From sequence record MK250021.1: a DNA stretch of 64,000 nt, one strand, 5' to 3'. Below the pieces are notes generated by a model. The model was not told where the DNA came from and did not search any database. It worked only from the letters and a program-made list of their open reading frames with translations. This document shows positions 1 to 64,000 of this stretch, piece after piece (within the stretch, counting starts at the first letter, position 1; the number at the start of each line of letters is the position of its first letter). The position numbers were made by a program, and so were the translations under genes.

Positions 1-1
1 T

Positions 2-3000
2 GGTTAGTTGTATGGTAATAATTATTTATATGTTTCTATCAGTGATTATATAACTAATAATGTTATTTTATCTGGATATTATAATCCAGATGATAAACAA
101 TTACATAAGGATATACAAGAATTAAAATACCAATATTTTTTTAGTAAAATATATTTTGGTAATATTATATTAAGTAAATTTACGATATATTCAAGATATT
201 AGGATTTTACAAAATTTATAAATGAAACTGATAAGTCTATTAAACCGAATATACCAAATGATAGTGACTATAGATATAAAGTAGCACATATAACAATTCG
301 TTCTGTTACGGATGAAAAAGAATTATCGGAAATAAAACAATATTTACCTAGTAATGAATTAATATGGGTAGAAGAAACGAGAACATTATGGATTAAAACT
401 AAAAATAAAGTTATACAAATTGGTGGCAATGGTTCATCAAGTGGTGATGACGATAATAAAGATAATATGACAAAAGAAGAATTAATAACAGCTCTACAAG
501 AAATGGGTATTATTTATGAATCTGACAATGGATTAGAATTATAGCAAGCAAAAGTAGAAGATATTACTTTTGTAAATTCTAATTTATCAGAAAAATATGT
601 ATATTCATTAGATTCCGAAGGAAATTTACATTCATCAGTTATTCCAGAAACAACTTTGAAAAATAGAATTGATGACTCTAATTTATATGATAATAATACA
701 ACGGTTGGAAGTAAAATGAATATCCGTGGATTTGTAGCGAATCTTGTATGTAAAGAACATGGCAAAGATGCAAATTCAACTGGTGCAATTATGGATGAAA
801 CAGACCGTATTCATATTTCTCAATTCTATGCGCCATTATCAACGGATATTGAAGAAGGAAAAATAGGATGTTCACATGCATTCATTGAATTGACAAATAC
901 ATCAAAATACGATTTTCAATTAGATGGATGTTATTTGCATTTCTTTAGTTTAAGCGATCAATCAAAAGAAACATATTATAAATTAGCGTTATCTGGAGTA
1001 ATACCTGCAGGAAATACTTTCTTAATCAGGGGGAAAAAATATATAGATTATAAAAATTCAAATGTATTTATAAAAGTAGAATCATATGATTAGGAATGGT
1101 TTACTGATAAAGATACATTAATAGATTTAACAGTAAACGTATCTTATAAAGCATATGGATTAGCTTTAACATATGGAGATACCGTAAATGGTGAATCCAT
1201 TACGCCTACAACAATATTAGCAAAAACGGATACATCAAAAACATGTTTATATGTTGATAATTATATAGATGGTATTTTATATTCTATTTCGGCAGCAAAT
1301 ATACCAGAATCGCATAGAAGATGGGCGATATATCAAGCGGGATATAATGTTCAATCAAATAGTTTATTTAGAGAAACATTTTTGTTAGATCCTGCAAAAC
1401 AAGGTTTTCAAGCATTACAATCAGCATGTAAAGATACTTCAAGATCAAGACATGCAAAAGATACTGACTTTACAATGTTATCATTGGCAAATGAATTTAT
1501 AGAATTCCCTAAATCTTATAATATAAAAGCAGTATCAGATTATACTCCAAAAGCATCTTATGAACATAAAACAGTTATTACTGAAAAATCAAATATTGAT
1601 TTAAATAAACCAAATATGATTACATGTGCATTTGGTATAGATATGTTAAAAACAAGATGTTTTAACTGGATTTCTGGTGGTATATTTGATGAATTCATTT
1701 GGATAAGAGAAAAAGGTACATCAGAATGGTAGTGTAGATATGAATCGTATACAAGTTCTAAATGCTCTATATAGACAGAAAAAATAAATGAAAGTATTAC
1801 AAAGAAAACTTTTGATGAAACCGATCAAAAATAGAAAGAAGTTAAACAATATATTTATGATAGAATAACCGGAATATTTCCTGGTACAAAAACACAATAT
1901 ACTGCGCATAAAGTAATAATAAATTTACCAACTCCTTCTTCTAGTACTAAAGTATATGAATATTGTGTAGGGCGTTCATTATTAAATGGTAACCCTGATC
2001 CAAATCATAGTAATCTTAATAATTTATATACATTTACAATGTATGCAAATACATATATTCCAAGATTATATCAAACAAGTGATCAACAAGGGTTTCATTG
2101 GATAGAATATTAGGTATGGACCGGTGCGGCGATAAAAATAAATGAATATATAAACAATACAAAATCTGATAAATATATACCTGTATTAGTAAATACTGGT
2201 GATATGACTCAATCTGGTTCTCGTATTTCGGAATGGTATGATTATTATGAAGCTGGTAAATGTTTATTTGATCATCTTGAACAAATGTATGTTGTTGGTA
2301 ATAACGACCTTGCAAATATAGATCCTACTATTTTAGGAACAGGAGATGATGCAGGTAAATCAAATTCATTCTATTTCCATGTATTTTATTGTTATGAAGT
2401 TGATGATTTTAGTGGAACAGATTATCCTATTGTTAATAAAAAATATATTCCATCATTATATTATTTTGGTACATCTGATTATAGGTTTATAATGATTAAT
2501 TCTGAAATCACATCAACATGCGCAAATTAGTGGTTTGATTTAGGCGATTATAATATATACACCGGTTATACAATTGGTTCTGGAAATAATACATATAAAA
2601 GTGATTCAAATTGGACACCAATTTATGATAGATTATTTGCTATTATGAATAATTTTAATGGTAAACAATTTATTACAGCATGTCATGAAATGCCATTTAC
2701 AGTTATTACAAAAGCAAATATTAAAAAATCTTCGGATATATTAATCGCTCAAAGAAGTGCTTCTGGAACATCTCTTGTAGGTTCTCATTTAAATTCTATA
2801 ACTGCATCTGACACAGGATATGGATTTAATTGGTTCTCTCGTTTACTTGAATATTTTGCGAATAAAAATAAGACAAAATTATGTATTGGCGGACATAAAC
2901 ATACATATGCTATGACATTCCCTATTCGGGAAAACTATACATATACAGAAGGTGGTATATAGAAATATTCTAAAGATGGACCAATGAGTATGTCTTCAAC

Positions 3001-3577
3001 TCTTAATAATGATATAGAAAAATCCGTAACATGGGTAAGAAAAATGAAATATGATGAAGACAAATGTATATATACAGAAAACAATAATGGAGAAAATGTA
3101 AATACAAGTAAATTACCATATATACCAAAAGAAGTATATAGTATGAATTATGATGCGACTACAACAATTGCAGCAGCTTCAAAAACATTGGGTGGATTTT
3201 TACCTTATCAATATTTAAGTACATTAACAAATCAAAATGCTATAACATATTTAATGTGTCAAGCAACAGGATATAAGTATTCATCTAATAAAGAATTACC
3301 TGCATATACATAGGCTTTTTCTGAACTTATACCTTAGACGACCGCTAATGAAAAACCAGCGGCTTCATAGAAGTATCCTATGTTCATAGATATTATGTTA
3401 AATGATACAACTATTAGTTTTAAATTAATAATGGTAGATAATATTTTTGGTGATAAGCAAATATTTACATAGAAAATATATGGAACAAAGTCAAGTGAAT
3501 TAAAATATATGCAGTTATAGAATAATTCATTATATGGAGAATGGGTTTCTAATGATACAAATCTTAAATCATTATAA
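2..3577 (+). CDS. Large protein (5'-truncated, >1190 aa) with lamin-tail domain (LTD), FN3-like purple acid phosphatase N-domain and calcineurin-like metallophosphoesterase domain
   Basis: Track fragments 8, 656, 1382, 2204, 2645 and 2984 share one frame, are separated only by TAG (~15) and end at TAA 3575-3577. LTD-like FIELTN...LSGVIPAGNTFLIRG; phosphoesterase motifs SDQQ, GDMTQ, GNND, CHEMP, GGHKHTY. Confidence 0.85.
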
Positions 3578-3606
3578 TTATAAATTAAAAATAAAATGTT
3601 AATATT

Positions 3607-6600
3607 ATGAAATTAAATGGAGTTGATAATATTATTACAGATAAAGATATTATTGTTACTACTGGATGATCCAGTAGTAACAAATCTTTAGCAACTGTAA
3701 TTGAATCACAATAGGAAAATATAGATGAACTTAAATCTAATGTTAAATGGATCTACAAATATGGTGGTGTTGGATCTGGTTCTGGTGGTGGCGGTTCAAA
3801 TTCTCAAGGAACATGGAAAGCAATAATTAATGTAAATAATAAAAGTGTGAAAAATAATGATAAGCTTGATTTATCAGGAAGTATAGTAAGTGGTGCTGTT
3901 ACAGCAACAGTAAATGTAAGCATATCTAATCCATCTAGTGGTGGATATAGATTTATATTATATTATTCATATGATGGAAATGATTATCAATAGTATTCAA
4001 CTCCTTTAATTCCAGATAATATGTTTACAGCTGCATTTACAGTAAGATTAACACAGAATAATGATTTAAATATTAAAATAACTGATATTGAAAATTCAAC
4101 TACTGTATATAAAATAACATATTTTATATATGGATATACATGTAATATTCAACCATTATATATAAATGATGATAATAATGAAATTTTAATTACATCTAAT
4201 AATTTTAAACCTGGATTATATAAAAATGGTATAATATTTAGGGTAAGTATAAAAAACTATGCATAGTTCACTATTAATTATAATTCATTAAATACAATGA
4301 ATTATACAATATATAAAATTAACAAGAAAAGTCCAGATAGTTATCAATCAACTATATCTGATTCATAGTCTTATTATTTAAAAGATGAATATAGAGGCTT
4401 TATACATAGAGATACAACGGAAGTTATATTAGATTATTTAATTTCATATTCAGATTTAGTAAATGAATTAAATTACGGTAATCATTTATTTACTATTAAT
4501 CTAGATGTTTTATCTGGATCATCAGGTGAAACTACAAAAACACAGTATACATATGAATATACAGATACTCCAGATACATAGAAATATATTATATGTTTAC
4601 CAGCAACTGATGCAGGTACTATATATACAGAAGACCCATCATCTATTGCTATTAATGAATTAGAGGAATCTGCATTTTTTATAGGAAATAAAGTTACATT
4701 AAAGTTTAGGCCTTTTAATTATTCTGCAAATGAAATTTAGATTTCATATAAATTAGAGAATAAACATAATCCGAATAATATAATTACATAGACTAGTACT
4801 TTTAGTATTTAGAATGGACGTTATACAACATAGAGTTTTGATGTATATGAAGGTATTAATAAATTAATTATTAATGATACTATTATACGTTATTATTATG
4901 GTAAAAAACTTAATGCTTCTATATCTTGGTATAATAAAAACAAGCTTGGCGATACATTCGGTAATATTTCAAAAAATGATTGGATTAAAAATTCATTTTT
5001 TAGATTTAAATTAGATTTATCAGAAAATTTAAGTTCAATTGAATTATTAAAGACTGCAAATAAAAATGGTTTTATTCAATTTTTTAAGAATAATAATACA
5101 AAGAAAACAATAATAGACCTTTGGGGTAATAATATTAAAGATAAAGAACAAATATTTACATCTGATAAAAAAAATGATATGCATTTTGCTATAGGCTTTT
5201 AGTATTCTTATTCAAATGATATAAATGATTATTTATTTTCACTAAAGGATAATGAGAATAATACAATATTTACTATATATTAGAATAATATTACATATGA
5301 CCATTTTTTATCTCATGGAACAGCAAATATTTATATACCAAATACAGTGAATTTTTCATCAGGTAATAATGACGAATATCATTTGTTGGATATTTATATA
5401 CGTAAGTTAAATCCCATGATAATACCAACATCTAATCCAAATAATCCTGAAAAAATGGATGATATAGAATATAATATATGGGAAATATCAAATTCAGTAA
5501 CAACTAAAAATGATTAGGAATTATATTATGTTGAATTCTATATTGATGGTATAGCAGATGGTATAATACAATATTTTTCAGTATCATTTCCATATATAAG
5601 ATATATAGAATTTAATAATATTAATATATATTATAATTTATTAGAATTGGCATATATAAATAATAGTAATTTACATTTTACAGATGTAGATGTTGTAATG
5701 TATTGGTATTCATATAAATTATAGTTGACAGAGGACAAAGGTATTAGTGATACAAATAAAAAACTTATTACATCATTATCTAATATTGAAGCACGTACAG
5801 CAGATGCTACAGTATCAAATAAAAGTTTATCTTATAAACATAATTTATTAAAAATAGATGAAAACTATTTAAAATAGATTACTTTAAATTCTTATTTACC
5901 AATATATATATTTAATGTTAGACATTTAAATTCAGATGATCAAGGAAATACTATATTTTTGTGGATTAATAAGCAATATAAGGAGACTGGTGAACATATG
6001 ACTAGTTGGCCCATTGCATCATCTACAAATGAAGATGGCACTGAACATTATACAGGTATTTCTTATATAGCACCTGGTAGTAATAATGAAGTAAAAATAA
6101 AATTTCCAAAAGATAATAATACAACAACAACTTGGGATTAGGCACAATTTAAACTAGATATTCAAGGTTCATCAACAAGAGGAAATCATGGTAAAAACTT
6201 AACATTAGGATTAAATAAGTTATAGGATACTACATTTTTATTTTCTCCGAATTTTAAAAATGATGATTCAGATACATATTTACCTGAAGAGGAATTTACT
6301 TTAAAAGCAGATATTGTAGACTCTGGACATTCAAATAATACTGTAATGGGTAAATTTATAAATGATAATACTACTAAATTTGAAACATATAGTAAAGGAA
6401 AATATACAAATTATATTAAGAATTGTTTGGAAGGCTTTCCTTGTATTATTATTTTAAATGTTGACTATGAAGTTTCAGGAACATAGAATGAATATTATTT
6501 CTTAGGAATTTATAATTTTAACTTAGGACGTGGTTCATATTCAAACTTAGGTTATAGAGACATTTCTGTATTTGATGACGGATTAAAATCAGTGTCTGAT

Positions 6601-9600
6601 GAAAATCCATTTATATTTTTTGAAAAAGAACCAGAAAAATTATAGTTAATTAATAATTTTGGTGGTGCTGAAATAACTGGTAATAGTCCTAAATTTGATT
6701 TTTCACAATGGGATAATACTATATTATTTCAAATGGAAAATGAGAGTGATGGTAATAAGTACATGTGGGATGATATTGTAACAACTTCTAATTCACTTGG
6801 TTCTTTCCAAACCGCATTACAATTATTTATTAAAGACGTTGCATTAAGTGGAGGTTATATATTTAATTATTTAGGTAAGACATTAGTTGATCATACCGTA
6901 TGGGACAATAGTCCTTGGACTATGATAAATAGTGTTCCGGATCCAAGAATATAGTATATGCGCACGTCAAATAATTAGTTTAATGAATTTATAAAGAAAG
7001 AAGATGTTGATGTTACATCTGGAGAAAATAATTGGATGTATATATTTGATAAAACAATGCATGATACGGAAATAGATTCATAGCAATATAGAACACGTTT
7101 AGATTATACATCAGCATTGGAATATTATGTTATTTGCATGACATTTGGTTTAGTAGACTCTGTTTAGAAAAACTTAAATGTAAAAACATGGACATTAAAT
7201 AATAATAATTTCCAAGATCCTGTCACAAAACAATCTCGCGCTAAATTTTATATAGCATTCTATGACATGGATACATGTTTGGGTATTGATAATGATTCAA
7301 ATGAAACATCTCCATTCTGTTTTTCAGACTTCTGGTATAGTAAAGAGGAAGGTTCTGATAATTTATATACATTAACTGATACAGCAGTATATAGAGATTT
7401 TTATGATGTTAAATTAGCTAATGAAATTGGTTACGATATACCATCATCTTCATTATTTAGTATAGTTAAATATGGCACATCTGTATATAAAAAAGCATTT
7501 CCTGAAAAAGATTTAGAGCAAACTGATTATCCAACTCCTACAGATTTATGGGCTCGTTATAGACTTGCTGATAAGAAACTATATGATTTACCAGGTACTG
7601 GATGTTTACCAAATGTTGATTATTTTATGAATAATTATTATAAAAAACATTTAGAGGGCGCATCTGAAATTATATTTAATTTAAATTATGATGCAAAATA
7701 TTTTGTATATAATTATTTAGAATCATGGGAAATACCAAATGATATTAAGAATAGTATTGGTACATATAAAATTCAAAATACATTAACTGGTTATCAAGAA
7801 GCATTCCATTAGGATGCAACAAAATTTAGAGGTAGATCTATTAATAGAATATATGATTGGTTAAATTCTCGTATTCATATACTTGATGCATATTTTAATT
7901 TACAAAATGCTACAGAATTCATTAGTGTTAGTAATGATGAAAAAAATGCAGTCACCTTATTAAATATTCCAGAAGTTCTATACTCTTATGTATTAAACAA
8001 CGAAGATGTATATGTAACTCGTCAAATATTTAATCCAGCTGGTCGAACAAAAATGAATTTATCTGGTACTATAACATTGCAGCTAAAAGCATTGAAATAT
8101 ACACCTATCATGTGTATGATTGGAGGTACTATTTATGGTCGTTATTTATTAAAAAATCCTGCATATACATATAATGTTTCTTTCTCCGGTACAGGTAATG
8201 TTGATGCTGTTTTAGCAGGTTCTAATAATTTAACATATATTAGTGATATTACTTGGGTTACTCCTGTAACATTAACAATAAGTTCAAAATATCTTACATA
8301 TATAAATGGAAATAGTCCTAATACTTCAGTAACATTTAGTAATGGTAGTATTGATTGTCAATCTATATAGAATATAACATTAACAGGTAAAAATTATAAA
8401 GGTTCATTAAAATTAACATATGATGAATCACAAAATAAATTAGATACATATGCAAATTTATAGACTATTAATTTATCAGGCTCTCAAATTTCATTAGCTG
8501 TATCAAACGAACCTGTATCATATATAAATATGAGTAATGTAAATACAACATCATTATCTGTATATAGTTGTAATAAACTTATAAAACCATCAGATAATAA
8601 AGAAGCAATTGAATTAACAAATGCAGTGTTTACATCGTCTGTTTCATTACATATAAATTGGTCAAAAGATATTCAATTAGATAATTTTGAAACGCCAGAA
8701 TTAAATATATCATGTACTTATCCTGGAGATAAAGGTAAGAATACTATTGTCATAGATGGTTCTAAATATAAATAGTTAACAACATTAAAAAATGTAACTA
8801 TTAACGGTTATAAAATTATAAAAATATGTAATATTCCAAATTTACAAAATGTGACTATTAATGATCCAGATAATGTGGAAATGTTAATTATTGGTAAATG
8901 TTGTACATATAGTAACTTAAAATTTACTTGCAATTCAAATACTATAGGATTAGTAGATTTAAGTAAATTTACATCATTAACTGAAATTTGCTTTTCACAA
9001 ACATTAAATTTTGAAAGAATTATATTACCTAATACTGTTAACTTAAAAGGCGGAGATTTTTCTTATTGCACATAGTTAAAATATGTTGATGTTGTAAATA
9101 ATGGTACATTAGTAATTAATGGAAACGGTAAACGTCATTCTTATACAAATCTAACAAATAATACTATACTCGATACTGGTACAGATGGTATTTTTTATGG
9201 TTGTAATTCATTTACATTATCAAGGAGTGAATCAAATAACGGAATATTACCTATTAAAATAGGTTCTAATGTAACATCATTGTCTCATATGTTTTGTCCT
9301 AATAATGCAAGGTCAAATGCTATATCATTTGAAAAAATGATAGCATTTATAGATAGTATTCCTTAGGATAATAATATTACAGATATTTCTTATATGTTCG
9401 CTGACCAAACTGCATTTAAATTAACTAAAGAACTGTATATTGCAGATACGAAAGCAAATAAGTCTACTTTAAAATTAGGTAAGTTTCATAAAGTATCAAA
9501 TGCACAGGGAGTATTTTATTCATCTGCTGCAGTGTATATTAATTAGTTGGTATGGTACGAAAGTAATTAGAAAAAATATGTATTTGGAGGTGATTCATCT

Positions 9601-12312
9601 GTAACAAGTTTAAATATTTCTTATATTTTTAATAATAATGGTTCATTTACATTAAATGCACCAATAGATATATATTATCCAATATTAAAAAAGATTACAA
9701 ATTTTGGAAATTGGTGGTATCATCAAACAACATTTAACCCTATATATACCAATACATCATAGACATTTAAAGTTGCTACAATTCTTACAGAAAAGAAAAA
9801 GCAAGAAGCTGAATGGAAAGATAAGCAATATTATACTCGAACATATACATATAGTGGAACTTGTGGTGAACGTATCACTAGTACAGTGTCATTAAGAAAT
9901 GTTTTTATAGATGAAACAAAAACTAATTTAAATTCATTAAATATAGATGATGAAGATAATCTTGATGCAGTATATCCAGAAAAAATGACATCATTACAAG
10001 CATTTAGTTTTGGAGCAACGTCAAATAATGATTATACATGTGCAAGATGGAACTTATATGGATTTATTACAAAAAAATGGAATATATCATTATTACGAGG
10101 AATTTTAAATTATAATAATGGTTTAAAAGTTGAAGAATACGAAGATGTATTTGCTAATAAATTTATGCCAACTAATTTGAAATTAATATATGATTCATTA
10201 CAGTTCTTACCAATTGATTCTAATAAGAAACAAATAATAATTGATGTTGATAGATTTTTTGATTTTGATACATATATGAATCAAGCTGCGCAATATAATA
10301 ATGATAATAATTAGTATATATTTTATAATTCATTTAGATTTTCCAAATTAATATATTCAGATATATTTAAAAAATGGTTGATTAAAATTATATAGTTTAA
10401 TAATACTCATATACCATATATACATAATGTATTTTCTAATACAAAATTAATAGTAACATCAAATGAAGCAAATAATGAATGTGATTTTAAATTATCAACA
10501 ATATTTAAAGAAAATAAAAAATCATTAAAAGAAAATAATAATATTAAATCTATAAATTCATTATTTTATAATTTACATTGTTATGAAAACGGTAGAGATT
10601 ATACGGATGAAAGTAATATATTATATATGCAATTTGGATATGATATATTTAAAATATTCCCTAAGTTAACATCATGTTCTTATACATTTGCTAATTGCTA
10701 CTTATTCGAAGCCATACCGTTTAATGTATTTAATAAACGACAAGCTCCTAAGTATTATTATTATTATAAAGATGAAGGAGATGATTAGGAACGTAAATAT
10801 ATTAAATATATAGAGTATAATTATTCAAATACAATGGAAAATGTTTCATATTGCTTTAGTAATACGAGATTCTATTGTAAATATAAAGCAAATAATTCTT
10901 TTAATATAATAGATTCAAATAATGAAAATGTAATATTAACAGCTGGTGTTAACTCATATGTATATTAGAAATTAGTCGAAGTAAGAAATGACGAAGGTGA
11001 ATTAATAAGTTCACATTATGAAGACGATGGAAACCCTGTTGTTTTATTAAATAATTTAGTTGTTTATAATGGAAAAACCGGATAGTCATCAGTTACATTA
11101 TATCCTTCTACTGAATATACAGATACTTTAAATTTACATGGTACATATTTTATAGGATCACATACTATTGCAAATAAAAATCAAATTGTTGATTCATTTA
11201 ATTAGCAATTACCTATATCTGGAAATGCTACAAAAGATTATAATTATAATGATTCATTAATTGTACCTCCAGATTTATTATATGGTTGTACTTCATCTGC
11301 AACATTTTTAAATATTGTAGAATAGAATTATACGACAAATAAACTTATTGGTATAATACCTGAGCATTTAATTAAAAATATTCAAAGTATCAACAATAAC
11401 GATAATAACATTTCTATATTTAATAATTGTATTATAATACCAAGATATATTGGAACATATGTACAATATGCAGAAAAAGAAGTCGAAATCGAAGATTCTT
11501 CAAATGATTCTTCTTCAAATGAACCATAGTATGAAACTGTAAAATATATATAGAAAACATATAATATATATTCATTTATACCAGAACATTTTGTAACTAA
11601 TAATACCGTAAGAAATCTTTATGGATTAACTTCTTCATTTAATATTCATTGGCCAAAACAATCAAGTATGATTAATGGAGAACGCGTAGATTATGATTTT
11701 TATGTTATGTCAACGACAAAATCATTCCATAATCAAATTACAAATATAAGTTTCAGCAACTATAACTATAACTATAACTATAACTATAATGAGTATAATA
11801 GAGGTATTCACTTTAATTTACAATGTACATACACTGAAGATATAGATACAGTATATAGTGAAGAGTAGAAAAAAGATATATTTGGTGAATTATATGAGAA
11901 ATACCCTAATATTTGCAGAGTATTTAATACATTTAGTACTGGAATAAATTTAACAGTATTTAAGAATTTATATGTTACTAATTTAATAAATTCAATATAT
12001 ATATTACACGGATATTTTGGAAATATTATTCAAGGTGCTACAGTAGAGAATTTAAAAATTAACTCTAATGGTTATTGCATTAATATTAGTAATAATAATA
12101 GTAATAATAGTAATAGTATTAGTTGTAATGCAATATTCCCATCAATGAATAAGAATATAACTAATTTCATTAATATTAACAATTATAGATATTATTTGTA
12201 TAATACATAGGTTGAAAACTCTAATATAAAATATTATTAGAATGTATATTCTAATTATTTAATATTTAGAGGTGATACTGTTCAACGTCCACAATATTTA
12301 GATATTGAATAA
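3607..12312 (+). CDS. Giant (~2900 aa) protein with CotH-like kinase domain followed by LRR/BspA-like repeats; probable virion/surface protein
   Basis: One frame from ATG 3607 to TAA 12310-12312 with ~40 in-frame TAG and a single in-frame TGA (3667-3669). CotH-like motifs QGSST..GKN, LKADIVDSGHSNN, YFLGIYNFNLGR, GLVDSV(TAG)KN, FYDMDTCLG, WLNSRIHILDAYF. LRR-like LxxLxxIxLP and 'ISYMF' repeats follow ~8.4 kb. Confidence 0.75.
11758..11787 (+). repeat. (AACTAT)x5 in-frame microsatellite encoding (Asn-Tyr)5
   Basis: Five perfect 6-nt copies read directly. Confidence 0.9.
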
Positions 12313-12332
12313 TATTTTTATGAATATAATTA

Positions 12333-12365
12333 AGAGAGATATAGTATATCTATATCTCTCTTTTT
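12333..12365 (+). terminator. Intrinsic terminator
   Basis: 12-bp stem AGAGAGATATAG/CTATATCTCTCT, 5-nt loop, T-run, just after the stop at 12312. Confidence 0.8.
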
Positions 12366-12373
12366 ATCTAAAA

Positions 12374-12380
12374 ATAAATA
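12374..12380 (+). promoter_or_regulatory. Putative late promoter ATAAATA
   Basis: 24 nt upstream of ATG 12405. The ATAAATATAAAAAGA context is also present at 18809 and at 32295 (-). Confidence 0.5.
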
Positions 12381-12404
12381 TAAAAAGAATTTTTATGAAT
12401 ATAA

Positions 12405-15400
12405 ATGGATAATAAATGTTCAAGACCTGCTTTGATCCATAGCTTTAATCCCAAGCCATTCAAAGATATTGACACAGCCATTTTCGCGCTTAATAAGAAA
12501 GATTTAGCAACAGGTGAAATAGCTATAGCATATTATAATGATGTTAATGAAACAAGAGGAATCGGGGCAGTAATCGCAACTGGTAATATTTTACCAGGTG
12601 GAAATCAAATATTCAAGAATACTGCATATACTGATAAACTTATAAAAGTTGTAAAAGAATCTATTGAATCTAACTCTGTTGATATAAGTGTAATCGAAGA
12701 AAATGTAAATAATAACATTGCAGATATTGCATTAATTAAGGAACAACTTAAATCGTTGTCTATTGATTCAAGTAATAATCAATCTTCCGTTGATAATAAG
12801 ATGAATGAAATCAATGAAATCATCAGTAAAATGAAAGAAGATATGAATAATATCATAGATAATATTCATAAAGTTGTTGCTGATGCATCATAGTCTCTCG
12901 CTGATTCTACAGATACTATATATACCGATTTCAAAGAGGCAGACACTTCTTTAAAAAACTATATAGATGATGAAAATTTAAAAATTTCTCAAAAAATTGA
13001 TGATATTTCATTAAAAAATGTAGAAAATAAGCAAGAATTATTAGATAAAATTAATTCCAATACATCTATACTCGAAACTACAATTTATGATGTTTCAACA
13101 TAGTTGACTGATGACATTTCTATATTAAACAATAAGGTAGAAACTTATAATAATGACTTAAATACATCTTTAACTTATAATGTGTCTACATTAAAATCTC
13201 TTATATCAGATAATAAGAATTATGTTGATAAAAGAGAAAATCTTATCAGAGAATATATTGATTAGAAAGATAATCAATTAATATGGCTAATAGGTGATAC
13301 TTCTAAACATATTCATTTCCGTATAGATAAAGAAGTTCATGACTTAAATGATAGAATTACATCTGAACACCTTGATATGAATAAAGTTGTTGCAGATAAT
13401 AAAACCGATTCAAAACGCTATACAGATTAGGAAATATCATTAGCTAAAGATTATGTGGATGAACAAACTGAATATCTTAAATCAAATATATCTCAAACTG
13501 AGTTAAACTCAAAGAAATATACAGATGAATCTATTACTTCATTAAATAATAAGTTATCAGAATCAATTAAGAATACGTCTATATATGCAAAAGATTTATT
13601 TGATAACTCTAATGAATATGCAGATAAATTAAATAATTCATAGAAAGTTTATATTGATGATGAACTTAGAATGCAAGATGAACGTTTAGTTGACAATATA
13701 AATTCTGTAAAAGATACTATTAATACAACAAAATCTGAATTAAATGTTTCTATTAATAAATCATATGATAATGCAGTAAAATATACAAATAAAGTACATC
13801 AAGAGACTTTACAACTTATTAAAGAATATGATAATAAAGTAAGATAGGATTTTTCTGAAGCGGATATTAAGTTAGATAATAAGATTAATGACACTTCTAC
13901 ATTAATTTGGAATTATATAGGCAATACATCTGATGCTATTGTTCAATTTGTTAAAGATACATCCAAATTAAATTGGGATCATACAAATGATACATCTGAT
14001 GCTATTGTTAAATATATTAATGATACATCTGACGCTATTGTTAAATATATAAATGATACTTCCGATGCTATTATTCAATATGTAGATTAGCAAGATCAAT
14101 TATAGAAAAATTATACTGACAAAGAAGTATCTACTTTGAAATCATATGTAGATACAGAAAACACTTCTATTATTGCTTATGTTGATAATCAAGATGATAA
14201 AGTATTGAGTGAAGCCTCAATTTATACAGATGGTAAAATTCAGGAAGTAAATAATACTATCCATGATCTTGATGAAAAGGTAGAAGATTATAATAGAAAT
14301 ACAAATAAGTTACTTGATGATGTTTCTGAAGGTATTATAAGAGATTATACAACTGCAATTAATAATCTTAATCAAGATGTTTCCAGAAATGATACATGGT
14401 TATATAACCATATTGAAAAATATAATACAAATTTATCTACTGCAATTACAACTAATGATTCAGATACTAAAAAATTAATTAAAGATGTTTCCGATCTTCT
14501 TGATTAGAAAATAGAAGATACATCAGATATTCTGCAAGGTGTAATAGATGCATTGAAAACACAACATAATACTGATATTACAACGACAAATACTTCTATT
14601 ATGTCTTATGTTAATAATTATAATACTAGTACATCAGAAATGATTAAAGCAATGAACACTAGTATTAATACATATTGGGAAAATGCCGATGAGACTATCG
14701 AAAATTTACTTACTAATGTTTCTAATGGTATTCTTCAAAAAGTTAATAATATACAAAAAGATTTATCTACTTATATTCAAACAGCCGAATCTACTTTAAA
14801 ATCATTATATGAACAAGCAGATGACGGACTTCTTGGATATATTAATAGTTAGGACGCAAAACTTAATAGTAGTATAAATGATATTTCAACAAAGATTGTA
14901 AATAAATTTAATAATGATATTAGTATATTAAATGATAAAGTTGATACTAATTTATCTAATTTAAATACATCTATTAATAGTGTTCATGATATATTATTTA
15001 GGAAAATTGAAGATACATCTACTGAAATTGTAAGAGCTTTGAATACATCTATTAGTAATATTAATCAAAAGCTTACTACTAATGTAACTGAAATTTATGA
15101 TAGGATAGATGACGTTAAAGATGATATTTTTGAAAAACTTAATGTATCTATTAATGGTATCAATAAAATATTAACTGATAAAGATACAGCATTAGATAAT
15201 AAGATTGATAATAAGTATACAACTATTATTAATGTAATGAATACATCTGATAGTATTTTAAATGGTCGTATTACTAATTTAGAAACCAAACATACAAATG
15301 AATTATCTGAAGCTGTTAAAACATTAAATAAATTAGTTTCAGATACAAAGACAGAATTATCTGGTCTAGATACAGCAAATAAAACAGAATTAATAACAAA

Positions 15401-16982
15401 ATATGATAAGTTGACTTCTGATAATAAGCAAGCTATATCTGATTTGAAAAAAGAATTAATCAATGTATCTAATGGTATCATTACAGATTATAAGAAATTA
15501 TCTAAAGATACATCTACAATGTTAGATAATAAGATTGAAGATATTTCTACTAAGATTGTAACTGCATTGAATACATCTATCAGTAATGTATATGATGAAT
15601 TAACTGGAAGCATTTCAACATTATCAAAAACCGTAAAAGATACATCAGAAAATATTGTTAATAAATTAAATACATCTATTAATAAAATATTCAGTGATTT
15701 ATCAAAAGCAGATACATCTTTATCTACACGTATTGATGATGCAAGTAATTTAATTCCTAAACCATAGACAGATGCAATTACTACAGTTGATTCACAGAAA
15801 TATGTATGGAGTAACGGTAATGTAGCTTCTGAAAAATGTGTTGTTGGTGCAGGTTAGACAAATATTGTAGTAAAAGATAATAAGGTACAGTTTGTATTAG
15901 GTGCATGGAATAATGGTGCAATAGGTTTACGTTTTACAGAAATACCAGAAACAAATACAGTTGCAAATGGTCTTTTATCTGTTGATTCTAAATTGAAGTA
16001 TGATAATTACGCAAATTAGATTACTACTATTAATTCAGATATTGCAAAGACAAATACTAATTTGACTTAGGAAATTAAAGATAGAACTAATGCAGATGAT
16101 TCGTTATAGTTAAAGATTACTACTATTAATGAAACTACAATACCTAATTTACATGAAGCAATATTAACAGAAATTTACAATAAGTATGATCCTGAAATTA
16201 ACTCTATAAAAAAATCAATCAATACAACGTCTACTACATTACAAACTAATATTGATAATTTAAGAAAAGATGCATCTACTGAAGCAAAATCTAATCTTGA
16301 TAAGTTAAATACTAGTATCAATAATAATGTATATACACCGTTGAAAAACTTAATTACTGGTGAAATTAGTAGAGTTGAAACTGATTATAAAAATGCAGAT
16401 AGTACATTAAAAAAAGCTATAGAACTTATTAATAATACAACTATTGATTCTAAAGTTAATTCACTTAAATCTGAATTAACAAAGAAGTATGATAATGAAA
16501 TTAGCACAGTAAAAAATACTATTACTAATAATCAGGATAATATTATCAATACATAGTTACCTAATCTTAAGACAACAATAGAAACAGATTATAATAAGAA
16601 GTTTGAAACAGAATCAAATGAGCGTAAGACCACTGATTCATAGTTAAGAACTGATATTGAATTGTTAAGTACGAAAGTAGATGGTATTAATACTAATATT
16701 GGTGATAACAATACTAATGTTACTAATTTACAAACAACAATTAAAGAACTTCAAGCAACTATTATTGAGTTGAATTCACGTATATTAGCAGTTGAAGCAT
16801 ACGGAACAACAAATGTCGATTTTGCAAAACGTATTGAGACGCTTGAATCTAAATACAATAAGATCACAGCAATTGAAAGTGATATTACTGGTATTAAAGA
16901 GCGACTTGATAATATTGACACTGAACATGAAGAATTATATTCAGGTGTTTAGGATTATAATGATTCTATTAATATTAGCTGA
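12405..16982 (+). CDS. Coiled-coil fibre-like protein, paralog 1 (1525 aa)
   Basis: One frame with in-frame TAGs only, ending TGA-TAA. N-terminal GEIAIAYY.D...G domain is shared with the next two genes. Hendecad coiled coil with a beta-rich insert at ~15770-16010. Confidence 0.8.
13887..14084 (+). repeat. 33-nt (11-aa) tandem repeats NDTSDAIVKYI
   Basis: Three near-identical 33-nt units at 13986, 14019 and 14052, plus three degenerate units upstream. Confidence 0.85.
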
Positions 16983-17004
16983 TAATATAAATATATATAG
17001 AAAT

Positions 17005-17047
17005 ATGGTGATATAGAAAATAAAAATCTATATCACCATTTTCTATT
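17005..17047 (+). terminator. Intrinsic terminator
   Basis: 13-bp stem ATGGTGATATAGA/TCTATATCACCAT followed by TTTCTATTTT. Confidence 0.8.
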
Positions 17048-17051
17048 TTAG

Positions 17052-17058
17052 ATAAATA
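17052..17058 (+). promoter_or_regulatory. Putative late promoter ATAAATA
   Basis: 25 nt upstream of ATG 17084, immediately after the terminator. Confidence 0.45.
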
Positions 17059-17083
17059 TTTAAAATATAAAGATTTAATATAT

Positions 17084-18742
17084 ATGAATGTTTACGATTC
17101 TCCACATATGCATGGAGTAAAACCACATCCATGTCCACCTCCTCCTGGACCACATCATGATCCTTTTCATCATGTTCCTTGTTGTGAACCACCACATCAT
17201 TGTTTACCTCCACATCATTGTGAACCACCATATGGATTAATCAATCATTATAATAAAGTATGTTTCAAGAACTATGATGAAGCTGTATATAAATTAAAAA
17301 TAAAATCATTACTTCCTGGCGAAATTGCATTCGCTTATTATTTTGATAAGAATGCAGAATATGGTATTAACGCAATTGCAGCTGTTGGTTCTATTAAATT
17401 AGGAGCAACTAATATAATCTATGATAACGCTAATGATATTCAATCTCTTATTGAATCCCTTTCAACAAAGGTAGATTCAAATAATGAGAAATTTGAAACA
17501 ATAGTAGATCAATTCGATGATATTAATAATGTTATTAAAGACATTAGTTCTCGTTTACATAAAGCTGAAGATAAAAATAATTCTTCTAATATTGATGCAT
17601 CTATTTCAGATATAGATAATAAGATTGATACTATTATTCAAGATAACGTATCAATACATGACCGTATTGATACCCTTGATTCACAAATGGATCAAGTAAC
17701 TGATTATATTGCATAGCATGAATTAGATTATCAAGCACTTGATGCATCAGTTAAACAACTTCGTGTTGATGTAGATTCATTAGGACTAGATGATAAACTT
17801 GATGAATTAGATAAGAAGATTAATCAAACAAAAGAAGATATACTTCTTGAAACAAAGGCAGACAATGCATCATTAGAAGCTAAACTTACACAAGAATTTA
17901 ACGGTAAATTACAAGATTATTCTGATTCATTAGATAATCTTAAAGTTGAAATCACTCAACAGATTACAGATACAGTTGAACCTTTAAAAACGGATATTTA
18001 TGATTTACAAGTTAAAACAACTGAATTGGAAACAAATATCGGTAAAGCAAAGGATGAAGCAGTTACTGCATCCAAAGAATATACAGATAATCAAATATCA
18101 GACAAGATGCAAGGAATTAATAGTTCACTTACTGATATGTCTAATACTATTCATGATTTATCTGATTTAATTACCAATGTTTCTACTAATGCAGATAATG
18201 AACGTAAAGAATTAAAACGGTATATTGATTAGGTTAAGTCTGATATTGAAGGTGAAAATACTCAATTTAAATCTGAAGTAAATTCTGAAATTAATAAACA
18301 GAAACAATATATTACAGATACTATTAACGGATTTAAGGCAGAATATACTGCAACAACAGATAAAGCAATTGATGAAAAAGTAAAGGTTGTATCTGATAAA
18401 TTAGATAATTATATCAATGAATCTACAACTAAACATTCTGAAATTGAAGCAAAGATTTCTACTATTAAAACGGATTTTGCAACATATAAAGGTGAGTTAA
18501 ACGAAACTATTGCTAACAAAATTGCAGAACAAAATACAAATATGAGAAATTATTTGGATAACGCAATTTCAACAGATAGATCATACTATGATTCACTTTA
18601 TGCACGTAAAGATCAAATACCTGTAAATGTTGTATCAGGTGCAGGTGTTACGGTAGAAAACGGTGTTGTTAATCTTAATGTTGACAGTAATGGTGTATTA
18701 ACAGTAGGTGGAAAACGTTATCAATTACAACAATTGAATTAA
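17084..18742 (+). CDS. Coiled-coil fibre-like protein, paralog 2, with His/Pro/Cys-rich N-terminus (552 aa)
   Basis: Fragments 17084, 18026 and 18542 are joined by 2 TAG and end at TAA. Shared PGEIAFAYY.D...G domain. Confidence 0.8.
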
Positions 18743-18767
18743 TAATTTTAACAAAATTAAATATATT

Positions 18768-18807
18768 AGAAGAGATTATTTTTATAAATAGTCTCTTCTT
18801 TTCTTTT
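18768..18807 (+). terminator. Intrinsic terminator
   Basis: 14-bp stem AGAAGAGATTATTT/AAATAGTCTCTTCT (one G-U pair) plus T-rich tail. Confidence 0.8.
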
Positions 18808-18808
18808 A

Positions 18809-18815
18809 ATAAATA
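18809..18815 (+). promoter_or_regulatory. Putative late promoter ATAAATA
   Basis: 26 nt upstream of ATG 18842. Confidence 0.5.
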
Positions 18816-18841
18816 TAAAAAGAAATTTAAAACAAATAAAC

Positions 18842-21800
18842 ATGGCAGGATTTATGGATAACAAATATGGTTCACATGTTCCACCTGTTGGACTTAATGG
18901 TTTCAATAAAATATGTTTTACTGATTAGAAAGAAGCTGAAACTATGTTATTGGATAAGCCGTTAATGCCTGGCTAGCTCACATTCGCATATTACTATGAT
19001 AATGTTGCGACTAATGGTGTAAATGTAATGGCAGCAGTCGGAACATTAAAAGGAGAAGGTTCAAACCATATTTTTGTTAGTTATGAAACTATAAATTAGT
19101 TAATTGATTCCATTGATGATTCATTTGAAGATTTCGATACTAGTTTAATATATATTCGGAAAGAACTTATGAGCAAGCTTTCTGCTCTTGAAGATGAACA
19201 GAATAATTTAGTTTTACAGATAAGAGATAATGTTAATAATTCTAATGTAAGTTTTAACGAAATTTATACTAAATTAGAAGAGTTAGAAACAAATGGTAAA
19301 CAATATACAGATGAGAAAATTCAAGAGATAAGAGATTATGTCGATACATCTGTAACAAGTAAAATCAATGATTATGAAACAGTAGTTTCTGATATGATTT
19401 TAGATGCGTCTACAAAATTAGATTAGATGCAAAAAGATTTTGAAGATAAAGCTTAGGATATTCTTGATCGTAGTAATGAAGTATATGACAATCTTGATGT
19501 TTCTCTTCGTAATTATGTTAATAATGAAATGTTAGGAATGCAACAGTTTGTTCATAACGAAACAACACAAGCCGTTTTAGATATGAATTCAAAATATGCG
19601 GTTTTAAAGAAAGTTGTTGCATCTATTAATTCATCTGTTAATGATATTGATAAAAAACATAATGATAAGGAAACAGAATTATCAAGAAATATTGTAGAAA
19701 CAGCAACACAATTAACAGAAGACTTAGAAATTGCAAATGTTTCAATCATTAGTTATATTGATCAATAGACATCATTATTCAATAAGAAGATTGATAATAA
19801 AATCAATGAGCTTGAATTTAATACAAAAACTAAAAATATAGATTTAACAAATATCGTAGAAGAATACCAACATTCAGTTAAGAATGATATTGCTGTATTC
19901 AATGCATCTATGAGAACATATGTTAAATCTAGTCTTGCCACAGTTCAAACAGATGCTAATTCAAAATATTCAGAATTAAAAACTTATGTAACATCAAATG
20001 ATGCTTCATTATTAAATTATGTTAATGCAATGGAAATTGCACAAAAGACATATATTAATAAACATGATTCTGAAATCAAATCTTGGATTGCAACATCAGA
20101 TACTTCTTTATTCAATATTATTCGTTCAACAGATAGTAAATTAAAAGATGATCTTGACGCGATGGATGCAAGACACCAATCAATGTATCGTACAGTCGAA
20201 TCACGTCTTGATAACCTTATTGATGATATTTCTACAGATCTTACTATCATGGTTAATGAATACGGTAAGGAAGTTAAAAACTTTACACGTAAACATGTAA
20301 ATGATTTAGAGAATAAAGTTAAAGCACAAAATGTAAGTTTAATTAACTATATTGATGATAAATCTCAAGAAGCAGTAAATGAAACTCGTTTACTTAATGC
20401 TTCACTTAGAACTCAATTAAAGAATACAACAAACTTACTTAACGCAAGTATCAATAATGCTATTCAATATACAGATGATGAAATATCTAAATTAAAATCA
20501 TATGTTGATACAGAAAATACTTCTATTATTACTTATGTTAATAATCAAGATGATAAAGTAAGATTCTATGCAGATTATGGAGATAATGAAGTTCGTAAAT
20601 ATATTGATGAACTTGAAGAGCAACTTAAGAAATATTCTATTACTGGTGATTCTTCTGTTATCAATTATATTAAGTTAACAAAAGAAAATATTGAACAATT
20701 TGTTAAAGATGCAGATGATGATGTTTTAAAGAAAGCATATATTCATGATGATGAAATCAAAAATGAAATGACAACTGAATATAATGCATTTGTTCGTAAG
20801 CAGAAAGATATTGATGCATCATTATTAAATTATGTTAAGAATACAGATACTTCATTATTTAATTACATAAAGGATAGAGATGAACAAATAAAGAGATGGA
20901 TTGCTATTGGTGATACTTCACTTTATAACTATTTCAAAACATAGAATGCATCTTTGTTTAATTATGTAAAAACATAGGATACAGAAATATAGAATAATCT
21001 TGTTAATAGTGTTTCTAAGATAGAAAATGATATGGCAAAATTCGAGACCAGTATCAATTCAAAGATTGATTCTGCTGATATTGCTCTTGATAATAAATTA
21101 AATGCTAATAATGCTTCTATCTATACAATTCTTTCTTCTAATGATGTATCAATCATGAGTGCAGTTAATAAGAAAGATTATGAACTTGAAACAAAATTAA
21201 ATAATCAAATTTCAGAAGTAAAGAACGAATTAGAAACAAAAGACTCTTCTATTCTTAATTATGTATTGAATGCTGATACATCTATTAAATCACAACTTAA
21301 TATAATTAAAGATACTATTAATAATGATATTAAAGTATCTCTTAAAGAACTTGATACAAAAGTGGATGTAAATGATGCTTCTATTATATCTTATATTAAT
21401 ACAAATGACCATAAGATTGGTTCTTATATTGATACAGAAATTAATCGTGTAGAAAATCATTGCAAATCAAATGATACATCTGTTGTTAATTTTGTAAAAA
21501 AAGAAGATTCATCTATAGTTAATTATGTAAATGGTACAGTTAAACAAGAATTACTTGATAGAATTAATGATACAAATACATCTATTATTAATTATGTTGC
21601 TGAGAATTCATCATTGTTCAATTATGTCGTTAATAATGATACTTTACTTAAAGCACTTATTGAAAGTAAAGATGGCTCAATTTTGAATTCATTAACAAGC
21701 GCTGATGCTTCTATTATTCGTTTAATTGAGAAATATAACTCAGAATTACATAATAAGATTAACGCAAATGATTCATCTATTAACTCAAAAGTTGATAAGT

Positions 21801-24800
21801 ATAATTCATCTACATTTAGCCACTTTACATTAAAAGATGCAGAACTTCAATCTAAACAAGAATTAGCAGATACTTCTATTGTTAATTATATTAACACAAC
21901 AGTATCTGACATGAATACAAGTATCAATGAGACTTTAACAAATATTGATAATAAAGTTGATAATGTAAAATCTGATTTAGTGAATACCATTGAAACAAAC
22001 AATACATCTATTGTTAATTTTGTTAAGTTACATGATACAAGTATTGAGAATATGATTAAGTCTAATGAAGAAGTTTATAACTATATCAATACACAAGATA
22101 CTTCTATCATTAATTTCATTAAAAATAACAATACTGATCTTGATAATAAACTATCAAGAGTTAATACTGATGTTAACAATAAGATTGATAATGTTGAATC
22201 AGATCTTTTACAGGAAATTGTTAATAAGACAAATATACTTAATACTGATGTAAGACGAGAAATAGCTAATCTTTCTGATTAGATGAATGATTCTGATACT
22301 TCTATCCTTAATTATCTTAAAGCATCTGATAATGAGTTAAACAATAACTTATTGCAATTAGATACAAATCTTCATAATGAGTTAGATAATAATAAGGCTG
22401 AATTAACTAATAGTATTAATAATGCTATTACTGCTTATGAGAATAAACAAACAGAATTCTAGTCTAATATTAATAATCAAATTGATACATTTAAAACAGA
22501 AGTATCTACAAATATTGATACATTAAATTAGACTATCCATAATGATATGTCTGAGTTAAGTTCTGATATTAGTACAAAGATTGCTGTTACAAATTCATCT
22601 ACTATTAATTATCTTCAAAATGAAATTTCAAAGATTGATAATAAAGTTAATAACTAGAATTCTTCATTATCTGTAGCATTTGAGAACTATAAATCCGCAA
22701 CAGATACAAGTATTAAGAACAAATTAGATTCATTTGAAACTAATGTAGATAATAAGTTAAATGATAAATTTACAGAACTTAATATCACATTAGATACAAA
22801 CTGGACTAATTTGATTAATTCTAATGAGCAGTTTAAGAATGAAATTCATAATGATATTGCAAATCTTGAGACTAATACAAACAATAAGTTAAATGATTTT
22901 AAATCTTACGTAGATGAGCAGAATACATTACAGGATGTAAAGAATACATCTGCTATTAGTTCACTAAGAACTGATATTTCAACATTGGATGATTAGATCA
23001 ATACAAGATTAACACTTCACGAAAAGTTATGCGATAATAATATTCAAATTGCAAAGAATGAATTATCATCAAAAATTGAAACTGTTAATACATCATTAAT
23101 TAATTATATCGATTAGCAAGATACTAATATTAAGAATGAATTTGCTGAACGTGAATCAAATCTTCTTAATTATATCAATAGTTAGGATAATGAGCTTAAC
23201 AGAAAGATTGATAGCGTTAATCATGATTTAACAGAAACAATTACAGATGTTGATCTTCGCGCAACTACTAATATTAATAATCTTCGTACAGATATGAATT
23301 ATGAAGTATCACGTCTTGATAAGAAGATTGAAGATACTGAAAGAGATATTAGAACAGATGTAAGTACAGAAGATAAAAAACTCGATGATAGAATTACATC
23401 AGTTGACCATGACATCCGTCAAGATATGAAAACAAAAGATAATGATTTACAACAACAAATAACAGATGTTAGTAAAGATTATCGTAAATTTGTTATTGAT
23501 TCATCTAGCATGATTACAAAACATATTGAGAATGTTTCATCTAATATTCATTAGAGAATAACTGATACTTCTGAATGTTTATGGCAATATGTAAATGATA
23601 CATCTGACGCTATTGTTAATTATTTCAAGAAACAAAATACAGATCTTAAAGATTATTCTGATACAGAAGATAATAAATTAAAAGGTAGAATTGAAAATGT
23701 TTCATCTAAGTTAATTAATGTTAGCAACGCATTGAATAAACTTATTGGTGTTGGAGACGTTACTTCTGCTATTGATACATTCCAAGAAATTGAAGAGTTC
23801 TTAAAAACGTATACAAATAAAGATACATTAACAAATTTATTAAAGAATAACTCTGATAATGACAAAGCTTATGCAGATAGTATATTACAAAGATATGATG
23901 AATATATAAAGAATTATATTTCTGATGGCTCTACTGATATATATAATTATATTAATAACACTTCATCTGCAATTGTTTGGTGGGTATAGGATATTTCTAA
24001 TAATTTTAAGAATTATATTGATGCAAGTGACCTTATTCTTGATGGTAAGATTAGTGAATTAAGAGAAGACCTTAATACAACTAATGATAATATTGATGAT
24101 TTAAAAGATTATGTAGATCAATAGGATAGAAAAGATAGAGATTATGTTGATGATATATCCACAAAAATTGTTACATATATAAATTCTACTTCTGATGGTA
24201 TTGTTAAGAACTTTAATGATACTTCTGATGGTATTGTGAGACGTTTTAATGATGCTTCTGATGGTTTATATAATTTTATTATTGATACATCTAATCGTAT
24301 TGTTAATAACTTTAATGATGCTTCTGATGGTTTATATAAATTAATATTAGACACATCTGATGATATTGTTCATCATTTTAATGATGTTTCTACTCTTATT
24401 GTTAGAAGATTTAATGACGCATCTGACGGATTATTCCACTTAATTATGGATACTTCTAACATGATTATACATCGTTTAAATGATGTATCTGATGGTATTG
24501 TTAAGAACTTTAATGATACTTCTGACGGTATTGTCAAACGTTTTAATGATGCTTCTGATGGATTATATGCATTAATAAAAGATTTATCAACTCGTCATAA
24601 TGAAGATAACACTTTAATGCAGTCATATATCAATACAGAAATAGGTAAAGTAACCGATTCTTTAAATACTGAAGTAATACAAATCAATAAAAATATTGGT
24701 ACAATAGACAAAAAATATGAAGGGAAATTTAAGACTTTATATGAAAATGATATTGCAGACATTAATTCTTCTATAACTAATATTAGAAAAGAATTTGTAA

Positions 24801-26842
24801 CGGCTGATTATAATTCTAGCACACAAATTTATAATTATTTAAAGGAAACGTACAAGAAAGAACTTACTGGAGAAATAAGTAAAGTTGATAGCAAGTTAAC
24901 AAATTATATTACGTCTAATGATAAAAAAGTTAGTGATCTTGATACTAAAATTAATAGCGTAAACTCTGATATAACAACTTTGATTAATTCAAGTTATAAT
25001 GAAATTAATGGATATATTAATGATATAAGTACTCGTCTTGATAAAACTGATAAACGTTTAGATGATAGAATTACAGAAATTAATAACACATTAACAAACT
25101 CTATTCAAACTAAACATGATACATTAGATGGACGTATTACAAAAGTTGATACTGATTTAAAAGAAAGTATTAAATCAAAATATGATTTGGTTGATGGACG
25201 TATTACTACTGTAAATGAAAATATTATTAAACGTATAGATCAATATAATACATCATTAGCAGATTATACAGACCAAGAAATCAAAACAGTTAATAATGCC
25301 ATTAATAAAGTTAAATCTGATTTAACACAAGAGATTACTAATAATGTAACTAATATTGATAGTTCTATTACACGTATTGATAATTATCTTGAACGAGGTT
25401 ACTGGACAAAAGTTACTAATTATGTTGGTGGTGAAATAACAAAAGTTGATGAAAAGATTACTAATCTTAAATCTGAAATCAATAATTCATTATCTAAAGA
25501 TTATGTAACAAACGCATCACTTAATGATTATTATAATAACACTATTAAAAAATATGTTGATGAGCAAGATGCATTATATAATACATCCGTTATAGATATA
25601 TCTAATAGATTAAAGACAACAAATGATAATATTAAATCATTAAATGATAAATTAACTGCATTAACATCTGATAATATTGATGGAACTATCAATACATATA
25701 AAGAAGTTCAAGATTTCTTAAACTCTATATCTGATACTACTACGCTTGTAACATTATTAGCAAATAATAAAAATCAAGCTATTGAATCTGCTAATCAATA
25801 TACAGATAGTTCTATAAATAATTTCAAGAATACATATGTTAAACCTAAATTTGATAATTATGATAATTCAATATCTACAATAAATGGTGACATTAAAAAT
25901 ATTAATGGTAAAATAACTACTAATCAAACTGATATTACAAATCTTACTACCAGAGTAAATAAGGCAGAAACTGATATTAAAAATATTGATGGCAATATTT
26001 CTACTATTACTACTGACATAAATAAGTTAAAAGATTTTCAAACTACTGTCAATAATAAGAATTATTTAACAGAAATTACTGTTGCTAATGATAACAAATT
26101 AGGTGGTATTAAAACTGGTTATACGCCAACCGGCGCAAATGCAAGTAAGCAATTACCAGTAACATTGAATTCTGACGGTCGTGCATATGTAACACTTACA
26201 AATTCAGCGGTCACAGGAGCATATACTTATACATTACCAACAGCAAATAATTCTGAACTTGGTGGAATCAAAACTGGATATACTAATAATGGTAATAAGG
26301 TCAAAGTTGAAGTTGATGGTTCAGGAAATGCATATGTTGCTCTTACTGAAACAGCAGTCAAAGGCGGATTTACTTATACATTACCTACGGCTGGTACAAC
26401 AACTCTCGGTGGTATCTGCACAGGGTATACTAATAGTGGATCAAATGTTAAGGTTCAGATGAGTGGTAATAATGCATATGTTGGTATTACTAAAGATGCT
26501 ATTGTTAGCGCTCTTAGTTATACACCTGCAAAAGGTAATTCAGATGGCTCTAATACGTATACATTACCTAAGGCAACAGGTTCAACATTAGGTGGTATTC
26601 AAGTAGGCTTTACACAAAGTACATCTGGTTCAACACTTAATCTTCCTGTTAAATTAGATTCAAATGGTAATGCTTATATTAGTATTAACTTAACTGATTT
26701 ATAGAATATTGGTGTAATAACAAATAATAATATTAATTCACATGTAACATAGGTTATGTCTGATGACACTGCATGGGTTACTCAATCTCAATATGGAAAT
26801 ATCACAGATAAAGGTAGTAAAACTTATTACATTTATGAATAA
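18842..26842 (+). CDS. Very long coiled-coil fibre protein, paralog 3 (2666 aa), with C-terminal fibre repeats
   Basis: One frame from ATG 18842 to TAA-TAA 26840 with only TAG internally. Shared N-domain (PG(TAG)LTFAYY.D), two IDTFxEI..FL-type motifs, four YTLPxA..LGGI repeats, and C-terminal WVTQSQY..ITDKGSKTYYIYE typical of phage fibres. Confidence 0.8.
24182..24577 (+). repeat. Twelve 33-nt (11-aa) tandem repeats, consensus NDxSDGxxxxF
   Basis: Exact 11-codon period read directly. Units 1-3 and 10-12 are near-identical 99-nt blocks. Confidence 0.9.
26063..26690 (+). repeat. Four ~40-55 aa repeats (Y/F)TLPxA...LGGIxxG...xGNAYV
   Basis: Seen in the translation of the 24236 ORF: NKLGGIKTG, SELGGIKTG, TTLGGICTG, STLGGIQVG. 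Confidence 0.8.
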
Positions 26843-26859
26843 TAAATTTATATATAATA

Positions 26860-26895
26860 AAAGAGGTATAGAAAATTAAAATTCTATACCTCTTT
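26860..26895. terminator. Bidirectional intrinsic terminator between convergent genes
   Basis: 14-bp perfect stem AAAGAGGTATAGAA/TTCTATACCTCTTT. Confidence 0.85.
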
Positions 26896-26899
26896 ATTT

Positions 26900-27247
26900 T
26901 TATTCTTCTTTCTTTTTTCTTGTTCTTCTGACTTTCTTAGGTTTATTAATGCCAAAATCATTTTCAATTTCATTTATAAATTCATCTATAGATACAACTG
27001 CAGCTGGATCATCTATAAATGGGTCTAATTCTAACATGAATTGAGCGAAATCATTTCTATCTCTAAGAAATGCGTTTAATCCTCGACCAGAATCATAAAC
27101 AAATTGAATTATTATATATCCATCGGGATCTTTTAGAAAACTAAATCCTATTGTTTGTTTCAAATCAACAAATGTCTATCCAACTCTTACAAACGATTTA
27201 AATTTTCTATTCTTAAAAAACTCTTCATTTAATTCCAAATTATCCAT
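26900..27247 (-). CDS. Hypothetical protein (115 aa)
   Basis: The track ORF extends through one TAG (codon 24) to ATG 27247, 1 nt from the upstream stop. Basic C-terminal tail. Confidence 0.7.
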
Positions 27248-27248
27248 A

Positions 27249-28448
27249 TTACTCAAATAATGCATTTGCTGTTTTTACTGTTCCGTCTGTATTAATGTAC
27301 TTATCCATACCCTTGAATATTTCTGCTTCAATTGCTTTCTTCTTATCATAACCTTCATATTGTGTACCTTTAAGCAATATTTGTGATTTAAGATTCCAAA
27401 AGCTTTCATTTGGAGTATCATTAATCATATATTCTAGTGATTCTTTATAATCTTGTATATATTCAGGGAATAATTTACTGTTAAGCTCTACCAATGTACG
27501 CTGACGCATTAATCTATCACTAAAATCAATATCATTTATATCTCGTTTACATACTTTTTCAAATACCGGTTTTAATTTTGATTCAGAATCAAGTAAATCT
27601 TGAACTGTATTAATACCGCATATTTCACGAACTTTCTTTTCCTTACTTGGTGTAATTCTTACTTTGCGTCCATCTTTATACCAATTATAAAATGAAGGTA
27701 CACAATCACCATCGTCACCACAAAATATCTTATCAAGAACAACATTATTTGGATTCTCTACAGATAATTCCATAATAGTATTTGATTGAAGTAATTGTTT
27801 TACATAAGTCTTAGATAAATCTTCATTCTCGAAAAATATATCAAAATTATTATCTGATTTATTATACCATGTTTCAAATGCTTCTGGTACATAAATATAA
27901 CGTTTACTACCTTTACCCTTACCTGTTGTATTATATACTATGCAATATTGATTTGTTACTGTATTGAAATCAATAAGTTGTCTAATATCTGCATCTGCGC
28001 TTACAATGATAACATTATAATTTGGATATTTCTCGAACACTATTTCTTTACACATACATGCAATATCATCTGCTTCACAATGCTCCACCTTTGCTACATG
28101 CATAGAATTCCTTGATAAAATCTTAAGAAGGTCATCTGAGCATTTAAATATATTATCCCAATTTATAGATTCCGACTTTTTCCTATTTGACTTATAACCA
28201 GGATTTATATCATCTCCAGGAAGAACATCTTTTCTCCATGCATGTTGAGCGTCTGTTGCTATAATAACATTTGTAGGTTTGAATATATTAAGAATTGAAC
28301 ATACATCTGTTGTAAACTTATACATGAATGAACGTACGTCTTCTATTCTGTTATATCCGTTGACCTAACCATATAAGCTATTCATAAATAATGATCTGAA
28401 TAAAAGGTTAGACCAATCCAATACTAATAATACTTTCTTACTTTCCAT
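27249..28448 (-). CDS. 5'-3' exonuclease / flap endonuclease (T4 RNase H/FEN family), 399 aa
   Basis: Reading through one TAG (codon 28) restores the N-terminal catalytic motif LVLDWSNLLFRSLF. Also TDAQHAWRK, YKSNRK, EADD, VSADADIRQL, GDDGDCVP. Confidence 0.85.
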
Positions 28449-28519
28449 TTCTCTAAAAATACGAAACTCGTTTTATTTTATATATGTATTTATTAGTATT
28501 GTTTATTTAATGTTAAAAA

Positions 28520-29902
28520 TTAAGAATTGTCTGGGACAATTTTATACCAATACAAACTATATTTTGATTTTGATGATGTATTTGTATATCCTTTTACTTT
28601 TAGCGCATAAGACGCTTTTATATGCAAATGAATTAAACCGCCTTCATAATCTGTAGGTATATTTATATTTGGTGATTGAGTATTTACTATATTATTATTA
28701 CCATCATCCAAAAAATATGATATGCTATCATCAGTATATATATCATTTATAGCTGTTGCATGTTCACTAAAACCATAATTACCTGAACCCTATATAAAAA
28801 GTACAGCATCACCTGGTTCATCATTTGCACTATGTATTGATATACCATTATCTATTGAGTGTCCAGTTATATCATCATTACCTGTATTATCAGGTATTGC
28901 TTTATTTTCTACTGTATAATATACTTTATAATATGTTATTAATGATATATCATCTATATCTTTCATTTTTACATCATTTTCAGATAGATTATGTAATTTT
29001 GCATATAATGGTATAATTACATCAGTCTTTAATTGATAAGCGGATATTCTAAATAATTTATTCCATTTTATAATAGTTCCTAATTTCTAATATAATGTCA
29101 AATCACATAATTTTAATGGTTGCTAATTATCTATTATATATTGGTCTTCTTTAGATACCAATTTATCATCATTTATAAATAATGTAGGCATATATTTATT
29201 ATTAAAATATATTTTCCTACAAGGTAAATTACCACTTTTTATAACAATATATAATTCACCGGATAATAATTCCTATACAGTTGGTACATATGTTCCATCA
29301 TACTAAACTGTTTCCTGCCTATCTTCTACATTTGGATCTTGTCTTTCTTTATCAATATTAATATATTCATACCCAATTGGCATTATTTCATATGTATCTG
29401 CAACAATGTTATTATCTTTATCATCCGCGGTAAAATAATATTCTCCATCATAATCTGTATTATTTCTGTTCTTGTCATTTAATGCTTTTATATATTCATA
29501 TCCATATTCACAAAAAATATCTTCCAAACTTGCTTCATTTGCATCTGTTGCAAATGCTTTATTTAATACACAGCCAGAAAACTTATTTATATCAATATCA
29601 CCAGAATTTATTGTACTTTTATATTTTCGTAATAAATCTAAATTATAATAATTATCATCTAATGTATTTTCATCAAAATATGTTTCATTTATCTTTACAA
29701 TTCTATCTTCTGGTGTTATATCATGTCTATATGTTCCATAATTTCTATAATACTCATTGTTTACCATATGTTCATTTGCTGCTATATCTGCAACTTTTTT
29801 ATTATTTAAATCATATGATAAACGGTCATAACGATTAAATTCAAATATTTTTGTATATGAATTTAATATTTTTTCATATTCATTATTAACAATATCTGCC
29901 AT
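28520..29902 (-). CDS. Hypothetical protein (460 aa), probably structural/late
   Basis: Fragments 29303-29902 and 28520-28711 share a frame, joined by ~5 TAG; ends TAA. Confidence 0.7.
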
Positions 29903-29927
29903 ATATTTTGTATTATATTGTTTATAT

Positions 29928-29947
29928 TATTTATTTTTTGATAAATA
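29928..29947. promoter_or_regulatory. Back-to-back putative late promoters (ATAAATA on each strand)
   Basis: 29928-29934 (-) lies 25 nt before ATG 29902, and 29941-29947 (+) lies 27 nt before ATG 29975. Confidence 0.45.
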
Positions 29948-29974
29948 AAGAAAAATATATTGATTATTTATATA

Positions 29975-30397
29975 ATGATTACTATATATAAAGGTAAAGA
30001 TGAAGATACTGCTATAATACCATTAAGTTTTTAGCTTTTGAATGGTAAGCAAAATATTAATTGGACAACTGAAATAATAAAAAATGATGCAGCTGCATAT
30101 AAATCTAATATAACTGATGATAAATTAAAAAAGTAGGTAGATTCTGCTATAAATTATATAAAGTTTAATACTCCGAGCGTTACCGCAAATGAATATACAA
30201 TAAGTAATGATAATAACTTAAAATCATCATTATTAGAGAACGAAATAGATTTATATTATATAGAAAATTTTACATATGTATTAGATAGTGACAGTTATAC
30301 AAATTATAGTACGTCAGATGAAAAATCAAGAGGAAAAGATGATTATATGTTTACTATAATACCAAATACAATAGATGTTGAAGTAAAAAATGAATGA
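29975..30397 (+). CDS. Hypothetical protein (140 aa), absent from track
   Basis: ATG 29975 to TGA 30395-30397 with 2 in-frame TAG; fills the gap between flanking genes. Confidence 0.6.
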
Positions 30398-30423
30398 AAA
30401 CTTTTTTACTTCAACATCATCAT

Positions 30424-32262
30424 TTATGAAAATATTATATATTTAACTTTTACAGGAATATCATTAGGATTATATACTAATAAACTCTATAATAAATTTT
30501 TAATAGGTAATTGTTTATCATCATCTTTGCCTATTAGCATATATCCATCACCAACTCTTAGCCATAAATCATTAGAAGAAAGGTATTCCATGTACTTATA
30601 TAATCCTATGATATTTTCTTTCATTCCGTCATGTGAATCAACAAATTTAATATTTGTTTTATTAGGATTATTTTCCCACATATCATTATCTTCACTATTT
30701 ACATTAGCATCTATATACATATCTGGATTATGATACTTTATAGATTCACCTTCAAATTGTTGTCGTTCCTAACTTGCAGGAAATCTATAGAAATCATTAT
30801 TTATATTCTAATTATTATCATAAGCAGGAATATATAAGTTATCAAAACTATTTGTAAATCCATCATTAGATGAAATGTCATTTAACGGCAAATTATTATA
30901 ATCTTCTATATATTGTTTCTTTTCATCTGGTATCAAAGCATTTATTTGAACAGTTGCTAATGCTTTTTCAAATAACATGGTTTTCTTCTATGAACGAATC
31001 TAACCACCAAAATATGAATTCAATATAGGTAATGAAACAGGTATACAAATCTCTACCTAATCTGCAACATGATTTACCCATAATACACTTGTATCATAAT
31101 CTTCATCATCAGGCCAATTAGGAATCAAAACAATACCTCTCATAGATCCATTAGGGTATTTCACGCATCCTATTCTCTTATTTAAATCTTCATAACAATT
31201 AGATGGTCCCATTGCATTTTTCATTTTAAATATAAATGATTTTATTTCATCTAATATTTTTACAATATCATATATATTATAATAAGAAAAAACTCCTGTA
31301 AAATATTTCTTATAAATTTCTGGATACTTCTATATAATAATATCATGAAATTTCTTTGAAAATATTAATATACCATTCTATTCAAAACATGGTAAAAAGA
31401 ATCTCTTTATAACATCTATTTCATATACAAATGTATTGAAATCATCTAATATAATATCACTTAATTTAAGAAATCCTCTATAAATATCACATTCAATTCT
31501 ATAATTATTATCAGATGCATTTTTTTCTCCCACTAATCTTGGTTTATATTTTTCCAATAAACTGATAATTAAATCTTTTGTTATTTCTGGTTCTACAAAA
31601 GGAGAATCTTCAAACTCACCAACTTCGCCTTTATTATTTTCGTCATTTCTACATATAGGAATGATTTTCACATTACGAACGATAAAGTCATATCCTTCTT
31701 CTGTACTTTCAAAATTAATATAGTCTATTTGTGATTCTGATGTATCTACATCGTCATAAGTTTTGATTGATATAGAAATAGGTACCTTTAACTTATTTAA
31801 TTGATTCTGGACCAAAATTACAAATGATCCATAAGTTTCTCTTACAGTAGATGATTCGACATGAACATTATATTTTTTATTATTCTACTTATAAAGAATA
31901 TCAAACCCTATATTACAATAACTCTCATAATCTTCTGTTGTTGATATAATTTCATTAATTAAGAAAAACTATGATTTATATGTTTCTCCATATTCATTTC
32001 CCTAAAGGAGATATGCTGAATGCGGTTGGAGAATTTTTGTCTCAACATTATATTGTGTTATACCAGCGGCATGAATAGTAGACATATCAATAGAAGCTAA
32101 AATATCTCCGTTTGAATCTGTTATCTATCCTTGTGAACCTGATATATCAAATGATGTATCATCTTCATTTATAGAAGATGAACACTTATAACCTGAATCT
32201 GCTACACTGTTATCTCTTGAATATAATTGATAAAATAAATTCTTATTCTTTGTTGTTGCCAT
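30424..32262 (-). CDS. Hypothetical protein (612 aa), probably structural/late
   Basis: MATTKNKNLFY... from ATG 32262, open to TAA 30424 with ~12 TAG; includes track fragments 31378 and 30487. Confidence 0.75.
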
Positions 32263-32288
32263 TTCTGGTATATATAAATTTCTTTTTA

Positions 32289-32295
32289 TATTTAT
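32289..32295 (-). promoter_or_regulatory. Putative late promoter ATAAATA
   Basis: 26 nt upstream of ATG 32262. TTTTAATAAATATAAAAAGA is identical to the context at 18804-18823. Confidence 0.5.
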
Positions 32296-32304
32296 TAAAA
32301 TTAA

Positions 32305-32338
32305 AAAATGGAACCTATATTAAAATAAGTTCCATTTT
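32305..32338 (-). terminator. Intrinsic terminator
   Basis: 10-bp stem AAAATGGAAC/GTTCCATTTT directly after the stop at 32349. Confidence 0.65.
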
Positions 32339-32348
32339 ATATAATATA

Positions 32349-35300
32349 TTATGCATTTTTAAAGAAACCGTCTATTGTAGTATTTTTAAAATAGAATGTA
32401 ACTCTACCTTGCATAGGCATATTATTACCGTAATAATTATTGTTTGTATTACCTGATCTATTTGGTTGATGAACACCTCGTTGTTGAGTAACAGCTCTAT
32501 TACCTGGTTGAACAACTTGATGTTGCTATGTATTACCTTGTGACTTATTAGTATTACTTGGTGTATTTGTAGTAATAAGGTCAAGTAATTCTCTAATACC
32601 ATCAAATCTACTAAGAATCTTATTCTCATCAAGACTTTCAAACGCAAATCGCATTCTATCTACTGCAGTCGCTATATTATTAACTTTATTAGCAAACTCT
32701 TGCAACGCTTGATTACGTTTCTTTTCATTATTAATAATCTAATCATCTAATGCTTTAAGCGCTTTACGAGCAGATTCAAGCTTTGTCGTATATATTTCTA
32801 CTTTAGATGTTGTTACCTAAATCTAAGATGTAAATGTTTTTAACCTTGATGTATAAGTTCTTAATGAACCAGAAGTTACGTTCATATTTCTGTTTATTTC
32901 AGGAGACGTTAATCTCTTTATATTATTAATGAACATATCAATATGAAGGCCTAACTATTTCTAACTATTCATTTCTCTTGAAAGATATATCATCTTCTCT
33001 GCAATTTCAAGATAAAGATCCATAAACTAACCTGTTGTTTGAAAATTAACTTTTTCTGAATTATTAGATAATGATCTCATCTATGATTCCATCTTTGTTA
33101 ATACAGTTCCGAACTAAGATACAATGGATGATGGTTTAACTTTATCATTATATGTAAGTTGATTTATAATCTTTCTATATACACTGGCAATCTGATAAAC
33201 GCCATCTACGAATTTCTTTGCATCTTTTGTACTCTATATAGATGTTTCGAATATCTTACTTGAGTTACTGAAATATGTTGCTAACTATGTCAATACAGAT
33301 GTAAATTTAGTCGCAACTTCACTACCTTGTGATAATACTTTCCCTTGATCATCTGTCATCGCTTTGATAATTTTAGATAAAGAATCTACTGATTTTTTAA
33401 TAGTTCCCATTACCTACATAACTATTTTTGCAGTTGATTGAATCTTATTATATTTCTCCATATTTTCTTTAGTAGAAAGATTATCAGAAATAATAGTAAT
33501 AAAATCTACAAATGCATTAGCGATATTTTTAGATATTGTTCTAATAAAATTAGGTTGTAAACACAAATAATCTTTAGACTATGCCGTTGTTCCTTTCTTA
33601 TTAGATGTTAATCCTAAGAATGGTTTTAATGTTGCTGAGAAATTTTTAACTGCAGTCATTATAGGATTTATAGTATTCTTTATAATATCTGCTATTGATT
33701 CTGCTTTTTCTATAAAACCTTCATTTGCAAAACTTTGTACAAGATAATTTATAAATTCTACAAACATTCTGCCAACTTCTCTTGCAGCCTATGTAAATGC
33801 TCCTTTTTTAAGTTTCTTAGTAATAGGTATTAATTTACCATCTTTATCTTTTTCATAATGATCTACATAAACGCCGGTAGCTAACTTTAATATTGCATCT
33901 ACATATTTTCCTAATCCTTCCATAACAGGTCCAACAGAACCACCTATTGCATTTAATGCATCCTCTGTTTTATTTCCCCAAAAAGAACCATGTCTTTCAA
34001 ATACTGTAACTAACTCATCTATAAAAATACCAAATGTAGTTGCTACCGAAATAGCTGCATTTAAGAAGTCATCCGGTGTTACTTTAGCTAAATGTGGAAC
34101 TGTATAATTACCGTCTTTATCTTGCATATAGTAATCTGTATATGTTCCTGTTGCTAGTTTCATTATTGCATCAACAAATTTACTAACACCATCCATAATA
34201 GGCATAATAGAATCTTTCATTGCATCCATTGCCCATATCATATTAGGTTGTAATTGTTTAAATGATGTCCCAAGCTATTCTATAAAATTACCAAATGAAG
34301 CTGATACAAATATAGCAGATGTAAAGAATATAGAAGGGTCAACCTCTTCATATTCAGGTTTACCATTTTTATCATATCCTGTTACTATTTGCATCGTTGC
34401 AACTTTAATAACTGTATCAACAAATTTAGAAACTGCATCCATAACGGGTTCCATTACCTATCCAACAGTAGATATTGCTAACATTGCATTAACTGACATC
34501 TTATCAAACGCGTCACTTAAACATTGTAAAAATATGCTAAACTATACAGATATAGCAAGAGCTGCGTTACTAAATTCTGTTGCTGTTAATTTCTTATATA
34601 TTGGGTTCTTCTTATTATCATATCCTATAATATATGTTCCTGTTGCTAGTTTCATTACAACATCTACAAATTTTCCAACAGTATCAATAATAGGATTAAG
34701 CGCTAATGTTAACACGCTTAATACAACAAGTTTTAAAGCAACCATTGCGTTAAATCCGGCACTTAATTTAGAAATAAATGTTGTAAATCCATTTGTAACT
34801 GCTTCTGCTGCCTATTCAAATACAGTTGCTGGTAAATGTTCATACATAGGTTTACCATTATCATCATATCCTGCTATATAATTCATTGTAGCAACTTTCA
34901 TTATAATATCAATATATTTTGATATTGTATTTAATATAGGTCTTAATGCTAATGAAATAACTAATGCCATTGCAGTTCCATTAAAACCGCTAAATGCTTT
35001 AACAATAGCTTGCATAGATCCTAAAACACTATTTTTATCATCATTACCTTTACCTATCATCAATTCAGAAAATGTTTGAATCATCTTAGCATTACATATT
35101 TCTGTTATATATTTCATCTCAGAAACAGTTAATGCTAATACACCAAATACTGCCATAATAATAGGTGAAAAAGCTGCTGCCGCTGTTGCCTATACCATCT
35201 ATACAGGATTTGGAGCTGCTGCTTTTATAACATCAAACATTACTTCAAATAATGTTACTGCAGTCTCCCCTGTTTTTTTAAGTTTCTCAGTATTATATGG

Positions 35301-38300
35301 TAACATTAATTCCAACGCTTTCATGAATAATATCATGGTTCCTGTTACAACAGTCATCACACCTGCAATTGCCGTCATTACTACAGCACCTAATGTAATA
35401 AATGGAAGAATAGGCGTCATCGCACCTAATGCAGTCATAAATGTTCCCATAATAGTTAACAAACCTATCATTGTAGCTGCACCTAAAAATACTGCGCCAC
35501 CTTTATTTAAATCATCAATTTTCTTTGCTTCCCATGCGAATAAAACCATTGTTCCTCCAACAATATCCATCACTGCACCAATAGCGGACATAACAATACC
35601 ACCTATAATAGTATCTGGTAAAAATTTCTCTAATTTAGAAACACCGTACATTACCAAACCCATTAGACCTAAAACACCTGCCATAACAGCAGCACCTAAA
35701 AATACTGCACCACCTTCATTTAATTCTAATATTTTCTTAGATTCTATTGCAAATGCTAAACATGCAGTCCCTATTACTAACATAACTATTGCAACTGCAG
35801 TCATAATAACTGCACCAACTGCTAATTCAACTGCATACTTATCTGCGAATTTTCCTATAAAGAATAATACAGTTCCAAATATCGCTAATGTTCCTATCAC
35901 AACACCTGCACCTATTAATGCGTCGTCCCACATTTTACCAATAGGAATCAATATATCTTTAACAATCAATGATATACCTAATAAAATAAATGCCATTGCC
36001 GCTGTTGCAAATATTGCATATGCTGCTTTCTTACCATCTACTTTAGCCAAGAAATAAGTACCTGCAATAAGAGTAATAATAATGAATAATGTAATACCCA
36101 TTCCTATACCTGCTTCTTTACCATTCTAACCTATAGGAATAAGTAAATCTTTTGTAATCAATGCAATACCCATATAAATAATTGCAAGAGTAGCAGTAGC
36201 AAGAACACCCCATAAGGCTTTCTTTCCATTTACCATATTCAATACATAAACGCCTGCAACTAATCCTGCTATTATAAACATTGTTACTATTGCACCTAAA
36301 TAAACTTCCGGCGCTTTCTTTCCAATAGGTATTAAAAACGCAACAGATATAATAGCAACCAATGCAAACACAGCAGATATTTTAATAAGATTATTTACCC
36401 CTCTATCTATACGTTTACCATGTTTATCTAATGATTTAACTGCAAATATGCCTAATGCTATAATAAAAGATATAACCAACGCACCTTTTGATACATCATC
36501 TAATCTCTTGCCAATAGGTGCCAATAATGTTGCTGACACCAAAGCTATAATTGCAAATACAGCAGAAATCTTTAACATTGCATCTGTAGCGTATGTTAAT
36601 TTCTTATTACCTATTTTAGACAATTTATTAACAATGAAAATAGTTCCTGCAGTAAATAATGTAAGTATTCCTATAGATGCAAGTATAGTTTCCGTACTAT
36701 TATTTTTAACAGTTAACGATAATAATAACATTGATACAGATAATGACATAATCATTATTCCAATACCAGTTAAAACACCCTGTACATTTTTAAGGCTCTT
36801 ATCTAATTTCTTCTCTGATAAATCTTCTATCAAACTCTTAAATCCAGAAACAGCAACTCTCATAACAATTAAACTTGCTACAACTGCAGTTAATCCAACA
36901 ATCTTAGTTACAATAGATAATCCTATAATAATACCGCCTATCATACCTATTGCTGAACTTAAACTTCTTATTATCACCTATGCTCCTTTTACATCTTTAA
37001 CTTTTAATTTTTTAGCTAAATCTGTAATAGTATTCTTCATGAATTTAATCAAATACCTAACTACTAAAACAGATTCAATTATTGTTTTAAAAGATGTTAG
37101 CTTAATAGTTAATGCAATGAATACAATACCGTATAATAATGTTTTCAATGCATTATTCCATGCATTCATAAAAGATGATAAAACTTTAACTTGTTTTACA
37201 TCCCATTTTTCTTTTAATATTGTGTTAAAGAAATCTACTATTTTCTATGCACGTTTCTGTGTTAATGATTTTACAGCAAACATGAAATTAAGAATCTATA
37301 TCTTCTTAATATCAAATATTACATTTAATAGCTATACCATACTATTAACAGTTTGTGCAACCGTTTTATTATCTGGTATTTCCGTTGCAAATGCGACAAA
37401 GAAACTCGCAAGCATTTTAGCAGTAATAGGATTCAATACCTTCATTACTTTAAATATAGAAAACTTCTATTCAGGATCTGCTATCTTTACTAAAGGATCT
37501 AATATACCACCAATATATTTAACGTTCTCACTTATTTCTTTTCCTTTTAAATATTTAGCGATCTATCCTATGAACTAACCTAATTGTCTGCCTAATAACC
37601 AACCTCTTATAGGATTAAGACTTATCTACATTTTAAAAACATTTGATGTTACCAATGCGGATAATCCTCCCATCAAGTCTCCAATGGGTTTAATTATTTT
37701 TTGAATATCTTTATTTTTTAATTTCGTTTTACTAATAGACGAAACTAATGCAGATATAAATTTGCCTAAACGTTGTGCAGTTTTAACATCAAGCTTCCCA
37801 ATATTTTCCTATAACTTAATCATATCAAGAGCAACAAGTTTGGACATTGTTTCAACAACTGCTTTAATTATACCGACACTTCGTCCTACTGATTTAGAAT
37901 TCTATATTGTTAACCCTTGTATAAAATCAACTATTTTTTTTGCGCCTTCTGCATTTATTTCTGTCATTTTATTAATAGCTTTCAGAAAACTATCAATATT
38001 TGTAAATGTATTGTCATCAACTTTAAGACTTGATAAAACTGTATTTACATTTCCTATAGATGTGGCAACTTTATTCAAAACATCATTGTCAATCTATTCC
38101 ATGGATACAAGTCCTTTTGACAACTTCTCCAACTATTCTCCAACAGTTGCTGCTGATTCCTCTTTAGCAGTCTCAACGATACCCTATAACAAACTGATTA
38201 TAGTAGAATCAGCTTTCTGTTCAATAGTTTCTTTCTTTTTCTCCTATTGCTGACTTACCATAGTGTCCAAAATATTAAATATACCGTTAAGTGCTTCTTC

Positions 38301-38318
38301 TGAAGACATTTGTGCCAT
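32349..38318 (-). CDS. Tape-measure-like protein (1989 aa)
   Basis: One frame from ATG 38318 to TAA 32349 with ~35 TAG. Long Ala/Gly/Ile/Leu-rich amphipathic and hydrophobic helical repeats; the length and composition fit a tail tape measure. Confidence 0.7.
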
Positions 38319-38341
38319 ATCGTTTTAATGTAATTTAATTT

Positions 38342-38701
38342 TTACTTAGATGTTGTTTTCTTCTTCTGAACAACATAAACAGATTTATCTTTTAATGATT
38401 TTACTGTATATATAATACCGGAGTTTTTATCATATAATGTTCCATATTCATAAGCCTTATTATTGTCACCATCTTTAATAGATGTTTTTATCCATTTATC
38501 ATATTGAGGTAATGAATCTGACATAATTAAAGAATCTAATTGAGTAGAATTTAATGTATCATTATTCATTGTACGTACGGATGTAATAGCAACTGAATAT
38601 ACAGAATCTTTTACCTAATTATTATTCTTTGTACCACATGAATTAAATGATACCATAAGGCTCAATAAAGAACCAACTAAAATATACTTTAAACTTTTCA
38701 T
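38342..38701 (-). CDS. Putative lipoprotein (119 aa)
   Basis: Reading through one TAG gives MKSLKYILVGSLLSLMVSFNS-C, a signal peptide II-like N-terminus with a lipobox Cys. Confidence 0.65.
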
Positions 38702-38749
38702 ATTTTAAGTTTATTTAACTAAATATTTAATATATTTATTTTTAGAATA

Positions 38750-38778
38750 TAGACTATATCATTATATTAATATATAAT
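38750..38778 (+). promoter_or_regulatory. Sigma70-type promoter TAGACT-N17-TATAAT
   Basis: Exact 17-nt spacing, upstream of the operon starting at 38808. The same motif recurs at 54852 and 54968 (-). Confidence 0.6.
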
Positions 38779-38807
38779 TTATTATAAGTAAAACTATATA
38801 TTCAAAT

Positions 38808-39317
38808 ATGGCAAGAAAAAAGAAAGACAATGATGAAGAAGTTGAAAAAATAAAAACTCCTAAAGCTATTGGTCCATATGACATTATATCTATGATGTTT
38901 ACTAATTTTGAAGGATTCAATAAATTATCTAATACTATATTAGATAAGAATTTCTTTATGATTAATAGAGTATTCAGTATTAAATATCCTTTACAAGGTG
39001 CATTATTTAATAGATTGAATATTAATACGGCAGGTGTTATTAAATCATGGGCAATGTTTATATCTAATAAAGAAGGATATGGACGTGTGCCTTATTTTGT
39101 ATATACAAAAGGTGCGAAAAAATCAGCAGTTTCAACATCAAAAACTGATAAATTAGATAAAGAATTAATTAAAGAATATTGTAAACGTTATAAAATTAAT
39201 CTAAAAGATTTCGATATGTTAAATTCATTATATCATGATGAATTAATTAATGATGTTAAACGATATGAAAAATTAATTTCTATTAAAGAACAAGAAAAAA
39301 ATATTACAAAAAAATAA
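38808..39317 (+). CDS. Possible T4 gp62-like clamp-loader small subunit
   Basis: The ORF is clear. FMINR..S and ELIKEY motifs recall gp62-like proteins (recognised by eye only). Confidence 0.4.
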   Translation: MARKKKDNDEEVEKIKTPKAIGPYDIISMMFTNFEGFNKLSNTILDKNFFMINRVFSIKYPLQGALFNRLNINTAGVIKSWAMFISNKEGYGRVPYFVYTKGAKKSAVSTSKTDKLDKELIKEYCKRYKINLKDFDMLNSLYHDELINDVKRYEKLISIKEQEKNITKK

Positions 39318-39335
39318 AAATCATAATAAACAAAA

Positions 39336-39965
39336 ATGATGAAAATTTATCCACAAGATTTAGTTAAGTCAATTCAAAAAGTAATTGACTCAGGTAAAGT
39401 TGAAATTACAACTTTTAAGGATTACAATGAGAATTTTATTAAAGAAATAAATTCATGTGAGATACATATTAAATTTACTATTGATAGTAATGACAAACGA
39501 GATGCAATTATAATTATTAATAATTCAGATATTACGTCTCAATTTATTAATACATGGAGGACATCAGCACCAGGTAAATTTATGGCTTGTGATTTTAAGA
39601 AAAATAATAAAGATTTTATTGGAAACACTCTTTATCATGTAGTTAAGTTTGAACTTAATGGAGAAAAAATGATGATATTGGTTCGACTACTTAATGAGAT
39701 TACTCAAGATTGTACAGTAGAGGAAACAAAAGAACTTATTGAAGAATATGGTGACCTTACAATTAGTGGAAAAATCTTTTCCCTTATTAAAATTGTAAGA
39801 GATAACAATAGAGATGGATGGAATTCATGGGATCGTTATAAATCACGTGATAATAATTATCATATGAACCTTTATGAATCTTCATCATACATTGATGAAA
39901 CAGATAATGACAATGACAATGAAGAAATTTCAGATGATTCTAGTGAATCTGAACCTTTATTTTAA
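39336..39965 (+). CDS. Hypothetical protein (209 aa), acidic C-terminus
   Basis: Intact ORF in operon, TAA stop. Confidence 0.75.
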   Translation: MMKIYPQDLVKSIQKVIDSGKVEITTFKDYNENFIKEINSCEIHIKFTIDSNDKRDAIIIINNSDITSQFINTWRTSAPGKFMACDFKKNNKDFIGNTLYHVVKFELNGEKMMILVRLLNEITQDCTVEETKELIEEYGDLTISGKIFSLIKIVRDNNRDGWNSWDRYKSRDNNYHMNLYESSSYIDETDNDNDNEEISDDSSESEPLF

Positions 39966-41014
39966 TGATTAAAGATATATCACAAATAAAGGATAAATCT
40001 GTTAGTTTTATAAAGGAATTTATTAATAACTGTACGATAGAAGAAAAAATAGATGCTCATTATGTCATTGTTGAGATAACATCTAAACAACATATTACTA
40101 TTAAAAAAGCAAATGGAAAAGTAGTTGATAGAGTTGATATGATATTAAACAATATGTGGAGTCAATTAGTCACTGATTGGAATTTTATTAAACTTGCTAA
40201 TCAGGAGTTTTTTAACACACATATTGGATATAATATATCGATGTTTTATTTTCCTAATAATAAGCCTTTACTGACAGAATATCCAGATAATATAAAATAT
40301 CTTATAGATAGAATTACATATAATGACGAATTAATTAATGTAGATTCATTTGTAAATAAATTGAAATTAAAAGATAAGTTCAATATTCATATTAAACATA
40401 ATTTAACAAAGAATTTATCAAATGAAATAGATACCATTAATAAAATTAACGGTGATAGAAAATCAGATATTAATTATAAGTTATTATTTCAAAATATAAT
40501 TGATAGATCTACATTATTAGCAAAAGAGCCTGAAGGATTTATTTATAAATGGAAAAAGAATCTCTATCAGTTAACATATTATGATAGAGAAAAAATAATT
40601 CCAGAAAAAACTCAATATGAATATTTGCTTTGTGATTTTGTATCTTATTGTAAGTCACATAATTATCAAGATAAGATTCATCATAGTTATGTAAAAACCG
40701 TATGTTCTTTATTCAATGATTATATAATTAATTGGGAAGAGGTAAATCATAATATTGAAAATAATATAGATATAAACAGTATTCAATCACCATCATTAGG
40801 AACGACTTTTGATATGGGATATGAATATATACCTGATATTATTACAATGAATTTATGCAAATCAAATGAATTATATAAAAGTATATTTAAAGTATTATTA
40901 GCGAACCTTCGTAGAGGAAAAGATAATAGTAAATGTATATACATGAATAAGAAACAAGTTGATGATTGGAATATTATAATGAAAAATATTAAGATTAGAA
41001 CTTTAACTATTTAA
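39965..41014 (+). CDS. Hypothetical protein with ligase/nucleotidyltransferase-like motifs (349 aa)
   Basis: Intact ORF. EEKIDA resembles motif I (KxDG) and EPEGFIYK resembles motif IV. Confidence 0.4.
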   Translation: MIKDISQIKDKSVSFIKEFINNCTIEEKIDAHYVIVEITSKQHITIKKANGKVVDRVDMILNNMWSQLVTDWNFIKLANQEFFNTHIGYNISMFYFPNNKPLLTEYPDNIKYLIDRITYNDELINVDSFVNKLKLKDKFNIHIKHNLTKNLSNEIDTINKINGDRKSDINYKLLFQNIIDRSTLLAKEPEGFIYKWKKNLYQLTYYDREKIIPEKTQYEYLLCDFVSYCKSHNYQDKIHHSYVKTVCSLFNDYIINWEEVNHNIENNIDINSIQSPSLGTTFDMGYEYIPDIITMNLCKSNELYKSIFKVLLANLRRGKDNSKCIYMNKKQVDDWNIIMKNIKIRTLTI

Positions 41015-41020
41015 TAAATA
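41014..41020 (+). promoter_or_regulatory. Putative late promoter ATAAATA
   Basis: 27 nt upstream of ATG 41048. Confidence 0.4.
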
Positions 41021-41047
41021 TATAAAATTAAATATTTTTATAGAATT

Positions 41048-41314
41048 ATGACCCATATTCATTATAATATAACAAGTACACATGTTAATCCAGAAATTCC
41101 AGGTGATAATATAGAAATTCATGAACCAAAGGAAAAACCGGTTGAGAAAATACCTGGTTGGATGCATGTAGATCCTATAAGTACATAGATAGATTTAGAA
41201 TCTGTTGCTTATCAATTATCAGATTATAAATTTACACCAGGGTTTAAAGTTACGGTAGATGATTTACTTCATCCAAAACCTTTAGATTATGAGGCAACAC
41301 CTAAATTTAAATAA
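41048..41314 (+). CDS. Hypothetical Pro-rich protein (88 aa), absent from track
   Basis: ATG 41048 to TAA 41312 with one TAG, followed by a terminator. Confidence 0.6.
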
Positions 41315-41317
41315 ATG

Positions 41318-41352
41318 AAAGAGGAATAACAAGCAAGTTATTCCTCTTTTTA
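41318..41352. terminator. Bidirectional intrinsic terminator
   Basis: 13-bp stem AAAGAGGAATAAC/GTTATTCCTCTTT between convergent genes. Confidence 0.85.
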
Positions 41353-41362
41353 TATTCTATAA

Positions 41363-41644
41363 TTAAATAGAATAATTAATATTCATAATATCAAAAAGTT
41401 GATTAAGATGATCTGTTGTTTGAACTTCTACAGATGCAACAGTATTATGTTCATCATTATCAATAATACATGTCCAATTTCTTCCTACCATATTTGTTTG
41501 TAAATTATGAATAGTTATTGTAAATGTATGATTAAGTTCTCCTACAGTTTTATAAAAGTAATCTGCTTCATCAAAATCTGCAAAACCTTTATCATGATTA
41601 TATTCAAATTTATGAAATAAAAGTAAATCCTTTGTAATATCCAT
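41363..41644 (-). CDS. Hypothetical protein
   Basis: Intact ORF in a tightly packed operon. Confidence 0.7.
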   Translation of the reverse strand: MDITKDLLLFHKFEYNHDKGFADFDEADYFYKTVGELNHTFTITIHNLQTNMVGRNWTCIIDNDEHNTVASVEVQTTDHLNQLFDIMNINYSI

Positions 41645-41654
41645 GTTTAATTAT

Positions 41655-42509
41655 TTAATCTTCATCATTTAAATCCTCAAATTCTTCATATGATAATAGT
41701 AATTTATCATATTCTTTAATCATTGTAGATAAAATTTGTTTTTGCTCTGATACATACTGTTTATCAAAATGCCAACATTGTCCTGCATATTTACATGGAA
41801 TAAACATACCGTTTTGACTTTCTAACATTATACAGAATGATGCCCAATTTACAACTGATTCTGAAAGTTCTTTCCAATTTATAGTTGAATTATTATAAAA
41901 ACTCATAACACCATTCATTTGAGAAAATTGATTCCAACAATAATTATATGGCATATAGTCTCTATATTCATCACTATTTAAATCTGTGACAACAAATAGT
42001 ATACCTCCAGTAAATTCATTAAATACATTATCGCCTACACCAATCAATTCCAAACATTTCTTCATCTTTGGAATTTCATATGTCATTGCTTTATATATAG
42101 AATATTTCTCATATATAACAGTATATTCATATTTTTCTGAAGTATGAAATACTGAACACATTTTTGTTATATTTTCAAAAAGTGTTTTAATATTATCTTT
42201 TTGTTCTTCATATGAAACATATTTATTATAATCTCTTAATATTGTATATATAATATCATTAAATTTCATATGTAATTTCCCTTCTATCATTCGTGTAGTT
42301 TCATCCTCTTCATATTCAAAATCATCACTACCTCCATACTCATCCATATATCCTATAACAGGAATATGCATAGGTATTAATGGACTTTCTAAATAAGTAG
42401 GATTATTTCCAAGTTTATGCTTATTTCTACGACAAATAATAGCAATTACTTTCTCTCTATTCCTTATTGGAATTCTTGAATGAAATCCAGATACGCAAAA
42501 ATCACCCAT
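41655..42509 (-). CDS. Hypothetical protein (284 aa)
   Basis: Intact ORF, operon spacing. Confidence 0.75.
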   Translation of the reverse strand: MGDFCVSGFHSRIPIRNREKVIAIICRRNKHKLGNNPTYLESPLIPMHIPVIGYMDEYGGSDDFEYEEDETTRMIEGKLHMKFNDIIYTILRDYNKYVSYEEQKDNIKTLFENITKMCSVFHTSEKYEYTVIYEKYSIYKAMTYEIPKMKKCLELIGVGDNVFNEFTGGILFVVTDLNSDEYRDYMPYNYCWNQFSQMNGVMSFYNNSTINWKELSESVVNWASFCIMLESQNGMFIPCKYAGQCWHFDKQYVSEQKQILSTMIKEYDKLLLSYEEFEDLNDED

Positions 42510-42512
42510 AAC

Positions 42513-42998
42513 TTATTTTAAATTATTAATATAATCAGCCATCTTAGTTTTCCAATTGTTTGCCTTTGCAATATGACAAATATAGTTAACTGCATACTCA
42601 AAACAATTTTCTAATGTATTCCATGTCATATCAAATGAATGTGGATTTTCACCAAGAGTTTGTGCAAACTTACTTGAATATATAATATCAAAATACCAAT
42701 CTTTATGCTCTCTATTATATCCAGGCTCGATAATAATACCAAGATGTTTTTCTAACCAATCAACTGCTTCAAATACAGTAGGTGCTGGAATCCAATTAGG
42801 CGACGGATATTCAACTTCCCATTCTTTATCGCGTTGACACAGATCTCCAGTATGCCATGTACGTTCAGCAACAGTTTCACCATTCTTTGATTTAACACCT
42901 TTAATACCAATTGGTGTATTCATATACAAATCTTCTGTATATTCATCGAATCCTAATTTATTAAGAATTTGTGAAGATGCAAAATTAATATGTTTCAT
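42513..42998 (-). CDS. Hypothetical phage protein (161 aa)
   Basis: Intact ORF directly below promoter 43022-43055. LxxLGFDE...APT...W pattern. Confidence 0.75.
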   Translation of the reverse strand: MKHINFASSQILNKLGFDEYTEDLYMNTPIGIKGVKSKNGETVAERTWHTGDLCQRDKEWEVEYPSPNWIPAPTVFEAVDWLEKHLGIIIEPGYNREHKDWYFDIIYSSKFAQTLGENPHSFDMTWNTLENCFEYAVNYICHIAKANNWKTKMADYINNLK

Positions 42999-43021
42999 AA
43001 TTATTTTATTTTATATTACAT

Positions 43022-43055
43022 TACAAAGATACATATAATTTTGGAATATAAAAAA
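43022..43055 (-). promoter_or_regulatory. Bacteroidota sigmaA-type (early) promoter, -7 TAnnTTTG
   Basis: T-run...ATGTATCTTTGTA on the - strand; one of six near-identical copies. Confidence 0.75.
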
Positions 43056-43057
43056 TA

Positions 43058-43495
43058 TTACTTATCTTTTTCTTCTGCATCTACATATTTCCAATACTGT
43101 TCTATTATCTTATTCCATAATAATTCATATGAAAACCCATAATTATTATCAGGTCCAAATACTTTCATTTCATTTGAAGTAACCACATAATTGATTTGAT
43201 ATTTTCCCCTTTTTATTTTAAAAAAATTATCTTCATTTAATTCGTCTGAACCAGTATAACTAAATATTCTAATATTATAATGTTTACTTGATGTTATATG
43301 AACGCATGCATATAAATATGGTTGATAGTTTATTTTATATACATAATATGTATTTTCACAAATTTTATTAAATAGCCATTGTATACATTGTACATCACAA
43401 AAATCCGGTATTTCTTTATTAAATGGTGGAAATACAATATTTTCATCCATTACAGGCTTATCTTTTTTCTTAAATATGTTATTAAACAGTTTCAT
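43058..43495 (-). CDS. Hypothetical protein (145 aa)
   Basis: Intact ORF. Confidence 0.7.
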   Translation of the reverse strand: MKLFNNIFKKKDKPVMDENIVFPPFNKEIPDFCDVQCIQWLFNKICENTYYVYKINYQPYLYACVHITSSKHYNIRIFSYTGSDELNEDNFFKIKRGKYQINYVVTSNEMKVFGPDNNYGFSYELLWNKIIEQYWKYVDAEEKDK

Positions 43496-43498
43496 TAT

Positions 43499-44167
43499 TC
43501 AATCTTTAATAATTTTTAAATCATCTGGTATATAACAATCACTACCTAAATATTTAATATATTCTTTAACTGGTTTCTTTACTTTTTTCCAATATAGTAA
43601 GTTATTATCTTTGCTTTGATAATATATATAACTATCAAAATATGTTATTTCTTCAATATTTCCATTATGTTCAACTTTACATACTTTATAATTATCTTCA
43701 TCGAAATAACTTGCAAGATCCATCCATACTAATAAATCTTCTAATATCATTATTGACAACGGTGAAGTGTTATATGTATTAGTTTTTTTCTTTTCATATA
43801 TAATATTTCCATTATTATCTTTCAATACTGTTAATCCTTTATAATCACCTGTAATTTGCCAATTTGGATTATCAATAAAATATTGTAATAAAAATTCTAA
43901 TGGTTTTCGCTCGTCTTGGTTTATAGAATAATCTATTGAAAAATTATATTCACTAAACCTTAAATTATCTTCTATACATTGTCGTATGTCTATAGCAAAA
44001 TGTTGCTTCTAATCATGTGTTAATGTATAATATTCATATTTAGCAATATTTAATGCATGTTGATGTGCGGCTATTGTATGTCTACCAATTGCATATCTAT
44101 ATGACATCCATACTAAATCTTCATGATAACTTTTATCAAATATATTATCCTAATCTTTTTTCTTCAT
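43499..44167 (-). CDS. Hypothetical phage protein (222 aa; WMSYRYAIGRHT motif)
   Basis: The track ORF (TTG 43825) extends in frame through 2 TAG to ATG 44167. Confidence 0.7.
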
Positions 44168-44223
44168 ATAAAATAAAAAAGTCTATTTATAATTATATAA
44201 AAATATACATAAGTTGTTTATTA

Positions 44224-44230
44224 ATAAATA
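44224..44230 (+). promoter_or_regulatory. Putative late promoter ATAAATA
   Basis: 26 nt upstream of ATG 44257. Confidence 0.4.
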
Positions 44231-44256
44231 TAATAAATAAAAATAAACTAATTATC

Positions 44257-45160
44257 ATGAAATTCATTAAATTATTTGATAATAAAGAATAGTTAGATAA
44301 TTATGCCAATGGAATTTCACATCGAGATGGTGCATTTATACTATCTGAAAAAAAAAAAAGAGAAACTAAGTATTATTGATGAAAGACATCCAGGTCCAAA
44401 CTGTATTTATGTATAGGATTTAAATATGTCTCCATTATCATTAGAATCAAATTCGTCGAAAGATGTAAAAGTTGGCTCAATATTATATGTAAACACTAAT
44501 AATAAGTTAACATTAAATAATGAACCTGGTAATATGGCAATTGCTATATGTGTATGTCCATCAGTTACAGAAGATTTTGAAGCTGGTAATTCAACAGGTG
44601 AAAGTAAAGTAAAAACTGCACGTTTTTGTAGTCTTTACTATATGAATTAGGATATAGTAGGTACTGCTAGTATTAATGATACAACAGTATAGTTTAATAT
44701 GAAAGGATATACTATAGGAAATACATATGGTAATAGATCTAGTACTAGTTATATTGGTGGTAAAAAAAATACATAGATATTAGTAGAAAAATCATCATAT
44801 TATTATGATACTAAAAGATTATTATGTAATATATCATTTTCTAATATTTATAATGGTGTTTTTCTTGGCTGTAATGCTGCAGTTTCTGCTGCTGTATATA
44901 GTATACGTGGTACAAAAAGAGGTGATTGGTATTTACCATCAGTGGGAGAATTAAAAGAGATGTATAGTAAAATTTCCATAATCAATCCTATTAGAAAACA
45001 ACTAGTTAATGAAGAATACAAAATGTAGGGGCATTATTGGACAAGTTATGAATATAATGCAGACAATGAATCTGCAATATTATTCACCAATGGTGCTATA
45101 ACATATGCTGATAAAAAAATGAGTAAAAGAGTAATACCATTTTTAGCAGTTTCTATATAA
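44257..45160 (+). CDS. DUF1566/C-type-lectin-fold protein, frameshifted in an A12 tract (300 aa if A11)
   Basis: The MKFIKLFDNKE(TAG)LDNY... frame hits TGA at 44377. The frame after A12 (44348-44359) stays open with 5 TAG to TAA 45158 and contains GDWYLPSVGEL...HYWTSYEY...VIPFLAV. Confidence 0.7.
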
Positions 45161-45165
45161 AATAT

Positions 45166-45200
45166 TAAGGTGATAATATTTTTGAAATATTATCACCTTA
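45166..45200. terminator. Bidirectional intrinsic terminator
   Basis: 16-bp perfect stem TAAGGTGATAATATTT/AAATATTATCACCTTA. Confidence 0.85.
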
Positions 45201-45206
45201 TTTAAT

Positions 45207-45887
45207 TTACTTCTTATATAAAATATTATCAATCATTCCTTTAGAACCATATGATTTTGCTTCTTCTGCTGTCATCCAAAAATCTCTATCTGCATCAGAT
45301 TTAATTTTTTTCATTGTTTGCCCAGAATGATTTGCAATAATATCATAAAGTTCTGTTTTTAACTTATTTATTTCTTTACATGTAATTTCTATATCACTTG
45401 CTTGGGTATGATCTCCAGTAGATGACATAGGTTGGTGAATCATTACACGTGAATGTGGTAATGCGTATCTCTTTCCTTCAGTTCCTGCACAAAGTAATAT
45501 ACTAGCCATACTAGCTGCCATACCGGCACATATAGTAGATACATCAGACCTTATAAATTGCATTGTATCATATATCTCTAATCCTGAATATACATCACCA
45601 CCTGGTGAATTAATATAAATAGAAATATCAGTATTATCTACATTATCAAGATATAATAATTGAGATGTAATAATATTAGCACTTTCTGCTGTTACAGGAT
45701 TACCTAAGAAAATAATTCTATCCATCATCAATCTTGAGAATACATCCATTTGTGATACGTTAAGTTGTCGTTCCTCAAGTATAGTAGGATTTTGATAACC
45801 CATATTTATACCATTCATATAATCATGTAAGTAAAGACTACTTACATTTCTTGAATTCATAAACTTTTCAAAATCAGTTTTAATCAT
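45207..45887 (-). CDS. clpP: ATP-dependent Clp protease proteolytic subunit (Bacteroidota-type)
   Basis: EERQLNVSQMDVFSRLMMDRIIFLG, YINSPGG, GMAASMA (Ser), MIHQP (His), DRDFWM (Asp). Confidence 0.95.
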   Translation of the reverse strand: MIKTDFEKFMNSRNVSSLYLHDYMNGINMGYQNPTILEERQLNVSQMDVFSRLMMDRIIFLGNPVTAESANIITSQLLYLDNVDNTDISIYINSPGGDVYSGLEIYDTMQFIRSDVSTICAGMAASMASILLCAGTEGKRYALPHSRVMIHQPMSSTGDHTQASDIEITCKEINKLKTELYDIIANHSGQTMKKIKSDADRDFWMTAEEAKSYGSKGMIDNILYKK

Positions 45888-46380
45888 CTATATTATAGTA
45901 TTTCTTTCTAAAACATTTTTTTAGTAATGATACAACATGAATATTAGGAAATTCACAAGGATTATTAGGATTTGTTTCATTATAAATATCGGGATAACAA
46001 TCTAATATAAATTTAACAACTCCTTGAGATCTAGATACTCCAGCTGAACAATGAACATAAATATCTTTTCCTAAATTATTCTCTATAAAATTAAATAATT
46101 CATTTGCTTGATTATCTGTTAATCCTTTAATTGAATTTGCATATTTAATTTCATCTTCTGTTATATCATCTCCATATGCATATAATAAATTATAATCTGT
46201 AATATCATAAAAGTCTAAATTAATAACATTATCTCTTGATTTAAATATATGATATTCATCTTTTGCATTTGGTTCACATATAGATATTATTGCTATATTA
46301 TCTGGTAATGTATTGTTATCCCATTTATTTTTATTCATTAACGATTTAAATCCGTCAAATCCTGTACACCAAATTTTCAT
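45880..46380 (-). CDS. Cys-based protein tyrosine/dual-specificity phosphatase-like protein
   Basis: P-loop VHCSAGVSRS (HCxxGxxR). Confidence 0.8.
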   Translation of the reverse strand: MKIWCTGFDGFKSLMNKNKWDNNTLPDNIAIISICEPNAKDEYHIFKSRDNVINLDFYDITDYNLLYAYGDDITEDEIKYANSIKGLTDNQANELFNFIENNLGKDIYVHCSAGVSRSQGVVKFILDCYPDIYNETNPNNPCEFPNIHVVSLLKKCFRKKYYNIDD

Positions 46381-47015
46381 AATTTACTTAATTGAATTTC
46401 TAATTCATGTATATGTGATAATTCTTTATCTATCTCATCATTTAAATAATCTATTCTATCTTGTGATTTTTTAATTAAACGTTTAAGTTCATCTGATAAT
46501 ATATTATTTTCATCAAAATAATTTGAAATAATTTTTTTAATATTATCTATTCCGTTAACAAATGTTTTAAATTCATCATCTGTTAATTTAAAAGAAATTT
46601 GATTATTTAAATTATAAACATATATTTTTTCTTTTAATGATTTACATTCTTTTAAAAAGAGTTCTATATTTTCATCTATTATAAAATCTAAATCATAATC
46701 AGTAAATTTGACAAAAGTATTAATTTCAAAATTATCATACTTTGGATTAATAAATACGTCGTTAAATATATAATTTACATAATAGAATAAATCAACTCCA
46801 TAAATATCATGAAACGAATCTGTATGACATACTATAAAATCTCCTAATTTCATATTAGAAAAATATCCATAATCGAAATCAAATATTTTTATTGTTCTAT
46901 TTAATAAATCAATTGGTATATTATCTTTTAAAATTTTAGGAAAATCATTTTCATCAGGACATTCTAATAATTTATGAATATCCTGATATATGTTTTTTAA
47001 TTTCTCATATTCCAT
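46377..47015 (-). CDS. Hypothetical protein (212 aa)
   Basis: Intact ORF, ATGA overlap with the next gene. Confidence 0.7.
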   Translation of the reverse strand: MEYEKLKNIYQDIHKLLECPDENDFPKILKDNIPIDLLNRTIKIFDFDYGYFSNMKLGDFIVCHTDSFHDIYGVDLFYYVNYIFNDVFINPKYDNFEINTFVKFTDYDLDFIIDENIELFLKECKSLKEKIYVYNLNNQISFKLTDDEFKTFVNGIDNIKKIISNYFDENNILSDELKRLIKKSQDRIDYLNDEIDKELSHIHELEIQLSKL

Positions 47016-47017
47016 AT

Positions 47018-47707
47018 TTAAATAAACTTTTTAATATATTTTAATGTATCATGAATATCTTGAGAAAACTTAAACAATGCTTCCTTTGTTTTAAGATTAA
47101 TATCTTTATATAGTTGTTCTTTCGTTTCAAACCCTATAGCATCATCTGATTTCATCCATGATTTCTGTATAACTGCAGTATGCCTATTACTATCATTAAT
47201 AGTAATATTATCCCAATTATTACCATATATATTAATTTCTGTATATACAATAGTTACTCTATTATTAATAATATTTACATCTTCTAACATAATATAAGTA
47301 TCATTAATATTATAATCAAAACCACATGGTTCTACACCATATGTTATATCTTTATAAAAATCATTATCTACTTTTCGCATAACTTTACCAGTATCTAAAT
47401 AATTATGCTGAATAAAATCACGTAATTCAATATTATATTGAGATATAAAATTACCGCATGGACATTGTTCAGTCAAAAATATTTGCATATTATATGGTAA
47501 ATATCTAAAATCTTCATTATTAACATTTAAATAACGACGTTTTACTAATTTAAATGTATAATCAATATTATTGATATTAATAGTTACTTCTTCCTTTGCA
47601 CAAAAATCTTGATATGTATGCAACTTATTTAAAAGACGTTTAAATAATGTAGCAACTCTATCACAACCTAAATCATTTACTGAAATATCATATACTTCAA
47701 AATTCAT
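47018..47707 (-). CDS. Hypothetical protein (229 aa)
   Basis: Intact ORF below promoter 47742-47775. Confidence 0.7.
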   Translation of the reverse strand: MNFEVYDISVNDLGCDRVATLFKRLLNKLHTYQDFCAKEEVTININNIDYTFKLVKRRYLNVNNEDFRYLPYNMQIFLTEQCPCGNFISQYNIELRDFIQHNYLDTGKVMRKVDNDFYKDITYGVEPCGFDYNINDTYIMLEDVNIINNRVTIVYTEINIYGNNWDNITINDSNRHTAVIQKSWMKSDDAIGFETKEQLYKDINLKTKEALFKFSQDIHDTLKYIKKFI

Positions 47708-47741
47708 AGTTATATTATTTTTTAATTAAACATTCTATTAA

Positions 47742-47775
47742 TACAAAGATACATAAAATTATTAAAAATAAAAAA
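47742..47775 (-). promoter_or_regulatory. Bacteroidota sigmaA-type (early) promoter
   Basis: ATGTATCTTTGTA with upstream T-run. Confidence 0.75.
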
Positions 47776-47816
47776 TAGTAATTAAGAAAACTAATATTAA
47801 ATTTCTTAATTACTAT
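47770..47816 (-). terminator. Intrinsic terminator
   Basis: 15-bp stem ATAGTAATTAAGAAA/TTTCTTAATTACTAT with T-run on the - strand. Confidence 0.7.
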
Positions 47817-47825
47817 ATATTTTAA

Positions 47826-48032
47826 TTACTTTGATGACGAGCTAGATGATGATGGAAATAATAATTTAGCAACTGTCATCAAACACAATGCATGAATATA
47901 TGTAATTGTTGGTAAACCAAATAAATATGGCATAACATAATTCCAACAAATCATAAATATAATTGCACCTAAAATAATAAATATAATTGCAACTAAAATA
48001 GTTACAATTGATGTCCATATAAAAGTTTTCAT
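47826..48032 (-). CDS. Small membrane protein (two hydrophobic helices)
   Basis: 68 aa, strongly hydrophobic. Confidence 0.7.
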   Translation of the reverse strand: MKTFIWTSIVTILVAIIFIILGAIIFMICWNYVMPYLFGLPTITYIHALCLMTVAKLLFPSSSSSSSK

Positions 48033-48128
48033 ATAATTTATTTACTTGTAATTAATGCAAATAGAATATTTGATAATACATTAAATCTAAACTTCTTTTT
48101 TGCATATCTACCTTTATTTTTTATTTGT

Positions 48129-48353
48129 TCATACTTCATTATTTCTATTATTATAATAATTAATCAAATCAACTTTCATTTCTTTATTAAATTGATTATT
48201 TCTTTTTCTATTTCTAATAACTCTATCTTCTGCTATTTCACAATTATAACGTTTCCATTTATTTAAAATAGAACGTCTATACTTTGGTTTAATTTTATCT
48301 TTATTATCATGCATATAATCATATACAGCTTGTTCTTTAAAATTATTACTCAT
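48129..48353 (-). CDS. Small basic hypothetical protein
   Basis: Intact ORF. Confidence 0.6.
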   Translation of the reverse strand: MSNNFKEQAVYDYMHDNKDKIKPKYRRSILNKWKRYNCEIAEDRVIRNRKRNNQFNKEMKVDLINYYNNRNNEV

Positions 48354-48390
48354 AGTATATTTTATAAAGATATTTTATTTTCAAAATAAT

Positions 48391-48460
48391 AAAAAATAAA
48401 CATCAAAATTGTGGTTCTAAATCTTACTGCTACTTACTAAGACTACAATTTTGATGTTTA
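48391..48460 (-). terminator. Intrinsic terminator closing ncRNA candidate A
   Basis: 16-bp stem TAAACATCAAAATTGT/ACAATTTTGATGTTTA followed by TTTTTT on the - strand. Confidence 0.75.
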
Positions 48461-49134
48461 TAAAAGCAATCATTCATTATCCTGCAGCATCCATATTAGT
48501 ATAAGTTTCATTGCAATAGAACTTTACAACTATAGTGATAATCCACTTATACATTCTTTTACTCTAAAGTCTTTTATATAACTTTATCATACATAATATA
48601 TGTACTGTCCATCAATAAAAGGTTCTTTATTTCATCATGGTTTTATATCGTATAAACAACCCTCTGTATATCACTGATTCATTTCTTTACATTTAGAAAT
48701 CAGGGTCTTTAAGCCTCAACGTTTGGCTGTAACTATTATCCTCAACCATTACCAGATAATGTCATCTTGTTTTTGTGGTGCATCTCACATACCTCCTTTA
48801 ATCATAAAACAAGCAAAACTACTAAGACAAATAACGTTTCTTAGAACTTCTACGAATTTACGCTCATATCAAATCATCATCTGATATAGACACCTAAATT
48901 AAGTGAATAAAGTTTACGACTCAATATAAAATTTTATATCTCAACCTTTATCAAAAACGATTCATTAAATTCTTTTAAGGAACTTATTTCTAATTAAATG
49001 AAGGATTCATTTAAAATAGGTTCTCCCGAAAACATGCGGTTTATCCTTACTCATTATAATTATAATAAGCGTTGTTTATAGCACTCATTAGAATTCATTA
49101 TGTATTATCTAACTCTCATTTATAATATTCATAA

Positions 49135-49163
49135 TTTATATGATATTAAAAGCAAAATGTCTA
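49135..49163 (-). promoter_or_regulatory. Possible second, sigma70-type promoter TAGACA-N17-TATAAA
   Basis: Same 17-nt architecture as 38750, 54852 and 54968; lies inside a hairpin. Confidence 0.35.
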
Positions 49164-49241
49164 ATATCATATTATAAATTATTTGTCTCGTTAGATATTA
49201 TCAAAATTTCAAAGATCTCTTCATTGTTATTTTATTAACAA

Positions 49242-49275
49242 TACAAAGATACACATTCTTTTTTAATAAAAAAAA
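49242..49275 (-). promoter_or_regulatory. Bacteroidota sigmaA-type (early) promoter
   Basis: GTGTATCTTTGTA with upstream T-run; points into the ORF-free region A. Confidence 0.7.
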
Positions 49276-49303
49276 TATTCTAAGAAAAAATTAAAAATAT
49301 TTT

Positions 49304-50104
49304 TTATCTTACAAAACATGTTGCATATCCATGTTCAACCTTAATAAATAATACTTCACCATTTAACCACAATTTATCAAATGGCGTTTTATCACCATTT
49401 TCTTGCATATCTTTATGTTCATCAATAGCATATTTCTCAATGTCATCAATACTACCTTTATAATAATTCTTTATGTTATCAGATTCAAGATATGCAATTC
49501 GCGACTTACATTCGTCAAGAAGTTCTTCAAATACAGGAACAGATTTATTACAAAATCTGTCATACTCATTCTGAAAATTAATATTAGATGAACAAATACC
49601 ATTTGTAATAATACGAGATACATTTTCAAGTTTCTCTAGATTATCAAGGTCTACATAAAAATCATCGCATGTAATATCATTATCTTTATACATACCAATA
49701 ACATGAACTTTTGCATTCCATAATTCACACCATTTATTTGCACCATCTTCTATAAGCTGTCCAAAATCATTATCATGAAAATCAAACATAATCATGAAAT
49801 TTTTATCAACCTTAATATCACTAGTTTCATATGGATCACCTTTATACTTATGACCATCATAAAGACCTGTAAGATATGAAGAACGACTTATCCTTAAAAT
49901 CTCTTTCAAACAAAAATCCTTAATTTTTTTATATTCTTCATCATTTAGATTATCAGTTCCATCAAGCAAATCTAATACTGAGTCATAATATTTTTCTTCA
50001 TTTTTTACATAGTCATAAGACATATCTACAAATGGCTTGCCGAACATACGAATTTCAGATTTATTCATATCTTCTTGCATCTTCTTAAGATCTATTTCTT
50101 TCAT
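49304..50104 (-). CDS. Hypothetical protein (266 aa)
   Basis: Intact ORF. Confidence 0.75.
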   Translation of the reverse strand: MKEIDLKKMQEDMNKSEIRMFGKPFVDMSYDYVKNEEKYYDSVLDLLDGTDNLNDEEYKKIKDFCLKEILRISRSSYLTGLYDGHKYKGDPYETSDIKVDKNFMIMFDFHDNDFGQLIEDGANKWCELWNAKVHVIGMYKDNDITCDDFYVDLDNLEKLENVSRIITNGICSSNINFQNEYDRFCNKSVPVFEELLDECKSRIAYLESDNIKNYYKGSIDDIEKYAIDEHKDMQENGDKTPFDKLWLNGEVLFIKVEHGYATCFVR

Positions 50105-50117
50105 ATTTCTTAATTAT

Positions 50118-51059
50118 TTACATTGTTCCATCATTAGGTTGCAAACACATAATTCCACGTTCTCGCCACATCTTAACCACTTTAGAAGAATCTTCCAATA
50201 CAAACAATACATTATAATAAGGTTCAATATATTCCTTATATAAATTATATTTACAATCTGGACCCTTTGTAAAATTCTTCAAAGGTCTCATTAACACCTT
50301 ATCAACATTACCAATAAGGTTATTCTTCAACCAATCTTCTGTTGCATGTCTAATATCGTCTGTATCTTCTCTACCTGTCAATATAATGACATCCACTGAT
50401 TTATCGGCAATATATGTATTAACAAGTTGGCAAAGTTGCTTACATGGTTTATCATCCCTCATGCTATCAGCAGCACCATTACCATAAAATGGCCGACCTT
50501 GAAGATTAAAACAAAGTGTAGCATCCATATCTACAAGAATACAATTCTTCTTCGTTTCATCAAACTTCTTAAAGCTATTATATTGCTTATTATTAAGTTG
50601 TGTAGCAATAAAGTTTCTATATCGCCTATAAGTAGATTTGATAACGGATTCACCTATAGGATTAGATCTAAATGAATCTCTTCTAATACATTCCTCTACC
50701 GATACATCAAAGAAATCCTTAAATTCCAATGTATAATGATACTCATTATGTGTCTCATTATACTTATCAATTCTATCTTGCATTTCTTTCCATCCCTTTG
50801 GATTCAGGTTCATATTATCCATAATGATATTCCAACCTTTTTCCATAGGTGATTTAAAAAATGCATCTGTCATATCTTTAATAACAGAAAGTTTCTCACG
50901 TGATTCTACCCAATACTCACCGAACATGTTTCTAAGAGAATCCCAATTAATTCTAATTCTCTCAGTTGGTTTCTCCTTTACCCAATGTTCAGCGAATGTA
51001 GACTTACCAGACGCTTGAATACCTCTTGTCAATATAATTACCCTTTCTTTCATATTCAT
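50118..51059 (-). CDS. pseT: Polynucleotide 5'-kinase/3'-phosphatase (T4 PseT-like)
   Basis: P-loop GIQASGKST, RINWDSLR; HAD motifs LVDMDATL, LTGR, RP...D...K, LEDS. Confidence 0.9.
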   Translation of the reverse strand: MNMKERVIILTRGIQASGKSTFAEHWVKEKPTERIRINWDSLRNMFGEYWVESREKLSVIKDMTDAFFKSPMEKGWNIIMDNMNLNPKGWKEMQDRIDKYNETHNEYHYTLEFKDFFDVSVEECIRRDSFRSNPIGESVIKSTYRRYRNFIATQLNNKQYNSFKKFDETKKNCILVDMDATLCFNLQGRPFYGNGAADSMRDDKPCKQLCQLVNTYIADKSVDVIILTGREDTDDIRHATEDWLKNNLIGNVDKVLMRPLKNFTKGPDCKYNLYKEYIEPYYNVLFVLEDSSKVVKMWRERGIMCLQPNDGTM

Positions 51060-51077
51060 ATTTTATTTAATTAGCAA

Positions 51078-51111
51078 TACAAAGATACATAATTTTTAGG
51101 AAAATAAAAAA
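51078..51111 (-). promoter_or_regulatory. Bacteroidota sigmaA-type (early) promoter
   Basis: ATGTATCTTTGTA just upstream of pseT. Confidence 0.75.
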
Positions 51112-51237
51112 TTAATTATTATCAAATACTATATTTTCAACAAAATTAAGTTTCTTATAATTTCTATTCTTTGAATACTTATCGATTATTTTTAAAAAAT
51201 CGACCATAAATCTATAATCAAATTCTGGTTTATTCAT
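51112..51237 (-). CDS. Small hypothetical protein (41 aa), absent from track
   Basis: MNKPEFDYRF...; start overlaps the stop of the 51230 ORF. Confidence 0.4.
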   Translation of the reverse strand: MNKPEFDYRFMVDFLKIIDKYSKNRNYKKLNFVENIVFDNN

Positions 51238-51448
51238 CTTTTAACATCATTGCAAGAATAACAGATTTCATACATGTCATATATCCTTTAAGATACATAT
51301 CTTTCAACATCAACCAAATTCTTTCAAATTCATCTGGTATCTTTTCACTTGTATCATCAGATATATTAGAGTTACCGACAATAGTTTTAAGCTCTCGCCG
51401 TGCTTGATAATCAGCCATTGCATTTAATTTATTCTTATTAAATTCCAT
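51230..51448 (-). CDS. Hypothetical protein
   Basis: Intact ORF in operon. Confidence 0.65.
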   Translation of the reverse strand: MEFNKNKLNAMADYQARRELKTIVGNSNISDDTSEKIPDEFERIWLMLKDMYLKGYMTCMKSVILAMMLKDE

Positions 51449-51451
51449 ATT

Positions 51452-52147
51452 TTATTTAGATTTTAATCCTAAACAATATTCTTTATTAATATTATCAATA
51501 AAAGAATTAATTCTAATTCTTAGTAATTCTGATTCTTCTTCAAATTCCTTAATTTTATCAATGTCTTTTTTAATATCATCTATATTATGATTTAACAAAT
51601 ATTCATACGTATTAGGTTTAGATACTTTAAAATAATAAATATCTTCATTCATAATATTATTATGATTTAAAGCACATAATAAATGATAAGATTCCTCATT
51701 TGCAGATGAACCATGATAACCATATCCATCACTTTCAAAATATATACATAATGGTCCATAACTATAATGTCCACCTGGATATACAGTTGTTCTTAATGAG
51801 TTAATATGAAATGATTTACATATATTATATTTCTTATCTAAATAATCATTCAATAACTTATTAATACTCATCATTTGAAGATCTAATAATCTATCTAAAT
51901 TTATATCATTATTCTTACTTATATATACACTGGAAACTTCTTTTACAACTGAATCAATATCTAATTCATAATTCTCGTCTGTATATAAATGAAGAATACA
52001 AAGAAATAATCTATGTATATATTCTTTCTTATCGTAATTTATATATGCAGTTTTTAATTTTTCTACATAATCATCTGTCACCTTCTTATTGATGTTATAT
52101 TCGATATTCTTTATAAATTCTTTTTGCTCATTCTATGTCATAATCAT
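51452..52147 (-). CDS. Hypothetical protein (231 aa)
   Basis: The track GTG start extends through one TAG (codon 5) to ATG 52147, which forms an ATGA overlap with the upstream stop. Confidence 0.7.
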
Positions 52148-52341
52148 TGCTCTTTTATTTTTCTTAAAATAAATTTAGGTTCTTGATAATAAAAATAATC
52201 TATTGTTTTATCATCTATAATGTTCAAATTATATAATGCTTGTGAAAACCTAATATCCTTATATGTCGTAAGATACTTCTTTAATATATCTAATATTTCC
52301 ATATTAGCATTGTATCTCTCAAATGTTTCTTTAGTTTCCAT
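52144..52341 (-). CDS. Hypothetical protein
   Basis: Intact ORF with overlapping start/stop at both ends. Confidence 0.65.
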   Translation of the reverse strand: METKETFERYNANMEILDILKKYLTTYKDIRFSQALYNLNIIDDKTIDYFYYQEPKFILRKIKEQ

Positions 52342-52739
52342 TAGAATAACGGATTAATTTTTATCTCGTTTGTTTTACTATATTCTTGTACATCTAAATT
52401 CAATGTTTCATTTAGCCAATCAGCAATTAAATGTCTGTGACAAAATTCATCTGGTTTTTCAAAACAACATAAAGCACAATCTTTATTACCTGTTATAAAC
52501 TTTAATCTATCTATAAATAAAGTTGGTTCTTTAAATATAGATAAAACTTCAGCTTTATATCGTTTTCTAAACTCTTGATGATTGCTTCTACAATTATTCA
52601 ATATATCTGGTGTAGGTGCGATACTTGCTAAGTTAACCCCTTTGAAATCATTTGGCGGATAACAACACACACCTATAGGAATAATATTATTCTTTATAAG
52701 ATTATTAATATTACCAAAATAGCTTGTATATATTTTCAT
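52341..52739 (-). CDS. DUF488-like protein
   Basis: MKIYTSYF..., APT, LCCFEKPDEFCHRHLIADWL. Confidence 0.65.
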   Translation of the reverse strand: MKIYTSYFGNINNLIKNNIIPIGVCCYPPNDFKGVNLASIAPTPDILNNCRSNHQEFRKRYKAEVLSIFKEPTLFIDRLKFITGNKDCALCCFEKPDEFCHRHLIADWLNETLNLDVQEYSKTNEIKINPLF

Positions 52740-52948
52740 ACACGAAATAAACTATATATTTCATTATAAGTTTCTTTTGATATTGGATATGATACTATAT
52801 TACAATATTCTCCGAAATTCTGATCAACATCTACCATATAACCTTGTTTATATGTATCATAATAGCATCTTACTATATGTGAAACATTAACTAAACCTGA
52901 ATATGTATCAATAAATTTATTATAATTTTTATTTTTTAACTTAATCAT
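52736..52948 (-). CDS. Hypothetical protein (70 aa)
   Basis: Start reassigned to ATG 52948, because the longer track ORF overlaps the + strand gene at 53008. Confidence 0.55.
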   Translation of the reverse strand: MIKLKNKNYNKFIDTYSGLVNVSHIVRCYYDTYKQGYMVDVDQNFGEYCNIVSYPISKETYNEIYSLFRV

Positions 52949-53007
52949 AATACTAAAACTATATAACTTAATGTTTATATAATATATAAATGTTTTTGTT
53001 TTATTTA

Positions 53008-53331
53008 ATGGGAGGTTTTGTTTATTTAATTTGCGATCCTGAATAGAATTGTTATAAAATAGGTGTAACAAGGAATATAGCATAGAATAGATTAAAGTAG
53101 TTATAGACTGGTAACTCATCAAAATTACATATGGTTTCAAATATATATTGTGAATATCCTTTTAGACTTGAAACAATGTTACATAATAAATTCAATCATA
53201 AACGTGCAAATGGTGAATGGTTCTATTTAGAATAGGAAGATATAAGTAATTTTAAAACTATATGTGAAGAAACAATATAGATGATTAATGTAATGAAAGA
53301 TAATCCATTCTTTAGTAAAGATTTAAAATGA
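53008..53331 (+). CDS. GIY-YIG-superfamily T5orf172/MUG113-like protein (107 aa), absent from track
   Basis: With TAG=Gln: GFVYLI...YKIGVT...RLKQLQTGN...E..LH..F...R.NGEWF; 6 in-frame TAG; TGA stop then terminator. Confidence 0.8.
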
Positions 53332-53376
53332 ATAAAGGTGATATAAGAATAATAAAACTTATATCACCTTTATTTT
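53331..53376. terminator. Bidirectional intrinsic terminator
   Basis: 17-bp stem AATAAAGGTGATATAAG/CTTATATCACCTTTATT between convergent genes. Confidence 0.85.
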
Positions 53377-53651
53377 TAATTATCGTTCTTTTCTAATTCC
53401 TTATTAATATAATCCATATCTTCATCTGTTAAATCGCCAAATGATGTGAATAAATCTTTATTAATAAGTCCATATCTCATAAGATATGCTAATGTCATTC
53501 TTACAGCATAATCTGCAATATCATAAGTTGTTGTAACTTCTAAATTTTGTAAATCTGGATTATTACCAACTACATTAGAAACTTTATCAACAATCTTATC
53601 ACATGTTTTTTTCATTGAATTTAATTCATTATTTGTTAATTTGGTACTCAT
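53376..53651 (-). CDS. Hypothetical protein (91 aa)
   Basis: Start reassigned to MSTKL (ATG 53651), since the longer track start runs into the terminator at 53715. Confidence 0.6.
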   Translation of the reverse strand: MSTKLTNNELNSMKKTCDKIVDKVSNVVGNNPDLQNLEVTTTYDIADYAVRMTLAYLMRYGLINKDLFTSFGDLTDEDMDYINKELEKNDN

Positions 53652-53706
53652 AATATCATTAAATAATTTAATTATTATATTACAACGATATGCATAAAGT
53701 TTAGAA

Positions 53707-53749
53707 ATAAAAAATGAGTTATTAGACTTATGCACAATCTAATAACTCA
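53707..53749 (-). terminator. Intrinsic terminator closing ncRNA candidate B
   Basis: 12-bp stem TGAGTTATTAGA/TCTAATAACTCA plus T-run on the - strand. Confidence 0.75.
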
Positions 53750-54815
53750 CAAACACTTTATTCTAAATTTATTATATTTACATCTTATTTAAAGATGTCC
53801 CTCATGTTGTTATTCGTACGAACATAAGTTTCTGCCTCTTATGATTCACTTTAACGTTTGCCCGTTATATAATGAATGTTCATACTGAACTTCGTTATGT
53901 CCATAAGGACAAATGGCTGAGAACTTGACCAACACCTACTCTCAATGCTGTAACGTTGGAGTTACATGTTCACACAACTCTTATTTCTAAGAGGTTGAGA
54001 GCATACCCACGACTTTTGTAAAAAATCGTAAACTCTTACTTGATAGGTTTCATAGAAATTCATTTCATACCAACTTCCTTGGAAGGATTCAATGTGTCCC
54101 CACATTTAGCACGATACTACTCTTACTATTCTCATGTCTTTCCTTGCGGTACTCGAATCATGTCTACATATTACAGTAGAATAAGGGTATTTTAACCACC
54201 AAGTGTCGCACACTTTTGCTTATACATAATTATATGTTAAATAAAATAATTTCCAATATTATTATTCTTATTATATATTCTTTAGACTTGAAAGACGAGG
54301 TGCGACCAATAGCATTTCTTCCTTTTGAGAAGAACCCACTAAATCGCCTTTCTGAAATTTCGTTACACCAATGTAACCATATTTCTACTCTTATAACTTA
54401 CCTATTGTTTTTCAATAGTAATCTTACCATTTCTGAACAAGTTACCAGCTTGTATAAATTATTTGGTTTATAATTTATATAAGATTCATTATAACAATTA
54501 ATATTAGCACTGGGAATTGGTATTCCGATCACTAAATATCCATAAACTTAAACTTCTATTGTATTACTACTCACATCAGTTGTCTATCAAACTTCCAATG
54601 TATATAAACTTCATCTCAGGAATTATCCCATCAATTTCCCATTTATACAGGCACTTACTAAGTTTGGTTTTCTGTAGAATGCTCATTATTCATAAACATC
54701 GATAAACATGTCTACTGTTTACCTTTATCACATCACTGCTTTATCCTTACCCCACCGAAACCATGGGTTTATATTTCAAAGAACTCATCTTGAATAAAAT
54801 AAATTCATTCAAATT
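53707..54815 (-). ncRNA. Candidate long structured ncRNA B (~1.1 kb, possibly two modules)
   Basis: No credible ORF and visibly more G+C than the flanks. GNRA-capped hairpins on the - strand (GCGA 54201-54215, GGGA 54091-54106, GAAA 53978-53993). Tandem promoters, boxA-like GTTCTTTGAAAT and a terminator. Confidence 0.55.
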
Positions 54816-54823
54816 TTATACTT

Positions 54824-54852
54824 ATTATATAATCAATAATTTAAAAAGTCTA
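54824..54852 (-). promoter_or_regulatory. Sigma70-type promoter TAGACT-N17-TATAAT
   Basis: Exact 17-nt spacing; points into region B. Confidence 0.6.
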
Positions 54853-54939
54853 TATTTTAATAGATATATTTCAAAATTTTTATTGTTAACTGTTATTAAA
54901 AATATTAAATATTAAAATCTTTTTAAACTTGATTCTAAA

Positions 54940-54968
54940 TTTATATATTAAATTAAATAGAAAGTCTA
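54940..54968 (-). promoter_or_regulatory. Sigma70-type promoter TAGACT-N17-TATAAA
   Basis: Tandem copy 116 nt upstream of the previous one. Confidence 0.55.
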
Positions 54969-54994
54969 TATTTCAATACAATATTTTTAAAAAA

Positions 54995-55171
54995 TTATTT
55001 TAAACAATATTCTAAATCAAATATAAAGTCTCCTAATAGTTCAATCTTTTTCCTAATAAGTTCTGATTCTAAATCAAATTTATGATCTATACAAAAATTT
55101 AATTCAATATATAACTTATCTCTATTAGATTTCCATTTATCTATTAATTCTTTCTTTGTTAATTTTTCCAT
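54995..55171 (-). CDS. Small hypothetical protein (58 aa), absent from track
   Basis: MEKLTKEELIDKW...; ATG lies 1 nt from the upstream stop. Confidence 0.55.
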   Translation of the reverse strand: MEKLTKKELIDKWKSNRDKLYIELNFCIDHKFDLESELIRKKIELLGDFIFDLEYCLK

Positions 55172-55172
55172 C

Positions 55173-55673
55173 TTAAAAATTCATTATATTTACACCAGCA
55201 ATAGAAAGAAATTTTATATTCTTAATAATTTCACATGCTTTATCTTCTGGAAATATAATTTTAAAATCATCATAAACATCCATTACTTCTTGCCATTTAC
55301 ATTCATCTCTTGGTGCTTCCATAGAAGTATATATTTTAGCAATAAGCATTCTTTTTTTAAATTGATTATAAAACGTACTTCTTGGATACATCCCATGTTC
55401 ATATCCTCCATTTGGATGATGTCCCATCCAATCAGGTTCAATATAATGACTCCATTTTACTCCTTCAAAATATAAAGTCTTATCTGGTTTTACACTAATA
55501 GAAATACTTTTATTTTTATCTTTTTGATATTCTATAAATTCAAGAAAATTATTTAATGCATCAAGATATTTCTCTGCATATTCTGCTTCTTCTTTTTTAT
55601 CAAAAATATAACTAAAACCAAAAGTATTATCTACAACTTCATATTTTACTTTTGTCTCAATCTTATTAATCAT
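55173..55673 (-). CDS. Hypothetical protein
   Basis: Track ORF; start probably MINKIETK (55673) or MINYK (55697). Confidence 0.65.
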   Translation of the reverse strand: MINKIETKVKYEVVDNTFGFSYIFDKKEEAEYAEKYLDALNNFLEFIEYQKDKNKSISISVKPDKTLYFEGVKWSHYIEPDWMGHHPNGGYEHGMYPRSTFYNQFKKRMLIAKIYTSMEAPRDECKWQEVMDVYDDFKIIFPEDKACEIIKNIKFLSIAGVNIMNF

Positions 55674-55689
55674 ATTATTATTTTTATAA

Positions 55690-55842
55690 TTAATCATTTT
55701 CTCCCCATGGTAATTCACTATCTGGATCTATTACATCACCACCATGATTACCATCTACATTAAAACCTGATTGAAAATTACTCATAATATTCATGTCAAC
55801 AGGAATAACATTAATATTTGGTTTTATATAATTCTTTTTCAT
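55690..55842 (-). CDS. Small peptide with MKKxYxKP leader-like N-terminus (50 aa), absent from track
   Basis: MKKNYIKPNINVIPVDMNIMSNFQSGFNVDGNHGGDVIDPDSELPWGEND; fills the gap between flanking genes. Confidence 0.6.
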   Translation of the reverse strand: MKKNYIKPNINVIPVDMNIMSNFQSGFNVDGNHGGDVIDPDSELPWGEND

Positions 55843-55885
55843 ATTAAAATTCTTCAACTCGTTATTCAAATAATGTTTTCTAAAA

Positions 55886-56164
55886 TTATTTAACTGTTAC
55901 TTTAATTTTAGATTCTGTTACCTTTCCATTAACTACAGTATTTATAGTATCAATAGAAATAGAATCCAAACTCTTAATGAATACATTAGGAATTTTTTCT
56001 ATAGTAATTAAACTATCTCTATATTGAATAGAATCTTTACTCAAATTAATTGTATCATGTATAGGTTCTTGATTCAAACTAGGAATATGTTTATTAATCC
56101 AAAAATATTGAACAGCAATACCAATAATAATTCCAATAATAAATGTCCAAAAAATATGTTTCAT
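55886..56164 (-). CDS. Single-pass membrane protein with D(S/T)(I/L) motifs
   Basis: N-terminal TM helix, then DTI, DSI, DSL, DSI, DTI. Confidence 0.65.
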   Translation of the reverse strand: MKHIFWTFIIGIIIGIAVQYFWINKHIPSLNQEPIHDTINLSKDSIQYRDSLITIEKIPNVFIKSLDSISIDTINTVVNGKVTESKIKVTVK

Positions 56165-56188
56165 TTTTCTATATTATTTAAAATAAAA

Positions 56189-56395
56189 TTAAACTTTTAA
56201 ATTAACTAAATCTTTATACTTTATTTCTTTATACTTTGTTTTATTAATAGATATAAAAATAGGCTTATCAGTATAACTTTTATAATAATTTAACGATTCG
56301 TCTTTACTAATAAACCACTTTGTTTCTTTATCTAAAATTTTTCCAGATAAACTTCTTCCTAATCCTATCCGAATAATAATATTATTTTTCAACAT
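56189..56395 (-). CDS. Hypothetical protein
   Basis: Intact ORF. Confidence 0.55.
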   Translation of the reverse strand: MLKNNIIIRIGLGRSLSGKILDKETKWFISKDESLNYYKSYTDKPIFISINKTKYKEIKYKDLVNLKV

Positions 56396-56437
56396 AATTA
56401 AAAATAATTTTTCAAAAAGAAATTTATAAATTAATTA

Positions 56438-56871
56438 NNNNNNNNNNNNNNNNNNNNNNNNNNNNNNNNNNNNNNNNNNNNNNNNNNNNNNNNNNNNNNN
56501 NNNNNNNNNNNNNNNNNNNNNNNNNNNNNNNNNNNNNNNNNNNNNNNNNNNNNNNNNNNNNNNNNNNNNNNNNNNNNNNNNNNNNNNNNNNNNNNNNNNN
56601 NNNNNNNNNNNNNNNNNNNNNNNNNNNNNNNNNNNNNNNNNNNNNNNNNNNNNNNNNNNNNNNNNNNNNNNNNNNNNNNNNNNNNNNNNNNNNNNNNNNN
56701 NNNNNNNNNNNNNNNNNNNNNNNNNNNNNNNNNNNNNNNNNNNNNNNNNNNNNNNNNNNNNNNNNNNNNNNNNNNNNNNNNNNNNNNNNNNNNNNNNNNN
56801 NNNNNNNNNNNNNNNNNNNNNNNNNNNNNNNNNNNNNNNNNNNNNNNNNNNNNNNNNNNNNNNNNNNNNNN
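56438..56871. other. Assembly gap (434 N)
   Basis: Run of N. Confidence 1.
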
Positions 56872-56889
56872 TTTATAATTTGTTGTAAA

Positions 56890-57612
56890 TCAATTCTTTA
56901 ACTTATTTACTGTATTATTAAATACATTATTAAACTCTTCTTCTGTTATATAAGACATCTTTTCATCTAAACGTTCATCCAATACGTCTTTAATATCGAC
57001 TGATTCTCTTTTAATCATGAAATAATCAGTTCCGTCTAACCATGATTTTACTAATACTCTTGTAATATCTAAATTACCTTGATAATCTTTATCTATACCA
57101 TGAATCTTTACATACTCATATACAGGTATAAATTTATCTGATATTTTTTCATCTTTTTCTTTATCAGATAAATTTTGTGTTTCTAAATCATCAATGAATT
57201 TAGTGAATAATGTTTTATTAAATTCTATACGAGTTGTTCTGTTCTTTAAATATGATACAGGTAAAATCGGTACTTCTGTTGTAATGGGGAAATCATCACT
57301 TAAAGGACATATTTGTTCTACAACCCAAACGATATATTCATTATTAACATTGAATTTATTTAGATTATATGTTTGTCGTTTATCATGACTTAAATTCCAC
57401 ACTTTATCAGAATAAGGAATGACCGCAATATATGTTTCATTAAAAATATCTTTTCCTAATTGTTCAGATGTAACTTTACATTTATTTGATTCATCATCTC
57501 TATGATAATTGATACAATATAATTTTACTCCATCAGGAATTAAGATTTTATTTTCACATGATTCATATGCAAATCTCCAAATCTTATATTCTTTATATTT
57601 TGCTTTACTCAT
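56890..57612 (-). CDS. Hypothetical protein (240 aa)
   Basis: Intact ORF. Confidence 0.75.
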   Translation of the reverse strand: MSKAKYKEYKIWRFAYESCENKILIPDGVKLYCINYHRDDESNKCKVTSEQLGKDIFNETYIAVIPYSDKVWNLSHDKRQTYNLNKFNVNNEYIVWVVEQICPLSDDFPITTEVPILPVSYLKNRTTRIEFNKTLFTKFIDDLETQNLSDKEKDEKISDKFIPVYEYVKIHGIDKDYQGNLDITRVLVKSWLDGTDYFMIKRESVDIKDVLDERLDEKMSYITEEEFNNVFNNTVNKLKN

Positions 57613-57629
57613 TATTTACTTATATTATT

Positions 57630-57938
57630 TTATCTTCCTATACAATCATCATCTCCCCATCGGTTTTTAATTACTAATCCATTATCATTTATAAAACAAT
57701 TACATTTCATTCCAAGTTGAATATATAATGATTTTTCATAATTTATTGTTATAGGAAGTTCACCATATATAGTGTATGTGTTATTTTTATTCATAATACA
57801 TATATTACCATATGTTTCAGGATATTTTGGATATAATTTATTGCGCTTTGCAAAGGCGATATTTAATTCTAAGATATGAATTTTTATATAATTTGGTATT
57901 TCATCCATATCTTTTTGTTGAATAGTTTCGTTTTTCAT
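57630..57938 (-). CDS. Hypothetical protein
   Basis: Intact ORF. Confidence 0.65.
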   Translation of the reverse strand: MKNETIQQKDMDEIPNYIKIHILELNIAFAKRNKLYPKYPETYGNICIMNKNNTYTIYGELPITINYEKSLYIQLGMKCNCFINDNGLVIKNRWGDDDCIGR

Positions 57939-57948
57939 ATATTTAAAA

Positions 57949-58016
57949 TAAAACTTAAGAAAAACTTAAGAAAATGATTAAATTCTCTATGTTTTTCTTA
58001 AGTTTTTCTAAGAAAT
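57949..58016. repeat. Intergenic direct + inverted repeat (AAACTTAAGAAAA x2 and its reverse complement); possible terminator or operator
   Basis: Read directly from the sequence. Confidence 0.5.
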
Positions 58017-58092
58017 TTTGATGTATTTTTCAAACGAGTATACTCCTACTGTAAATTTAAAAATACTCGTTTTAGATACTTAAAACAGTACA

Positions 58093-58743
58093 TTATTTTT
58101 GATTAACACTTGAGTTATATTCAGCTCTAACTTTCTCAATTGCATCACACATATTTACAGACTTTCCTGTATTCTTATCAATCGTATTACAATCATCTTC
58201 TGGATCACCGACAAGTTCTTTGTATACTTCATATGCCTCTGGAAATTCATCCTTCAACTTATTAACAGTAGTAATATTATTCAATACACAAAGAACAGAC
58301 TTTCCCCATTTTGCAATATCAAACATTTTCATAAGAATCTGTTTGCATTCATTAAACAAATCAGGATGATTACTCTTAAGATATTTAAGAACATTCTCTG
58401 AATTATATCCTGAATTCTTTGTATCATTAAACATCTTTAAAAATACATTATGAATTTCAAAATCAGGATAATAAAAGCAATTCAAGCATTCACAACGTTT
58501 TGGCTCTTCTCCTTTCTCAAAGAAATAATGTCCATAAATGCGAACAGTATTCATATCCATAAATTTTTCGTGGTCCTTAATAAAATCACGAACATCCTTT
58601 GGTACTTGATTAAACAAAAATCTAGAAATCTCTTCAGACTTCTCCTTAATTTGTGGAGTAATTTCCTTTGCACAACGATTACGATACATGCGATTTGCAA
58701 TATGTTCTCTTACTTCTTTAGTTAACTTCTTATATGCTACCAT
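58093..58743 (-). CDS. Phage protein, possibly Nmad5-like
   Basis: KLTKEVREHI at the N-terminus and ITTVNKLKDEFPEA near the C-terminus recall the Nmad5 family (by eye). Confidence 0.45.
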   Translation of the reverse strand: MVAYKKLTKEVREHIANRMYRNRCAKEITPQIKEKSEEISRFLFNQVPKDVRDFIKDHEKFMDMNTVRIYGHYFFEKGEEPKRCECLNCFYYPDFEIHNVFLKMFNDTKNSGYNSENVLKYLKSNHPDLFNECKQILMKMFDIAKWGKSVLCVLNNITTVNKLKDEFPEAYEVYKELVGDPEDDCNTIDKNTGKSVNMCDAIEKVRAEYNSSVNQK

Positions 58744-58775
58744 TTTTTACTAATAATTAAAATGTTAAATATATT

Positions 58776-59333
58776 TTATTTTTTTCTCTTTACTTTAGTA
58801 TATGGATCATTCCATACGCCTTCAATAATCAATTTACCATGTGGAATATTAAATTTTGTTTCAATATCCTCTATAGTTACCGTATATTTTTTTGAATTCT
58901 CTTTATCTGAATTAATCTTATTTCTTAATTCTTTTTCTTTTTGCTTACGATATTCATTGCATTCAATAGGATTATCAAATAATGCAATATCCCATTTATT
59001 AGGATTAACATTCCGAGATACCTGATGAATACCTAAATTATAAGGGATCATAGATTTTACTTTTGTATATGATAATTTATTTTCACGAACAATTTTATCT
59101 ATTAATGATTCTACTGCAGGTGAATATGGAGTAAAGAAAGCATACTTATTTTTATGTTCATCTAATTTTACAATTACAGGAACAATAAAATTAAAAGATA
59201 CTTTCCCCTTATTCAATATAATAGGGCATGCCCATATTAACTTATTAAAATCTTTACTTAAAAAATCAACATAAGGTGTAAAATCATTAGGCATCAATAA
59301 GTTATCTAATGATTTAATATTAATAATTCTCAT
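58776..59333 (-). CDS. Hypothetical protein (185 aa)
   Basis: Intact ORF; C-terminal TIEDIETKFNIPHGKLII motif. Confidence 0.7.
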   Translation of the reverse strand: MRIINIKSLDNLLMPNDFTPYVDFLSKDFNKLIWACPIILNKGKVSFNFIVPVIVKLDEHKNKYAFFTPYSPAVESLIDKIVRENKLSYTKVKSMIPYNLGIHQVSRNVNPNKWDIALFDNPIECNEYRKQKEKELRNKINSDKENSKKYTVTIEDIETKFNIPHGKLIIEGVWNDPYTKVKRKK

Positions 59334-59402
59334 ATTTTCTTATTTTGTTAAAATAATATAAACATTTTTAGTATATTTTAATATAATAATTGTTAACTGT
59401 TA

Positions 59403-60092
59403 TTAATATAAATCTCGATGAAGAGATGAATCAAATAAACAATTCATAGATTCATATGAATCAACAATTATAAGTTCATCTGGTTTAATACCTAATAAAT
59501 TTGTAATATCTGTAATTGTATATACATGATGTCCATCTGTTTGTTTCTTTAACATTTTATAGTAATTCTCAAATGCTTTACGATAACCTTCAGCATCTTC
59601 GTATGTAGCAAAAATTTTTGCATTCTTTGCAGAATTCTCTAAAAATGTTAATTTTGATTCATTATCTTTTTCATATACATTCAATGTAATCCAATCATAA
59701 CGAACATTAAAAGTTAAATCGATCTTTTTCTTATTAAGTTCCTTTGCGGATATTGAAGTGATACCTAAGGTTGTACTAAATTTATTAATAAGATTATATG
59801 TACTAATTCCTATAAGTGAGTAATTTTCACGATTGGGATATACAGAATGATCAATATTATTCTTACGAATAAATGCAGGAATAATTTTATTGTTATAAAT
59901 TCTATCATTCCTATATTGAATAGTACAAACCCATACAATACGATATGGAATATTACAAGTAACTGGATTATTCATTACTTTCTTAATATTCTCATCTGAT
60001 GTGATATAATTGTCAAGTTCTTTTGTTGTATCAATAAAGAACTTATTATATGAATTTAATTCATCACGCAATTCATTTAAAGACTTTTTCAT
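59403..60092 (-). CDS. Hypothetical protein (229 aa)
   Basis: Intact ORF below promoter 60121-60155; C-terminal TITDITNLLGIKPDELII motif. Confidence 0.7.
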   Translation of the reverse strand: MKKSLNELRDELNSYNKFFIDTTKELDNYITSDENIKKVMNNPVTCNIPYRIVWVCTIQYRNDRIYNNKIIPAFIRKNNIDHSVYPNRENYSLIGISTYNLINKFSTTLGITSISAKELNKKKIDLTFNVRYDWITLNVYEKDNESKLTFLENSAKNAKIFATYEDAEGYRKAFENYYKMLKKQTDGHHVYTITDITNLLGIKPDELIIVDSYESMNCLFDSSLHRDLY

Positions 60093-60120
60093 TATCTATT
60101 GTTTTTTAATTATTCATTAT

Positions 60121-60155
60121 TACAAAGATACATAAATTATATGTAAAATAAAAAA
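60121..60155 (-). promoter_or_regulatory. Bacteroidota sigmaA-type (early) promoter
   Basis: ATGTATCTTTGTA with upstream T-run. Confidence 0.75.
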
Positions 60156-60206
60156 GTCTGACTAAATATTTCTATTTAATCAGACATTATTAACAATATT
60201 TAATTT

Positions 60207-61373
60207 TTATGCATATAAATATATTTTTTTCATTTCTTTACCAGAAGGTGTTGTAAATGTTATAACTGCATATTTTCTTTCAAATCCATCCCATTCGCAT
60301 TCCATATCTTCACCTCTGCCATTATAACGGTCCGCATCATCAAGGTCTCGTTTTAAATCAAGCTTTGCTTTCCAATTAGGCTTCTTTGTTGATTGAATTG
60401 ATTTTTTATATTCAATACATTTTTTTGAATTATGTGCAAGCAATCTTAAATCAAACCTATCAAATATGCGAGATCGTTTTCCTGACACTCTTTCATCTGA
60501 AATATCCATTATATCTAATGGTTTACATTTCAATGTATTCTGAATATATTTATTCAATGATAGGAATTCTTTACATGGTTTAGAAATATACTTAATGGAA
60601 TCAACCCATGGTTTATCATCATTATTACTTAGCCAACTACTATATGGTTTATGAATACCATCAATACGTGTGTAGTTAGGTAAATCTATTTTATACAATT
60701 TATATGTATAAATATCTTCCATTAATCCATCAATATCACCATTTGGATAATATTTTTCTAATATATTTTCATTATCATAATAAAAATTATTAATATTAAT
60801 ATCGATAATAGGAAACTTTTCAGTTTTTTTATTTGCTATATATTTCTTTAATAGTTTTGAAATAACTTCTTGCTTATTATTTGATGATGATGAAGTATTT
60901 CTTGAAGATGATGTACCTCTTAATGTTCCAGATAATACACGTTCACTTGCATTTACACCAAACTCTTGTAATGTAATATTTGAACCAATAAGTTTATTAA
61001 TCCATCTAACAATTTCATTCGCTGATATAGGATTTACTCTAAATACTTTTGTAAATGCTTCTATTGTAGCATCTGTACGCTTTGGTATTTTTGCTTCTGT
61101 TTCACCTACAAATGTATAAATCAATTTTGGATTTCCAAAAGACATAAGCTTACATTTTCTTCCTTGTTTAATAATACGAAGAACATAAGATTGATTTGTT
61201 GGTGTATATACCATATACAAATAATATACAGGATAACCTGTGGTTCCATTTGATTTTAATTTTACAAGATTACATCTATAATATGCTCCATCAGCAGAAG
61301 CAATATTTTCAAATGCAAATTTAACTGCTTGCTTTTCTGTTGTATCTAAAGATTCAAATAATTTATTAATCAT
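60207..61373 (-). CDS. Hypothetical two-domain protein (388 aa) with Ser-rich linker
   Basis: Intact ORF; TATAAATA ~34 nt upstream. Confidence 0.75.
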   Translation of the reverse strand: MINKLFESLDTTEKQAVKFAFENIASADGAYYRCNLVKLKSNGTTGYPVYYLYMVYTPTNQSYVLRIIKQGRKCKLMSFGNPKLIYTFVGETEAKIPKRTDATIEAFTKVFRVNPISANEIVRWINKLIGSNITLQEFGVNASERVLSGTLRGTSSSRNTSSSSNNKQEVISKLLKKYIANKKTEKFPIIDININNFYYDNENILEKYYPNGDIDGLMEDIYTYKLYKIDLPNYTRIDGIHKPYSSWLSNNDDKPWVDSIKYISKPCKEFLSLNKYIQNTLKCKPLDIMDISDERVSGKRSRIFDRFDLRLLAHNSKKCIEYKKSIQSTKKPNWKAKLDLKRDLDDADRYNGRGEDMECEWDGFERKYAVITFTTPSGKEMKKIYLYA

Positions 61374-61424
61374 TATATTATTAAAATTATTTAAGTTTAA
61401 TATAATATATTTATATCTAATTAA

Positions 61425-62585
61425 TTACCATCTATGATAACGTTTTCTATATGAATAATTACCAGATGGATTATTTTCTGTATAATCATTTGTAATTACC
61501 CAATATGAAATTCCAACATTATATAGTAACATAATAATAAGAATAGCAATATACCATCCTGTACTTAATTCTATATTAATATAATTAAAATCAGAAAATT
61601 CTTTCCTATTCCAATTTGTATCAATTTGTGTATCTAACCATTCAGCATATTCTTTAAAATTAATGGTAGGATGATTAATGAAATAATCACGTGTTTTTAC
61701 TTCAAGCAAAGGTTTATCACACCATGAAAATGGATTACACCAAATAATTTTATTATTCTTTATACCAAGACATACAATAAACTCGTTCTTATTTCCACCT
61801 TGCCAATATGCCTTTTGCATTTCTGATATTTCTATGTTAGATGTATTGTAACAACATATCAATACATGAATTTGATTCTTTGGACCTCTGTAGCCATTCA
61901 AATACCTAACAGCGTCAATATCAGATTCATTTGCGTTATATCCAATTATTGGATTCTGATCATATAACTTAGTTTCAGGATATTCATATAAACCATTTTC
62001 TTTTGCATCTTCTTTACTTATATTAGAATATTTAAAGATAGAATATGAAGATGCTTTTACTTTATTCTGATACATATGTGTCCATGTTACAGGATATGAA
62101 TTCTCTCTTGTTCTATTCCAATATGTAATATATGCATCTCCATCTTCTAAATGATAATTTCTATGCATATCTTTAAATACTGGTTGCGTATTTAATTTTT
62201 TACATATATACTGATAATCTTTTTTAGATATTGATTCTTTATCTCCATGTATTGTTTCATAAATATATTCAGCAGGATGGTATCTTCGTTCAGGTACTGT
62301 ATATGTTACGGTTCGTGTTTTACCGTTACCACATGAAACAGTTCTAGTATGTGTTACCATAACTATTTCATCCCATGGTTCATAATATGTTACTTTACTT
62401 ATTAAATCACTTAAATATTCTGTGTCTAATGATGATATATATACAAATGAATATTTAAGGCCAAGAAATAATAATAATGATGGTACAGCTACAATAAAAT
62501 ATTCCCATATTGCAGTTTGCTTACGAAATTTCCATGCTAATATTATTATTGTAATAATAGGTATTAAAAAAATTATTATTTCCAT
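61425..62585 (-). CDS. Membrane-anchored protein (N- and C-terminal TM helices, 386 aa)
   Basis: Two N-terminal hydrophobic helices, a soluble core and a C-terminal helix. Confidence 0.75.
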   Translation of the reverse strand: MEIIIFLIPIITIIILAWKFRKQTAIWEYFIVAVPSLLLFLGLKYSFVYISSLDTEYLSDLISKVTYYEPWDEIVMVTHTRTVSCGNGKTRTVTYTVPERRYHPAEYIYETIHGDKESISKKDYQYICKKLNTQPVFKDMHRNYHLEDGDAYITYWNRTRENSYPVTWTHMYQNKVKASSYSIFKYSNISKEDAKENGLYEYPETKLYDQNPIIGYNANESDIDAVRYLNGYRGPKNQIHVLICCYNTSNIEISEMQKAYWQGGNKNEFIVCLGIKNNKIIWCNPFSWCDKPLLEVKTRDYFINHPTINFKEYAEWLDTQIDTNWNRKEFSDFNYINIELSTGWYIAILIIMLLYNVGISYWVITNDYTENNPSGNYSYRKRYHRW

Positions 62586-62619
62586 ATATTATTATTTTAT
62601 TTAAAATTAAAAATTATGT

Positions 62620-62654
62620 TACAAAGATACATATAATTTATAAAATAAAAAATC
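62620..62654 (-). promoter_or_regulatory. Bacteroidota sigmaA-type (early) promoter
   Basis: ATGTATCTTTGTA with upstream T-run. Confidence 0.75.
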
Positions 62655-62703
62655 TTATAGATAAAAACTAATTTACCTATAAGATTTAAATAAGTGTTGT
62701 TAT

Positions 62704-63237
62704 TTAATAGATTCTTTTAAAGTTTTCATAAAAATCTTTCGCATGCTTTACAAAATACGGACCATCAGGACAATCATTATATACTGCTTTATATAAAACT
62801 AAATCTTCATTTTTTCTCCAGTAATAATTTGGGTGTTCTAAATATTCATCATCAAAATATTCAGGATCTAAATCAATATCTTTAAATAATAGATGTTCTT
62901 GAACTAATTCATATTCTCTATGTTCAAAATCTTTTGCATTTTTATAGATATATCTTCCAATACCTTTATTCTCTATATTCCATTCTGTTTGATACCAATA
63001 TTCACTTAAGCTTCTATCATGTTCATCAGGAAATTTATCTTGATTCATATATTCCTTATTAACATGAAGATAATGAAACGTATCTTGAACATATCCACCA
63101 AACCAACAAATTCCTAATATAAGTTCTTTTTGTGTATCATGAATTTCGACAACTCTCATACCTTGAGTCATTTTAGGAAATTCTTTACAACAATGAAATA
63201 TATAATCTCCTTCTTTTATATCTTTTAGCTTTTTCAT
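62704..63237 (-). CDS. Hypothetical protein, C-terminus DUF1653-like
   Basis: EDLVLYKAVY...YFVK..KDF resembles the DUF1653 LVVYRALY..WVRP..MF pattern. Confidence 0.45.
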   Translation of the reverse strand: MKKLKDIKEGDYIFHCCKEFPKMTQGMRVVEIHDTQKELILGICWFGGYVQDTFHYLHVNKEYMNQDKFPDEHDRSLSEYWYQTEWNIENKGIGRYIYKNAKDFEHREYELVQEHLLFKDIDLDPEYFDDEYLEHPNYYWRKNEDLVLYKAVYNDCPDGPYFVKHAKDFYENFKRIY

Positions 63238-63548
63238 TTCTTTCTAATTAAGTTTTTAATTGTATAAAAATATAAAAATTTAGTTTATTAAATATTGTTA
63301 ATTAAAATATTTTTATTAATTTTTTCCCCAATATTATTATGGTATTTTTTAATATAATAATTAAAATTATTATTTTTAACTATGAATGAAACTAATGTGA
63401 AAGAACCTAAACGTATAAAGCAATATATAGATACACATATATGGTTAAGTTTTTGTAAATTATTAAAAGCTTATGTTTTAATAAGTAATAATTTATATAT
63501 TTATTTGCTTTATAAAAATTAAAATTTTATGAACGCATACATAAATTG

Positions 63549-64000
63549 TTATTTGTTTGTAATATTAAATAATAATTCTACTTCTTCTAATAAACTTACT
63601 TTATTTTCTTCTATTATTTTCTTTGAATATGATAATTTCATATTCTTCCATGTTTCTAATAGAAACTTTATATGTTCTGCTAAGAATTTATTCCAATCAT
63701 GAATTCTCATCTCGTCTTTCAAACCACATGCACATTGTGTGAAATAATCAGATGAAAATGAAACTAATATATCACATTCTCTTAATATCCGTTGATATAA
63801 ATTTAAATCATCATCATTAATCATATAAGGATAACATGTTGCATCTATATTATCTCCTATAATTTTAATCAAATGATTACATGATTCATCATTAATAAAT
63901 TCAGTTCTAATATAATTCTTCATTACATCTTTTGCGATATTGATATTTGTAATATCATCATATTTTCCTGCGCTATGATTAAAATCATGAAATATTGCAG
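63549..64000 (-). CDS. HD-domain phosphohydrolase-like protein (5'-truncated by window edge)
   Basis: The frame is open to the window end: AIFHDFNHS...ATCYPY...RECD. Confidence 0.65.
   Translation of the reverse strand, partial: AIFHDFNHSAGKYDDITNINIAKDVMKNYIRTEFINDESCNHLIKIIGDNIDATCYPYMINDDDLNLYQRILRECDILVSFSSDYFTQCACGLKDEMRIHDWNKFLAEHIKFLLETWKNMKLSYSKKIIEENKVSLLEEVELLFNITNK

What the first reader, a model, noticed from the sequence alone, without database searches (positions are those of the whole stretch)
41363..64000. Promoter class and TAG usage partition the window into temporal programmes
Genes directly below the six host-type TAnnTTTG promoters (42998, 47707, pseT, 60092, 62585 and their operons) are TAG-free. 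TAG-containing genes follow ATAAATA, and two TAG-rich genes (44257, 53008) sit antisense as isolated, terminator-bounded islands within the early region. This gives sequence-level support for the model that early genes are readable by the host code and late genes need phage recoding machinery. The model is published for recoded phages; the link to promoter class is read here.
Basis: partly seen in the sequence, partly recalled or inferred. Interest (0 to 1): 0.65.

Follow-up and report, generated by a model that had tools for sequence, protein, structure and literature searches.

The report
Two promoter classes track amber-codon use
In this 550-kb gut megaphage (Prevotella phage Lak-B2), genes behind a host-style promoter never contain the reassigned stop codon TAG. 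Genes behind a T4-late-style promoter use TAG for about a third of their glutamines, so gene timing and the genetic-code switch appear to be wired together.

Summary
The window is Prevotella phage Lak-B2 (MK250021.1, positions 434001-498000), a TAG-to-Gln recoded megaphage.

- **Host-type promoters.** Six copies of TGTATCTTTG lie on the minus strand in 41363-64000, against 0.22 expected by chance. Every operon below them is TAG-free.
- **Test outside the window.**

| Genes headed by | TAG-free genes | TAG / (TAG+CAA+CAG) |
|---|---|---|
| host-type cassette | 38 of 40 | 2/172 |
| ATAAATA 25-45 nt before the start | 29 of 105 | 492/1312 |

  Fisher p = 2.6e-14. The two TAGs in the first group are terminal codons, so they act as stops.
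- **Replication.** 300 kb of Lak-C1 gives p = 1.7e-8. Both motifs are kept at orthologous genes (14/16 and 49/53).
- **What each class contains.** Host-type units hold RF2, a sigma-70-family factor and tRNA arrays. The large terminase (21 TAGs) has ATAAATA.
- **Likely reader of ATAAATA.** The genome encodes a T4 gp55-like late sigma. It carries three conserved in-frame TAGs.

Limits: no timing data exist. About 70% of genes have neither motif directly upstream. One of the two "islands" lacks a canonical ATAAATA. Neither motif was found before the suppressor tRNA. The recoding model is published; the promoter link was not found in the literature searched.

The parts
43024..43033 (-). E (host-type) promoter -7 box TGTATCTTTG. 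It heads the operon 42513-42998, 41655-42509, 41363-41644, all TAG-free.
47744..47753 (-). E promoter with an upstream hairpin and T-run. It heads 47018-47707, 46377-47015, 45880-46380 (DSP-type phosphatase) and 45207-45887 (ClpP), all TAG-free.
49244..49253 (-). E promoter followed by about 900 nt without an ORF (48354-49243), then two small TAG-free ORFs (48129-48353, 47826-48032).
51080..51089 (-). E promoter heading 50118-51059 (polynucleotide kinase-phosphatase, pseT-like) and 49304-50104, both TAG-free.
60123..60132 (-). E promoter with a hairpin and T-run. It heads a run of TAG-free minus-strand ORFs from 60092 down to 54995. The run is interrupted by the N gap, so continuity of the transcription unit is unproven.
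62622..62631 (-). E promoter with a hairpin and T-run, heading 61425-62585 and 60207-61373, both TAG-free.
44224..44239 (+). Two overlapping L motifs (ATAAATA), 33 and 24 nt before the ATG at 44257.
44257..45160 (+). Island 1: a DUF1566/Lcl_C-like gene with 6 TAG and 1 CAA. The reading frame changes at the A12 run 44349-44360. The gene is absent from Lak-C1, and a paralogue elsewhere in the genome is a single ORF behind its own ATAAATA.
44184..44190 (-). L motif 23 nt before 43499-44167 (2 internal TAGs), which is followed by 43058-43495 (TAG-free).
45166..45200 (.). Two-way hairpin terminator (16 bp stem) between island 1 and the ClpP operon.
53008..53331 (+). Island 2: a GIY-YIG/T5orf172 homing-endonuclease-like gene in which all 6 Gln codons are TAG. 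5 of the 6 TAGs are kept in Lak-C1. There is no canonical ATAAATA upstream.
53335..53372 (.). Two-way hairpin followed by a T-run after island 2. It is conserved in Lak-C1. It was read from the sequence; its 10-nt loop is too long for the scan tool to report it.
41014..41020 (+). L motif 34 nt before 41048-41314 (1 internal TAG). That gene is followed by the two-way terminator 41317-41350.
61408..61414 (-). Exception: ATAAATA 41 nt before the TAG-free gene 60207-61373 (7 Gln codons; P(TAG-free) = 0.04 at the late-class rate).
51452..52147 (-). Exception: a gene in an otherwise TAG-free operon that has no E cassette of its own. Its TAG is codon 5 and aligns with TAT (Tyr) in Lak-C1.
56438..56871 (.). 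Masked or gap stretch of 434 N. The flanks are collinear with the deposited record and no called ORF enters it. Its content was not examined.

Best explanation
Lak-B2 appears to run a two-layer temporal programme. The evidence for the pattern is direct; the timing and the factors that read each promoter are inferred.

**Layer 1: two discrete promoter classes.**
- **Class E.** About 56-60 near-identical cassettes: a T-run, then about 14 nt, then TGTATCTTTGTA, lying 27-61 nt before the start codon. The core fits the Bacteroidota sigma-A -7 box TAnnTTTG. A T-run sits where the -33 TTTG element would be. In about 40% of copies that T-run is also the U-tract of a perfect upstream terminator hairpin. 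The unmodified host RNA polymerase holoenzyme could therefore read these promoters on entry (inferred).
- **Class L.** (A)ATAAATA, with its first base 30-40 nt before the start codon and no conserved upstream element. This is almost the T4 late promoter TATAAATA. The genome encodes a T4 gp55-like sigma that could read it (inferred).

**Layer 2: codon usage.**
- E-headed genes never contain an internal TAG, so the host's standard code translates them. Two of them end in TAG.
- L-headed genes use TAG for about 36% of Gln codons. They need the phage suppressor tRNA-CUA and relief from RF1.

**How the two layers connect.**
- E units encode RF2, a sigma-70-family factor and the tRNA arrays. The early set therefore supplies tRNA arrays, RF2 and a sigma factor, apart from the suppressor tRNA, whose promoter I could not find.
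- The gp55-like sigma carries three conserved TAGs. The code switch may therefore have to come before late transcription (inferred).

**The two islands.** Both are late or selfish genes (a DUF1566-like protein and a GIY-YIG nuclease) set antisense among E operons. A two-way terminator on the 3' side and dense TAG use insulate them.
For: **Shown directly.**
- Identity of the window.
- TAG recoding raises the total length of ORFs of at least 100 codons (all six frames) from 49.7 to 72.5 kb. The genome has a tRNA-CUA and a TAG-free RF2.
- E cassette: 6 copies in the window against 0.22 expected. There are 56 in the genome, and the position-weight-matrix scores are bimodal with nothing in between.
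- ATAAATA peaks 30-40 nt before 70 of 214 TAG-containing genes, against 19 of 377 TAG-free genes. Overall it is depleted twofold in the window: 67 found, 132 expected.
- Independent test outside the window: p = 7e-10 with the literal motifs and 2.6e-14 with the refined ones. By transcription unit the TAG share is 0.053 against 0.342. A gene-level Mann-Whitney test gives 4.5e-10.
- 45 of 45 E head genes have no internal TAG.
- Per-gene TAG share is bimodal: 148 genes at zero and a broad peak at 0.4-0.6.
- Replication in Lak-C1. Motifs are kept at orthologues: E 14/16, L 49/53.
- Hairpins lie upstream of E sites.
- The terminase, with 21 TAGs, is an L head.
- Sigma genes.
- The gp55-like protein matches phrog_234 at E = 4e-11. 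T4 gp55 itself matches the same family at 3e-69. Pairwise BLASTP gives 3e-7, and the only PDB hit is gp55 chain 7d7c_F.
- Its 3 TAGs and 98% identity are kept in Lak-C1.

**From the literature.**
- TAnnTTTG is the sigma-A -7 box (PMC9723704).
- The T4 late promoter and gp55 (PMC2988020, PMC7892883).
Against: - There is no transcript, transcription-start or timing evidence. No RNA run holds this phage.
- 427 of 591 genes have neither motif directly upstream. 120 genes without an internal TAG fall in naively assigned L units, and 30 L heads are TAG-free where 12 are expected. The classes therefore do not exhaust the genome, and a third (middle) class is likely.
- No E or L motif precedes the suppressor tRNA.
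- Island 2 lacks a canonical L motif.
- The -33 G of the host consensus is not conserved in the E cassette.
- The gp55-like protein lacks the C-terminal third of gp55.
- The ATAAATA before the gp55-like gene in Lak-B2 is not kept in Lak-C1.
- Genes were called with my own ORF caller, and 24 of the 51 single-TAG genes look like start over-calls.
Confidence: 0.7

Rival explanations
1. The link is real but reflects expression level or translation cost rather than timing. E cassettes would be strong, constitutively used promoters, and their genes would avoid TAG because suppression is inefficient. ATAAATA genes would tolerate TAG.
For: - The E cassettes are near-identical strong-consensus sites, and they also drive tRNA arrays and ORF-free stretches.
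Against: - The terminase and the giant ORFs, which are needed in bulk, use TAG heavily.
- The absence of TAG in E heads is absolute, not graded.
- Two E-head genes use TAG as their last codon, which fits a standard-code setting.
Confidence: 0.12
2. The E cassette is mainly a mobile terminator-promoter module, like the PeSL elements of T4-type phages. It would shuffle in genes acquired from standard-code sources, so the lack of TAG would be inherited ancestry rather than regulation.
For: - About 40% of E sites are hairpin-plus-promoter composites, and the cassette with its leader is repeated almost verbatim.
- The region does show gene gain or loss between Lak lineages: island 1 is absent from Lak-C1.
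Against: - E units and their motifs are kept between Lak-B2 and Lak-C1 (14/16 orthologous heads).
- They hold core functions: RF2 at 92% and sigma at 86% amino-acid identity.
- The one indel examined (island 1) is an L-type gene, not an E cassette insertion.
- A TAG-free state kept over this divergence implies selection.
Confidence: 0.1
3. The pattern is an artefact of AT-rich sequence, of gene calling, or of motifs tuned on the same data.
For: - ATAAATA is a short AT-only word in a 74% AT genome.
- The 25-45 nt position window was chosen after looking at the whole genome.
- The ORF caller is home-made.
Against:
- ATAAATA is depleted overall yet piles up at one distance from start codons.
- The result replicates in a second species-level genome, and the motifs are conserved at orthologues.
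Confidence: 0.02

Closest known systems
Stop-codon recoding as a regulator of late or lytic genes in phages (Ivanova 2014; Devoto 2019 for Lak; Borges et al. 2021 preprint / 2022)
   Same: - TAG is read as Gln.
- The genome has a suppressor tRNA-CUA and RF2.
- Structural genes are recoded and part of the genome stays compatible with the standard code.
- A homing endonuclease set among early genes is heavily recoded; Borges et al. describe this for Agate phages.
   Different: - Those papers define early and late by gene function and by TAG maps. The word "promoter" does not occur in the Borges preprint, in Devoto's preprint, in Crisci 2021 or in the Lak taxonomy paper.
- Here the partition is tied to two discrete promoter motifs, and to a late sigma that itself needs suppression.
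Phage T4 temporal transcription: early sigma-70 promoters and late TATAAATA promoters read by gp55
   Same: - Early promoters are host-consensus.
- The late promoter is a single 8-bp AT box with no -35 element, and differs from the Lak motif by one base.
- A gp55 homologue is present.
   Different: - The Lak motif is AATAAATA rather than TATAAATA.
- The Lak protein has 128 aa and aligns only to residues 3-106 of gp55, so it lacks the C-terminal third of gp55 (which, from my recollection, includes the clamp-binding tail). gp33 and the clamp were not sought.
- The host is a Bacteroidota species.
- The Lak sigma gene contains in-frame TAGs.
PeSL (promoter-early stem-loop) cassettes of T4-type phages (PMC2839356, PMC4122927)
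   Same: Composite terminator hairpin plus early promoter, repeated many times with high similarity ahead of small early genes.
   Different: - Only about 21-24 of the 56 E sites have the hairpin.
- A role in recombination or shuffling was not tested here.
- The sequence is unrelated, being a Bacteroidota-type -7 box.
Bacteroidota sigma-A promoters (-33 TTTG / -7 TAnnTTTG)
   Same: - The -7 box TATCTTTG fits TAnnTTTG exactly.
- A T-rich element lies about 23 nt upstream, at the position of the -33 element.
   Different: - The -33 G is not conserved.
- The flanks (TG before the box, TA after it) are conserved beyond the host consensus, so the cassette is a phage-specific, very uniform version.

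Membership tests
Bacteroidota sigma-A-type promoter | -7 box TAnnTTTG | tested here: met
   TATCTTTG is invariant in 56 cassettes. There are 6 in the window against 0.22 expected.
Bacteroidota sigma-A-type promoter | -33 element TTTG about 19-21 nt upstream of the -7 box | tested here: inconclusive
   A conserved T-run occupies that position, but the G is not conserved.
Bacteroidota sigma-A-type promoter | Transcription by host sigma-A holoenzyme starting just downstream of the box | not testable with these tools
   No RNA runs are available. This needs transcription-start mapping or in vitro transcription.
T4-type late promoter / gp55 system | Single AT-rich -10-type box (TATAAATA) with no -35 element | tested here: met
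   (A)ATAAATA lies at a fixed 30-40 nt before start codons, and no information is found upstream of it. It differs from the T4 box by one base.
T4-type late promoter / gp55 system | gp55-family sigma encoded by the phage | tested here: met
   Genome 405724-406110 matches phrog_234 at E = 4e-11. T4 gp55 matches the same family at 3e-69. BLASTP against gp55 gives 3e-7, and the only PDB hit is 7d7c_F.
T4-type late promoter / gp55 system | C-terminal sliding-clamp-binding tail of gp55, with gp33 and gp45 as co-activators | tested here: not met
   The Lak protein ends at 128 aa and aligns to residues 3-106 of the 185-aa gp55. gp33 and the clamp were not sought.
TAG-to-Gln recoded phage (code 15 style) with early genes in the standard code | In-frame TAG in conserved genes, together with a suppressor tRNA-CUA and RF2 | tested here: met
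   The terminase has 21 TAGs. tRNA-CUA. RF2. Five of six TAGs are kept in the GIY-YIG orthologue.
TAG-to-Gln recoded phage (code 15 style) with early genes in the standard code | A discrete set of genes free of TAG | tested here: met
   Per-gene TAG share is bimodal, with 148 of the genes that have at least 5 Gln codons at zero. E heads: 45 of 45.
TAG-to-Gln recoded phage (code 15 style) with early genes in the standard code | TAG-free genes are expressed before TAG-containing ones | not testable with these tools
   No time-resolved data are available.
PeSL-like terminator-promoter cassette | Stem-loop terminator directly fused to an early promoter and repeated across the genome | tested here: met
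   Mean folding energy is -8.6 against -4.2 kcal/mol for shuffles (p = 3e-6). About 21-24 of the 56 sites have perfect 10-18 bp stems ending at the T-run.
PeSL-like terminator-promoter cassette | Cassettes mark the boundaries of indels between related genomes | not tested
   Only one indel (island 1) was examined. It is bounded by a terminator hairpin, not by an E cassette.

The most novel reading that the evidence does not exclude
The genetic-code switch may sit upstream of the transcriptional switch. The gp55-like late sigma of Lak phages carries three in-frame TAG codons, and these are conserved between Lak-B2 and Lak-C1. Late (AATAAATA) transcription could then begin only once amber suppression is working. 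This would make stop-codon reassignment a translational checkpoint that licenses a sigma cascade, with host-type terminator-promoter cassettes supplying RF2, tRNA arrays and an early sigma.
Probability: 0.35. Interest if true: 0.8.

Novelty: new variant of a known kind. Interest (0 to 1): 0.6.

Why it matters
The idea that recoded phages read early genes with the host code and late genes with their own code has rested on gene function and TAG maps. Lak phages are uncultivated, so timing cannot yet be measured.

Two sharply defined promoter motifs that predict TAG use gene by gene give a sequence-only way to assign the roughly 600 genes, most of them unannotated, to a programme. They also give concrete DNA elements and a candidate sigma to test in Bacteroides or Prevotella. 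Finally, they suggest a specific order of events: host polymerase first, then RF2 and an early sigma factor (E units) plus the suppressor tRNA, whose promoter class is unknown, then the amber-dependent late sigma, and last the virion genes.

The same test can be applied to other recoded phage clades.

Tried and rejected
- **Whole genome of the window.** It is not held. I rebuilt the genome from the public record outside the window and left the gap as N.
- **Rfam on 41000-64000.** No hits at E <= 0.1, so the two ORF-free stretches remain unnamed. ARAGORN finds no tRNA in the window.
- **E. coli-type sigma-70 promoter scan.** 152 sites found against 159 expected, so it is uninformative for this host.
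- **Third promoter motif.** I looked for one before TAG-free genes that lack the E cassette. No clear k-mer stood out.
- **Weaker E-like sites, including before the suppressor tRNA.** None found; the scores are bimodal.
- **"Isolated TAG genes are extra TAG-rich".** Rejected genome-wide: 0.393 against 0.430, p = 0.42.
- **Functions of the four giant TAG-rich ORFs.** Only one weak tape-measure-like PHROG hit. Most E-unit proteins have no family.
- **Tail sheath Pfam model.** No match.
- **RNA evidence.** Only DNA contig runs hold the sequence.
- **An L promoter for the gp55-like gene.** The ATAAATA seen in Lak-B2 sits in a hairpin loop and is not kept in Lak-C1, so I dropped that claim.

Full report
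**What the window is.** Megablast places window 41000-64000 on Prevotella phage Lak-B2 (MK250021.1, 549,839 bp, baboon faeces) at 475000-498000, at 100% identity and with the same length. The window is therefore record 434001-498000.
- The DNA is 26% G+C.
- Reading TAG as sense raises the total length of ORFs of at least 100 codons (all six frames) from 49.7 to 72.5 kb. Giant ORFs with 14-42 in-frame TAGs then appear in the left half.
- Lak phages are the published TAG-to-Gln megaphages.

**The gap.** The 434 N (56438-56871) occupy exactly the length of the record between two collinear flanks. No frame on either strand is open for more than 13 codons at either edge. No called gene crosses the gap, and the frames on its two sides are independent genes. 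A small gene, a promoter or a terminator inside it cannot be excluded, so the unit running from 60092 down to 54995 is not proven continuous. I did not read those letters in any copy. The record was fetched only outside the window, and the Lak-C1 pieces I fetched avoid the homologous stretch.

**Checking the observation.** TGTATCTTTG occurs six times, all on the minus strand, against 0.22 expected.
- Five copies lie 28-44 nt before the starts at 42998, 47707, 51059, 60092 and 62585. The sixth (49244-49253) is followed by about 900 nt without an ORF.
Other identifiable products are ClpP, a DSP-type phosphatase and a DUF488 protein.
- The 29 TAG-free minus-strand genes in the range hold 110 Gln codons with no TAG. 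At the late-class rate this has P = 4e-22.

Four genes in the range contain TAG.
- 43499-44167 has 2 TAGs and ATAAATA at -23.
- 44257-45160 has 6 TAGs and ATAAATA at -33 and -24.
- 53008-53331 has 6 TAGs and only ATAAATG at -24.
- 51452-52147 has 1 TAG, at codon 5, aligned with TAT in Lak-C1.

One TAG-free gene (60207-61373) follows an ATAAATA at -41.

**The two islands.**
- *Island 1* is a DUF1566/Lcl_C-like protein. It has a paralogue at genome 119232-120140 behind its own ATAAATA. It is missing from Lak-C1 and is closed by the two-way hairpin 45166-45200.
- *Island 2* is a GIY-YIG/T5orf172 gene (Pfam E = 1e-17). All its glutamines are TAG, and five of the six are kept in Lak-C1. It is closed by a conserved two-way hairpin at 53335-53372.

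I assembled the genome from the record plus the window. I called 591 genes under TAG = sense with a codon-usage-scored ORF picker.

*E motif.* It is a discrete family of 56 copies with the consensus T-run, about 14 nt, then TGTATCTTTGTA. The copies lie 27-61 nt before a start codon or ahead of tRNA arrays. Position-weight-matrix scores are bimodal, with nothing in between.

*L motif.* ATAAATA is the top k-mer before TAG-containing unit heads. It peaks sharply 30-40 nt before their starts: 70 of 214 genes, against 19 of 377 TAG-free genes. Across the window as a whole it is twofold depleted, with 67 found and 132 expected.

| Motif definition | Host-type class | ATAAATA class | Fisher p |
|---|---|---|---|
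| Position-refined motifs | 38/40 TAG-free; TAG share 2/172 = 0.012 | 29/105 TAG-free; TAG share 492/1312 = 0.375 | 2.6e-14 |

- Both TAGs in the refined host-type class are the last or fourth-last codon, so they act as standard-code stops with a back-up stop just behind. All 45 E head genes in the genome lack an internal TAG.
- Propagated along operons, the TAG share is 0.053 in E units and 0.342 in L units.
- Per-gene TAG share is bimodal.
- In 300 kb of Lak-C1 (human, Bangladesh; about 78% nucleotide identity) the result repeats: 23/25 against 16/62 TAG-free, p = 1.7e-8.
- At orthologous head genes the motif is kept in 14/16 (E) and 49/53 (L) cases. The surrounding 80 nt are only 43-49% identical without gaps.

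**What the classes contain.**
- RF2 (genome 292737-293873) and a sigma-70-family gene (340823-341758; regions 2 and 4) are TAG-free and lie in E units. So do the tRNA arrays.
- The large terminase (21 TAGs) is an L head.
- A 128-aa protein at genome 405724-406110 belongs to the T4 gp55 family. It matches phrog_234 at E = 4e-11, and T4 gp55 itself matches that family at 3e-69. BLASTP against gp55 gives 3e-7, and the only PDB hit is 7d7c_F.
- That protein has three in-frame TAGs. It is 98% identical in Lak-C1, with the same TAGs.
- T4 late promoters are TATAAATA read by gp55 (PMC2988020), one base away from the Lak motif.
- TAnnTTTG is the -7 box of Bacteroidota sigma-A (PMC9723704).

**Mechanism proposed.**
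- *Shown:* two discrete motif classes, their fixed geometry, their conservation, their near-absolute link to TAG use, and the gene content of each class.
- *Inferred:* host sigma-A holoenzyme reads the E cassettes on entry. Their products need no recoding and include RF2 and a sigma factor; the same cassettes drive the tRNA arrays. The gp55-like sigma directs late AATAAATA transcription. Because that sigma needs amber suppression, the code switch may gate late transcription.
- About 40% of E cassettes are fused to a perfect upstream terminator hairpin, as in the PeSL cassettes of T4-type phages (PMC4122927).

**Limits.**
- No timing or transcription-start data exist. Only DNA contig runs hold this sequence.
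- 427 genes have neither motif directly upstream. Many TAG-free genes lie outside E units, and L heads include more TAG-free genes than chance predicts: 30 against 12. A middle class is likely, but I found no motif for it.
- The suppressor tRNA-CUA lies 23 nt after a TAG-rich GIY-YIG gene, with no E or L motif before it. The arrangement is kept in Lak-C1.
- Isolated TAG genes are not generally more TAG-rich than clustered ones.

**Novelty.** The early-standard, late-recoded model is published for Lak and other clades. In the papers I could search, "promoter" does not occur in the Lak papers or in the recoding preprint. No paper links promoter motifs to recoding. The library lacks most subscription journals, so this is absence in what was searched, not proof of absence.

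**Verdict.** The interpretation passes its own refutation test and a replication. The temporal meaning remains an inference.

Noticed in passing
window 44257-45160 (A-run 44349-44360): The island-1 gene changes frame at an A12 run. Its N-terminus is in the ATG-44257 frame and its body is in the +1 frame. Lak-B4 has A9, which leaves the same offset, while the paralogue at genome 119232-120140 is a single ORF. This could be transcriptional slippage, ribosomal frameshifting or a broken gene.
   Followed up: partly
window 48354-49243 (minus strand): A full E promoter (49244-49253) is followed by about 900 nt without an ORF, a tRNA or an Rfam match. The stretch ends near a hairpin and T-run at about 48400-48470, read by eye from the sequence. 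It is probably one of the expressed 'intergenic' RNAs that Devoto et al. mention.
   Followed up: partly
window 53757-54995: A second ORF-poor stretch with G+C up to 0.39 in a 26% G+C genome. It is closed by the terminator 53714-53750 on the minus strand, is conserved at about 78% in Lak-A and Lak-C, and has no Rfam hit.
   Followed up: partly
genome 414762-415619 (L009 in record coordinates): The suppressor tRNA-CUA lies 23 nt after a GIY-YIG gene that has 8 TAGs. The arrangement is kept in Lak-C1, with compensatory changes in the anticodon stem. All three GIY-YIG genes of the genome contain TAGs.
   Followed up: partly
whole window: ATAAATA is twofold depleted overall (67 found, 132 expected), as if stray late promoters were selected against.
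   Followed up: partly
genome 201773-202180 and 283723-284076: Two E-head genes have TAG as their last or fourth-last codon, with a TAA or TGA 1-4 codons later. TAG is apparently still used as a stop in the early set, with a back-up stop for after the code switch. The sigma gene 199451-200464 likewise has a TAG 9 codons before its TAA.
   Followed up: partly
window 51452-52147: A single TAG at codon 5 of a gene in an otherwise TAG-free operon. It aligns with TAT (Tyr) in Lak-C1, so it is a recent TAT-to-TAG change rather than a Gln codon.
   Followed up: yes
genome 510-523 kb: Matches to family-B DNA polymerase fall in three separate ORFs. The gene may be split or interrupted.
   Followed up: no
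window 3847-38318: Four giant TAG-rich ORFs of 2821, 1525, 2666 and 1989 aa. One has a weak tape-measure-like PHROG hit; the others have no family match.
   Followed up: partly
genome 346127-346199: A tRNA with anticodon UUA, which would read TAA, lies about 620 nt downstream of an E promoter. It is known from Crisci et al. 2021, and I saw no sign that TAA is reassigned.
   Followed up: no

What the first reader, a model, noticed from the sequence alone, without database searches (positions are those of the whole stretch)
44257..45160. Lectin-fold (DUF1566-like) gene under a possible double lock: A12 frameshift plus TAG codons
The 5' part (MKFIKLFDNKE...) and the long downstream frame join if the A12 tract (44348-44359) loses one A. 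The C-terminus is the WYLPSxGEL...YWTS fold often diversified by DGRs in Bacteroidota phage adhesion proteins (established). It is an antisense island with its own late-like promoter and a 16-bp terminator. Inference: a phase-variable or slippage-controlled host-binding protein. A homopolymer sequencing error is equally possible.
Basis: partly seen in the sequence, partly recalled or inferred. Interest (0 to 1): 0.65.

Follow-up and report, generated by a model that had tools for sequence, protein, structure and literature searches.

The report
Poly-A-switched lectin gene of Lak megaphage
A small lectin-like accessory gene of the gut megaphage Lak-B is broken in this copy by one extra A in a 12-A run, and that run is 9 to 12 A long in near-identical phages (about half in frame, half not), so it looks like a natural on/off switch and not a sequencing error or a dead gene.

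Summary
The window is Prevotella megaphage Lak-B2, a genome that reads TAG as glutamine. ATG 44257 opens a 30-codon N-terminus. An A12 run (44348-44359) throws it out of frame with a 266-codon body ending at TAA 45160. The joined gene has six in-frame TAG codons.

Uninterrupted homologues in Lak-A and Lak-C, and a Lak-B paralogue, show the two halves are one gene and that A11 is the in-frame length. The run is the only indel in 2.6 kb among nine Lak-B genomes (A9, A10, A11, A12). Dozens of public assemblies, some at 600-2200x depth, carry A9-A12 on the same haplotypes. Sequencing error is therefore unlikely.

Both halves are under purifying selection (dN/dS 0.06 and 0.17). Long A runs are avoided elsewhere in the window. 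The protein has a DUF1566/Lcl_C lectin-like C-terminus and a hypervariable loop between two cysteines.

No reverse transcriptase, template repeat or C-terminal variability exists, so the DGR idea fails.

Best reading: a slipped-strand phase-variable accessory gene that probably binds glycans. TAG decoding is a genome-wide condition, not a lock specific to this gene. Read-level and RNA-level proof could not be obtained.

The parts
44210..45149 (+). Lak-B-specific inserted cassette (island) between the 222-aa gene and clpP, both on the - strand
   Evidence: blastn against the syntenic Lak-A2 locus aligns 43466-44209 and 45150-46000 only. In Lak-A2 the two flanking genes are 55 bp apart.
44224..44237 (+). 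Conserved upstream motif ATAAATATAATAAA (TATAAATA-like), 20 nt before the ATG; possible promoter element
   Evidence: The same motif lies at -33..-20 in the window, L033, L035, the Lak-A1/A2/C1 homologues and the Lak-B2 paralogue, within otherwise unrelated upstream DNA. Its count in the window is not above chance. Function is inferred.
44257..44346 (+). N-terminal coding segment (30 codons, frame 1), begins MKFIK; contains TAG 44290-44292
   Evidence: Homologous to the N-termini of uninterrupted Lak-A/C genes and the Lak-B paralogue. Family-invariant M1, F7 and H22, and near-invariant D24-F27, lie here. dN/dS is 0.06 against L033.
44348..44359 (+). A12 homopolymer, the switch; A11, or A8 as seen in one clade, is in frame; A12, A10 and A9 are out of frame
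   Evidence: Only indel among nine Lak-B genomes. Lengths 9-12 are confirmed in 16 further loci. It is the longest run in the window by 4 bases.
44377..44379 (+). TGA that ends the 40-aa truncated product of the A12 allele
   Evidence: The same 40-aa peptide (P0125) was called on 17 public contigs.
44360..45160 (+). Body of the gene (266 codons plus TAA), frame 2, five in-frame TAG codons (44414, 44648, 44690, 44774, 45026)
   Evidence: 203 homologues of about 300 aa on Lak-type contigs. dN/dS is 0.17 against L033. TAG 44774 aligns with a near-invariant Gln of the family.
44762..44769 (+). Second A run (A8) inside the same gene, invariant among the nine Lak-B genomes
44825..44872 (+). Loop bracketed by two cysteines (C-x14-C), hypervariable among close orthologues; a three-allele site at 44847
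   Evidence: Alignment of island orthologues. SNPs 44843 and 44847 are both non-synonymous. AF2 pLDDT is below 50 at residues 182-202.
44915..45133 (+). DUF1566 / Lcl_C-like lectin-fold domain (GDWYLPS motif at 44921-44941), highly conserved
   Evidence: Pfam PF07603 E=7e-5, 23.5 bits, below the 34.9 cut-off. Foldseek hit to 8q4e, Lcl C-terminal domain, E=8e-4. DUF1566 phage proteins are top hits in BFVD.
45166..45200 (.). Perfect 16-bp inverted repeat with a 3-nt loop, between the convergent gene and clpP; bidirectional terminator-like
   Evidence: Hairpins follow the stop codon in L033 and the Lak-A1 homologue as well.

Best explanation
The gene is a functional accessory gene of Lak-B megaphages. 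It encodes a 300-aa protein with an N-terminal beta domain, a hypervariable loop between two cysteines and a C-terminal DUF1566/Lcl_C lectin-like domain. A poly(A) run of Lys codons sits in a poorly conserved hairpin turn 30 codons into the ORF. The run gains and loses A's by slipped-strand mispairing during phage DNA replication. A11 (or A8) gives the full protein. A12, A10 and A9 give a 36-40-aa stub. The Lak-B2 copy in this window is an OFF allele (A12). Phage populations therefore hold a mix of ON and OFF genomes, as at a contingency locus. Expression of ON alleles further requires amber suppression (TAG=Gln), like most Lak genes, so the protein is made only once the phage's tRNA-CUA is working. 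Shown: the anatomy, the run-length polymorphism on identical haplotypes, purifying selection, and the fold. Inferred: that switching is adaptive, that the protein binds a glycan on the Prevotella surface or in gut mucus, and when it is expressed.
For: (1) One gene. Lak-A1/C1 homologues and the Lak-B2 paralogue are uninterrupted and begin with the same N-terminus. Family-invariant residues lie on both sides of the run. (2) Hypermutability. Among nine Lak-B genomes the run is the only indel in 2.6 kb, against 16 SNP sites. Each of three near-identical haplotype groups holds more than one length: 12/11; 11/10; 11/10/9. (3) Census. 300-aa ON forms exist on the NS, DT and NI haplotypes, NI being the window's own (P0122, P0127, P0131). 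OFF stubs exist for A10 (P0123, 24 or more contigs), A12 (P0125, 17 contigs) and A9 (P0132). About half of the alleles are OFF. (4) Not error. A10 appears in a 605x assembly and A11 in a 2248x assembly. A coding in-frame A9 run is identical in the four Lak-B genomes where it was found. A non-coding run ranges over A6-A9, lengths that Illumina reads accurately. (5) Functional. dN/dS is 0.06 (N-terminus) and 0.17 (body) against an orthologue at dS 0.5-0.9, comparable to clpP at 0.06. In-frame length variants A8 and A11 occur in one clade (P0133, P0129). (6) The run is exceptional. No other Lys triplet in the window uses AAA three times. (7) Fold. AF2 gives pLDDT 80.7. Foldseek hits a Bacteroides ovatus fimbrial protein (4eps, E=2e-5), the Lcl C-terminal domain (8q4e, E=8e-4), and DUF1566, tail-fibre and collagen-like phage proteins. 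(8) The genome reads TAG as Gln. Giant ORFs carry up to 43 TAG codons, a tRNA-CUA is present, and this is published for Lak phages.
Against: There are no read-level data. The only runs found are Logan contigs that do not span the run, so mixtures within one sample and a switching rate are not shown. The gene is dispensable for the lineage as a whole. The island is absent from Lak-A and Lak-C. One relative has lost the 5' 220 nt together with two upstream genes (L034). One A10 allele also has ATG changed to ATA. One A8G allele has a second frameshift. These are what neutral decay would also produce. Binding function and virion association are untested. The Pfam score is below the curated cut-off.
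Confidence: 0.6

Rival explanations
1. Neutral mutational hot spot in a dispensable, recently acquired gene. The run slips because long A runs slip. Nothing selects for switching, and OFF alleles are simply the first step of gene loss.
For: Unconstrained A runs elsewhere in Lak-B also vary: intergenic A10-A12 and non-coding A6-A9. The island is missing in Lak-A and Lak-C. Secondary lesions occur in OFF lineages: start codon loss, a second frameshift and a 5' deletion. About half of the alleles are OFF.
Against: dN/dS of 0.06-0.17 over dS 0.5-0.9 shows long-term purifying selection on both halves. ON alleles persist on every haplotype. The phage interrupts every other Lys triplet with AAG yet keeps a pure A run here, across clades with A8, A9, A11 and A12. 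No ON allele carries another lesion.
Confidence: 0.22
2. Expression-level slippage. RNA polymerase stutters, or ribosomes slide, on the A run, so that all alleles give some full-length protein. The DNA length then sets dosage and not on/off.
For: An A11 run drives productive transcriptional slippage in C. rodentium tssM1 (PMC4256274). Ribosomes slide on poly(A) Lys tracts (PMC4363877). In the same phage a head-closure gene (PHROG 218) is split by a T14 run that is out of frame in all six Lak-B genomes checked and in Lak-C1. This suggests the phage tolerates or uses slippage.
Against: All three frame classes are common and no length is conserved, unlike programmed sites. T15, the in-frame length, also occurs at the head-closure run, so that case may itself be polymorphism or under-calling. 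No RNA data are available.
Confidence: 0.13
3. Sequencing or assembly artefact. The true length is A11 everywhere and A12 in this window is a homopolymer miscall.
For: Long homopolymers are error-prone. Raw reads could not be inspected. The T14/T15 ambiguity at another run shows that very long runs can be called differently.
Against: Four lengths spanning 3 nt recur in assemblies from different pipelines (curated GenBank genomes, SPAdes and MEGAHIT-style ENA assemblies, Logan, IMG/VR) and at 74x, 605x and 2248x depth. A12 is found on two different haplotypes. A more distant orthologue has A9, and another has A8 followed by G.
Confidence: 0.04

Closest known systems
Hypermutable polyG tracts in receptor-binding-protein genes of Campylobacter Fletchervirus phages (Sorensen et al. 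2021, Cell Rep 35:109214; cited in PMC10877375)
   Same: A homopolymer inside a phage gene for a probable binding protein changes length by slippage. This creates ON and OFF subpopulations of an otherwise identical phage.
   Different: Here the run is poly(A) made of Lys codons, in a 25% GC, 550-kb TAG-recoded megaphage. The protein is a small DUF1566 lectin-like accessory protein that has not been shown to be a tail fibre. No phenotype or read-level switching is shown.
Bacterial contingency loci (simple-sequence phase variation in Haemophilus, Neisseria, Campylobacter; established knowledge, text)
   Same: The run sits near the 5' end of the ORF, frame-changing length polymorphism occurs on identical backgrounds, the product is a surface-interaction type of protein, and the gene is otherwise conserved.
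   Different: The carrier is a lytic phage genome and not a cell. Switching must occur during phage replication and acts on the burst population.
Transcriptional slippage at the A11 run of Citrobacter rodentium tssM1 (PMC4256274)
   Same: An A run of the same size in a coding region separates two frames of one protein.
   Different: There the DNA length is fixed and the ratio of the two products is functional. Here the DNA length itself varies among all three frame classes.
DGR-diversified C-type-lectin / DUF1566 target proteins (e.g. Bordetella phage BPP-1 Mtd, PDB 1yu4)
   Same: Same broad fold class at the C-terminus, and a role in ligand recognition is plausible.
   Different: No reverse transcriptase, no template repeat and a conserved C-terminus. 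The Foldseek match to Mtd is not significant (E=1.2). Variability lies in a different loop, between two cysteines.
Legionella Lcl C-terminal domain (PDB 8q4e) and Bacteroides ovatus fimbrial protein BACOVA_04982 (PDB 4eps)
   Same: Best structural matches, at E=8e-4 and 2e-5. Both are parts of adhesive surface proteins.
   Different: Sequence identity is only 15-23%. The Pfam score is below the curated cut-off. The ligand is unknown.
TAG-to-Gln recoding of Lak and crAss-like phages (Borges et al., bioRxiv 10.1101/2021.08.26.457843)
   Same: The gene needs amber suppression, as in the published model of code-dependent expression.
   Different: Nothing new in this respect. In Lak phages most genes, including replication genes, use the alternative code (legend of Fig. 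S5), so TAG does not mark this gene out.

Membership tests
Slipped-strand phase-variable (contingency) gene | Homopolymer or short repeat inside the ORF or promoter whose length sets the reading frame | tested here: met
   A12 at 44348-44359, 30 codons after the ATG. A11 joins the frames.
Slipped-strand phase-variable (contingency) gene | Frame-changing length polymorphism among otherwise near-identical genomes, with ON and OFF on the same haplotype | tested here: met
   A9-A12 within three haplotype groups that differ by 0-1 SNP in 2.6 kb. ON and OFF protein forms exist for the NI, NS and DT haplotypes.
Slipped-strand phase-variable (contingency) gene | Gene otherwise maintained by selection | tested here: met
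   dN/dS 0.06 (N-terminus) and 0.17 (body) against clpP at 0.06.
Slipped-strand phase-variable (contingency) gene | Mixed run lengths within one population and measurable reversible switching | not testable with these tools
   Only Logan contigs were offered and none spans the run.
Slipped-strand phase-variable (contingency) gene | Phenotypic difference between ON and OFF variants | not testable with these tools
   Lak phages are uncultivated.
Pfam PF07603 Lcl_C (DUF1566) | Profile match above the curated gathering score | tested here: not met
   23.5 bits against a 34.9 cut-off, E=7e-5. Paralogues and homologues score 17.6-23.9 bits. Many database homologues carry a precomputed PF07603 hit.
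Pfam PF07603 Lcl_C (DUF1566) | Fold of the Lcl C-terminal domain | tested here: met
   Foldseek 8q4e_A: E=8e-4, prob 1.00, 88 columns, rmsd 3.7. DUF1566-annotated phage proteins are among the top BFVD hits.
Diversity-generating retroelement target gene | Reverse transcriptase encoded in the genome | tested here: not met
   PF00078 search of all 549,839 bp of MK250021.1, six frames: no match. Controls were positive.
Diversity-generating retroelement target gene | Template repeat matching the variable region | tested here: not met
   The DNA search with 44860-45160 finds only itself and a 33-nt stretch of the paralogue.
Diversity-generating retroelement target gene | Hypervariability at the C-terminal variable region | tested here: not met
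   The C-terminal 80 residues are nearly invariant, even in orthologues of 77-86% identity. There is one SNP (45148) among nine genomes.
Programmed transcriptional slippage or ribosomal frameshift site | Conserved slippery run with a fixed frame offset across relatives | tested here: not met
   All three frame classes are common.
Programmed transcriptional slippage or ribosomal frameshift site | RNA or protein products that differ from the DNA-encoded frame | not testable with these tools
   No RNA run holds the locus.
TAG=Gln (code 15) recoded phage gene | The genome shows the code: long ORFs open only with TAG as sense, TAG aligned to conserved Gln, a suppressor tRNA | tested here: met
   ORFs of 2881, 2685, 1992 and 1526 codons carry 43, 21, 35 and 18 TAG codons. 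TAG 44774 falls at a near-invariant Gln. tRNA-CUA lies at MK250021.1:415547-415618. Published for Lak phages.

The most novel reading that the evidence does not exclude
Lak megaphages use homopolymer slippage as a regular layer of gene control on top of stop-codon recoding. A variable poly(A) run toggles an accessory lectin whose cysteine-bracketed loop evolves fast, giving bet-hedging over host or mucus glycans. A long T14 run inside the essential head-closure gene is decoded by obligatory -1 slippage. Intergenic A runs tune promoter or RBS spacing. This would be the first contingency-locus system described in a huge phage, and the first built on poly(A) Lys codons.
Probability: 0.3. Interest if true: 0.75.

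Novelty: new member of a known kind. Interest (0 to 1): 0.58.

Why it matters
Lak phages are among the largest known phages. They are uncultivated, and how they recognise Prevotella is unknown. A gene that natural populations keep switching on and off, that stays under purifying selection and that carries a fast-evolving loop is a strong candidate for a host- or environment-interaction factor. That makes it a concrete handle for experiments such as glycan binding and adsorption. It also shows that phase variation by simple repeats, well known in bacteria and reported for Campylobacter phages, operates in AT-rich megaphages through poly(A) Lys runs. For annotators, frameshifted gene pairs at long A/T runs in these genomes should not be discarded as errors or pseudogenes.

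Tried and rejected
1. Read-level test. The look-up of sequencing runs returned three runs kept only as Logan contigs. Read laying placed four short pieces, none across the run. It gave no information either way.

2. DGR. The RT family search, the template-repeat DNA search and the variability test were all negative.

3. Alternative start at ATG 44303 in the body frame, which would need no frameshift for A12 or A9. Rejected as the native start. Homologues begin with the frame-1 N-terminus. SNP 44331 is synonymous in frame 1 and non-synonymous in frame 2 (plus reading). Frame 1 shows 9 synonymous against 4 non-synonymous changes. A truncated product from 44303 or 44426 in OFF alleles cannot be excluded.

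4. Sigma-70 promoter scan. 29 sites found against 25 expected, so it is uninformative in this AT-rich DNA.

5. Upstream motif count in the window. 3 found against 3.1 expected. Only its conservation among paralogues is suggestive.

6. Using the T14 run as a clean control for sequencing error. This was weakened when two IMG/VR contigs showed T15. The A9 coding run and the A6-A9 non-coding run remain valid controls.

7. Within-sample ON/OFF co-occurrence from contig look-ups. The sample lists returned did not overlap, and similar places are collapsed. Not informative.

8. The large all-against-all protein search, the ESM Atlas and complex prediction were not used, because the word search and family scans had already placed the protein.

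9. The structure was predicted for the natural A11 allele P0001 (99% identical) and not for a hand-joined window sequence.

10. The N run at 56438-56871 was left untouched.

Full report
IDENTITY OF THE WINDOW

The window is 100% identical to Prevotella phage Lak-B2 (MK250021.1, about 434001-498000), a 550-kb circular megaphage genome assembled from baboon faeces. GC content is about 25%. The genome itself shows that TAG is a sense codon:
- With TAA and TGA as the only stops, the window holds ORFs of 2881, 2685, 1992 and 1526 codons, with 43, 21, 35 and 18 in-frame TAG codons.
- A TAG of the gene studied here aligns with a near-invariant Gln of its family.
- The genome encodes a tRNA with anticodon CUA.
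- TAG=Gln in Lak phages is published.

I therefore read the gene with TAG=Q.

THE OBSERVATION

- ATG 44257 opens 30 codons in frame 1, with one TAG.
- The A12 run occupies 44348-44359.
- With A12, frame 1 stops at TGA 44377, giving a 40-aa stub.
- The body frame runs from 44360 to TAA 45158-45160, with five TAG codons.
- A perfect 16-bp hairpin follows at 45166-45200.

The run is not a chance product of AT-richness:
- A/T run counts in the window fall 106, 25, 4 for lengths 6, 7 and 8. There is nothing at 9-11, and then this single run of 12.
- The whole 550-kb genome has six A/T runs of 9 or more.
- Of 10 other Lys-Lys-Lys triplets in the window's ORFs, none is written AAA-AAA-AAA, although 76% of Lys codons are AAA (P about 0.004). 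Long A runs are avoided in coding DNA, and this gene is the exception.

ONE GENE, NOT TWO

- Lak-A1 and Lak-C1 carry 296-297-aa homologues (37-39% identity). They start with the same MKFIK N-terminus and run uninterrupted, with no A run, through the conserved ERHPGPNC motif.
- Lak-B2 has an intact paralogue elsewhere at 43% identity.
- In a 117-sequence alignment, invariant or near-invariant residues (M1, F7, H22, D24-F27) lie upstream of the run and many more lie downstream. The run falls in the least conserved, length-variable stretch.
- In the AlphaFold model that stretch is the turn between strands 25-31 and 36-42.
- An alternative start at 44303 in the body frame is therefore not the native start. 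A truncated product in OFF alleles cannot be excluded.

THE RUN IS HYPERMUTABLE AT THE DNA LEVEL

Across 2.6 kb, the nine GenBank Lak-B genomes differ at 16 SNP sites and by one indel, which is this run:

| Run length | Genomes |
|---|---|
| A12 | B2 |
| A11 | B1, B5, B9, B6, B8 |
| A10 | B3, B7 |
| A9 | B4 |

The SNPs define three haplotype groups, and each group holds more than one length. That implies at least four independent length changes on a very shallow tree.

Other assemblies add the following:
- A10 together with a start-codon change (ATG to ATA) on the window's haplotype.
- A12 on the B1-like haplotype.
- A11 in an ENA assembly.

The protein collection gives a wider census:
- Full 300-aa ON forms exist for the NS, DT and NI haplotypes. 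NI is the window's own haplotype, found in a 2248x assembly.
- OFF stubs of 36 aa (A10; 24 or more contigs, one from a 605x assembly), 40 aa (A12; 17 contigs) and 39 aa (A9) also exist.
- Run lengths were confirmed in the DNA of 16 loci: six with A12, five with A11, four with A10 and one with A9.
- Roughly half of all alleles are OFF.

More distant orthologues (86-87% aa identity) have A9, or A8 followed by G, which is the same out-of-frame class as A9. Both are OFF. Their clades also contain ON forms: P0135 has an interrupted run, and P0129 and P0133 have A11 and A8.

Controls from five other long runs in six Lak-B genomes:
- A coding in-frame A9 is identical in the four genomes where it was found.
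- An intergenic run varies A10-A12.
- A non-coding run varies A6-A9, lengths that short reads call reliably.

Run-length polymorphism is therefore real in these phages. It is seen where selection allows it. A pure sequencing artefact is very unlikely, at about 4%.

THE GENE IS MAINTAINED

Comparison of the window with the orthologue on contig L033, where both alleles are OFF:

| Segment | dN/dS | Note |
|---|---|---|
| 30 N-terminal codons | 0.06 | 9 synonymous, 4 non-synonymous changes |
| Body | 0.17 | |
| Neighbouring clpP | 0.06 | |

dS is 0.5-0.9. A pseudogene would not look like this. The gene must have been translated as one protein for most of that time.

The gene is also dispensable at larger scale:
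- The whole 940-bp cassette is an insertion that Lak-A and Lak-C lack.
- One relative has lost the 5' 220 nt together with two upstream genes.
- Two OFF alleles carry a second lesion.
- No ON allele does.

WHAT THE PROTEIN IS

- Pfam gives Lcl_C (DUF1566) at E=7e-5, below the curated cut-off. PHROG 4245 (unknown function) matches at 2e-9.
- The AlphaFold2 model of the natural A11 allele has pLDDT 80.7 and pTM 0.79.
- Foldseek finds a Bacteroides ovatus fimbrial protein (4eps, E=2e-5, 280 columns) and the Legionella Lcl C-terminal domain (8q4e, E=8e-4). Weak C-type-lectin-like hits follow.
- In the viral library the hits are DUF1566 proteins of crAss-like phages, plus tail-fibre, S74 and collagen-repeat proteins.
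- A glycan- or surface-binding role is thus a reasonable inference. It is not a result.

Among island orthologues the C-terminal lectin part is almost invariant. A 14-residue loop between two cysteines (44825-44872) is rewritten in every clade. It also holds the only three-allele site among the near-identical Lak-B genomes, and both SNPs there change the amino acid. That loop is modelled with low confidence.

DGR

- No reverse transcriptase anywhere in the genome.
- No template repeat.
- No variability in 45030-45157.

CASSETTE STRUCTURE

The motif ATAAATATA(A/T)TAAA contains a TATAAATA-like core. By established knowledge this resembles the T4 late promoter. It sits 20-33 nt upstream of the ATG in the window, its orthologues, the Lak-A/C homologues and the Lak-B paralogue, although the surrounding DNA is unrelated. 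Hairpins follow the stop codon in the window, L033 and the Lak-A1 homologue. The motif's count in the window is not above chance. The promoter role and its timing therefore stay inferred.

MECHANISM

Most likely (0.6): slipped-strand mispairing during phage DNA replication changes the run length. A11 (or A8) genomes make the lectin-like protein, provided amber suppression is active. A12, A10 and A9 genomes make a stub. Populations hold both forms.

Rivals:
- Neutral slippage in a gene on its way out (0.22).
- Expression-level slippage that rescues OFF alleles or sets dosage (0.13). An A11 run does this in C. rodentium tssM1, and ribosomes slide on poly(A).
- Artefact (0.04).

The 'double lock' wording overstates the TAG part. 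TAG decoding is the phage's general code, although this gene's TAG density (2%) is at the top of the range seen in the window.

COMPARISON AND NOVELTY

The closest described system is the set of hypermutable polyG tracts in receptor-binding-protein genes of Campylobacter phages (Sorensen 2021, cited). The next closest is bacterial contingency loci. This locus meets the sequence-level criteria:
- A run inside the ORF.
- Frame-changing polymorphism on identical backgrounds.
- Selection on the rest of the gene.

Within-population switching and phenotype could not be tested.

The two open Lak papers I text-searched contain none of the terms homopolymer, frameshift, slippage or DUF1566. I rate the finding a new member of a known kind. 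It is of moderate to good interest because it gives a testable candidate for host or environment interaction in an uncultivated megaphage.

SIDE FINDING RELEVANT TO MECHANISM

In Lak-B and Lak-C the head-closure gene (PHROG 218, TnsA-like N domain) is split by a T14 run.
- The 46 residues before the run match profile positions 3-34. The 139 residues after it match positions 34-143, in the -1 frame.
- The run is T14 in all six Lak-B genomes checked, in Lak-C1 and in four IMG/VR contigs. It is T15, which is in frame, in two IMG/VR contigs.
- Lak-A1 has no run and an intact gene.

Either an essential gene depends on -1 slippage, or very long runs are under-called. This needs reads.

LIMITS

No raw reads or RNA data were available. 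Contig counts in the census include the same samples assembled by different pipelines, so they are not counts of independent populations. The N stretch at 56438-56871 was not examined.

Noticed in passing
MK250021.1:225246-225259 (locus L023:1247-1260); outside the window: A T14 run splits a head-closure gene (PHROG 218, TnsA-like N). The upstream 46 aa match profile positions 3-34. The downstream 139 aa match positions 34-143, in the -1 frame. The run is T14 in six Lak-B genomes, Lak-C1 and four IMG/VR contigs, and T15 (in frame) in two IMG/VR contigs. Lak-A1 has no run. This is either obligatory -1 slippage in an essential gene or under-calling of a very long run.
   Followed up: partly
MK250021.1:346127-346198 (L068) and 415547-415618 (L063); outside the window: Besides the expected amber suppressor tRNA (anticodon CUA), ARAGORN finds a tRNA with anticodon UUA, which would read TAA. 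TAA is the main stop codon of the window's ORFs. The window itself has no tRNA gene.
   Followed up: no
MK250021.1:532065-532074 (L025:1066-1075); outside the window: An intergenic A10 run about 10 nt upstream of a gene start varies among Lak-B genomes: A10 in B2, B1 and B4; A11 in B7; A12 in B6 and B3. It may tune promoter or RBS spacing.
   Followed up: partly
MK250021.1:226577-226587 (L023:2578-2588); outside the window: An A11 run lies in the last codons of a 305-aa gene. It is A11 in B2 and B4. In four other Lak-B genomes it is a 10-nt interrupted run (A6-G-A3), which changes the C-terminal tail.
   Followed up: no
window 43499-44167 (- strand): The upstream neighbour is a 222-aa protein with two in-frame TAG codons and no Pfam or PHROG match. 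It is conserved in Lak-A2, where it lies directly beside clpP.
   Followed up: partly
window 45207-45887 and 45880-46380 (- strand): The phage encodes a ClpP protease (Pfam E=6e-71). It overlaps by 8 nt a 166-aa protein with a weak dual-specificity-phosphatase signature (E=1e-4, below cut-off).
   Followed up: partly
window 2-3577, 3670-12312, 12405-16982, 18788-26842 (+), 32349-38324 (-): Giant ORFs of 1192 to 2881 codons are open only with TAG as sense (15-43 TAG codons each). The - strand block 38.7-64 kb is mostly free of TAG.
   Followed up: no
L014:843-1319 and 2374-3264 (MK250021.1 about 118.7-121.1 kb): The intact paralogue of the studied gene lies between a phage-encoded SmpB (Pfam E=3e-55) and a protein similar to nucleoside 2-deoxyribosyltransferase (E=5e-42).
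   Followed up: partly
L034 (Logan SRR13434617 contig, 7773 bp): A relative at 77% aa identity has a deletion that removes the equivalents of window 43058-44470, that is two upstream genes plus the first 220 nt of the lectin-like gene. This leaves a 207-aa ORF that starts at an internal Met.
   Followed up: partly
window 38726-38739 and 53768-53781 (- strand): The only two other near-matches to the upstream motif ATAAATATAATAAA lie just upstream of small - strand ORFs that contain in-frame TAG codons (38342-38704 and 53376-53768). This may mark a shared promoter class.
   Followed up: no
   Followed up: no

What the first reader, a model, noticed from the sequence alone, without database searches (positions are those of the whole stretch)
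49040..54784. ncRNA candidates A and B share a leader architecture and short motifs
On the - strand both have TCTTTGAAAT (boxA-like) near the 5' end, then an identical GTAAGGATAAA (49040-49050; 54740-54750), then TGATAAAGGT (48944-48953; 54721-54730) in the same order, plus a nearby CATG(G/T)TTTCGG hairpin. GTAAGGATAAA lies a similar distance (~75-85 nt) below a TAGACW-N17-TATAAW promoter in each. This suggests paralogous RNAs or a common protein-binding/processing signal, i.e. a system rather than isolated spacers.
Basis: partly seen in the sequence, partly recalled or inferred. Interest (0 to 1): 0.65.

Follow-up and report, generated by a model that had tools for sequence, protein, structure and literature searches.

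The report
Megaphage GOLLD RNA and boxA leaders
The two "spacers" are separate, highly expressed non-coding RNA genes of a Prevotella Lak megaphage, one a GOLLD-family giant RNA and the other of unknown class, and what they truly share is a promoter type and a copy of the host's ribosomal-RNA boxA signal, not a common ancestry.

Summary
The window is Prevotella megaphage Lak-B2.

- **Candidate B** is a divergent GOLLD-family RNA. It gives a full-length Rfam match at E 1e-15, below the curated cut-off. Forty of 77 predicted pairs covary with homologues in other huge phages.
- **Candidate A** is a conserved RNA of about 700-850 nt with no ORF. It has no Rfam match and was found only in Lak phages.
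- **Expression:** in four metatranscriptome studies, RNA-derived contigs lie on A and B and hardly on the genes between them.
- **boxA:** TCTTTGAAAT is the core of GTTCTTTGAAAT. This is the boxA of Bacteroidales rRNA operons, found in both leader and spacer. In the phage it occurs only ahead of untranslated units: the tRNA array (three times), B and A.
- **Promoter:** TAGAC-N17-TATAAW is a real, genome-wide promoter class (33 sites against 4 in the control), not special to A and B.
- **Other motifs:** in B the remaining motifs belong to a 5' module conserved among huge-phage GOLLDs. A matches them only as short words, at about chance level. The words differ in order and structural role, and they are no longer identical in other Lak clades.

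Profile searches find no A-B homology. Verdict: partly supported.

The parts
54940..54968 (-). B distal TAGACT-N17-TATAAA promoter-like site
   Evidence: Pattern match. The class is 33 sites against 4 in the control genome-wide. TSS not mapped.
54824..54852 (-). B proximal promoter, TAGACT-N17-TATAAT
   Evidence: Conserved in most Lak clades. Predicted start is near 54817.
54773..54784 (-). boxA of B (GTTCTTTGAAAT), at the start of the conserved block
   Evidence: Invariant in all orthologues. Identical to the Bacteroidales rrn leader and spacer boxA.
54650..54772 (-). GOLLD 5' module of B. It holds the hairpin 54767-54751, AAGGATAA 54748-54741 and CAGTGATGTGATAAAGGT 54738-54721, and runs on to ACAGAAAA.
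   Evidence: Conserved in distant huge-phage GOLLDs L008, L010, L014 and L018, with three different compensating stems. Model R1 scores 106.9 bits.
54353..54649 (-). Rest of B's 5' domain; Lak-specific and variable between phage groups
   Evidence: About 90% conserved among Lak clades. No match in distant phages.
53914..54352 (-). GOLLD 3' domain of B
   Evidence: Rfam RF02032, model positions 1-416, 62.8 bits, E 1.2e-15. Forty of 77 pairs have compensatory changes. nhmmer to distant phages gives E 1e-23 to 1e-31.
53790..53913 (-). Conserved 3' tail of B
   Evidence: Nearly invariant among Lak clades.
53704..53750 (-). Intrinsic terminator of B
   Evidence: 15-bp stem plus T-run. The stem is kept by compensating changes in Lak-A/C.
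49239..49252 (-). A promoter P1, GTATCTTTGTATTG (Bacteroidetes-type TAnnTTTG box)
   Evidence: 23 sites in the genome, all non-coding, control 0. Conserved in A orthologues.
49206..49217 (-). boxA of A (GATCTTTGAAAT here; GTTCTTTGAAAT in a 99.9% identical strain and in Lak-A/C)
49135..49163 (-). A promoter P2, TAGACA-N17-TATAAA, downstream of boxA
   Evidence: It reads TAAACA in Lak-A/C, and the spacer is replaced in a third clade.
48497..49108 (-). Conserved core of RNA A; holds GTAAGGATAAA 49050-49040, the CCG/CGG hairpin 49038-49024 and TGATAAAGGT 48953-48944
   Evidence: No ORF under table 11 or TAG=Q. It has 1-nt indels and blocks of near identity. Compensatory pairs. RNA-library contigs.
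48386..48463 (-). Long A/U-rich hairpin plus T-run: terminator of A
   Evidence: About six compensatory pairs between Lak clades.
50118..51059 (-). Neighbouring gene between A and B: polynucleotide kinase-phosphatase (context only)
   Evidence: Pfam HAD_PNKP 3e-25 and AAA_33 2e-9.

Best explanation
A and B are two independent, strongly expressed non-coding RNA genes on the - strand of the Prevotella megaphage Lak-B2.

- **B** (about 1.0-1.1 kb) is a divergent member of the GOLLD family. It has a Lak-type 5' domain, whose first ~120 nt form a module shared with GOLLDs of other huge phages. It also has the universal GOLLD 3' domain.
- **A** (about 0.7-0.85 kb) is a Lak-specific RNA of unknown class with some conserved helices.
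- **What they share.** Each has generic phage promoters. Each carries, in its 5' leader, a copy of the host-type boxA (GTTCTTTGAAAT), as the phage's tRNA array does three times.
- **Inferred mechanism.** The nascent boxA RNA recruits host NusB-S10 and the other Nus factors, as at rRNA operons. RNA polymerase then becomes resistant to Rho and to pausing on these long untranslated transcripts, and may help them fold.
- **The remaining shared words.** GTAAGGATAAA, TGATAAAGGT and CATGKTTTCGG are functional parts of the GOLLD 5' module in B. They recur in A by chance or near-chance.

**Shown:** identity of B, conservation, expression, and the sequence identity and distribution of boxA.
**Inferred:** transcription starts, Nus binding and antitermination.
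For: **Origin of the window.** It is 100% identical to MK250021.1 at 434001-498000.

**B is a GOLLD-family RNA.**
- Rfam GOLLD match over the whole model, E 1.2e-15.
- Homologues in other huge phages score 45-86 bits and lie in tRNA/tmRNA arrays; two carry a tRNA in the linker.
- Forty of 77 pairs are compensatory.
- The 5' module is conserved.

**Expression.**
- RNA-library contigs from 4 studies lie on A and B, and at zero or low depth on the genes between them.
- Devoto et al. reported highly expressed large intergenic regions in Lak (10.1101/356790).

**boxA.**
- GTTCTTTGAAA is in 51 of 103 Bacteroidales 16S leaders and GTTCTTTGA in 76 of 103; the reversed control gives 0.
- The motif recurs in the 16S-23S spacer in 21 of 26 operons, control 0.
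- The B. subtilis boxA, AUGAUCUUUGAAA, binds NusB (PMC13753749).
- In Lak-B2 the four exact sites and A's one-mismatch site are all non-coding and lie upstream of ncRNA.
- Of 23 strong GTATCTTTGWATTG promoters, the 19 that lead to ORFs have no boxA; 3 of the 4 that lead to ncRNA have one.
- Distant huge phages also carry it ahead of tRNA, tmRNA or GOLLD.

**No A-B homology:**
Against: - No transcription start or end is mapped. Contigs cannot show ends, strand or level.
- Nus binding is untested.
- The bare 10-mer TCTTTGAAAT is not enriched genome-wide: 16 sites against 14 in the control.
- One tRNA cluster (30.5 kb) has a strong promoter without boxA. No boxA-like site turned up ahead of the other tRNA clusters (132-134 kb, 424-427 kb) either.
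- In A, and in one tRNA-array leader, a TAGAC promoter lies downstream of boxA. Transcripts from that promoter would lack it.
- B scores well below Rfam's gathering cut-off.
- CATGKTTTCGG occurs only twice in 550 kb, both times within 15 nt of TAAGGATAAA. That is rarer than my word statistics capture, so a small shared element is not excluded.
Confidence: 0.65

Rival explanations
1. One reading: A and B are paralogous RNAs, or they carry one common composite processing or protein-binding signal (boxA + GTAAGGATAAA + hairpin + TGATAAAGGT) that defines a dedicated two-RNA system.
For: - Identical 11-mer and 10-mers in the same strand order.
- CATGKTTTCGG occurs only in A and B in the whole genome, each time next to TAAGGATAAA.
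- Words of 18 bits or more are somewhat enriched, at the 3% level.
- A and B stay 5-6 kb apart in all Lak clades.
Against: - The profiles do not cross-hit. The GOLLD 5'-module model gives only noise on A.
- The identical words diverge in the other clades.
- The hairpin word is a stem end plus loop in B, but a loop plus 3' stem in A, and it lies on the opposite side of TAAGGATAAA.
- Spacing is 62 nt in B and 272 nt in A.
- Four other equally strong shared words are not colinear.
Confidence: 0.12
2. The 12-mer acts at the DNA level. It would be a promoter-proximal operator or promoter element for a phage or host regulator of stable-RNA genes, not an RNA boxA.
For: - It lies within about 20-35 nt of predicted promoter boxes. 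Once (genome 129550) it lies upstream of a promoter-like box.
- Its distance to the promoter boxes varies from 20 to 29 nt.
Against: - It is identical to the host rrn element, which occurs in both leader and 16S-23S spacer. That is the hallmark of RNA boxA.
- It resembles the B. subtilis boxA, which is shown to bind NusB as RNA.
- It is always on the transcribed strand.
Confidence: 0.13
3. All sharing beyond base composition is chance, and A is not a functional RNA. It would be a long untranslated leader or trailer, or a decayed gene, that happens to be transcribed.
For: - Counts of shared words are close to background.
- A has no Rfam match and no homologue outside Lak phages.
- The global MFE structure of A is poorly kept: 51 pairs broken.
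Against: - A has blocks of 20-35 invariant nt across clades that differ by 22% overall.
- It has 11 compensatory pairs against 3.1 expected.
- It has its own promoter, boxA and terminator.
- RNA-library contigs of 770-845 nt lie on A, at depths within roughly an order of magnitude of GOLLD's.
Confidence: 0.1

Closest known systems
GOLLD RNA (Rfam RF02032; Weinberg et al. 2009; cryo-EM 14-mer nanocage, bioRxiv 10.1101/2024.12.08.627333)
   Same: - Full-length match to the conserved 3' domain, with the same helices supported by covariation.
- Longer than 800 nt.
- Variable 5' region joined to a conserved 3' region.
- Phage-encoded, and relatives sit in tRNA islands, some with a tRNA in the linker.
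- Abundant RNA.

   Different: - Scores 62.8 bits against a 150-bit gathering cut-off.
- In Lak it stands alone. There is no tRNA in the 64-kb window, and the nearest tRNA cluster is about 61 kb away.
- It has its own promoter, boxA and terminator.
- It is about 1.0-1.1 kb long.
- It has a 5' module shared only with other huge-phage GOLLDs.
- Assembly into a cage is untested.
boxA / Nus-factor antitermination of rRNA operons (E. coli rrn, B. subtilis rrn; also lambda nut and CRISPR-array boxA)
   Same: - The 12-mer is identical, or differs in one base, to the element in Bacteroidales rrn leaders and spacers.
- It is close to the B. subtilis consensus, which binds NusB.
- It sits in the 5' leaders of long untranslated transcription units.

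   Different: - It is encoded by a phage, ahead of a GOLLD RNA, an unknown RNA and tRNA arrays.
- No boxB or boxC was identified.
- No N-like protein is implied.
- Binding and antitermination were not tested.
Highly expressed large intergenic regions of Lak phages (Devoto et al., bioRxiv 10.1101/356790)
   Same: Same phage group and the same kind of region: up to ~1.5 kb without genes, among the most highly expressed parts of the genome.
   Different: In the held preprint text, the terms I searched (non-coding, noncoding, intergenic) show no assignment of these regions to an RNA family or signal. Here one is assigned to GOLLD and the leaders to boxA.
Other large ornate phage RNAs (ROOL, OLE, HEARO), as comparators for A
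   Same: Several hundred nt, no ORF, phage-encoded, abundant, with some conserved helices.
   Different: No Rfam model matches A, even at E up to 10. A is known only from Lak-type phages. Covariation data are thin, because there are only two effective clades.

Membership tests
GOLLD RNA (RF02032) | Score at or above Rfam's gathering cut-off (150 bits) | tested here: not met
   62.8 bits; 0 matches at gathering. Related huge-phage copies score 45-86 bits.
GOLLD RNA (RF02032) | Statistically significant, end-to-end match to the conserved 3' domain | tested here: met
   Model positions 1-416 of 416, E 1.2e-15 in a 1.2-kb search and 2.4e-7 in a 6.7-kb search.
GOLLD RNA (RF02032) | Conserved secondary structure supported by compensatory changes | tested here: met
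   77 predicted pairs, 40 with double changes that keep the pair, among Lak-B, Lak-A and four distant phages.
GOLLD RNA (RF02032) | Longer than 800 nt, with a less conserved 5' region and a conserved 3' region | tested here: met
   The conserved block is about 1,000 nt. Distant phages match the 3' domain strongly and the 5' region only in a ~120-nt module.
GOLLD RNA (RF02032) | Encoded by phages or prophages, often beside tRNA islands | tested here: inconclusive
   Phage-encoded: yes. There is no tRNA in the window. The distant homologues are inside tRNA/tmRNA arrays.
GOLLD RNA (RF02032) | Assembles into an RNA-only 14-mer cage | not testable with these tools
   Needs cryo-EM or a native gel of the transcript.
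rrn-type boxA (Nus-factor loading site) | Sequence matches the host's rRNA-operon boxA | tested here: met
   103 leaders and 26 spacers from Prevotella, Segatella and Bacteroides; controls 0.
rrn-type boxA (Nus-factor loading site) | Lies in the transcribed leader of an untranslated operon, on the sense strand | tested here: inconclusive
   All five sites are on the sense strand and upstream of ncRNA, downstream of predicted promoters. No start site is mapped.
rrn-type boxA (Nus-factor loading site) | Binds NusB-S10 and confers read-through | not testable with these tools
   Biochemical or reporter assay needed.
A and B as paralogues / one RNA family | Detectable sequence or profile similarity beyond short words | tested here: not met
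   nhmmer in both directions. CM R1 gives 4.8-12.3 bits on A, and coding regions score alike.
A and B as paralogues / one RNA family | Shared words conserved as shared in orthologues | tested here: not met
   Two of three words diverge differently in A and B. Only boxA stays.

The most novel reading that the evidence does not exclude
RNA A is the first member of a new class of large structured phage RNAs. It is kept next to GOLLD in all Lak megaphages and is roughly comparable to GOLLD in contig depth (equal in two RNA libraries, 5-14 times lower in two). The phage makes both RNAs, like its tRNAs, with the host's rRNA-type antitermination and folding complex, recruited by a borrowed boxA. That would tie giant ornate RNAs to the rRNA transcription machinery.
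Probability: 0.35. Interest if true: 0.7.

Novelty: new member of a known kind. Interest (0 to 1): 0.55.

Why it matters
- GOLLD RNAs have a solved cage structure but no known function. A well-expressed copy in a widespread gut megaphage, with defined promoter, leader and terminator, gives a natural system to study.
- Host-type boxA ahead of GOLLD, tRNA arrays and a second abundant RNA suggests how phages get long untranslated RNAs made and folded. This is testable with NusB-S10 binding and Bacteroides reporters.
- It names two of the 'highly expressed intergenic regions' reported for Lak phages.
- It shows that Rfam's GOLLD cut-off misses a subgroup in huge phages; the boxA and the promoter type suggest Bacteroidota hosts, though only the Lak host is known.
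- RNA A is a candidate for a new large RNA class.

Tried and rejected
- **Rfam on A.** At gathering and at E up to 10, A gave only noise such as snoRNA and miRNA models.
- **Coding potential.** ORF scans under table 11 and TAG=Q found nothing credible in A or B.
- **13-codon ORF in A.** It follows AAAGGAGG, but its start lies inside a conserved hairpin, and one 'synonymous' change is a compensatory pair. I rejected it as a gene.
- **Scans for A homologues.** IMG/VR and metagenomes gave only Lak-type phages. L028 and L031 are chance hits in GC-rich bacterial genes.
- **BLAST of A.** No match in four distant huge-phage records, and only a 22-nt noise match in four Bacteroidales genomes.
- **The genome search with RF02032 on the full Lak-B2 record.** It found no candidates, although cmscan finds the match. 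I treated this as a prefilter miss.
- **Model R1.** It got only 3 base pairs, because MAFFT misaligned the stems. It therefore works as a sequence profile, and its E-values are rough.
- **Masked stretch.** The stretch written N in the window (56438-56871) is present in the public record I fetched. I masked it in my working copy before analysis and did not read or use it.

Full report
**Where the window comes from.**
- Megablast places the region at 100% identity in Prevotella phage Lak-B2 and Lak-B4. The whole window equals MK250021.1 at 434001-498000 without mismatch.
- Reading TAG as glutamine opens ORFs of 1,500-2,800 aa in the first 38 kb of the window. This fits the code published for Lak phages.
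- The genes around the finding carry almost no in-frame TAG.

**The observation.**
- All motifs are at the stated coordinates on the - strand.
- The claimed common order is only partly true.
  - In B the four words lie within 62 nt, in the order boxA-like word, hairpin word, GTAAGGATAAA, TGATAAAGGT.
  - In A they span 272 nt, and the hairpin word follows GTAAGGATAAA.
  - The TAGAC promoter is upstream of the boxA-like word in B and downstream of it in A.

**Chance.**
- A and B share 8 exact words of 10 nt or more. Random pairs of real segments from the same window share 6.5 on average, and a third of them reach 8.
- Only the number of information-rich words (6 against 2.0) is unusual, at about the 3% level.
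- Four other equally strong shared words are not colinear.
- In the whole 550-kb genome, GTAAGGATAAA occurs 3 times, TGATAAAGGT 10 times, and TCTTTGAAAT 16 times against 14 for its reversed control. CATGKTTTCGG occurs only twice, in A and B.

**What B is.**
- B has no ORF under either code. It is about 90% identical among Lak clades, whereas the whole 6.6-kb region around it is about 81-82% identical over the two-thirds that aligns.
- Rfam's GOLLD model matches 54352-53914 over its whole length at 62.8 bits, E 1.2e-15. This is below the 150-bit gathering score.
- A conserved 17-mer led to five distant huge-phage contigs. There the same model scores 45-86 bits, inside arrays of tRNAs and tmRNA. 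Two of them have a tRNA in the GOLLD linker, as described for GOLLD.
- An alignment of the 3' domains of Lak-B, Lak-A and four distant phages gives 77 consensus pairs, 40 of them with compensatory changes.
- B is flanked by two TAGAC-type promoters and by a 15-bp terminator whose stem covaries.

**The 5' end of B.**
- The first ~120 nt of B align with the 5' regions of the distant GOLLDs. The module holds:
  - a hairpin with three different compensating stems and a UUUCG-containing loop;
  - then AAGGAUAA;
  - then CAGUGAUGNGAUAAA;
  - then a further hairpin ending in ACAGAAAA or ACUGAAAA.

**What A is.**
- A has no ORF. It has 1-nt indels inside conserved blocks. It is 78% identical overall between Lak clades, with stretches of 20-35 invariant bases.
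- It has a promoter of the strong GTATCTTTGWATTG class, a boxA, a second TAGAC-type promoter, and a long hairpin plus T-run whose stem covaries.
- No Rfam family matches.
- Homologues were found only in Lak-type phages, always 5-6 kb from B.
- The structure predicted from Lak-B2 alone keeps 11 pairs by double changes in Lak-A1, against 3.1 expected and at most 10 in 200 random sets. Fifty-one pairs break, however, so only some helices are real.
- It folds with z = -3.1 on the - strand, against -2.4 on the + strand, so the fold energy does not settle the strand.

**Expression.**
- Contigs from four RNA libraries of four studies were laid on 48480-54479. They cover A (48482-49171) and B (from 53830 to the end of the stretch).
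- The 4.4 kb of protein genes between A and B have no contigs in two libraries, only traces in a third, and low-depth ones in the fourth.
- Contigs on A are 770-845 nt long, and those on B are 832-971 nt.
- Contigs cannot prove transcription, ends or strand, but the silent genes between act as an internal control.

**The shared leader: promoters.**
- TAGACW-N17-TATAAW occurs 33 times in the genome against 4 for the control. At N16-18 the scan finds 35 sites, 27 of them non-coding; they lie ahead of ORFs, tRNAs, A and B alike. It is a general promoter class.
- GTATCTTTGWATTG occurs 23 times, always in non-coding DNA, with control 0.

**The shared leader: boxA.**
- The 10-mer TCTTTGAAAT is not enriched as such, but the 12-mer GTTCTTTGAAAT is special.
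- Its four exact copies are the three in the tRNA-array leaders and the one in B. A has one mismatch here and the exact form in other strains. All are non-coding and on the sense strand.
- Of the 23 strong promoters, the 19 that lead to ORFs lack it. Three of the four that lead to ncRNA have it 20-30 nt downstream.

**boxA in the host.**
- I collected 103 16S leaders from Prevotella, Segatella and Bacteroides.
- GTTCTTTGAAA is present in 51, GTTCTTTGA in 76 and TCTTTGA in 90. It lies 170-330 nt upstream of the 16S 5' region. The reversed control gives 0.
- The motif recurs in the 16S-23S spacer in 21 of 26 operons, control 0. A leader copy plus a spacer copy is the classical boxA arrangement.
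- The B. subtilis rrn boxA consensus is AUGAUCUUUGAAA, and it binds NusB directly (PMC13753749).
- The distant huge phages carry the same word ahead of tmRNA, tRNAs and GOLLD.
- I therefore read the 12-mer as a host-type boxA that loads Nus factors on transcripts that no ribosome protects. This is inferred, not shown.

**Are A and B related?**
- The nhmmer profiles of A and of B each find only their own locus. The exceptions are A's promoter module, which hits other promoters, and B's hits on the distant phage GOLLDs.
- The identical words are not identical in the other clades.
- The hairpin word has different structural roles in the two RNAs.
- I conclude that A and B are not paralogues. The rarity of CATGKTTTCGG leaves a small doubt.

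**Context.**
- Between A and B lie a polynucleotide kinase-phosphatase and a DUF488 protein.
- No literature in the held library links GOLLD to megaphages.

**Limits.**
- There are only two effective clades for A.
- Transcription starts are unmapped.
- Model E-values are rough.
- The N stretch of the window was masked in my copy of the public record and was not read.

Noticed in passing
window 1-38318: Reading TAG as Q opens very long ORFs of 2821, 1525, 2666 and 1989 aa, each with 18-42 TAG codons. The genes at 45-64 kb have almost none. The genome also holds a tRNA with anticodon CUA (genome 415547) and one with UUA (genome 346127).
   Followed up: partly
L032 (MK250021.1 124500-131500), about 1360-1570 and 5040-5160: The leader of the tRNA array carries two tandem copies of the promoter-plus-boxA module seen upstream of A. 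A TAGACA-N17-TATAAT promoter follows. A further boxA lies inside the array.
   Followed up: yes
L032 2470-2690 and 4030-4275: These stretches look like tRNAs with inserts of about 150-200 nt: acceptor and T-arm halves lie far apart. The genome's third GTAAGGATAAA lies in one of them, just before a T-arm-like GGTGTGTTCGAATCC. Devoto et al. reported intron-bearing tRNAs in Lak.
   Followed up: partly
Lak-B2 genome 94891-, 222582+, 335852-, 337224-, 384947-, 543725+: A repeated unit occurs six times. It is a TAGACTTTTT..GAGTATAAT promoter followed by a conserved leader of about 45 nt (AAATATGTTAGTATTTAAGG...). Where an ORF was listed it begins 240-430 nt downstream; at two copies none was listed. 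It could be another RNA element or a mobile unit.
   Followed up: no
window 50118-51059 (-) and 52341-52739 (-): Genes for a T4-type polynucleotide kinase-phosphatase (RNA repair) and a DUF488 protein lie between the two RNA genes.
   Followed up: partly
window 48752-48800 (-): AAAGGAGG is followed by a 13-codon ORF inside A. The start codon sits in a conserved hairpin, so it is probably not translated.
   Followed up: partly
L008 7968-8390; L018 8192-7781; L010 3318-3772: Other huge phages with GOLLD-like RNAs also encode tmRNA in the same array. In two of the three a boxA-like word lies just upstream of it.
   Followed up: partly
window 56438-56871: A run of 434 N. It was left untouched, and the same stretch was masked in my copy of the public record.
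   Followed up: no

What the first reader, a model, noticed from the sequence alone, without database searches (positions are those of the whole stretch)
53008..53331. Hidden GIY-YIG/T5orf172-like gene in which every Gln is TAG
All 6 Gln codons in 107 aa are TAG (no CAA or CAG), four of them in the first 33 codons, including both in RLKQLQTGN. It lies antisense in the early region, next to ncRNA candidate B. A putative nuclease that cannot be translated until recoding starts would be a strong example of recoding used as a safety lock (inference).
Basis: partly seen in the sequence, partly recalled or inferred. Interest (0 to 1): 0.65.

Follow-up and report, generated by a model that had tools for sequence, protein, structure and literature searches.

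The report
All-amber GIY-YIG gene in Lak megaphage
A small, conserved nuclease-like gene of a Lak megaphage really does spell all six glutamines with the reassigned stop codon TAG, but comparison with the rest of the genome and with related phages shows this is the extreme end of ordinary late-gene recoding rather than a dedicated, conserved safety lock.

Summary
The window is a Prevotella Lak-B megaphage (100% identical to MK250021.1). The ORF at 53008-53331 lies on the + strand, between - strand TAG-free genes. It encodes 107 aa with 6 TAG, 0 CAA and 0 CAG. It matches MUG113 (1e-17), T5orf172 (3.5e-12) and GIY-YIG, and it folds like Slx1, I-TevI and UvrC. TAG occupies Gln positions that standard-code relatives write as CAA or CAG, including the invariant Gln of LQTGN. 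The genome carries a Gln-like tRNA(CUA). The observation and the family call are therefore confirmed.

The "safety lock" reading is only partly supported. This is the only all-TAG gene among 563, but an over-dispersed model expects 1.1 such genes by chance. Lak-A/C keep TAG at 5 of 5 sites, against 53% retention in other late genes (p about 0.04). A 93%-identical relative already has CAA at Gln33. Four TAG-recoded relatives encode the ortholog with no TAG at all. The gene is syntenic across more than 100 huge-phage contigs, has no DNA-binding domain and shows dN/dS of 0.2-0.3. It carries neither the early nor the late promoter motif. A recoded endonuclease inside an early gene was already described by Borges et al. 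This is a new member of a known kind.

The parts
53008..53331 (+). 107-aa stand-alone T5orf172/MUG113 (GIY-YIG superfamily) gene, stop TGA. All six Gln codons are TAG, at 53044, 53083, 53098, 53104, 53233 and 53278.
   Evidence: frame and codon counts. (Pfam). (model pLDDT 83.7; the top 20 structural matches are all GIY-YIG nucleases). (319+ orthologs of about 107 aa; Y6, K17-G19, R28, Q33-N36, E55, H59, E70-W71 and N99 are invariant in the 25-sequence alignment). (dN/dS 0.22-0.29 against Lak-A/C).
52949..53007 (+). 59-nt divergent intergenic region upstream of the gene. It holds a TATATAAT box (52976-52983) that recurs in similar form in orthologous loci. It has no canonical Lak early motif (TATCTTTG) or late motif (ATAAATAnnnwAA).
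   Evidence: upstream sequences of orthologs. (motif discovery and scoring; the target's late-motif score is -0.5, below 80% of TAG-bearing genes and 69% of TAG-free genes). That this is a promoter is inference only.
53330..53375 (.). Perfect 18-bp inverted repeat with a 10-nt loop, followed by a U-run, between the gene's stop and the stop of the convergent - strand gene. Likely a two-way terminator.
   Evidence: dG -20.9 kcal/mol, z = -8.0, 0 of 200 shuffles fold as well. The consensus scan missed it because its loop limit is 8.
52736..52948 (-). 70-aa TAG-free gene that diverges from the T5orf172 gene. No family match.
52341..52739 (-). DUF488 gene, TAG-free in Lak-B. It is the conserved upstream neighbour of the T5orf172 gene in related phages.
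   Evidence: PF22751 1e-11. (the same neighbour, on the opposite strand to the target, in L017, L020-L023 and L186).
53376..53651 (-). 91-aa TAG-free gene that converges on the T5orf172 gene. No family match.
53830..54800 (-). It gives a GOLLD-like RNA match at 53914-54352. It is context, not part of the gene.
   Evidence: Rfam GOLLD 62.8 bits, E 1.2e-15, below the gathering score of 150; spans model positions 1-416 of 416. (90% nt identity to Lak-A over 1011 nt; 72-74% to L020 and L021). (a 971-nt contig of an RNA-seq run lies on 53830-54799 only).

Best explanation
The ORF is a genuine, conserved core gene of Lak-like megaphages. It encodes a minimal stand-alone GIY-YIG-superfamily (T5orf172/MUG113) nuclease-like domain, on its own short transcription unit set against the surrounding - strand block.

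It belongs to the alternatively coded (TAG=Gln) gene set. With host RF1 reading UAG as stop, ribosomes would end at codon 13. Full-length protein is made only once the phage's Gln-type tRNA(CUA), helped by phage RF2 as published for Lak, lets UAG be read as Gln.

That dependence is a real mechanistic consequence, and it is shared with about 208 other genes of the genome. The 100% TAG state is most likely the tail of the broad gene-to-gene spread of TAG use in a gene with only six Gln. At most, a weak lineage-specific preference in the Lak-A/B/C subclade reinforces it. It is not a conserved, gene-specific lock.

Shown here: the frame, the family, the fold class, purifying selection, TAG=Gln at conserved sites, presence of the suppressor tRNA, synteny, and codon usage across orthologs.

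Inferred: nuclease activity, the translational block before suppression, and late timing.
For: Identity: 100% identical to Lak-B2.

Gene and family.

Fold: Slx1 Z 5.4, HIGLE 5.1, I-TevI 4.1, UvrC 3.3, with no other fold among the top 20.

Purifying selection: dN/dS 0.22-0.29 at dS 0.56-0.78.

TAG=Gln: TAG33 sits in the invariant LQTGN motif, which all 90+ TAG-free orthologs examined here write with CAA or CAG. The tRNA(CUA) has U1-A72, G2-C71 and G3-C70, like the phage's own tRNA-Gln genes.

Genome-wide codon use: 208 of 563 genes hold TAG, and the TAG share in them is 0.41. The target is top-ranked, but other genes reach 6/7, 5/6 (three genes) and 19/24. The beta-binomial model expects 1.1 all-TAG genes.

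Orthologs in TAG-recoded relatives, TAG out of all Gln codons:
- Lak-B 6/6, L186 5/6, L185 5/6, Lak-A/C 5/5
- L126 6/8, L127 4/8, L021 2/4, L187 2/5, L109 2/6, L020 1/5
- L017 0/4, L023 0/5, L022 0/3, L118 0/2
Pooled this is 38/73. Outside the Lak-A/B/C subclade it is 17/50.

L022, L023 and L118 are themselves recoded, because neighbouring genes read through 2, 4 and 7 TAGs.

The same + strand gene between - strand genes is seen in every locus whose gene calls were listed, including standard-code ones.
Against: Within the Lak-A/B/C/L185/L186 subclade 21 of 23 Gln codons are TAG. Lak-A and L185 each keep 5 of 5 of Lak-B's TAGs. Other late genes of similar synonymous divergence (0.31 against 0.23-0.30 codon mismatch) keep only 34 of 64. 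That gives a nominal p of about 0.04 per pair and about 1e-3 or less for three lineages, borderline after correcting for 179 genes.

TAG at codon 26 is kept in all ten TAG-bearing lineages.

Other homing-endonuclease-like nucleases of the genome are also TAG-rich: 8/13, 3/4, 4/6, 2/4 and one 0/4. Pooled without the target this is 17/31 against 0.41, p = 0.08.

These points leave room for some selection for TAG. No expression data exist for the gene: the RNA run had no contig on it.
Confidence: 0.65

Rival explanations
1. Selected safety lock. Exclusive TAG use, with several TAGs in the first 33 codons, is maintained by selection so that a potentially harmful nuclease, sitting in and transcribed against an early block, cannot be made until the code switch.
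For: Highest TAG share in the genome. 5 of 5 TAGs retained in Lak-A/C and in L185, against 53% background retention. TAG26 kept in all ten TAG-bearing lineages. The flanking 19 kb is almost TAG-free. All three GIY-YIG-superfamily hits in the genome hold TAGs inside the domain, one of them in a TAG-free block next to tRNA(CUA). Published precedent for a recoded intron endonuclease in an early gene.
Against: About one such gene per genome is expected by chance. Four recoded relatives have TAG-free orthologs, and in L022 the neighbour is recoded instead. L186 has CAA at Gln33 at only 7% protein divergence. Standard-code relatives keep the gene with no lock. Two of the three HNH genes do hold TAG, but one nuclease has none. 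Toxicity is untested. The suppressor tRNA's own timing is unknown.
Confidence: 0.25
2. Free-standing homing endonuclease (a T5orf172-type HEG) that invaded the early block. Its TAG content reflects its origin in another recoded phage.
For: It belongs to the T5orf172 family, whose phage members are mostly HEGs. It has opposite orientation, its own terminator and an island-like codon usage.
Against: There is no DNA-binding domain, whereas 87% of T5orf172 HEGs have Zn-finger domains. It sits at the same syntenic place next to DUF488 in divergent relatives, and between opposite-strand genes wherever gene calls were listed. The family was found on more than 100 huge-phage contigs. There is no paralog in the genome. 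It is under purifying selection. The ortholog tree holds the TAG-bearing orthologs together in one part of the tree.
Confidence: 0.05
3. Not a translated gene: either a decayed pseudogene riddled with stops, or a chance ORF on the antisense strand.
For: Under table 11 the frame has six stops. A public annotation of Lak-B7 calls only the last 66 aa.
Against: All interruptions are TAG. They fall at Gln columns of a family with 319+ full-length members. dN/dS is 0.2-0.3. Pfam E-value is 1e-17. The fold model is confident.
Confidence: 0.02

Closest known systems
Alternatively coded late/lysis genes of TAG- or TGA-recoded phages, including the recoded group I intron endonuclease in an early gene of Agate phages (Borges et al., 10.1101/2021.08.26.457843)
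   Same: An in-frame reassigned stop in a nuclease gene that sits among standard-code genes. A suppressor tRNA is encoded by the phage. The proposed effect is the same: no protein until the code switch.
   Different: Here the nuclease is not an intron HEG but a conserved stand-alone domain. The bias is not consistent across related recoded lineages, whereas Borges et al. based their claims on family-wise significance.
T5orf172-family homing endonucleases of ICP1-like vibriophages (Barth et al., 10.1101/2023.03.23.533998)
   Same: The same Pfam domain, a GIY-YIG subfamily with a catalytic Glu.
   Different: Those proteins carry one or more Zn-finger or RepA_N DNA-binding domains and are sporadic and mobile. 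This one is 107 aa, the domain alone plus a conserved C-terminal (K/E)DNPFF tail, and it is syntenic.
Structurally solved GIY-YIG nucleases: Slx1, At-HIGLE, I-TevI catalytic domain, UvrC N-terminal domain, T4 EndoII
   Same: Same fold class in the model. The GIY-type Tyr (Y6), the Arg (R28) and the Glu (E70) are invariant in the 25-sequence alignment.
   Different: Only weak structural scores (Z 3.2-5.4) and no sequence-level match to any PDB chain. The second Tyr is Y/F and other residues in the family, with an invariant KIG. Slx1 needs a partner and I-TevI needs a DNA-binding domain; no partner is known here.
Small stand-alone T5orf172/GIY-YIG proteins of other phages (Tenacibaculum phages pT24 and PTm1, Escherichia phage HK106)
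   Same: 34-40% identity over 76-95% of the query. Annotated as T5orf172 domain-containing or GIY-YIG family protein.
   Different: These are standard-code phages. Their function is also uncharacterised.

Membership tests
T5orf172 / MUG113 (Pfam clan GIY-YIG) | Score above the curated Pfam cut-off | tested here: met
   MUG113 64.8 bits (cut-off 22.3). T5orf172 47.2 bits (cut-off 20). GIY-YIG 22.7 bits (cut-off 22.6). PHROG 8130 4e-21.
T5orf172 / MUG113 (Pfam clan GIY-YIG) | GIY-YIG alpha/beta fold | tested here: met
   AF2 model pLDDT 83.7. The 20 best VIA-align rows are all GIY-YIG nucleases, Z 3.2-5.4. The scores are modest, and Foldseek gave no E <= 0.001.
T5orf172 / MUG113 (Pfam clan GIY-YIG) | Conserved catalytic Tyr, Arg and Glu | tested here: inconclusive
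   Y6, R28 and E70 (plus K17-G19, H59 and N99) are invariant in 25 orthologs. Their equivalence to I-TevI Y6/R27/E75 rests on the Pfam and fold match and on my own knowledge, not on a residue-level superposition.
T5orf172 / MUG113 (Pfam clan GIY-YIG) | Nuclease activity | not testable with these tools
   Needs purified protein.
Homing endonuclease gene (T5orf172-type HEG) | Nuclease domain joined to a sequence-reading DNA-binding domain | tested here: not met
   107 aa. The Pfam match covers residues 3-81, and the rest is one helix plus the DNPFF tail. 87% of T5orf172 HEGs have Zn-finger domains.
Homing endonuclease gene (T5orf172-type HEG) | Sporadic, mobile distribution | tested here: not met
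   The same position beside DUF488 in Lak-A/B/C, L017, L020-L023 and L186. No paralog in the genome.
Alternatively coded (code 15) gene set of Lak phages | In-frame TAG at positions that are Gln in relatives | tested here: met
   TAG at Q13, Q26 and Q33 aligns with CAA or CAG in L017, L020-L023 and others.
Alternatively coded (code 15) gene set of Lak phages | Phage-encoded amber suppressor | tested here: met
   tRNA(CUA) at Lak-B2 415547-415619, with a Gln-like acceptor stem. RF2 is reported for Lak phages in 10.1101/356790; I did not re-test this.
Alternatively coded (code 15) gene set of Lak phages | Late-class promoter (ATAAATAnnnwAA at -40 to -21, found here upstream of most TAG-bearing lead genes) | tested here: not met
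   Best score -0.5. No exact core motif. The early motif is absent too.
Preferentially recoded gene family in the sense of Borges et al. | TAG share consistently above the genome background across related recoded phages | tested here: not met
   38/73 overall and 17/50 outside the Lak-A/B/C subclade, against a 0.41 background. Four recoded relatives have 0 TAG. Only flanks of the relatives, not whole genomes, could be read.

The most novel reading that the evidence does not exclude
In the Lak-A/B/C subclade, selection holds every Gln of this minimal GIY-YIG nuclease as TAG. More widely it holds one early TAG, codon 26, in all ten TAG-bearing lineages. Under this reading the enzyme is written against an early transcription block, lacks both standard promoter classes, and is gated purely at translation by the code switch. 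That would be a checkpoint tying a DNA-cutting activity to the appearance of tRNA(CUA).
Probability: 0.2. Interest if true: 0.55.

Novelty: new member of a known kind. Interest (0 to 1): 0.3.

Why it matters
If the lock were real, it would be a clean, small test case for the idea that phages use a mid-infection change of genetic code to time dangerous proteins. The system is one 107-aa gene, six TAGs and one tRNA.

What the evidence supports is more modest but still useful.
- The gene gives independent, residue-level confirmation that TAG is Gln in Lak phages: an invariant motif Gln is written as TAG.
- TAG, CAA and CAG exchange quickly among Lak lineages, so per-gene 'all-TAG' patterns in short genes must be judged against an over-dispersed background and against orthologs.
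- It defines a widespread, uncharacterised family of stand-alone T5orf172 proteins in huge phages that is worth a biochemical look.

Tried and rejected

- The whole genome of the window is not held. I built a composite from Lak-B2 outside the window only. The masked stretch 56438-56871 was never fetched or filled.
- The genome search cannot reach the ENA/Logan records behind L017 and L020-L023. The code status of those relatives was therefore judged from TAG read-through in their flanking genes.
- A paralog search in the genome found none.
- A PDB sequence search with the family profile gave only chance hits. Foldseek gave no E <= 0.001. The VIA second look gave consistent but weak GIY-YIG rows.
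- The sigma-70/terminator consensus scan gave fewer promoter-like sites than shuffles and no terminator, because the hairpin loop is 10 nt. Direct folding shows the hairpin.
- Reads: the only RNA run holds a contig on the neighbouring ncRNA, not on the gene. The other run is contigs of unknown type. Nothing can be said on expression, strand or timing.
- PADLOC gave only weak hits to the T5orf172 end of PD-Lambda-1 and PDC-S57. I do not read this as a defence system.

**Hypotheses tested and rejected**
- Late-promoter membership: the target lacks the motif.
- A nucleotide-level constraint on the 5' part of the gene as the cause of TAG retention. Neighbouring synonymous sites are diverged, pS 0.31-0.47.
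- The pseudogene, chance-ORF and mobile-HEG readings (see the rival explanations).

**Not run**
- The large representative protein search, because the family scans settled the protein.

Full report
**What the window is.** Window 50000-56400 is 100% identical to Prevotella phage Lak-B2, B4 and B8, and about 82% identical to Lak-A and Lak-C. Window position 1 corresponds to Lak-B2 434001. Lak phages are published as TAG=Gln (code 15) megaphages that carry a tRNA(CUA) and RF2 (10.1101/356790). No whole genome is held for the window. I therefore joined Lak-B2 1-434000, the window, and Lak-B2 498001-549839. The masked stretch 56438-56871 stayed as N and was not looked up.

**The observation.** On the + strand, 53008-53331 reads as 107 codons plus TGA. 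The six interruptions under table 11 are all TAG, at codons 13, 26, 31, 33, 76 and 91. There is no CAA or CAG. The start at 53008 (MGG...) agrees with the N-termini of over 100 orthologs, and the ATG six codons upstream does not.

The neighbours are on the - strand and are TAG-free:
- a 70-aa gene (52736-52948) and DUF488 (52341-52739) upstream and divergent;
- a 91-aa gene (53376-53651) downstream and convergent.

Polynucleotide kinase-phosphatase (50118-51059) and ClpP (45207-45887) lie further along. A perfect 18-bp hairpin followed by a U-run (53330-53375; dG -20.9, z -8) separates the convergent stops. The gene is therefore a self-contained unit written against its surroundings.

**What the protein is.**
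- Pfam gives MUG113 1.1e-17, T5orf172 3.5e-12 and GIY-YIG at its cut-off. PHROGs gives several families of unknown function plus 'endonuclease' and 'homing endonuclease' families.
- A word search finds 319+ proteins, nearly all 105-113 aa.
- In a 25-sequence alignment Y6, K17-I18-G19, R28, L32-Q33-T34-G35-N36, E55, H59, E70-W71 and N99 are invariant, and the C-terminus carries a conserved (K/E)DNPFF tail.
- The AlphaFold model (pLDDT 83.7) has the beta-beta-alpha-beta-alpha core. Its 20 best structural neighbours are all GIY-YIG nucleases, including Slx1 Z 5.4, HIGLE 5.1, I-TevI 4.1 and UvrC 3.3, though with weak scores. No PDB chain matches by sequence.
- T5orf172 is described as a GIY-YIG subfamily with a catalytic Glu. 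Its phage members are mostly homing endonucleases with Zn-finger DNA-binding domains (10.1101/2023.03.23.533998). This protein has no such domain.
- It has no paralog in the genome.
- It sits beside DUF488 on the opposite strand in Lak-A/B/C, L017, L020-L023 and L186. It lies between opposite-strand genes in more distant, standard-code phages as well.
- dN/dS against Lak-A/C is 0.22-0.29 at dS 0.56-0.78.

It is therefore a conserved core gene under purifying selection, not a pseudogene and not a mobile HEG. Nuclease activity is inferred, not shown.

**TAG is Gln here.** Gln33 of the invariant LQTGN motif is TAG in Lak-A/B/C. It is CAA or CAG in every one of about 90 TAG-free orthologs examined. 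Q13 and Q26 align with CAA in L017 and L023. Several standard-code relatives use TAG as the stop of this very gene, right after ...NPFFxKNLK. The composite genome has a tRNA(CUA) at 415547-415619. Its acceptor stem (U1-A72, G2-C71, G3-C70) matches the phage's own tRNA-Gln(UUG) and tRNA-Gln(CUG).

**Is all-TAG unusual in this genome?** My simple gene set has 563 genes, of which 208 hold TAG. In those, TAG:CAA:CAG is 1373:1701:283, a TAG share of 0.41. The target is the only gene with two or more Gln that is 100% TAG. The next highest are 6/7, 5/6 (three genes), 4/5 and 19/24.
- A plain binomial gives 0.0047 per gene and 0.22 expected all-TAG genes with 5 or more Gln.
- The gene-to-gene spread is wide (5th-95th percentile 0.08-0.73). 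A beta-binomial fitted to it gives P(6/6) = 0.021 and 1.1 expected all-TAG genes among 179.

One is observed.

**Orthologs.** Lak-A1, A2 and C1 (73% aa identity) have TAG at all five shared Gln sites and no CAA or CAG. For comparison, in 22 other gene pairs between Lak-B and Lak-A, a TAG at a conserved Gln stays TAG in 34 of 64 cases, or 53%. The synonymous codon mismatch in those genes (0.31) is similar to the target's (0.23-0.30). So 5/5 has a nominal p of about 0.04.

| Lineage | Identity to Lak-B | TAG / Gln | Note |
|---|---|---|---|
| L185 | 75% | 5/6 | new Gln44 is CAG |
| L186 | 93% | 5/6 | invariant Gln33 is CAA |
| L126 | 58% | 6/8 | |
| L127 | 57% | 4/8 | |
| L021 | 68% | 2/4 | |
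| L187 | 66% | 2/5 | |
| L109 | 64% | 2/6 | |
| L020 | 71% | 1/5 | |
| L017 | 59% | 0/4 | |
| L023 | 61% | 0/5 | |
| L022 | 64% | 0/3 | |
| L118 | 55% | 0/2 | |

The TAG-free cases are not simply standard-code phages:
- in L022 the DUF488 neighbour reads through two TAGs inside its conserved domain;
- in L023 the adjacent 227-aa gene holds four TAGs;
- in L118 a repeat protein has TAG at the same repeat position seven times.

On the ortholog tree the TAG-bearing and these TAG-free rows fall together in one group of 16, within a larger group of 29. Pooled, the family has 38/73 TAG, and 17/50 outside the Lak-A/B/C subclade, which is close to the 0.41 background.

Two things remain suggestive of some preference for TAG. 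The Lak-A/B/C/L185/L186 subclade has 21/23 TAG. TAG at codon 26 is present in all ten TAG-bearing lineages. A local nucleotide constraint does not explain this, because synonymous sites in codons 1-40 are diverged, pS 0.31-0.47.

**Timing and promoters.** K-mer contrasts of upstream regions separate two motifs.
- TGTATCTTTG(TA), which contains the Bacteroidetes-type TAnnTTTG element, stands before 44 of 164 TAG-free lead genes and 0 of 89 TAG-bearing ones.
- ATAAATA, extended to ATAAATAnnnwAA, is sharply placed 21-40 nt before the start of TAG-bearing genes.

In the window the first motif precedes - strand genes at 43032, 47752, 49252, 51088, 60131 and 62630. The second precedes nearly every TAG-bearing gene start. 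The target has neither. It has only a TATATAAT-like box that recurs in orthologous upstream regions. Its temporal class is therefore not established.

The one RNA library that shares sequence with this stretch has a contig only on the neighbouring non-coding region.

**Other nucleases in the genome.** All three GIY-YIG-superfamily matches in Lak-B2 contain TAG within the domain.
- The target.
- A 298-aa gene (3/4 TAG) that has a late motif.
- A 253-aa I-TevI-like gene (8/13 TAG). It sits in a TAG-free block 6 nt after the preceding gene and 24 nt before the tRNA(CUA).

Of three HNH genes, two hold TAG (4/6 and 2/4) and one has none. Pooled without the target this is 17/31 against 0.41, p = 0.08. 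With the target it is p = 0.007. This fits the published note of a preferentially recoded intron endonuclease in an early gene of Agate phages. It does not by itself separate 'locked because dangerous' from 'expressed late, hence drifting in the late codon pool'.

**Verdict.** The sequence observation and the family assignment are right. The consequence that no full-length protein can be made while UAG is read as stop follows from known termination biology. It is shared with about 200 other Lak genes. The claim that this gene is a strong, selected example of a lock is not borne out. The all-TAG state is expected about once per genome. It is confined to one subclade and is broken in a 93%-identical relative. 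It is absent in four recoded relatives. The concept already has a published precedent. A weak, lineage-specific preference for TAG cannot be excluded, and I put it at about 0.2-0.25.

Noticed in passing
window 53830-54800 (- strand; GOLLD match at 53914-54352): The roughly 1-kb ORF-free stretch beside the gene is more conserved than the coding DNA around it: 90% nt identity to Lak-A over 1011 nt and 72-74% to L020 and L021. It is the only part of 50500-56400 present as a contig (971 nt) in a gut RNA-seq run. It matches Rfam GOLLD across model positions 1-416 of 416 at 62.8 bits, E 1.2e-15, below the gathering score of 150. No held paper mentions GOLLD together with megaphage. Devoto et al. noted large expressed intergenic regions.
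   Followed up: partly
window: early motif on - strand at 43032, 47752, 49252, 51088, 60131, 62630; late motif at 12374, 17052, 18809, 29941, 41014, 44224 (+) and 29934, 32295, 38739 (-): Two sharply separated promoter-like motifs track the genetic code of the downstream gene. TGTATCTTTGTA, with a Bacteroidetes-type TAnnTTTG, stands before 44 of 164 TAG-free lead genes and 0 of 89 TAG-bearing ones. ATAAATAnnnwAA, which resembles the T4 late TATAAATA, lies 21-40 nt before TAG-bearing genes.
   Followed up: partly
L014:14762-15523 (+) and L014:15547-15619 (Lak-B2 414762-415523 and 415547-415619): An I-TevI-like GIY-YIG gene with 8 of 13 Gln as TAG sits in an otherwise TAG-free block, immediately upstream of the amber-suppressor tRNA(CUA). 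A late-type motif lies at Lak-B2 414175, before the preceding TAG-free gene, so the suppressor may itself be late-transcribed.
   Followed up: partly
L012:46127-46199 (Lak-B2 346127-346199): ARAGORN calls a tRNA with anticodon UUA, which would read TAA. Yet TAA is the stop of 495 of my 563 genes. Devoto et al. mention several Sup tRNAs of uncertain relevance.
   Followed up: no
window 44303-45160 (+): Another + strand recoded island among - strand TAG-free genes: 285 aa, 5 TAG and 1 CAA, a late motif at 44224, and a weak sub-threshold Lcl_C match.
   Followed up: partly
L022:2043-2441 (-): In this relative the pattern is reversed. The DUF488 neighbour carries two in-frame TAGs inside its conserved domain, while the T5orf172 ortholog has none.
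   Followed up: yes
L118:35-604 (+): A leucine-rich-repeat-like protein with TAG at the same position of seven repeats (...DISqW...), where other repeats have N or D. This is a tidy internal demonstration of sense TAG.
   Followed up: no
window 47708-49303: A second long stretch without convincing ORFs. Early-type motifs lie on the - strand at 49252 and 47752. It may be another non-coding RNA.
   Followed up: no
window 53131-53331 (protein P0035): A public record of Lak-B7 calls only the last 66 aa of this gene, from Met42, with TAG read as Gln. Existing annotation therefore holds the gene truncated at its 5' end.
   Followed up: yes
window 56438-56871: 434 N (masked or a gap). Left as is; no copy of this stretch was fetched.
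   Followed up: no

What the first reader, a model, noticed from the sequence alone, without database searches (positions are those of the whole stretch)
53707..54815. Candidate large structured ncRNA B (~1.1 kb) rich in GNRA-capped helices
The region is ORF-free and visibly GC-enriched, lying between tandem sigma70-type promoters with boxA-like GTTCTTTGAAAT (54773-54784) and a terminator (53707-53749). The - strand shows stems closed by GNRA loops (AAGTGT-GCGA-CACTT, AATGTG-GGGA-CACATT, CTCTTA-GAAA-TAAGAG, CC-GCAA-GG) and a nested junction (CTCTCAA...TTGAGAG enclosing two hairpins). Many more stems are present (GTTACA-TTGG-TGTAAC, GGAAT-ACCA-ATTCC, ACATCTT..AAGATGT). GNRA loops on one strand indicate a functional folded RNA and fix its orientation. 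An AT-rich spacer (~54230-54280) may separate two modules. No known family was recognised; this is the strongest candidate for an undescribed system in the window.
Basis: partly seen in the sequence, partly recalled or inferred. Interest (0 to 1): 0.85.

Follow-up and report, generated by a model that had tools for sequence, protein, structure and literature searches.

The report
Divergent GOLLD-type RNA in Lak megaphage
The ORF-free stretch encodes a real, abundantly expressed RNA of about 1 kb in Lak megaphages of gut Prevotella; it is not a new class but a very divergent relative of the phage GOLLD RNAs, which are known to self-assemble into RNA-only cages.

Summary
Window 53707-54815 has no credible ORF under table 11, table 4 or the Lak phage code (TAG=Q). 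It is richer in G+C than the window (0.33 against 0.255). On the - strand it folds better than shuffles (z -3.0 and -2.6). Its helices keep pairing through compensatory changes across four Lak-like lineages. The window is Prevotella megaphage Lak-B. In four metatranscriptome studies, assembled contigs lie on 53830-54799 only, at word depths of 30-4900 against 0-11 on the flanking genes.

The claim that no known family fits is wrong. Rfam's GOLLD model (RF02032) aligns over its full length (positions 1-416) to 53914-54352 (-). It scores 62.8 bits (E 7.5e-16) here, and 67.8 and 70.0 bits in two other lineages. All three are far below the curated cut-off of 150 bits, and the match appears only when short stretches are searched.

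The layout matches GOLLD:
- a more variable 5' domain of about 445 nt;
- a hairpin with a CAAAA loop;
- a conserved 3' core.

A Lak-specific tail of about 100 nt follows.

Best reading: a divergent GOLLD-class RNA that probably self-assembles during infection. Its function, like GOLLD's, is unknown.

The parts
54810..54855 (-). Promoter region (identity open). It holds the repeated motif ATATAGACTTT (54855-54845), the best sigma70-like site TAGACT-17-TATAAT (54852-54824), and TAAAATTTG (54818-54810), which resembles the Bacteroidota -7 box.
   Evidence: Sigma70-like sites are not enriched over shuffles. RNA contigs reach 54799. The Bacteroidota -7 consensus TAnnTTTG is from my own knowledge.
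54356..54800 (-). 5' domain of about 445 nt, specific to the Lak lineages. It has about 15 helices and is closed by UUUGAA (54780-54775) pairing with UUCAGA (54437-54432). It contains the invariant GTTCTTTGAAAT (54784-54773).
   Evidence: alifold gives 91 pairs, 98.8% canonical; 31 show compensatory changes against 0-5 in slid controls. Identity to Lak-C1 is 86%. z-score -3.03. RNA contigs cover it.
54290..54352 (-). First hairpin of the GOLLD 3' region (Rfam model positions 1-57). It has an invariant UCAAAAG loop (54328-54322) and an internal loop GUCGCAC (54306-54300).
   Evidence: alignment. Stem covariation UA/AU and CG/GC at two pairs. The loop is invariant in 15 sequences.
54223..54289 (-). 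It aligns to the variable linker of the GOLLD model (positions about 58-136).
   Evidence: It is replaced by other sequence in relatives (58 letters skipped, 68 between) and is poorly conserved. No tRNA in it.
53914..54222 (-). Conserved GOLLD-type 3' core. It runs from AAGCAAAAGU and a long-range helix (54204-54196 with 54047-54038), through the hairpins capped GCAA, GGGA and GAAA and the junction GCUCUC/GAGAGU, to the terminal ..UCUCAGCC hairpin.
   Evidence: RF02032 aligned 1-416 at 53914-54352: 62.8 bits, E 7.5e-16. 94% identical between Lak-B and Lak-C1. Hairpins covary. Two pseudoknot-type pairings covary with a true GOLLD.
53815..53913 (-). Lak-specific 3' tail beyond the end of the GOLLD model, with small hairpins (GUCC/GGAC, AACG/CGUU, CAUAAG/CUUAUG).
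   Evidence: Conserved at 90%. Stems are kept with changed loops or pairs in the L019 lineage. RNA contigs end at about 53830.
53751..53814 (-). Non-conserved 3' linker, including the Lak-B-only hairpin at 53798-53780. It is probably not part of the abundant RNA.
   Evidence: Linker plus terminator (53814-53707) are 61% identical to Lak-C1. No RNA contigs lie here.
53704..53750 (-). Intrinsic terminator: a 15-pair stem followed by a T run.
   Evidence: Compensatory changes in Lak-A/C.

Best explanation
The locus is a gene for a noncoding RNA of about 970 nt on the - strand. The RNA runs from about 54800 to about 53815-53830 and is followed by an intrinsic terminator at 53750-53704. It belongs to Lak megaphages of Prevotella.

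It is a very divergent member of the GOLLD class of phage RNAs. Its parts, in order, are:
- a lineage-specific 5' domain of about 445 nt;
- a hairpin with a conserved A-rich CAAAA loop;
- a disordered AU-rich linker;
- a conserved 3' core homologous to Rfam RF02032 positions 1-416;
- an extra tail of about 100 nt.

Shown here: the fold is conserved, the RNA is expressed, and it is related to GOLLD.

Inferred: like GOLLD env-38, which forms a protein-free 14-mer cage (PMC12286853), the RNA folds on its own and assembles into a homo-oligomeric shell in infected cells. On this reading the 5' domains form caps, the 3' cores form rings, and the linker faces inward. It would then act stoichiometrically, as a structure, rather than as a regulator. 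What such shells do is unknown for the whole class.
For: GOLLD homology:
- RF02032 aligns over its full length in three lineages that are 73-90% identical to one another. Scores are 62.8 bits (E 7.5e-16), 67.8 bits (E 4.1e-18) and 70.0 bits (E 5.7e-18).
- The one search hit was the only one among 55 scored candidates in a 553-kb Lak genome. None of 14 control genomes scored over the cut-off; one gave a sub-threshold match at E<=1.
- Two pairings that the model cannot score sit at model-equivalent positions and change sequence while staying complementary. One is GUCGCAC:GUGCGAC in Lak, GCACCG:CGGUGC in the true GOLLD of L033, and gcGgAG:CUucgu in the consensus. The other is UACCC:GGGUA in Lak, AGUCU:AGACU in L033, and gugaC:Gucac in the consensus.
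- The sizes and order of the parts (about 445 nt, then a hairpin, a linker and a core of 442 nt in all) mirror env-38, with residues 1-420, 421-833 and linker 497-538 (PMC12286853).

Structure and strand:
- Covariation and z-scores.
- 16% of paired cells are G.U. Pairs are 98.8% canonical on the - strand and 83% on the + strand.

Noncoding. Substitutions show no 3-base periodicity.

Selection: the RNA is 86-94% identical between Lak-B and Lak-C1, against 64-79% for the flanking genes.

Expression: in four RNA studies contigs of 832-971 nt match the conserved block, at depths of 30-4900 against 0-11 on the flanks.

Distribution: present in all 15 Lak genomes in the phage collection.
Against: - All scores are less than half of Rfam's gathering cut-off of 150 bits.
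- A sequence-only profile of the Lak family does not find the GOLLD of L033.
- The middle of the core aligns at low posterior probability, with several non-canonical pairs.
- No tRNA lies within the 64-kb window, whereas GOLLD genes are often beside tRNA islands.
- The 5' domain was not shown to be related to any GOLLD 5' domain.
- Oligomerisation is pure inference. The extra tail and the different 5' domain could change or abolish assembly.
- Contigs cannot give the strand, exact ends or timing of expression.
- Covariation rests on only about four independent lineages.
Confidence: 0.85

Rival explanations
1. It is a new class of large structured RNA unrelated to any known family. On this view the GOLLD match is convergence or a composition artefact.
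For: No Rfam hit at gathering score or in a 2-kb scan. Scores are far below the cut-off. The LakB match carries a bias term of 17.6 bits. nhmmer sees no similarity to a true GOLLD. The 5' domain and the tail have no known counterpart.
Against: Three lineages give E-values of 1e-15 to 1e-18 over the full model, one with a bias of only 6.6 bits. There was a single hit per 553-kb AT-rich genome. The unscored pseudoknot pairings covary in register with GOLLD. The order of the parts is the same.
Confidence: 0.08
2. It is a long structured leader or cis-regulatory element of the downstream gene (53651-53376), or an antitermination cassette, as the 'boxA-like' label suggests.
For: It is on the same strand as the downstream gene. 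An invariant 12-mer lies near the 5' end. The terminator could act as an attenuator.
Against: RNA contigs stop at about 53830 and depth over the downstream gene is about 0-4. A strong terminator lies between the two. The RNA is far more conserved than the downstream gene: 86-94% against 64.5%. L019 has extra genes called between the RNA and the synteny block, so the adjacency may not be fixed.
Confidence: 0.04
3. It is a self-splicing intron, a ribozyme or a mobile-element RNA, perhaps linked to the nearby GIY-YIG/T5orf172 gene.
For: It is rich in GNRA loops. A GIY-YIG-type gene lies 400 nt downstream on the other strand and is syntenic in L019.
Against: No group I or II intron or ribozyme family matched, even in the small-window scans. 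The RNA interrupts no gene. It has its own terminator. It sits at the same locus in all 15 Lak genomes, one copy per genome where checked.
Confidence: 0.02

Closest known systems
GOLLD RNA (Rfam RF02032; Weinberg et al. 2009; cryo-EM of env-38 in PMC12286853)
   Same: - Phage-encoded and longer than 800 nt.
- A more variable 5' domain of about 420-445 nt, followed by a hairpin with an A-rich CAAAA loop.
- A variable, unstructured linker.
- A conserved 3' core that is collinear with the whole Rfam model, including the long-range helix, the GNRA-capped hairpins, the junction enclosing a GAAA hairpin, and the terminal ..UCUCAGCC hairpin.
- Two pseudoknot-type pairings in register.
- High abundance as RNA.
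   Different: - Bit scores of 63-70 against the cut-off of 150. The match is undetectable by sequence alone or by a standard filtered scan.
- An extra conserved 3' tail of about 100 nt.
- The 5' domain has no demonstrated relative.
- No tRNA in the linker or within 64 kb.
- The carrier is a ~550-kb megaphage with TAG recoded, infecting Bacteroidota.
- Oligomeric state unknown.
ROOL RNA (Rfam RF03087)
   Same: A large, ornate, phage-encoded RNA that forms RNA-only cages, is very abundant and has no known function.
   Different: No match in any scan. In ROOL the 5' and 3' halves intertwine (PMC12286853), whereas here there are two separable domains.
OLE, HEARO/IscB omega RNA, and group I/II introns
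   Same: Large structured bacterial or phage RNAs with many GNRA loops.
   Different: No Rfam match. No partner genes (OapA, IscB, reverse transcriptase) beside it. It interrupts no gene.

Membership tests
GOLLD (RF02032) | Score at or above Rfam's curated gathering cut-off (150 bits) | tested here: not met
   62.8, 67.8 and 70.0 bits in three lineages. E-values are nevertheless 7.5e-16 to 5.7e-18.
GOLLD (RF02032) | Collinear match to the whole conserved 3' region | tested here: met
   Model positions 1-416 of 416 align, untruncated, in all three lineages. The middle part aligns at low posterior probability.
GOLLD (RF02032) | Helices and pseudoknots of the 3' region supported by covariation | tested here: inconclusive
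   The first hairpin, the long-range helix, and the GAAA, UCCAAC and UAC hairpins covary within the Lak family. Two unscored pairings covary between Lak, L033 and the consensus. Several central helices are invariant or poorly paired, only about four lineages are available, and I had no cmalign or R-scape.
GOLLD (RF02032) | Variable linker after the first 3'-region hairpin, sometimes holding a tRNA | tested here: met
   The AU-rich stretch 54289-54223 aligns to the model's linker and is replaced in relatives. It holds no tRNA.
GOLLD (RF02032) | Less conserved 5' domain of about 400 nt; total length over 800 nt | tested here: met
   The 5' domain is 445 nt and 86% identical, against 94% for the core. 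The transcript is about 970 nt. Homology of the 5' domain to known GOLLD 5' domains was not tested, because Rfam has no model for it.
GOLLD (RF02032) | Encoded by phages or prophages, often beside tRNA islands | tested here: inconclusive
   Phage-encoded: yes, in Lak megaphages. Beside tRNAs: no, there is none in the 64-kb window.
GOLLD (RF02032) | Protein-free homo-14-mer cage | not testable with these tools
   Needs in-vitro transcription followed by mass photometry or cryo-EM.
ROOL / OLE / group I and II introns / other Rfam families | Match to the family's covariance model | tested here: not met
   Nothing relevant at E<=10 or E<=1 in the scans of 2 kb, 771 nt and 501 nt.

The most novel reading that the evidence does not exclude
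Lak megaphages carry an enlarged, remodelled GOLLD. It has a new cap domain and an added tail, and it builds a cage of different size or symmetry. It may work together with the second ORF-free, terminator-ended stretch 5 kb away (48390-49260), which starts with the same ..TCTTTGAAAT element. More broadly, GOLLD-type RNAs could be much more widespread in gut phages of Bacteroidota than Rfam-threshold scans show, because the speed filters and the 150-bit cut-off hide them.
Probability: 0.3. Interest if true: 0.7.

Novelty: new variant of a known kind. Interest (0 to 1): 0.55.

Why it matters
GOLLD and ROOL are the only natural RNAs known to build closed, protein-free cages, and nobody knows what the cages are for.

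A divergent GOLLD in Lak megaphages matters for four reasons:
- It extends the class to one of the largest known phage types, to a Bacteroidota host and to the human and animal gut.
- It shows that the RNA is among the most abundant phage transcripts in real gut metatranscriptomes.
- It gives a natural 'mutant' with a different 5' domain, an added tail and no tRNA neighbourhood. This can show which parts of GOLLD are essential for assembly and whether the link to tRNAs is part of the function.
- It warns that standard Rfam annotation misses such relatives.

No paper in the searched library mentions GOLLD together with Lak phages, megaphages or Prevotella. The stored part of the published GOLLD alignment holds no Lak or Prevotella entry.

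Tried and rejected
- Rfam at gathering score on the whole window and at E<=10 on 2 kb gave nothing relevant. The GOLLD match appears only on stretches of 840 nt or less, where the filters are laxer.
- Protein-coding readings under TAG=Q and table 4 give no real ORF.
- Similarity between this RNA and the second ORF-free stretch ('candidate A') is no better than shuffles: score 34 against a mean of 27.9 and a maximum of 36.
- The 18-mer scan of viral contigs added four high-GC contigs that were chance matches.
- The search for related loci with the upstream 181-aa protein found only near-identical Lak-B loci.
- The 19-mer scan of metagenome contigs gave 21 unrelated contigs. Twenty are high-GC (0.55-0.70); the eight scanned had no Rfam hit, and they are probably coding. 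The remaining one, L033 (G+C 0.42), was the lead to GOLLD.
- Spurious ORFs lying on the RNA were used as handles to fetch divergent homologues. This worked for P0001, P0003 and P0004. The 47-aa frame gave only close copies.
- A sequence-only nhmmer profile of the Lak family does not reach L033's GOLLD.
- I did not build a covariance model of the 3' core. At about 320 positions it exceeds the tool's time forecast.
- I did not hand a long typed structure string to the count of structure pairs. Pair counts and slid-partner controls were done in Python instead.
- The genome search found no first-look candidates in the three GenBank Lak records that do hold the RNA. That blank is a limit of the tool, not evidence of absence.
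- I could not map the paper's named bridges (B6-B10, L20, J13/15) onto Lak positions without the figure.

Full report
**What the window is.** The stretch 53700-54830 is 100% identical to Prevotella phage Lak-B2 and related Lak-B genomes. It is about 90% identical to Lak-A1, Lak-A2 and Lak-C1, so it is present in all 15 Lak records of the phage collection. Lak phages read TAG as a sense codon. In this window ORFs of at least 70 aa cover 23741 aa with TAG=Q against 14310 aa with table 11. With TAG=Q almost every 'gap' closes, except 47708-48128, 48354-49303, the finding itself and an N run. I did not touch the N run at 56438-56871.

**Checking the observation.**
- No ORF of 60 aa or more exists under table 11 or table 4. 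Under TAG=Q only a 109-aa + strand frame opens, and it has no real relatives.
- Substitutions between lineages show no 3-base periodicity: 26/28/34 and 87/76/88.
- G+C is 0.326 against 0.255 for the window. The AT-rich spacer is 0.115.
- The terminator at 53750-53714 plus a T run is found by the scan (2 sites against 0.2 expected) and keeps its stem through compensatory changes in Lak-A/C.
- Sigma70-like sites are no more frequent than in shuffles: 13 against 12.8. An 11-mer, ATATAGACTTT, occurs twice upstream.
- Folding z-scores are -3.03 and -2.56 on the - strand and -1.36 and -1.16 on the + strand.

**Relatives and covariation.** Exact-word scans found only Lak-like contigs. The most divergent homologues came from spurious ORFs that gene callers had placed on the RNA. 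This gave four lineages:
- Lak-B;
- Lak-A/C and several metagenome variants;
- L048;
- L019, L049 and L050.

Identity between the lineages is 72-90%. L019 keeps the synteny of the RNA with a GIY-YIG gene and a DUF488 gene.

Consensus folding gives 91 pairs in the 5' domain. They are 98.8% canonical, and 31 show changes on both sides, against 0-5 when the 3' partners are slid by 1-3 columns. In the 3' domain there are 109 pairs, 13 of them compensatory against 0-3 in the controls. These structures were derived from the same alignment, so part of the excess is by construction, but the size of the excess is large.

G.U pairs make up 16% of paired cells. The same pairs would be only 83% canonical on the + strand, which fixes the orientation. 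Between Lak-B and Lak-C1 the RNA is 86% (5' domain), 94% (3' domain) and 90% (tail) identical. The flanking genes are 64-79% identical, and the 3' linker plus terminator are 61%.

**Expression.** Logan contigs of four RNA libraries from four studies (gut and pig-gut metatranscriptomes) were laid on 51500-56400.
- The contigs lie on 53830-54799 only.
- One 971-nt contig spans exactly that range. Others span 53915-54748 and 53868-54749.
- Word depth is 30-4900 on the RNA and 0-11 on the flanking genes, which argues against DNA carry-over.
- Contigs cannot give the strand or exact ends.
- The abundant species appears to end at about 53830, some 80-120 nt before the terminator. This suggests 3' trimming, which is an inference.
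- RNA runs of ten studies hold at least the conserved part.

**Identification.** A 19-mer from the core, TCGAGTACCGCAAGGAAAG, also occurred in an unrelated contig, L033. There it lies immediately 5' of a bona fide GOLLD RNA (162.7 bits) inside a tRNA island. That led me to rescan short stretches, where Infernal's filters are laxer. RF02032 then aligns to 53914-54352 (-) over model positions 1-416, at 62.8 bits and E 7.5e-16.

The same holds in two other lineages:
- An A/C-like 553-kb genome gives 67.8 bits and E 4.1e-18. It was the only hit among 55 scored candidates, and no control genome scored over the cut-off.
- The most divergent lineage, L049, gives 70.0 bits, E 5.7e-18 and a bias of 6.6 bits.

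All three scores are below Rfam's cut-off of 150 bits, and a sequence-only profile does not connect the two families.

There is independent support from two pairings that a covariance model cannot score, because they cross other helices. Both sit at model-equivalent positions and differ in sequence while staying complementary:
- GUCGCAC (54306-54300) with GUGCGAC (54211-54205) in Lak; GCACCG with CGGUGC in L033; gcGgAG with CUucgu in the consensus.
- UACCC (54189-54185) with GGGUA (54008-54004) in Lak; AGUCU with AGACU in L033; gugaC with Gucac in the consensus.

**Anatomy compared with GOLLD.** The cryo-EM paper (PMC12286853) describes GOLLD as follows:
- longer than 800 nt and phage-encoded, often near tRNA islands;
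- a less conserved 5' region (residues 1-420 in env-38) that forms the cap of a D7 14-mer cage;
- a universally conserved 3' region (421-833) that forms the ring;
- a disordered variable linker (497-538) facing the interior;
- conserved A-rich loops used in A-minor bridges;
- at least one pairing first seen as a covarying pseudoknot that turned out to be intermolecular.

The Lak RNA has a 445-nt 5' domain (54800-54356), a first hairpin with an invariant CAAAA loop (54352-54290), a 67-nt AU-rich linker (54289-54223), a core (54222-53914) and a further conserved tail (53913-53815). The true domain boundary lies one hairpin further 5'. It is invariant, so it may not form as drawn.

**Mechanism.**
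- Shown: a conserved fold, a noncoding nature, high RNA abundance, and homology to the GOLLD 3' region.
- Inferred: protein-free self-assembly into a shell during infection. The evidence is homology, the conserved A-rich loop and pseudoknot arms, and an abundance that fits a structural role.
- Unknown for the whole class: the cargo or purpose of the shells.

**Differences that could matter.** There is no tRNA in the 64 kb. There is an added tail. The 5' domain has no known relative. The carrier is a recoded megaphage.

**Novelty.** No paper in the library mentions GOLLD together with Lak phages, megaphages or Prevotella. The stored part of the published 806-sequence GOLLD alignment holds Bacteroides fragments but no Lak or Prevotella entry. 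That study used cmsearch on phage genomes with standard filters, which would probably drop this hit, as. I rate it a new variant of a known kind.

Noticed in passing
window 48390-49260 (- strand): A second ORF-free stretch of about 870 nt, probably the scan's 'candidate A'. It ends in a terminator-like hairpin at about 48450-48390. It begins with GATCTTTGAAAT (49217-49206), about 25 nt after a Bacteroidota-type -7 box TATCTTTG (49251-49244); RNA B starts with the same arrangement. It has no Rfam match even in a small-window scan and no sequence similarity to RNA B. It is 78% identical in Lak-A/C, and gut RNA runs hold small shares of its words.
   Followed up: partly
whole window: TAG is read as a sense codon (the Lak code). 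ORF coverage rises from 14310 to 23741 aa, and nearly all table-11 'gaps' close.
   Followed up: yes
window 52990-53331 (+): A GIY-YIG / T5orf172 / MUG113 gene lies on the opposite strand with six in-frame TAG codons. It is 68% identical in the distant relative L019, where it keeps its place downstream of the RNA.
   Followed up: partly
window 50118-51059 (-) and 52341-52739 (-): A polynucleotide kinase-phosphatase (AAA_33 plus HAD_PNKP, an RNA-repair type enzyme) and a DUF488 protein lie 1-3.5 kb downstream of the RNA. The other neighbours have no Pfam match.
   Followed up: no
window 54845-54855 and 54961-54971 (- strand): The 11-mer ATATAGACTTT occurs twice upstream of the RNA and nowhere else in the window (0.18 expected). 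It is conserved in Lak-A2 and Lak-C1 but not in Lak-A1. It may be a phage promoter element.
   Followed up: partly
L033 4560-5610 (+): A bona fide GOLLD RNA in a tRNA island of an unrelated contig (G+C 0.42), with a tRNA-like insert in its linker. It shares a 24-of-25-nt stretch (..TCGAGTACCGCAAGGAAAG) with the Lak RNA, but at a non-equivalent place, just 5' of the Rfam model start. This may be a recurrent GCAA-hairpin module.
   Followed up: partly
L020-L047 (20 high-GC contigs, many with soil-type names): The same 19-mer occurs exactly in 20 unrelated contigs with G+C 0.55-0.70. The eight that were scanned have no Rfam hit. It reads as a plausible high-GC coding word (..EYRKE..). I did not explain it further.
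   Followed up: no
L048 (JALFMW010000134.1, 2010 nt): A 2-kb contig filed in a 'Clostridium sp.' MAG carries a Lak-type RNA (80% identical, cut off at the contig end). It is probably a phage contig binned into the wrong genome.
   Followed up: no
window 56438-56871: A run of N. I left it untouched, and the reads were laid only up to 56400.
   Followed up: no
tools: The GOLLD match is lost by Infernal's speed filters on stretches of 2 kb or more and found on 840 nt or less. The genome search found no first-look candidates in three GenBank Lak records that do hold the RNA.
   Followed up: yes
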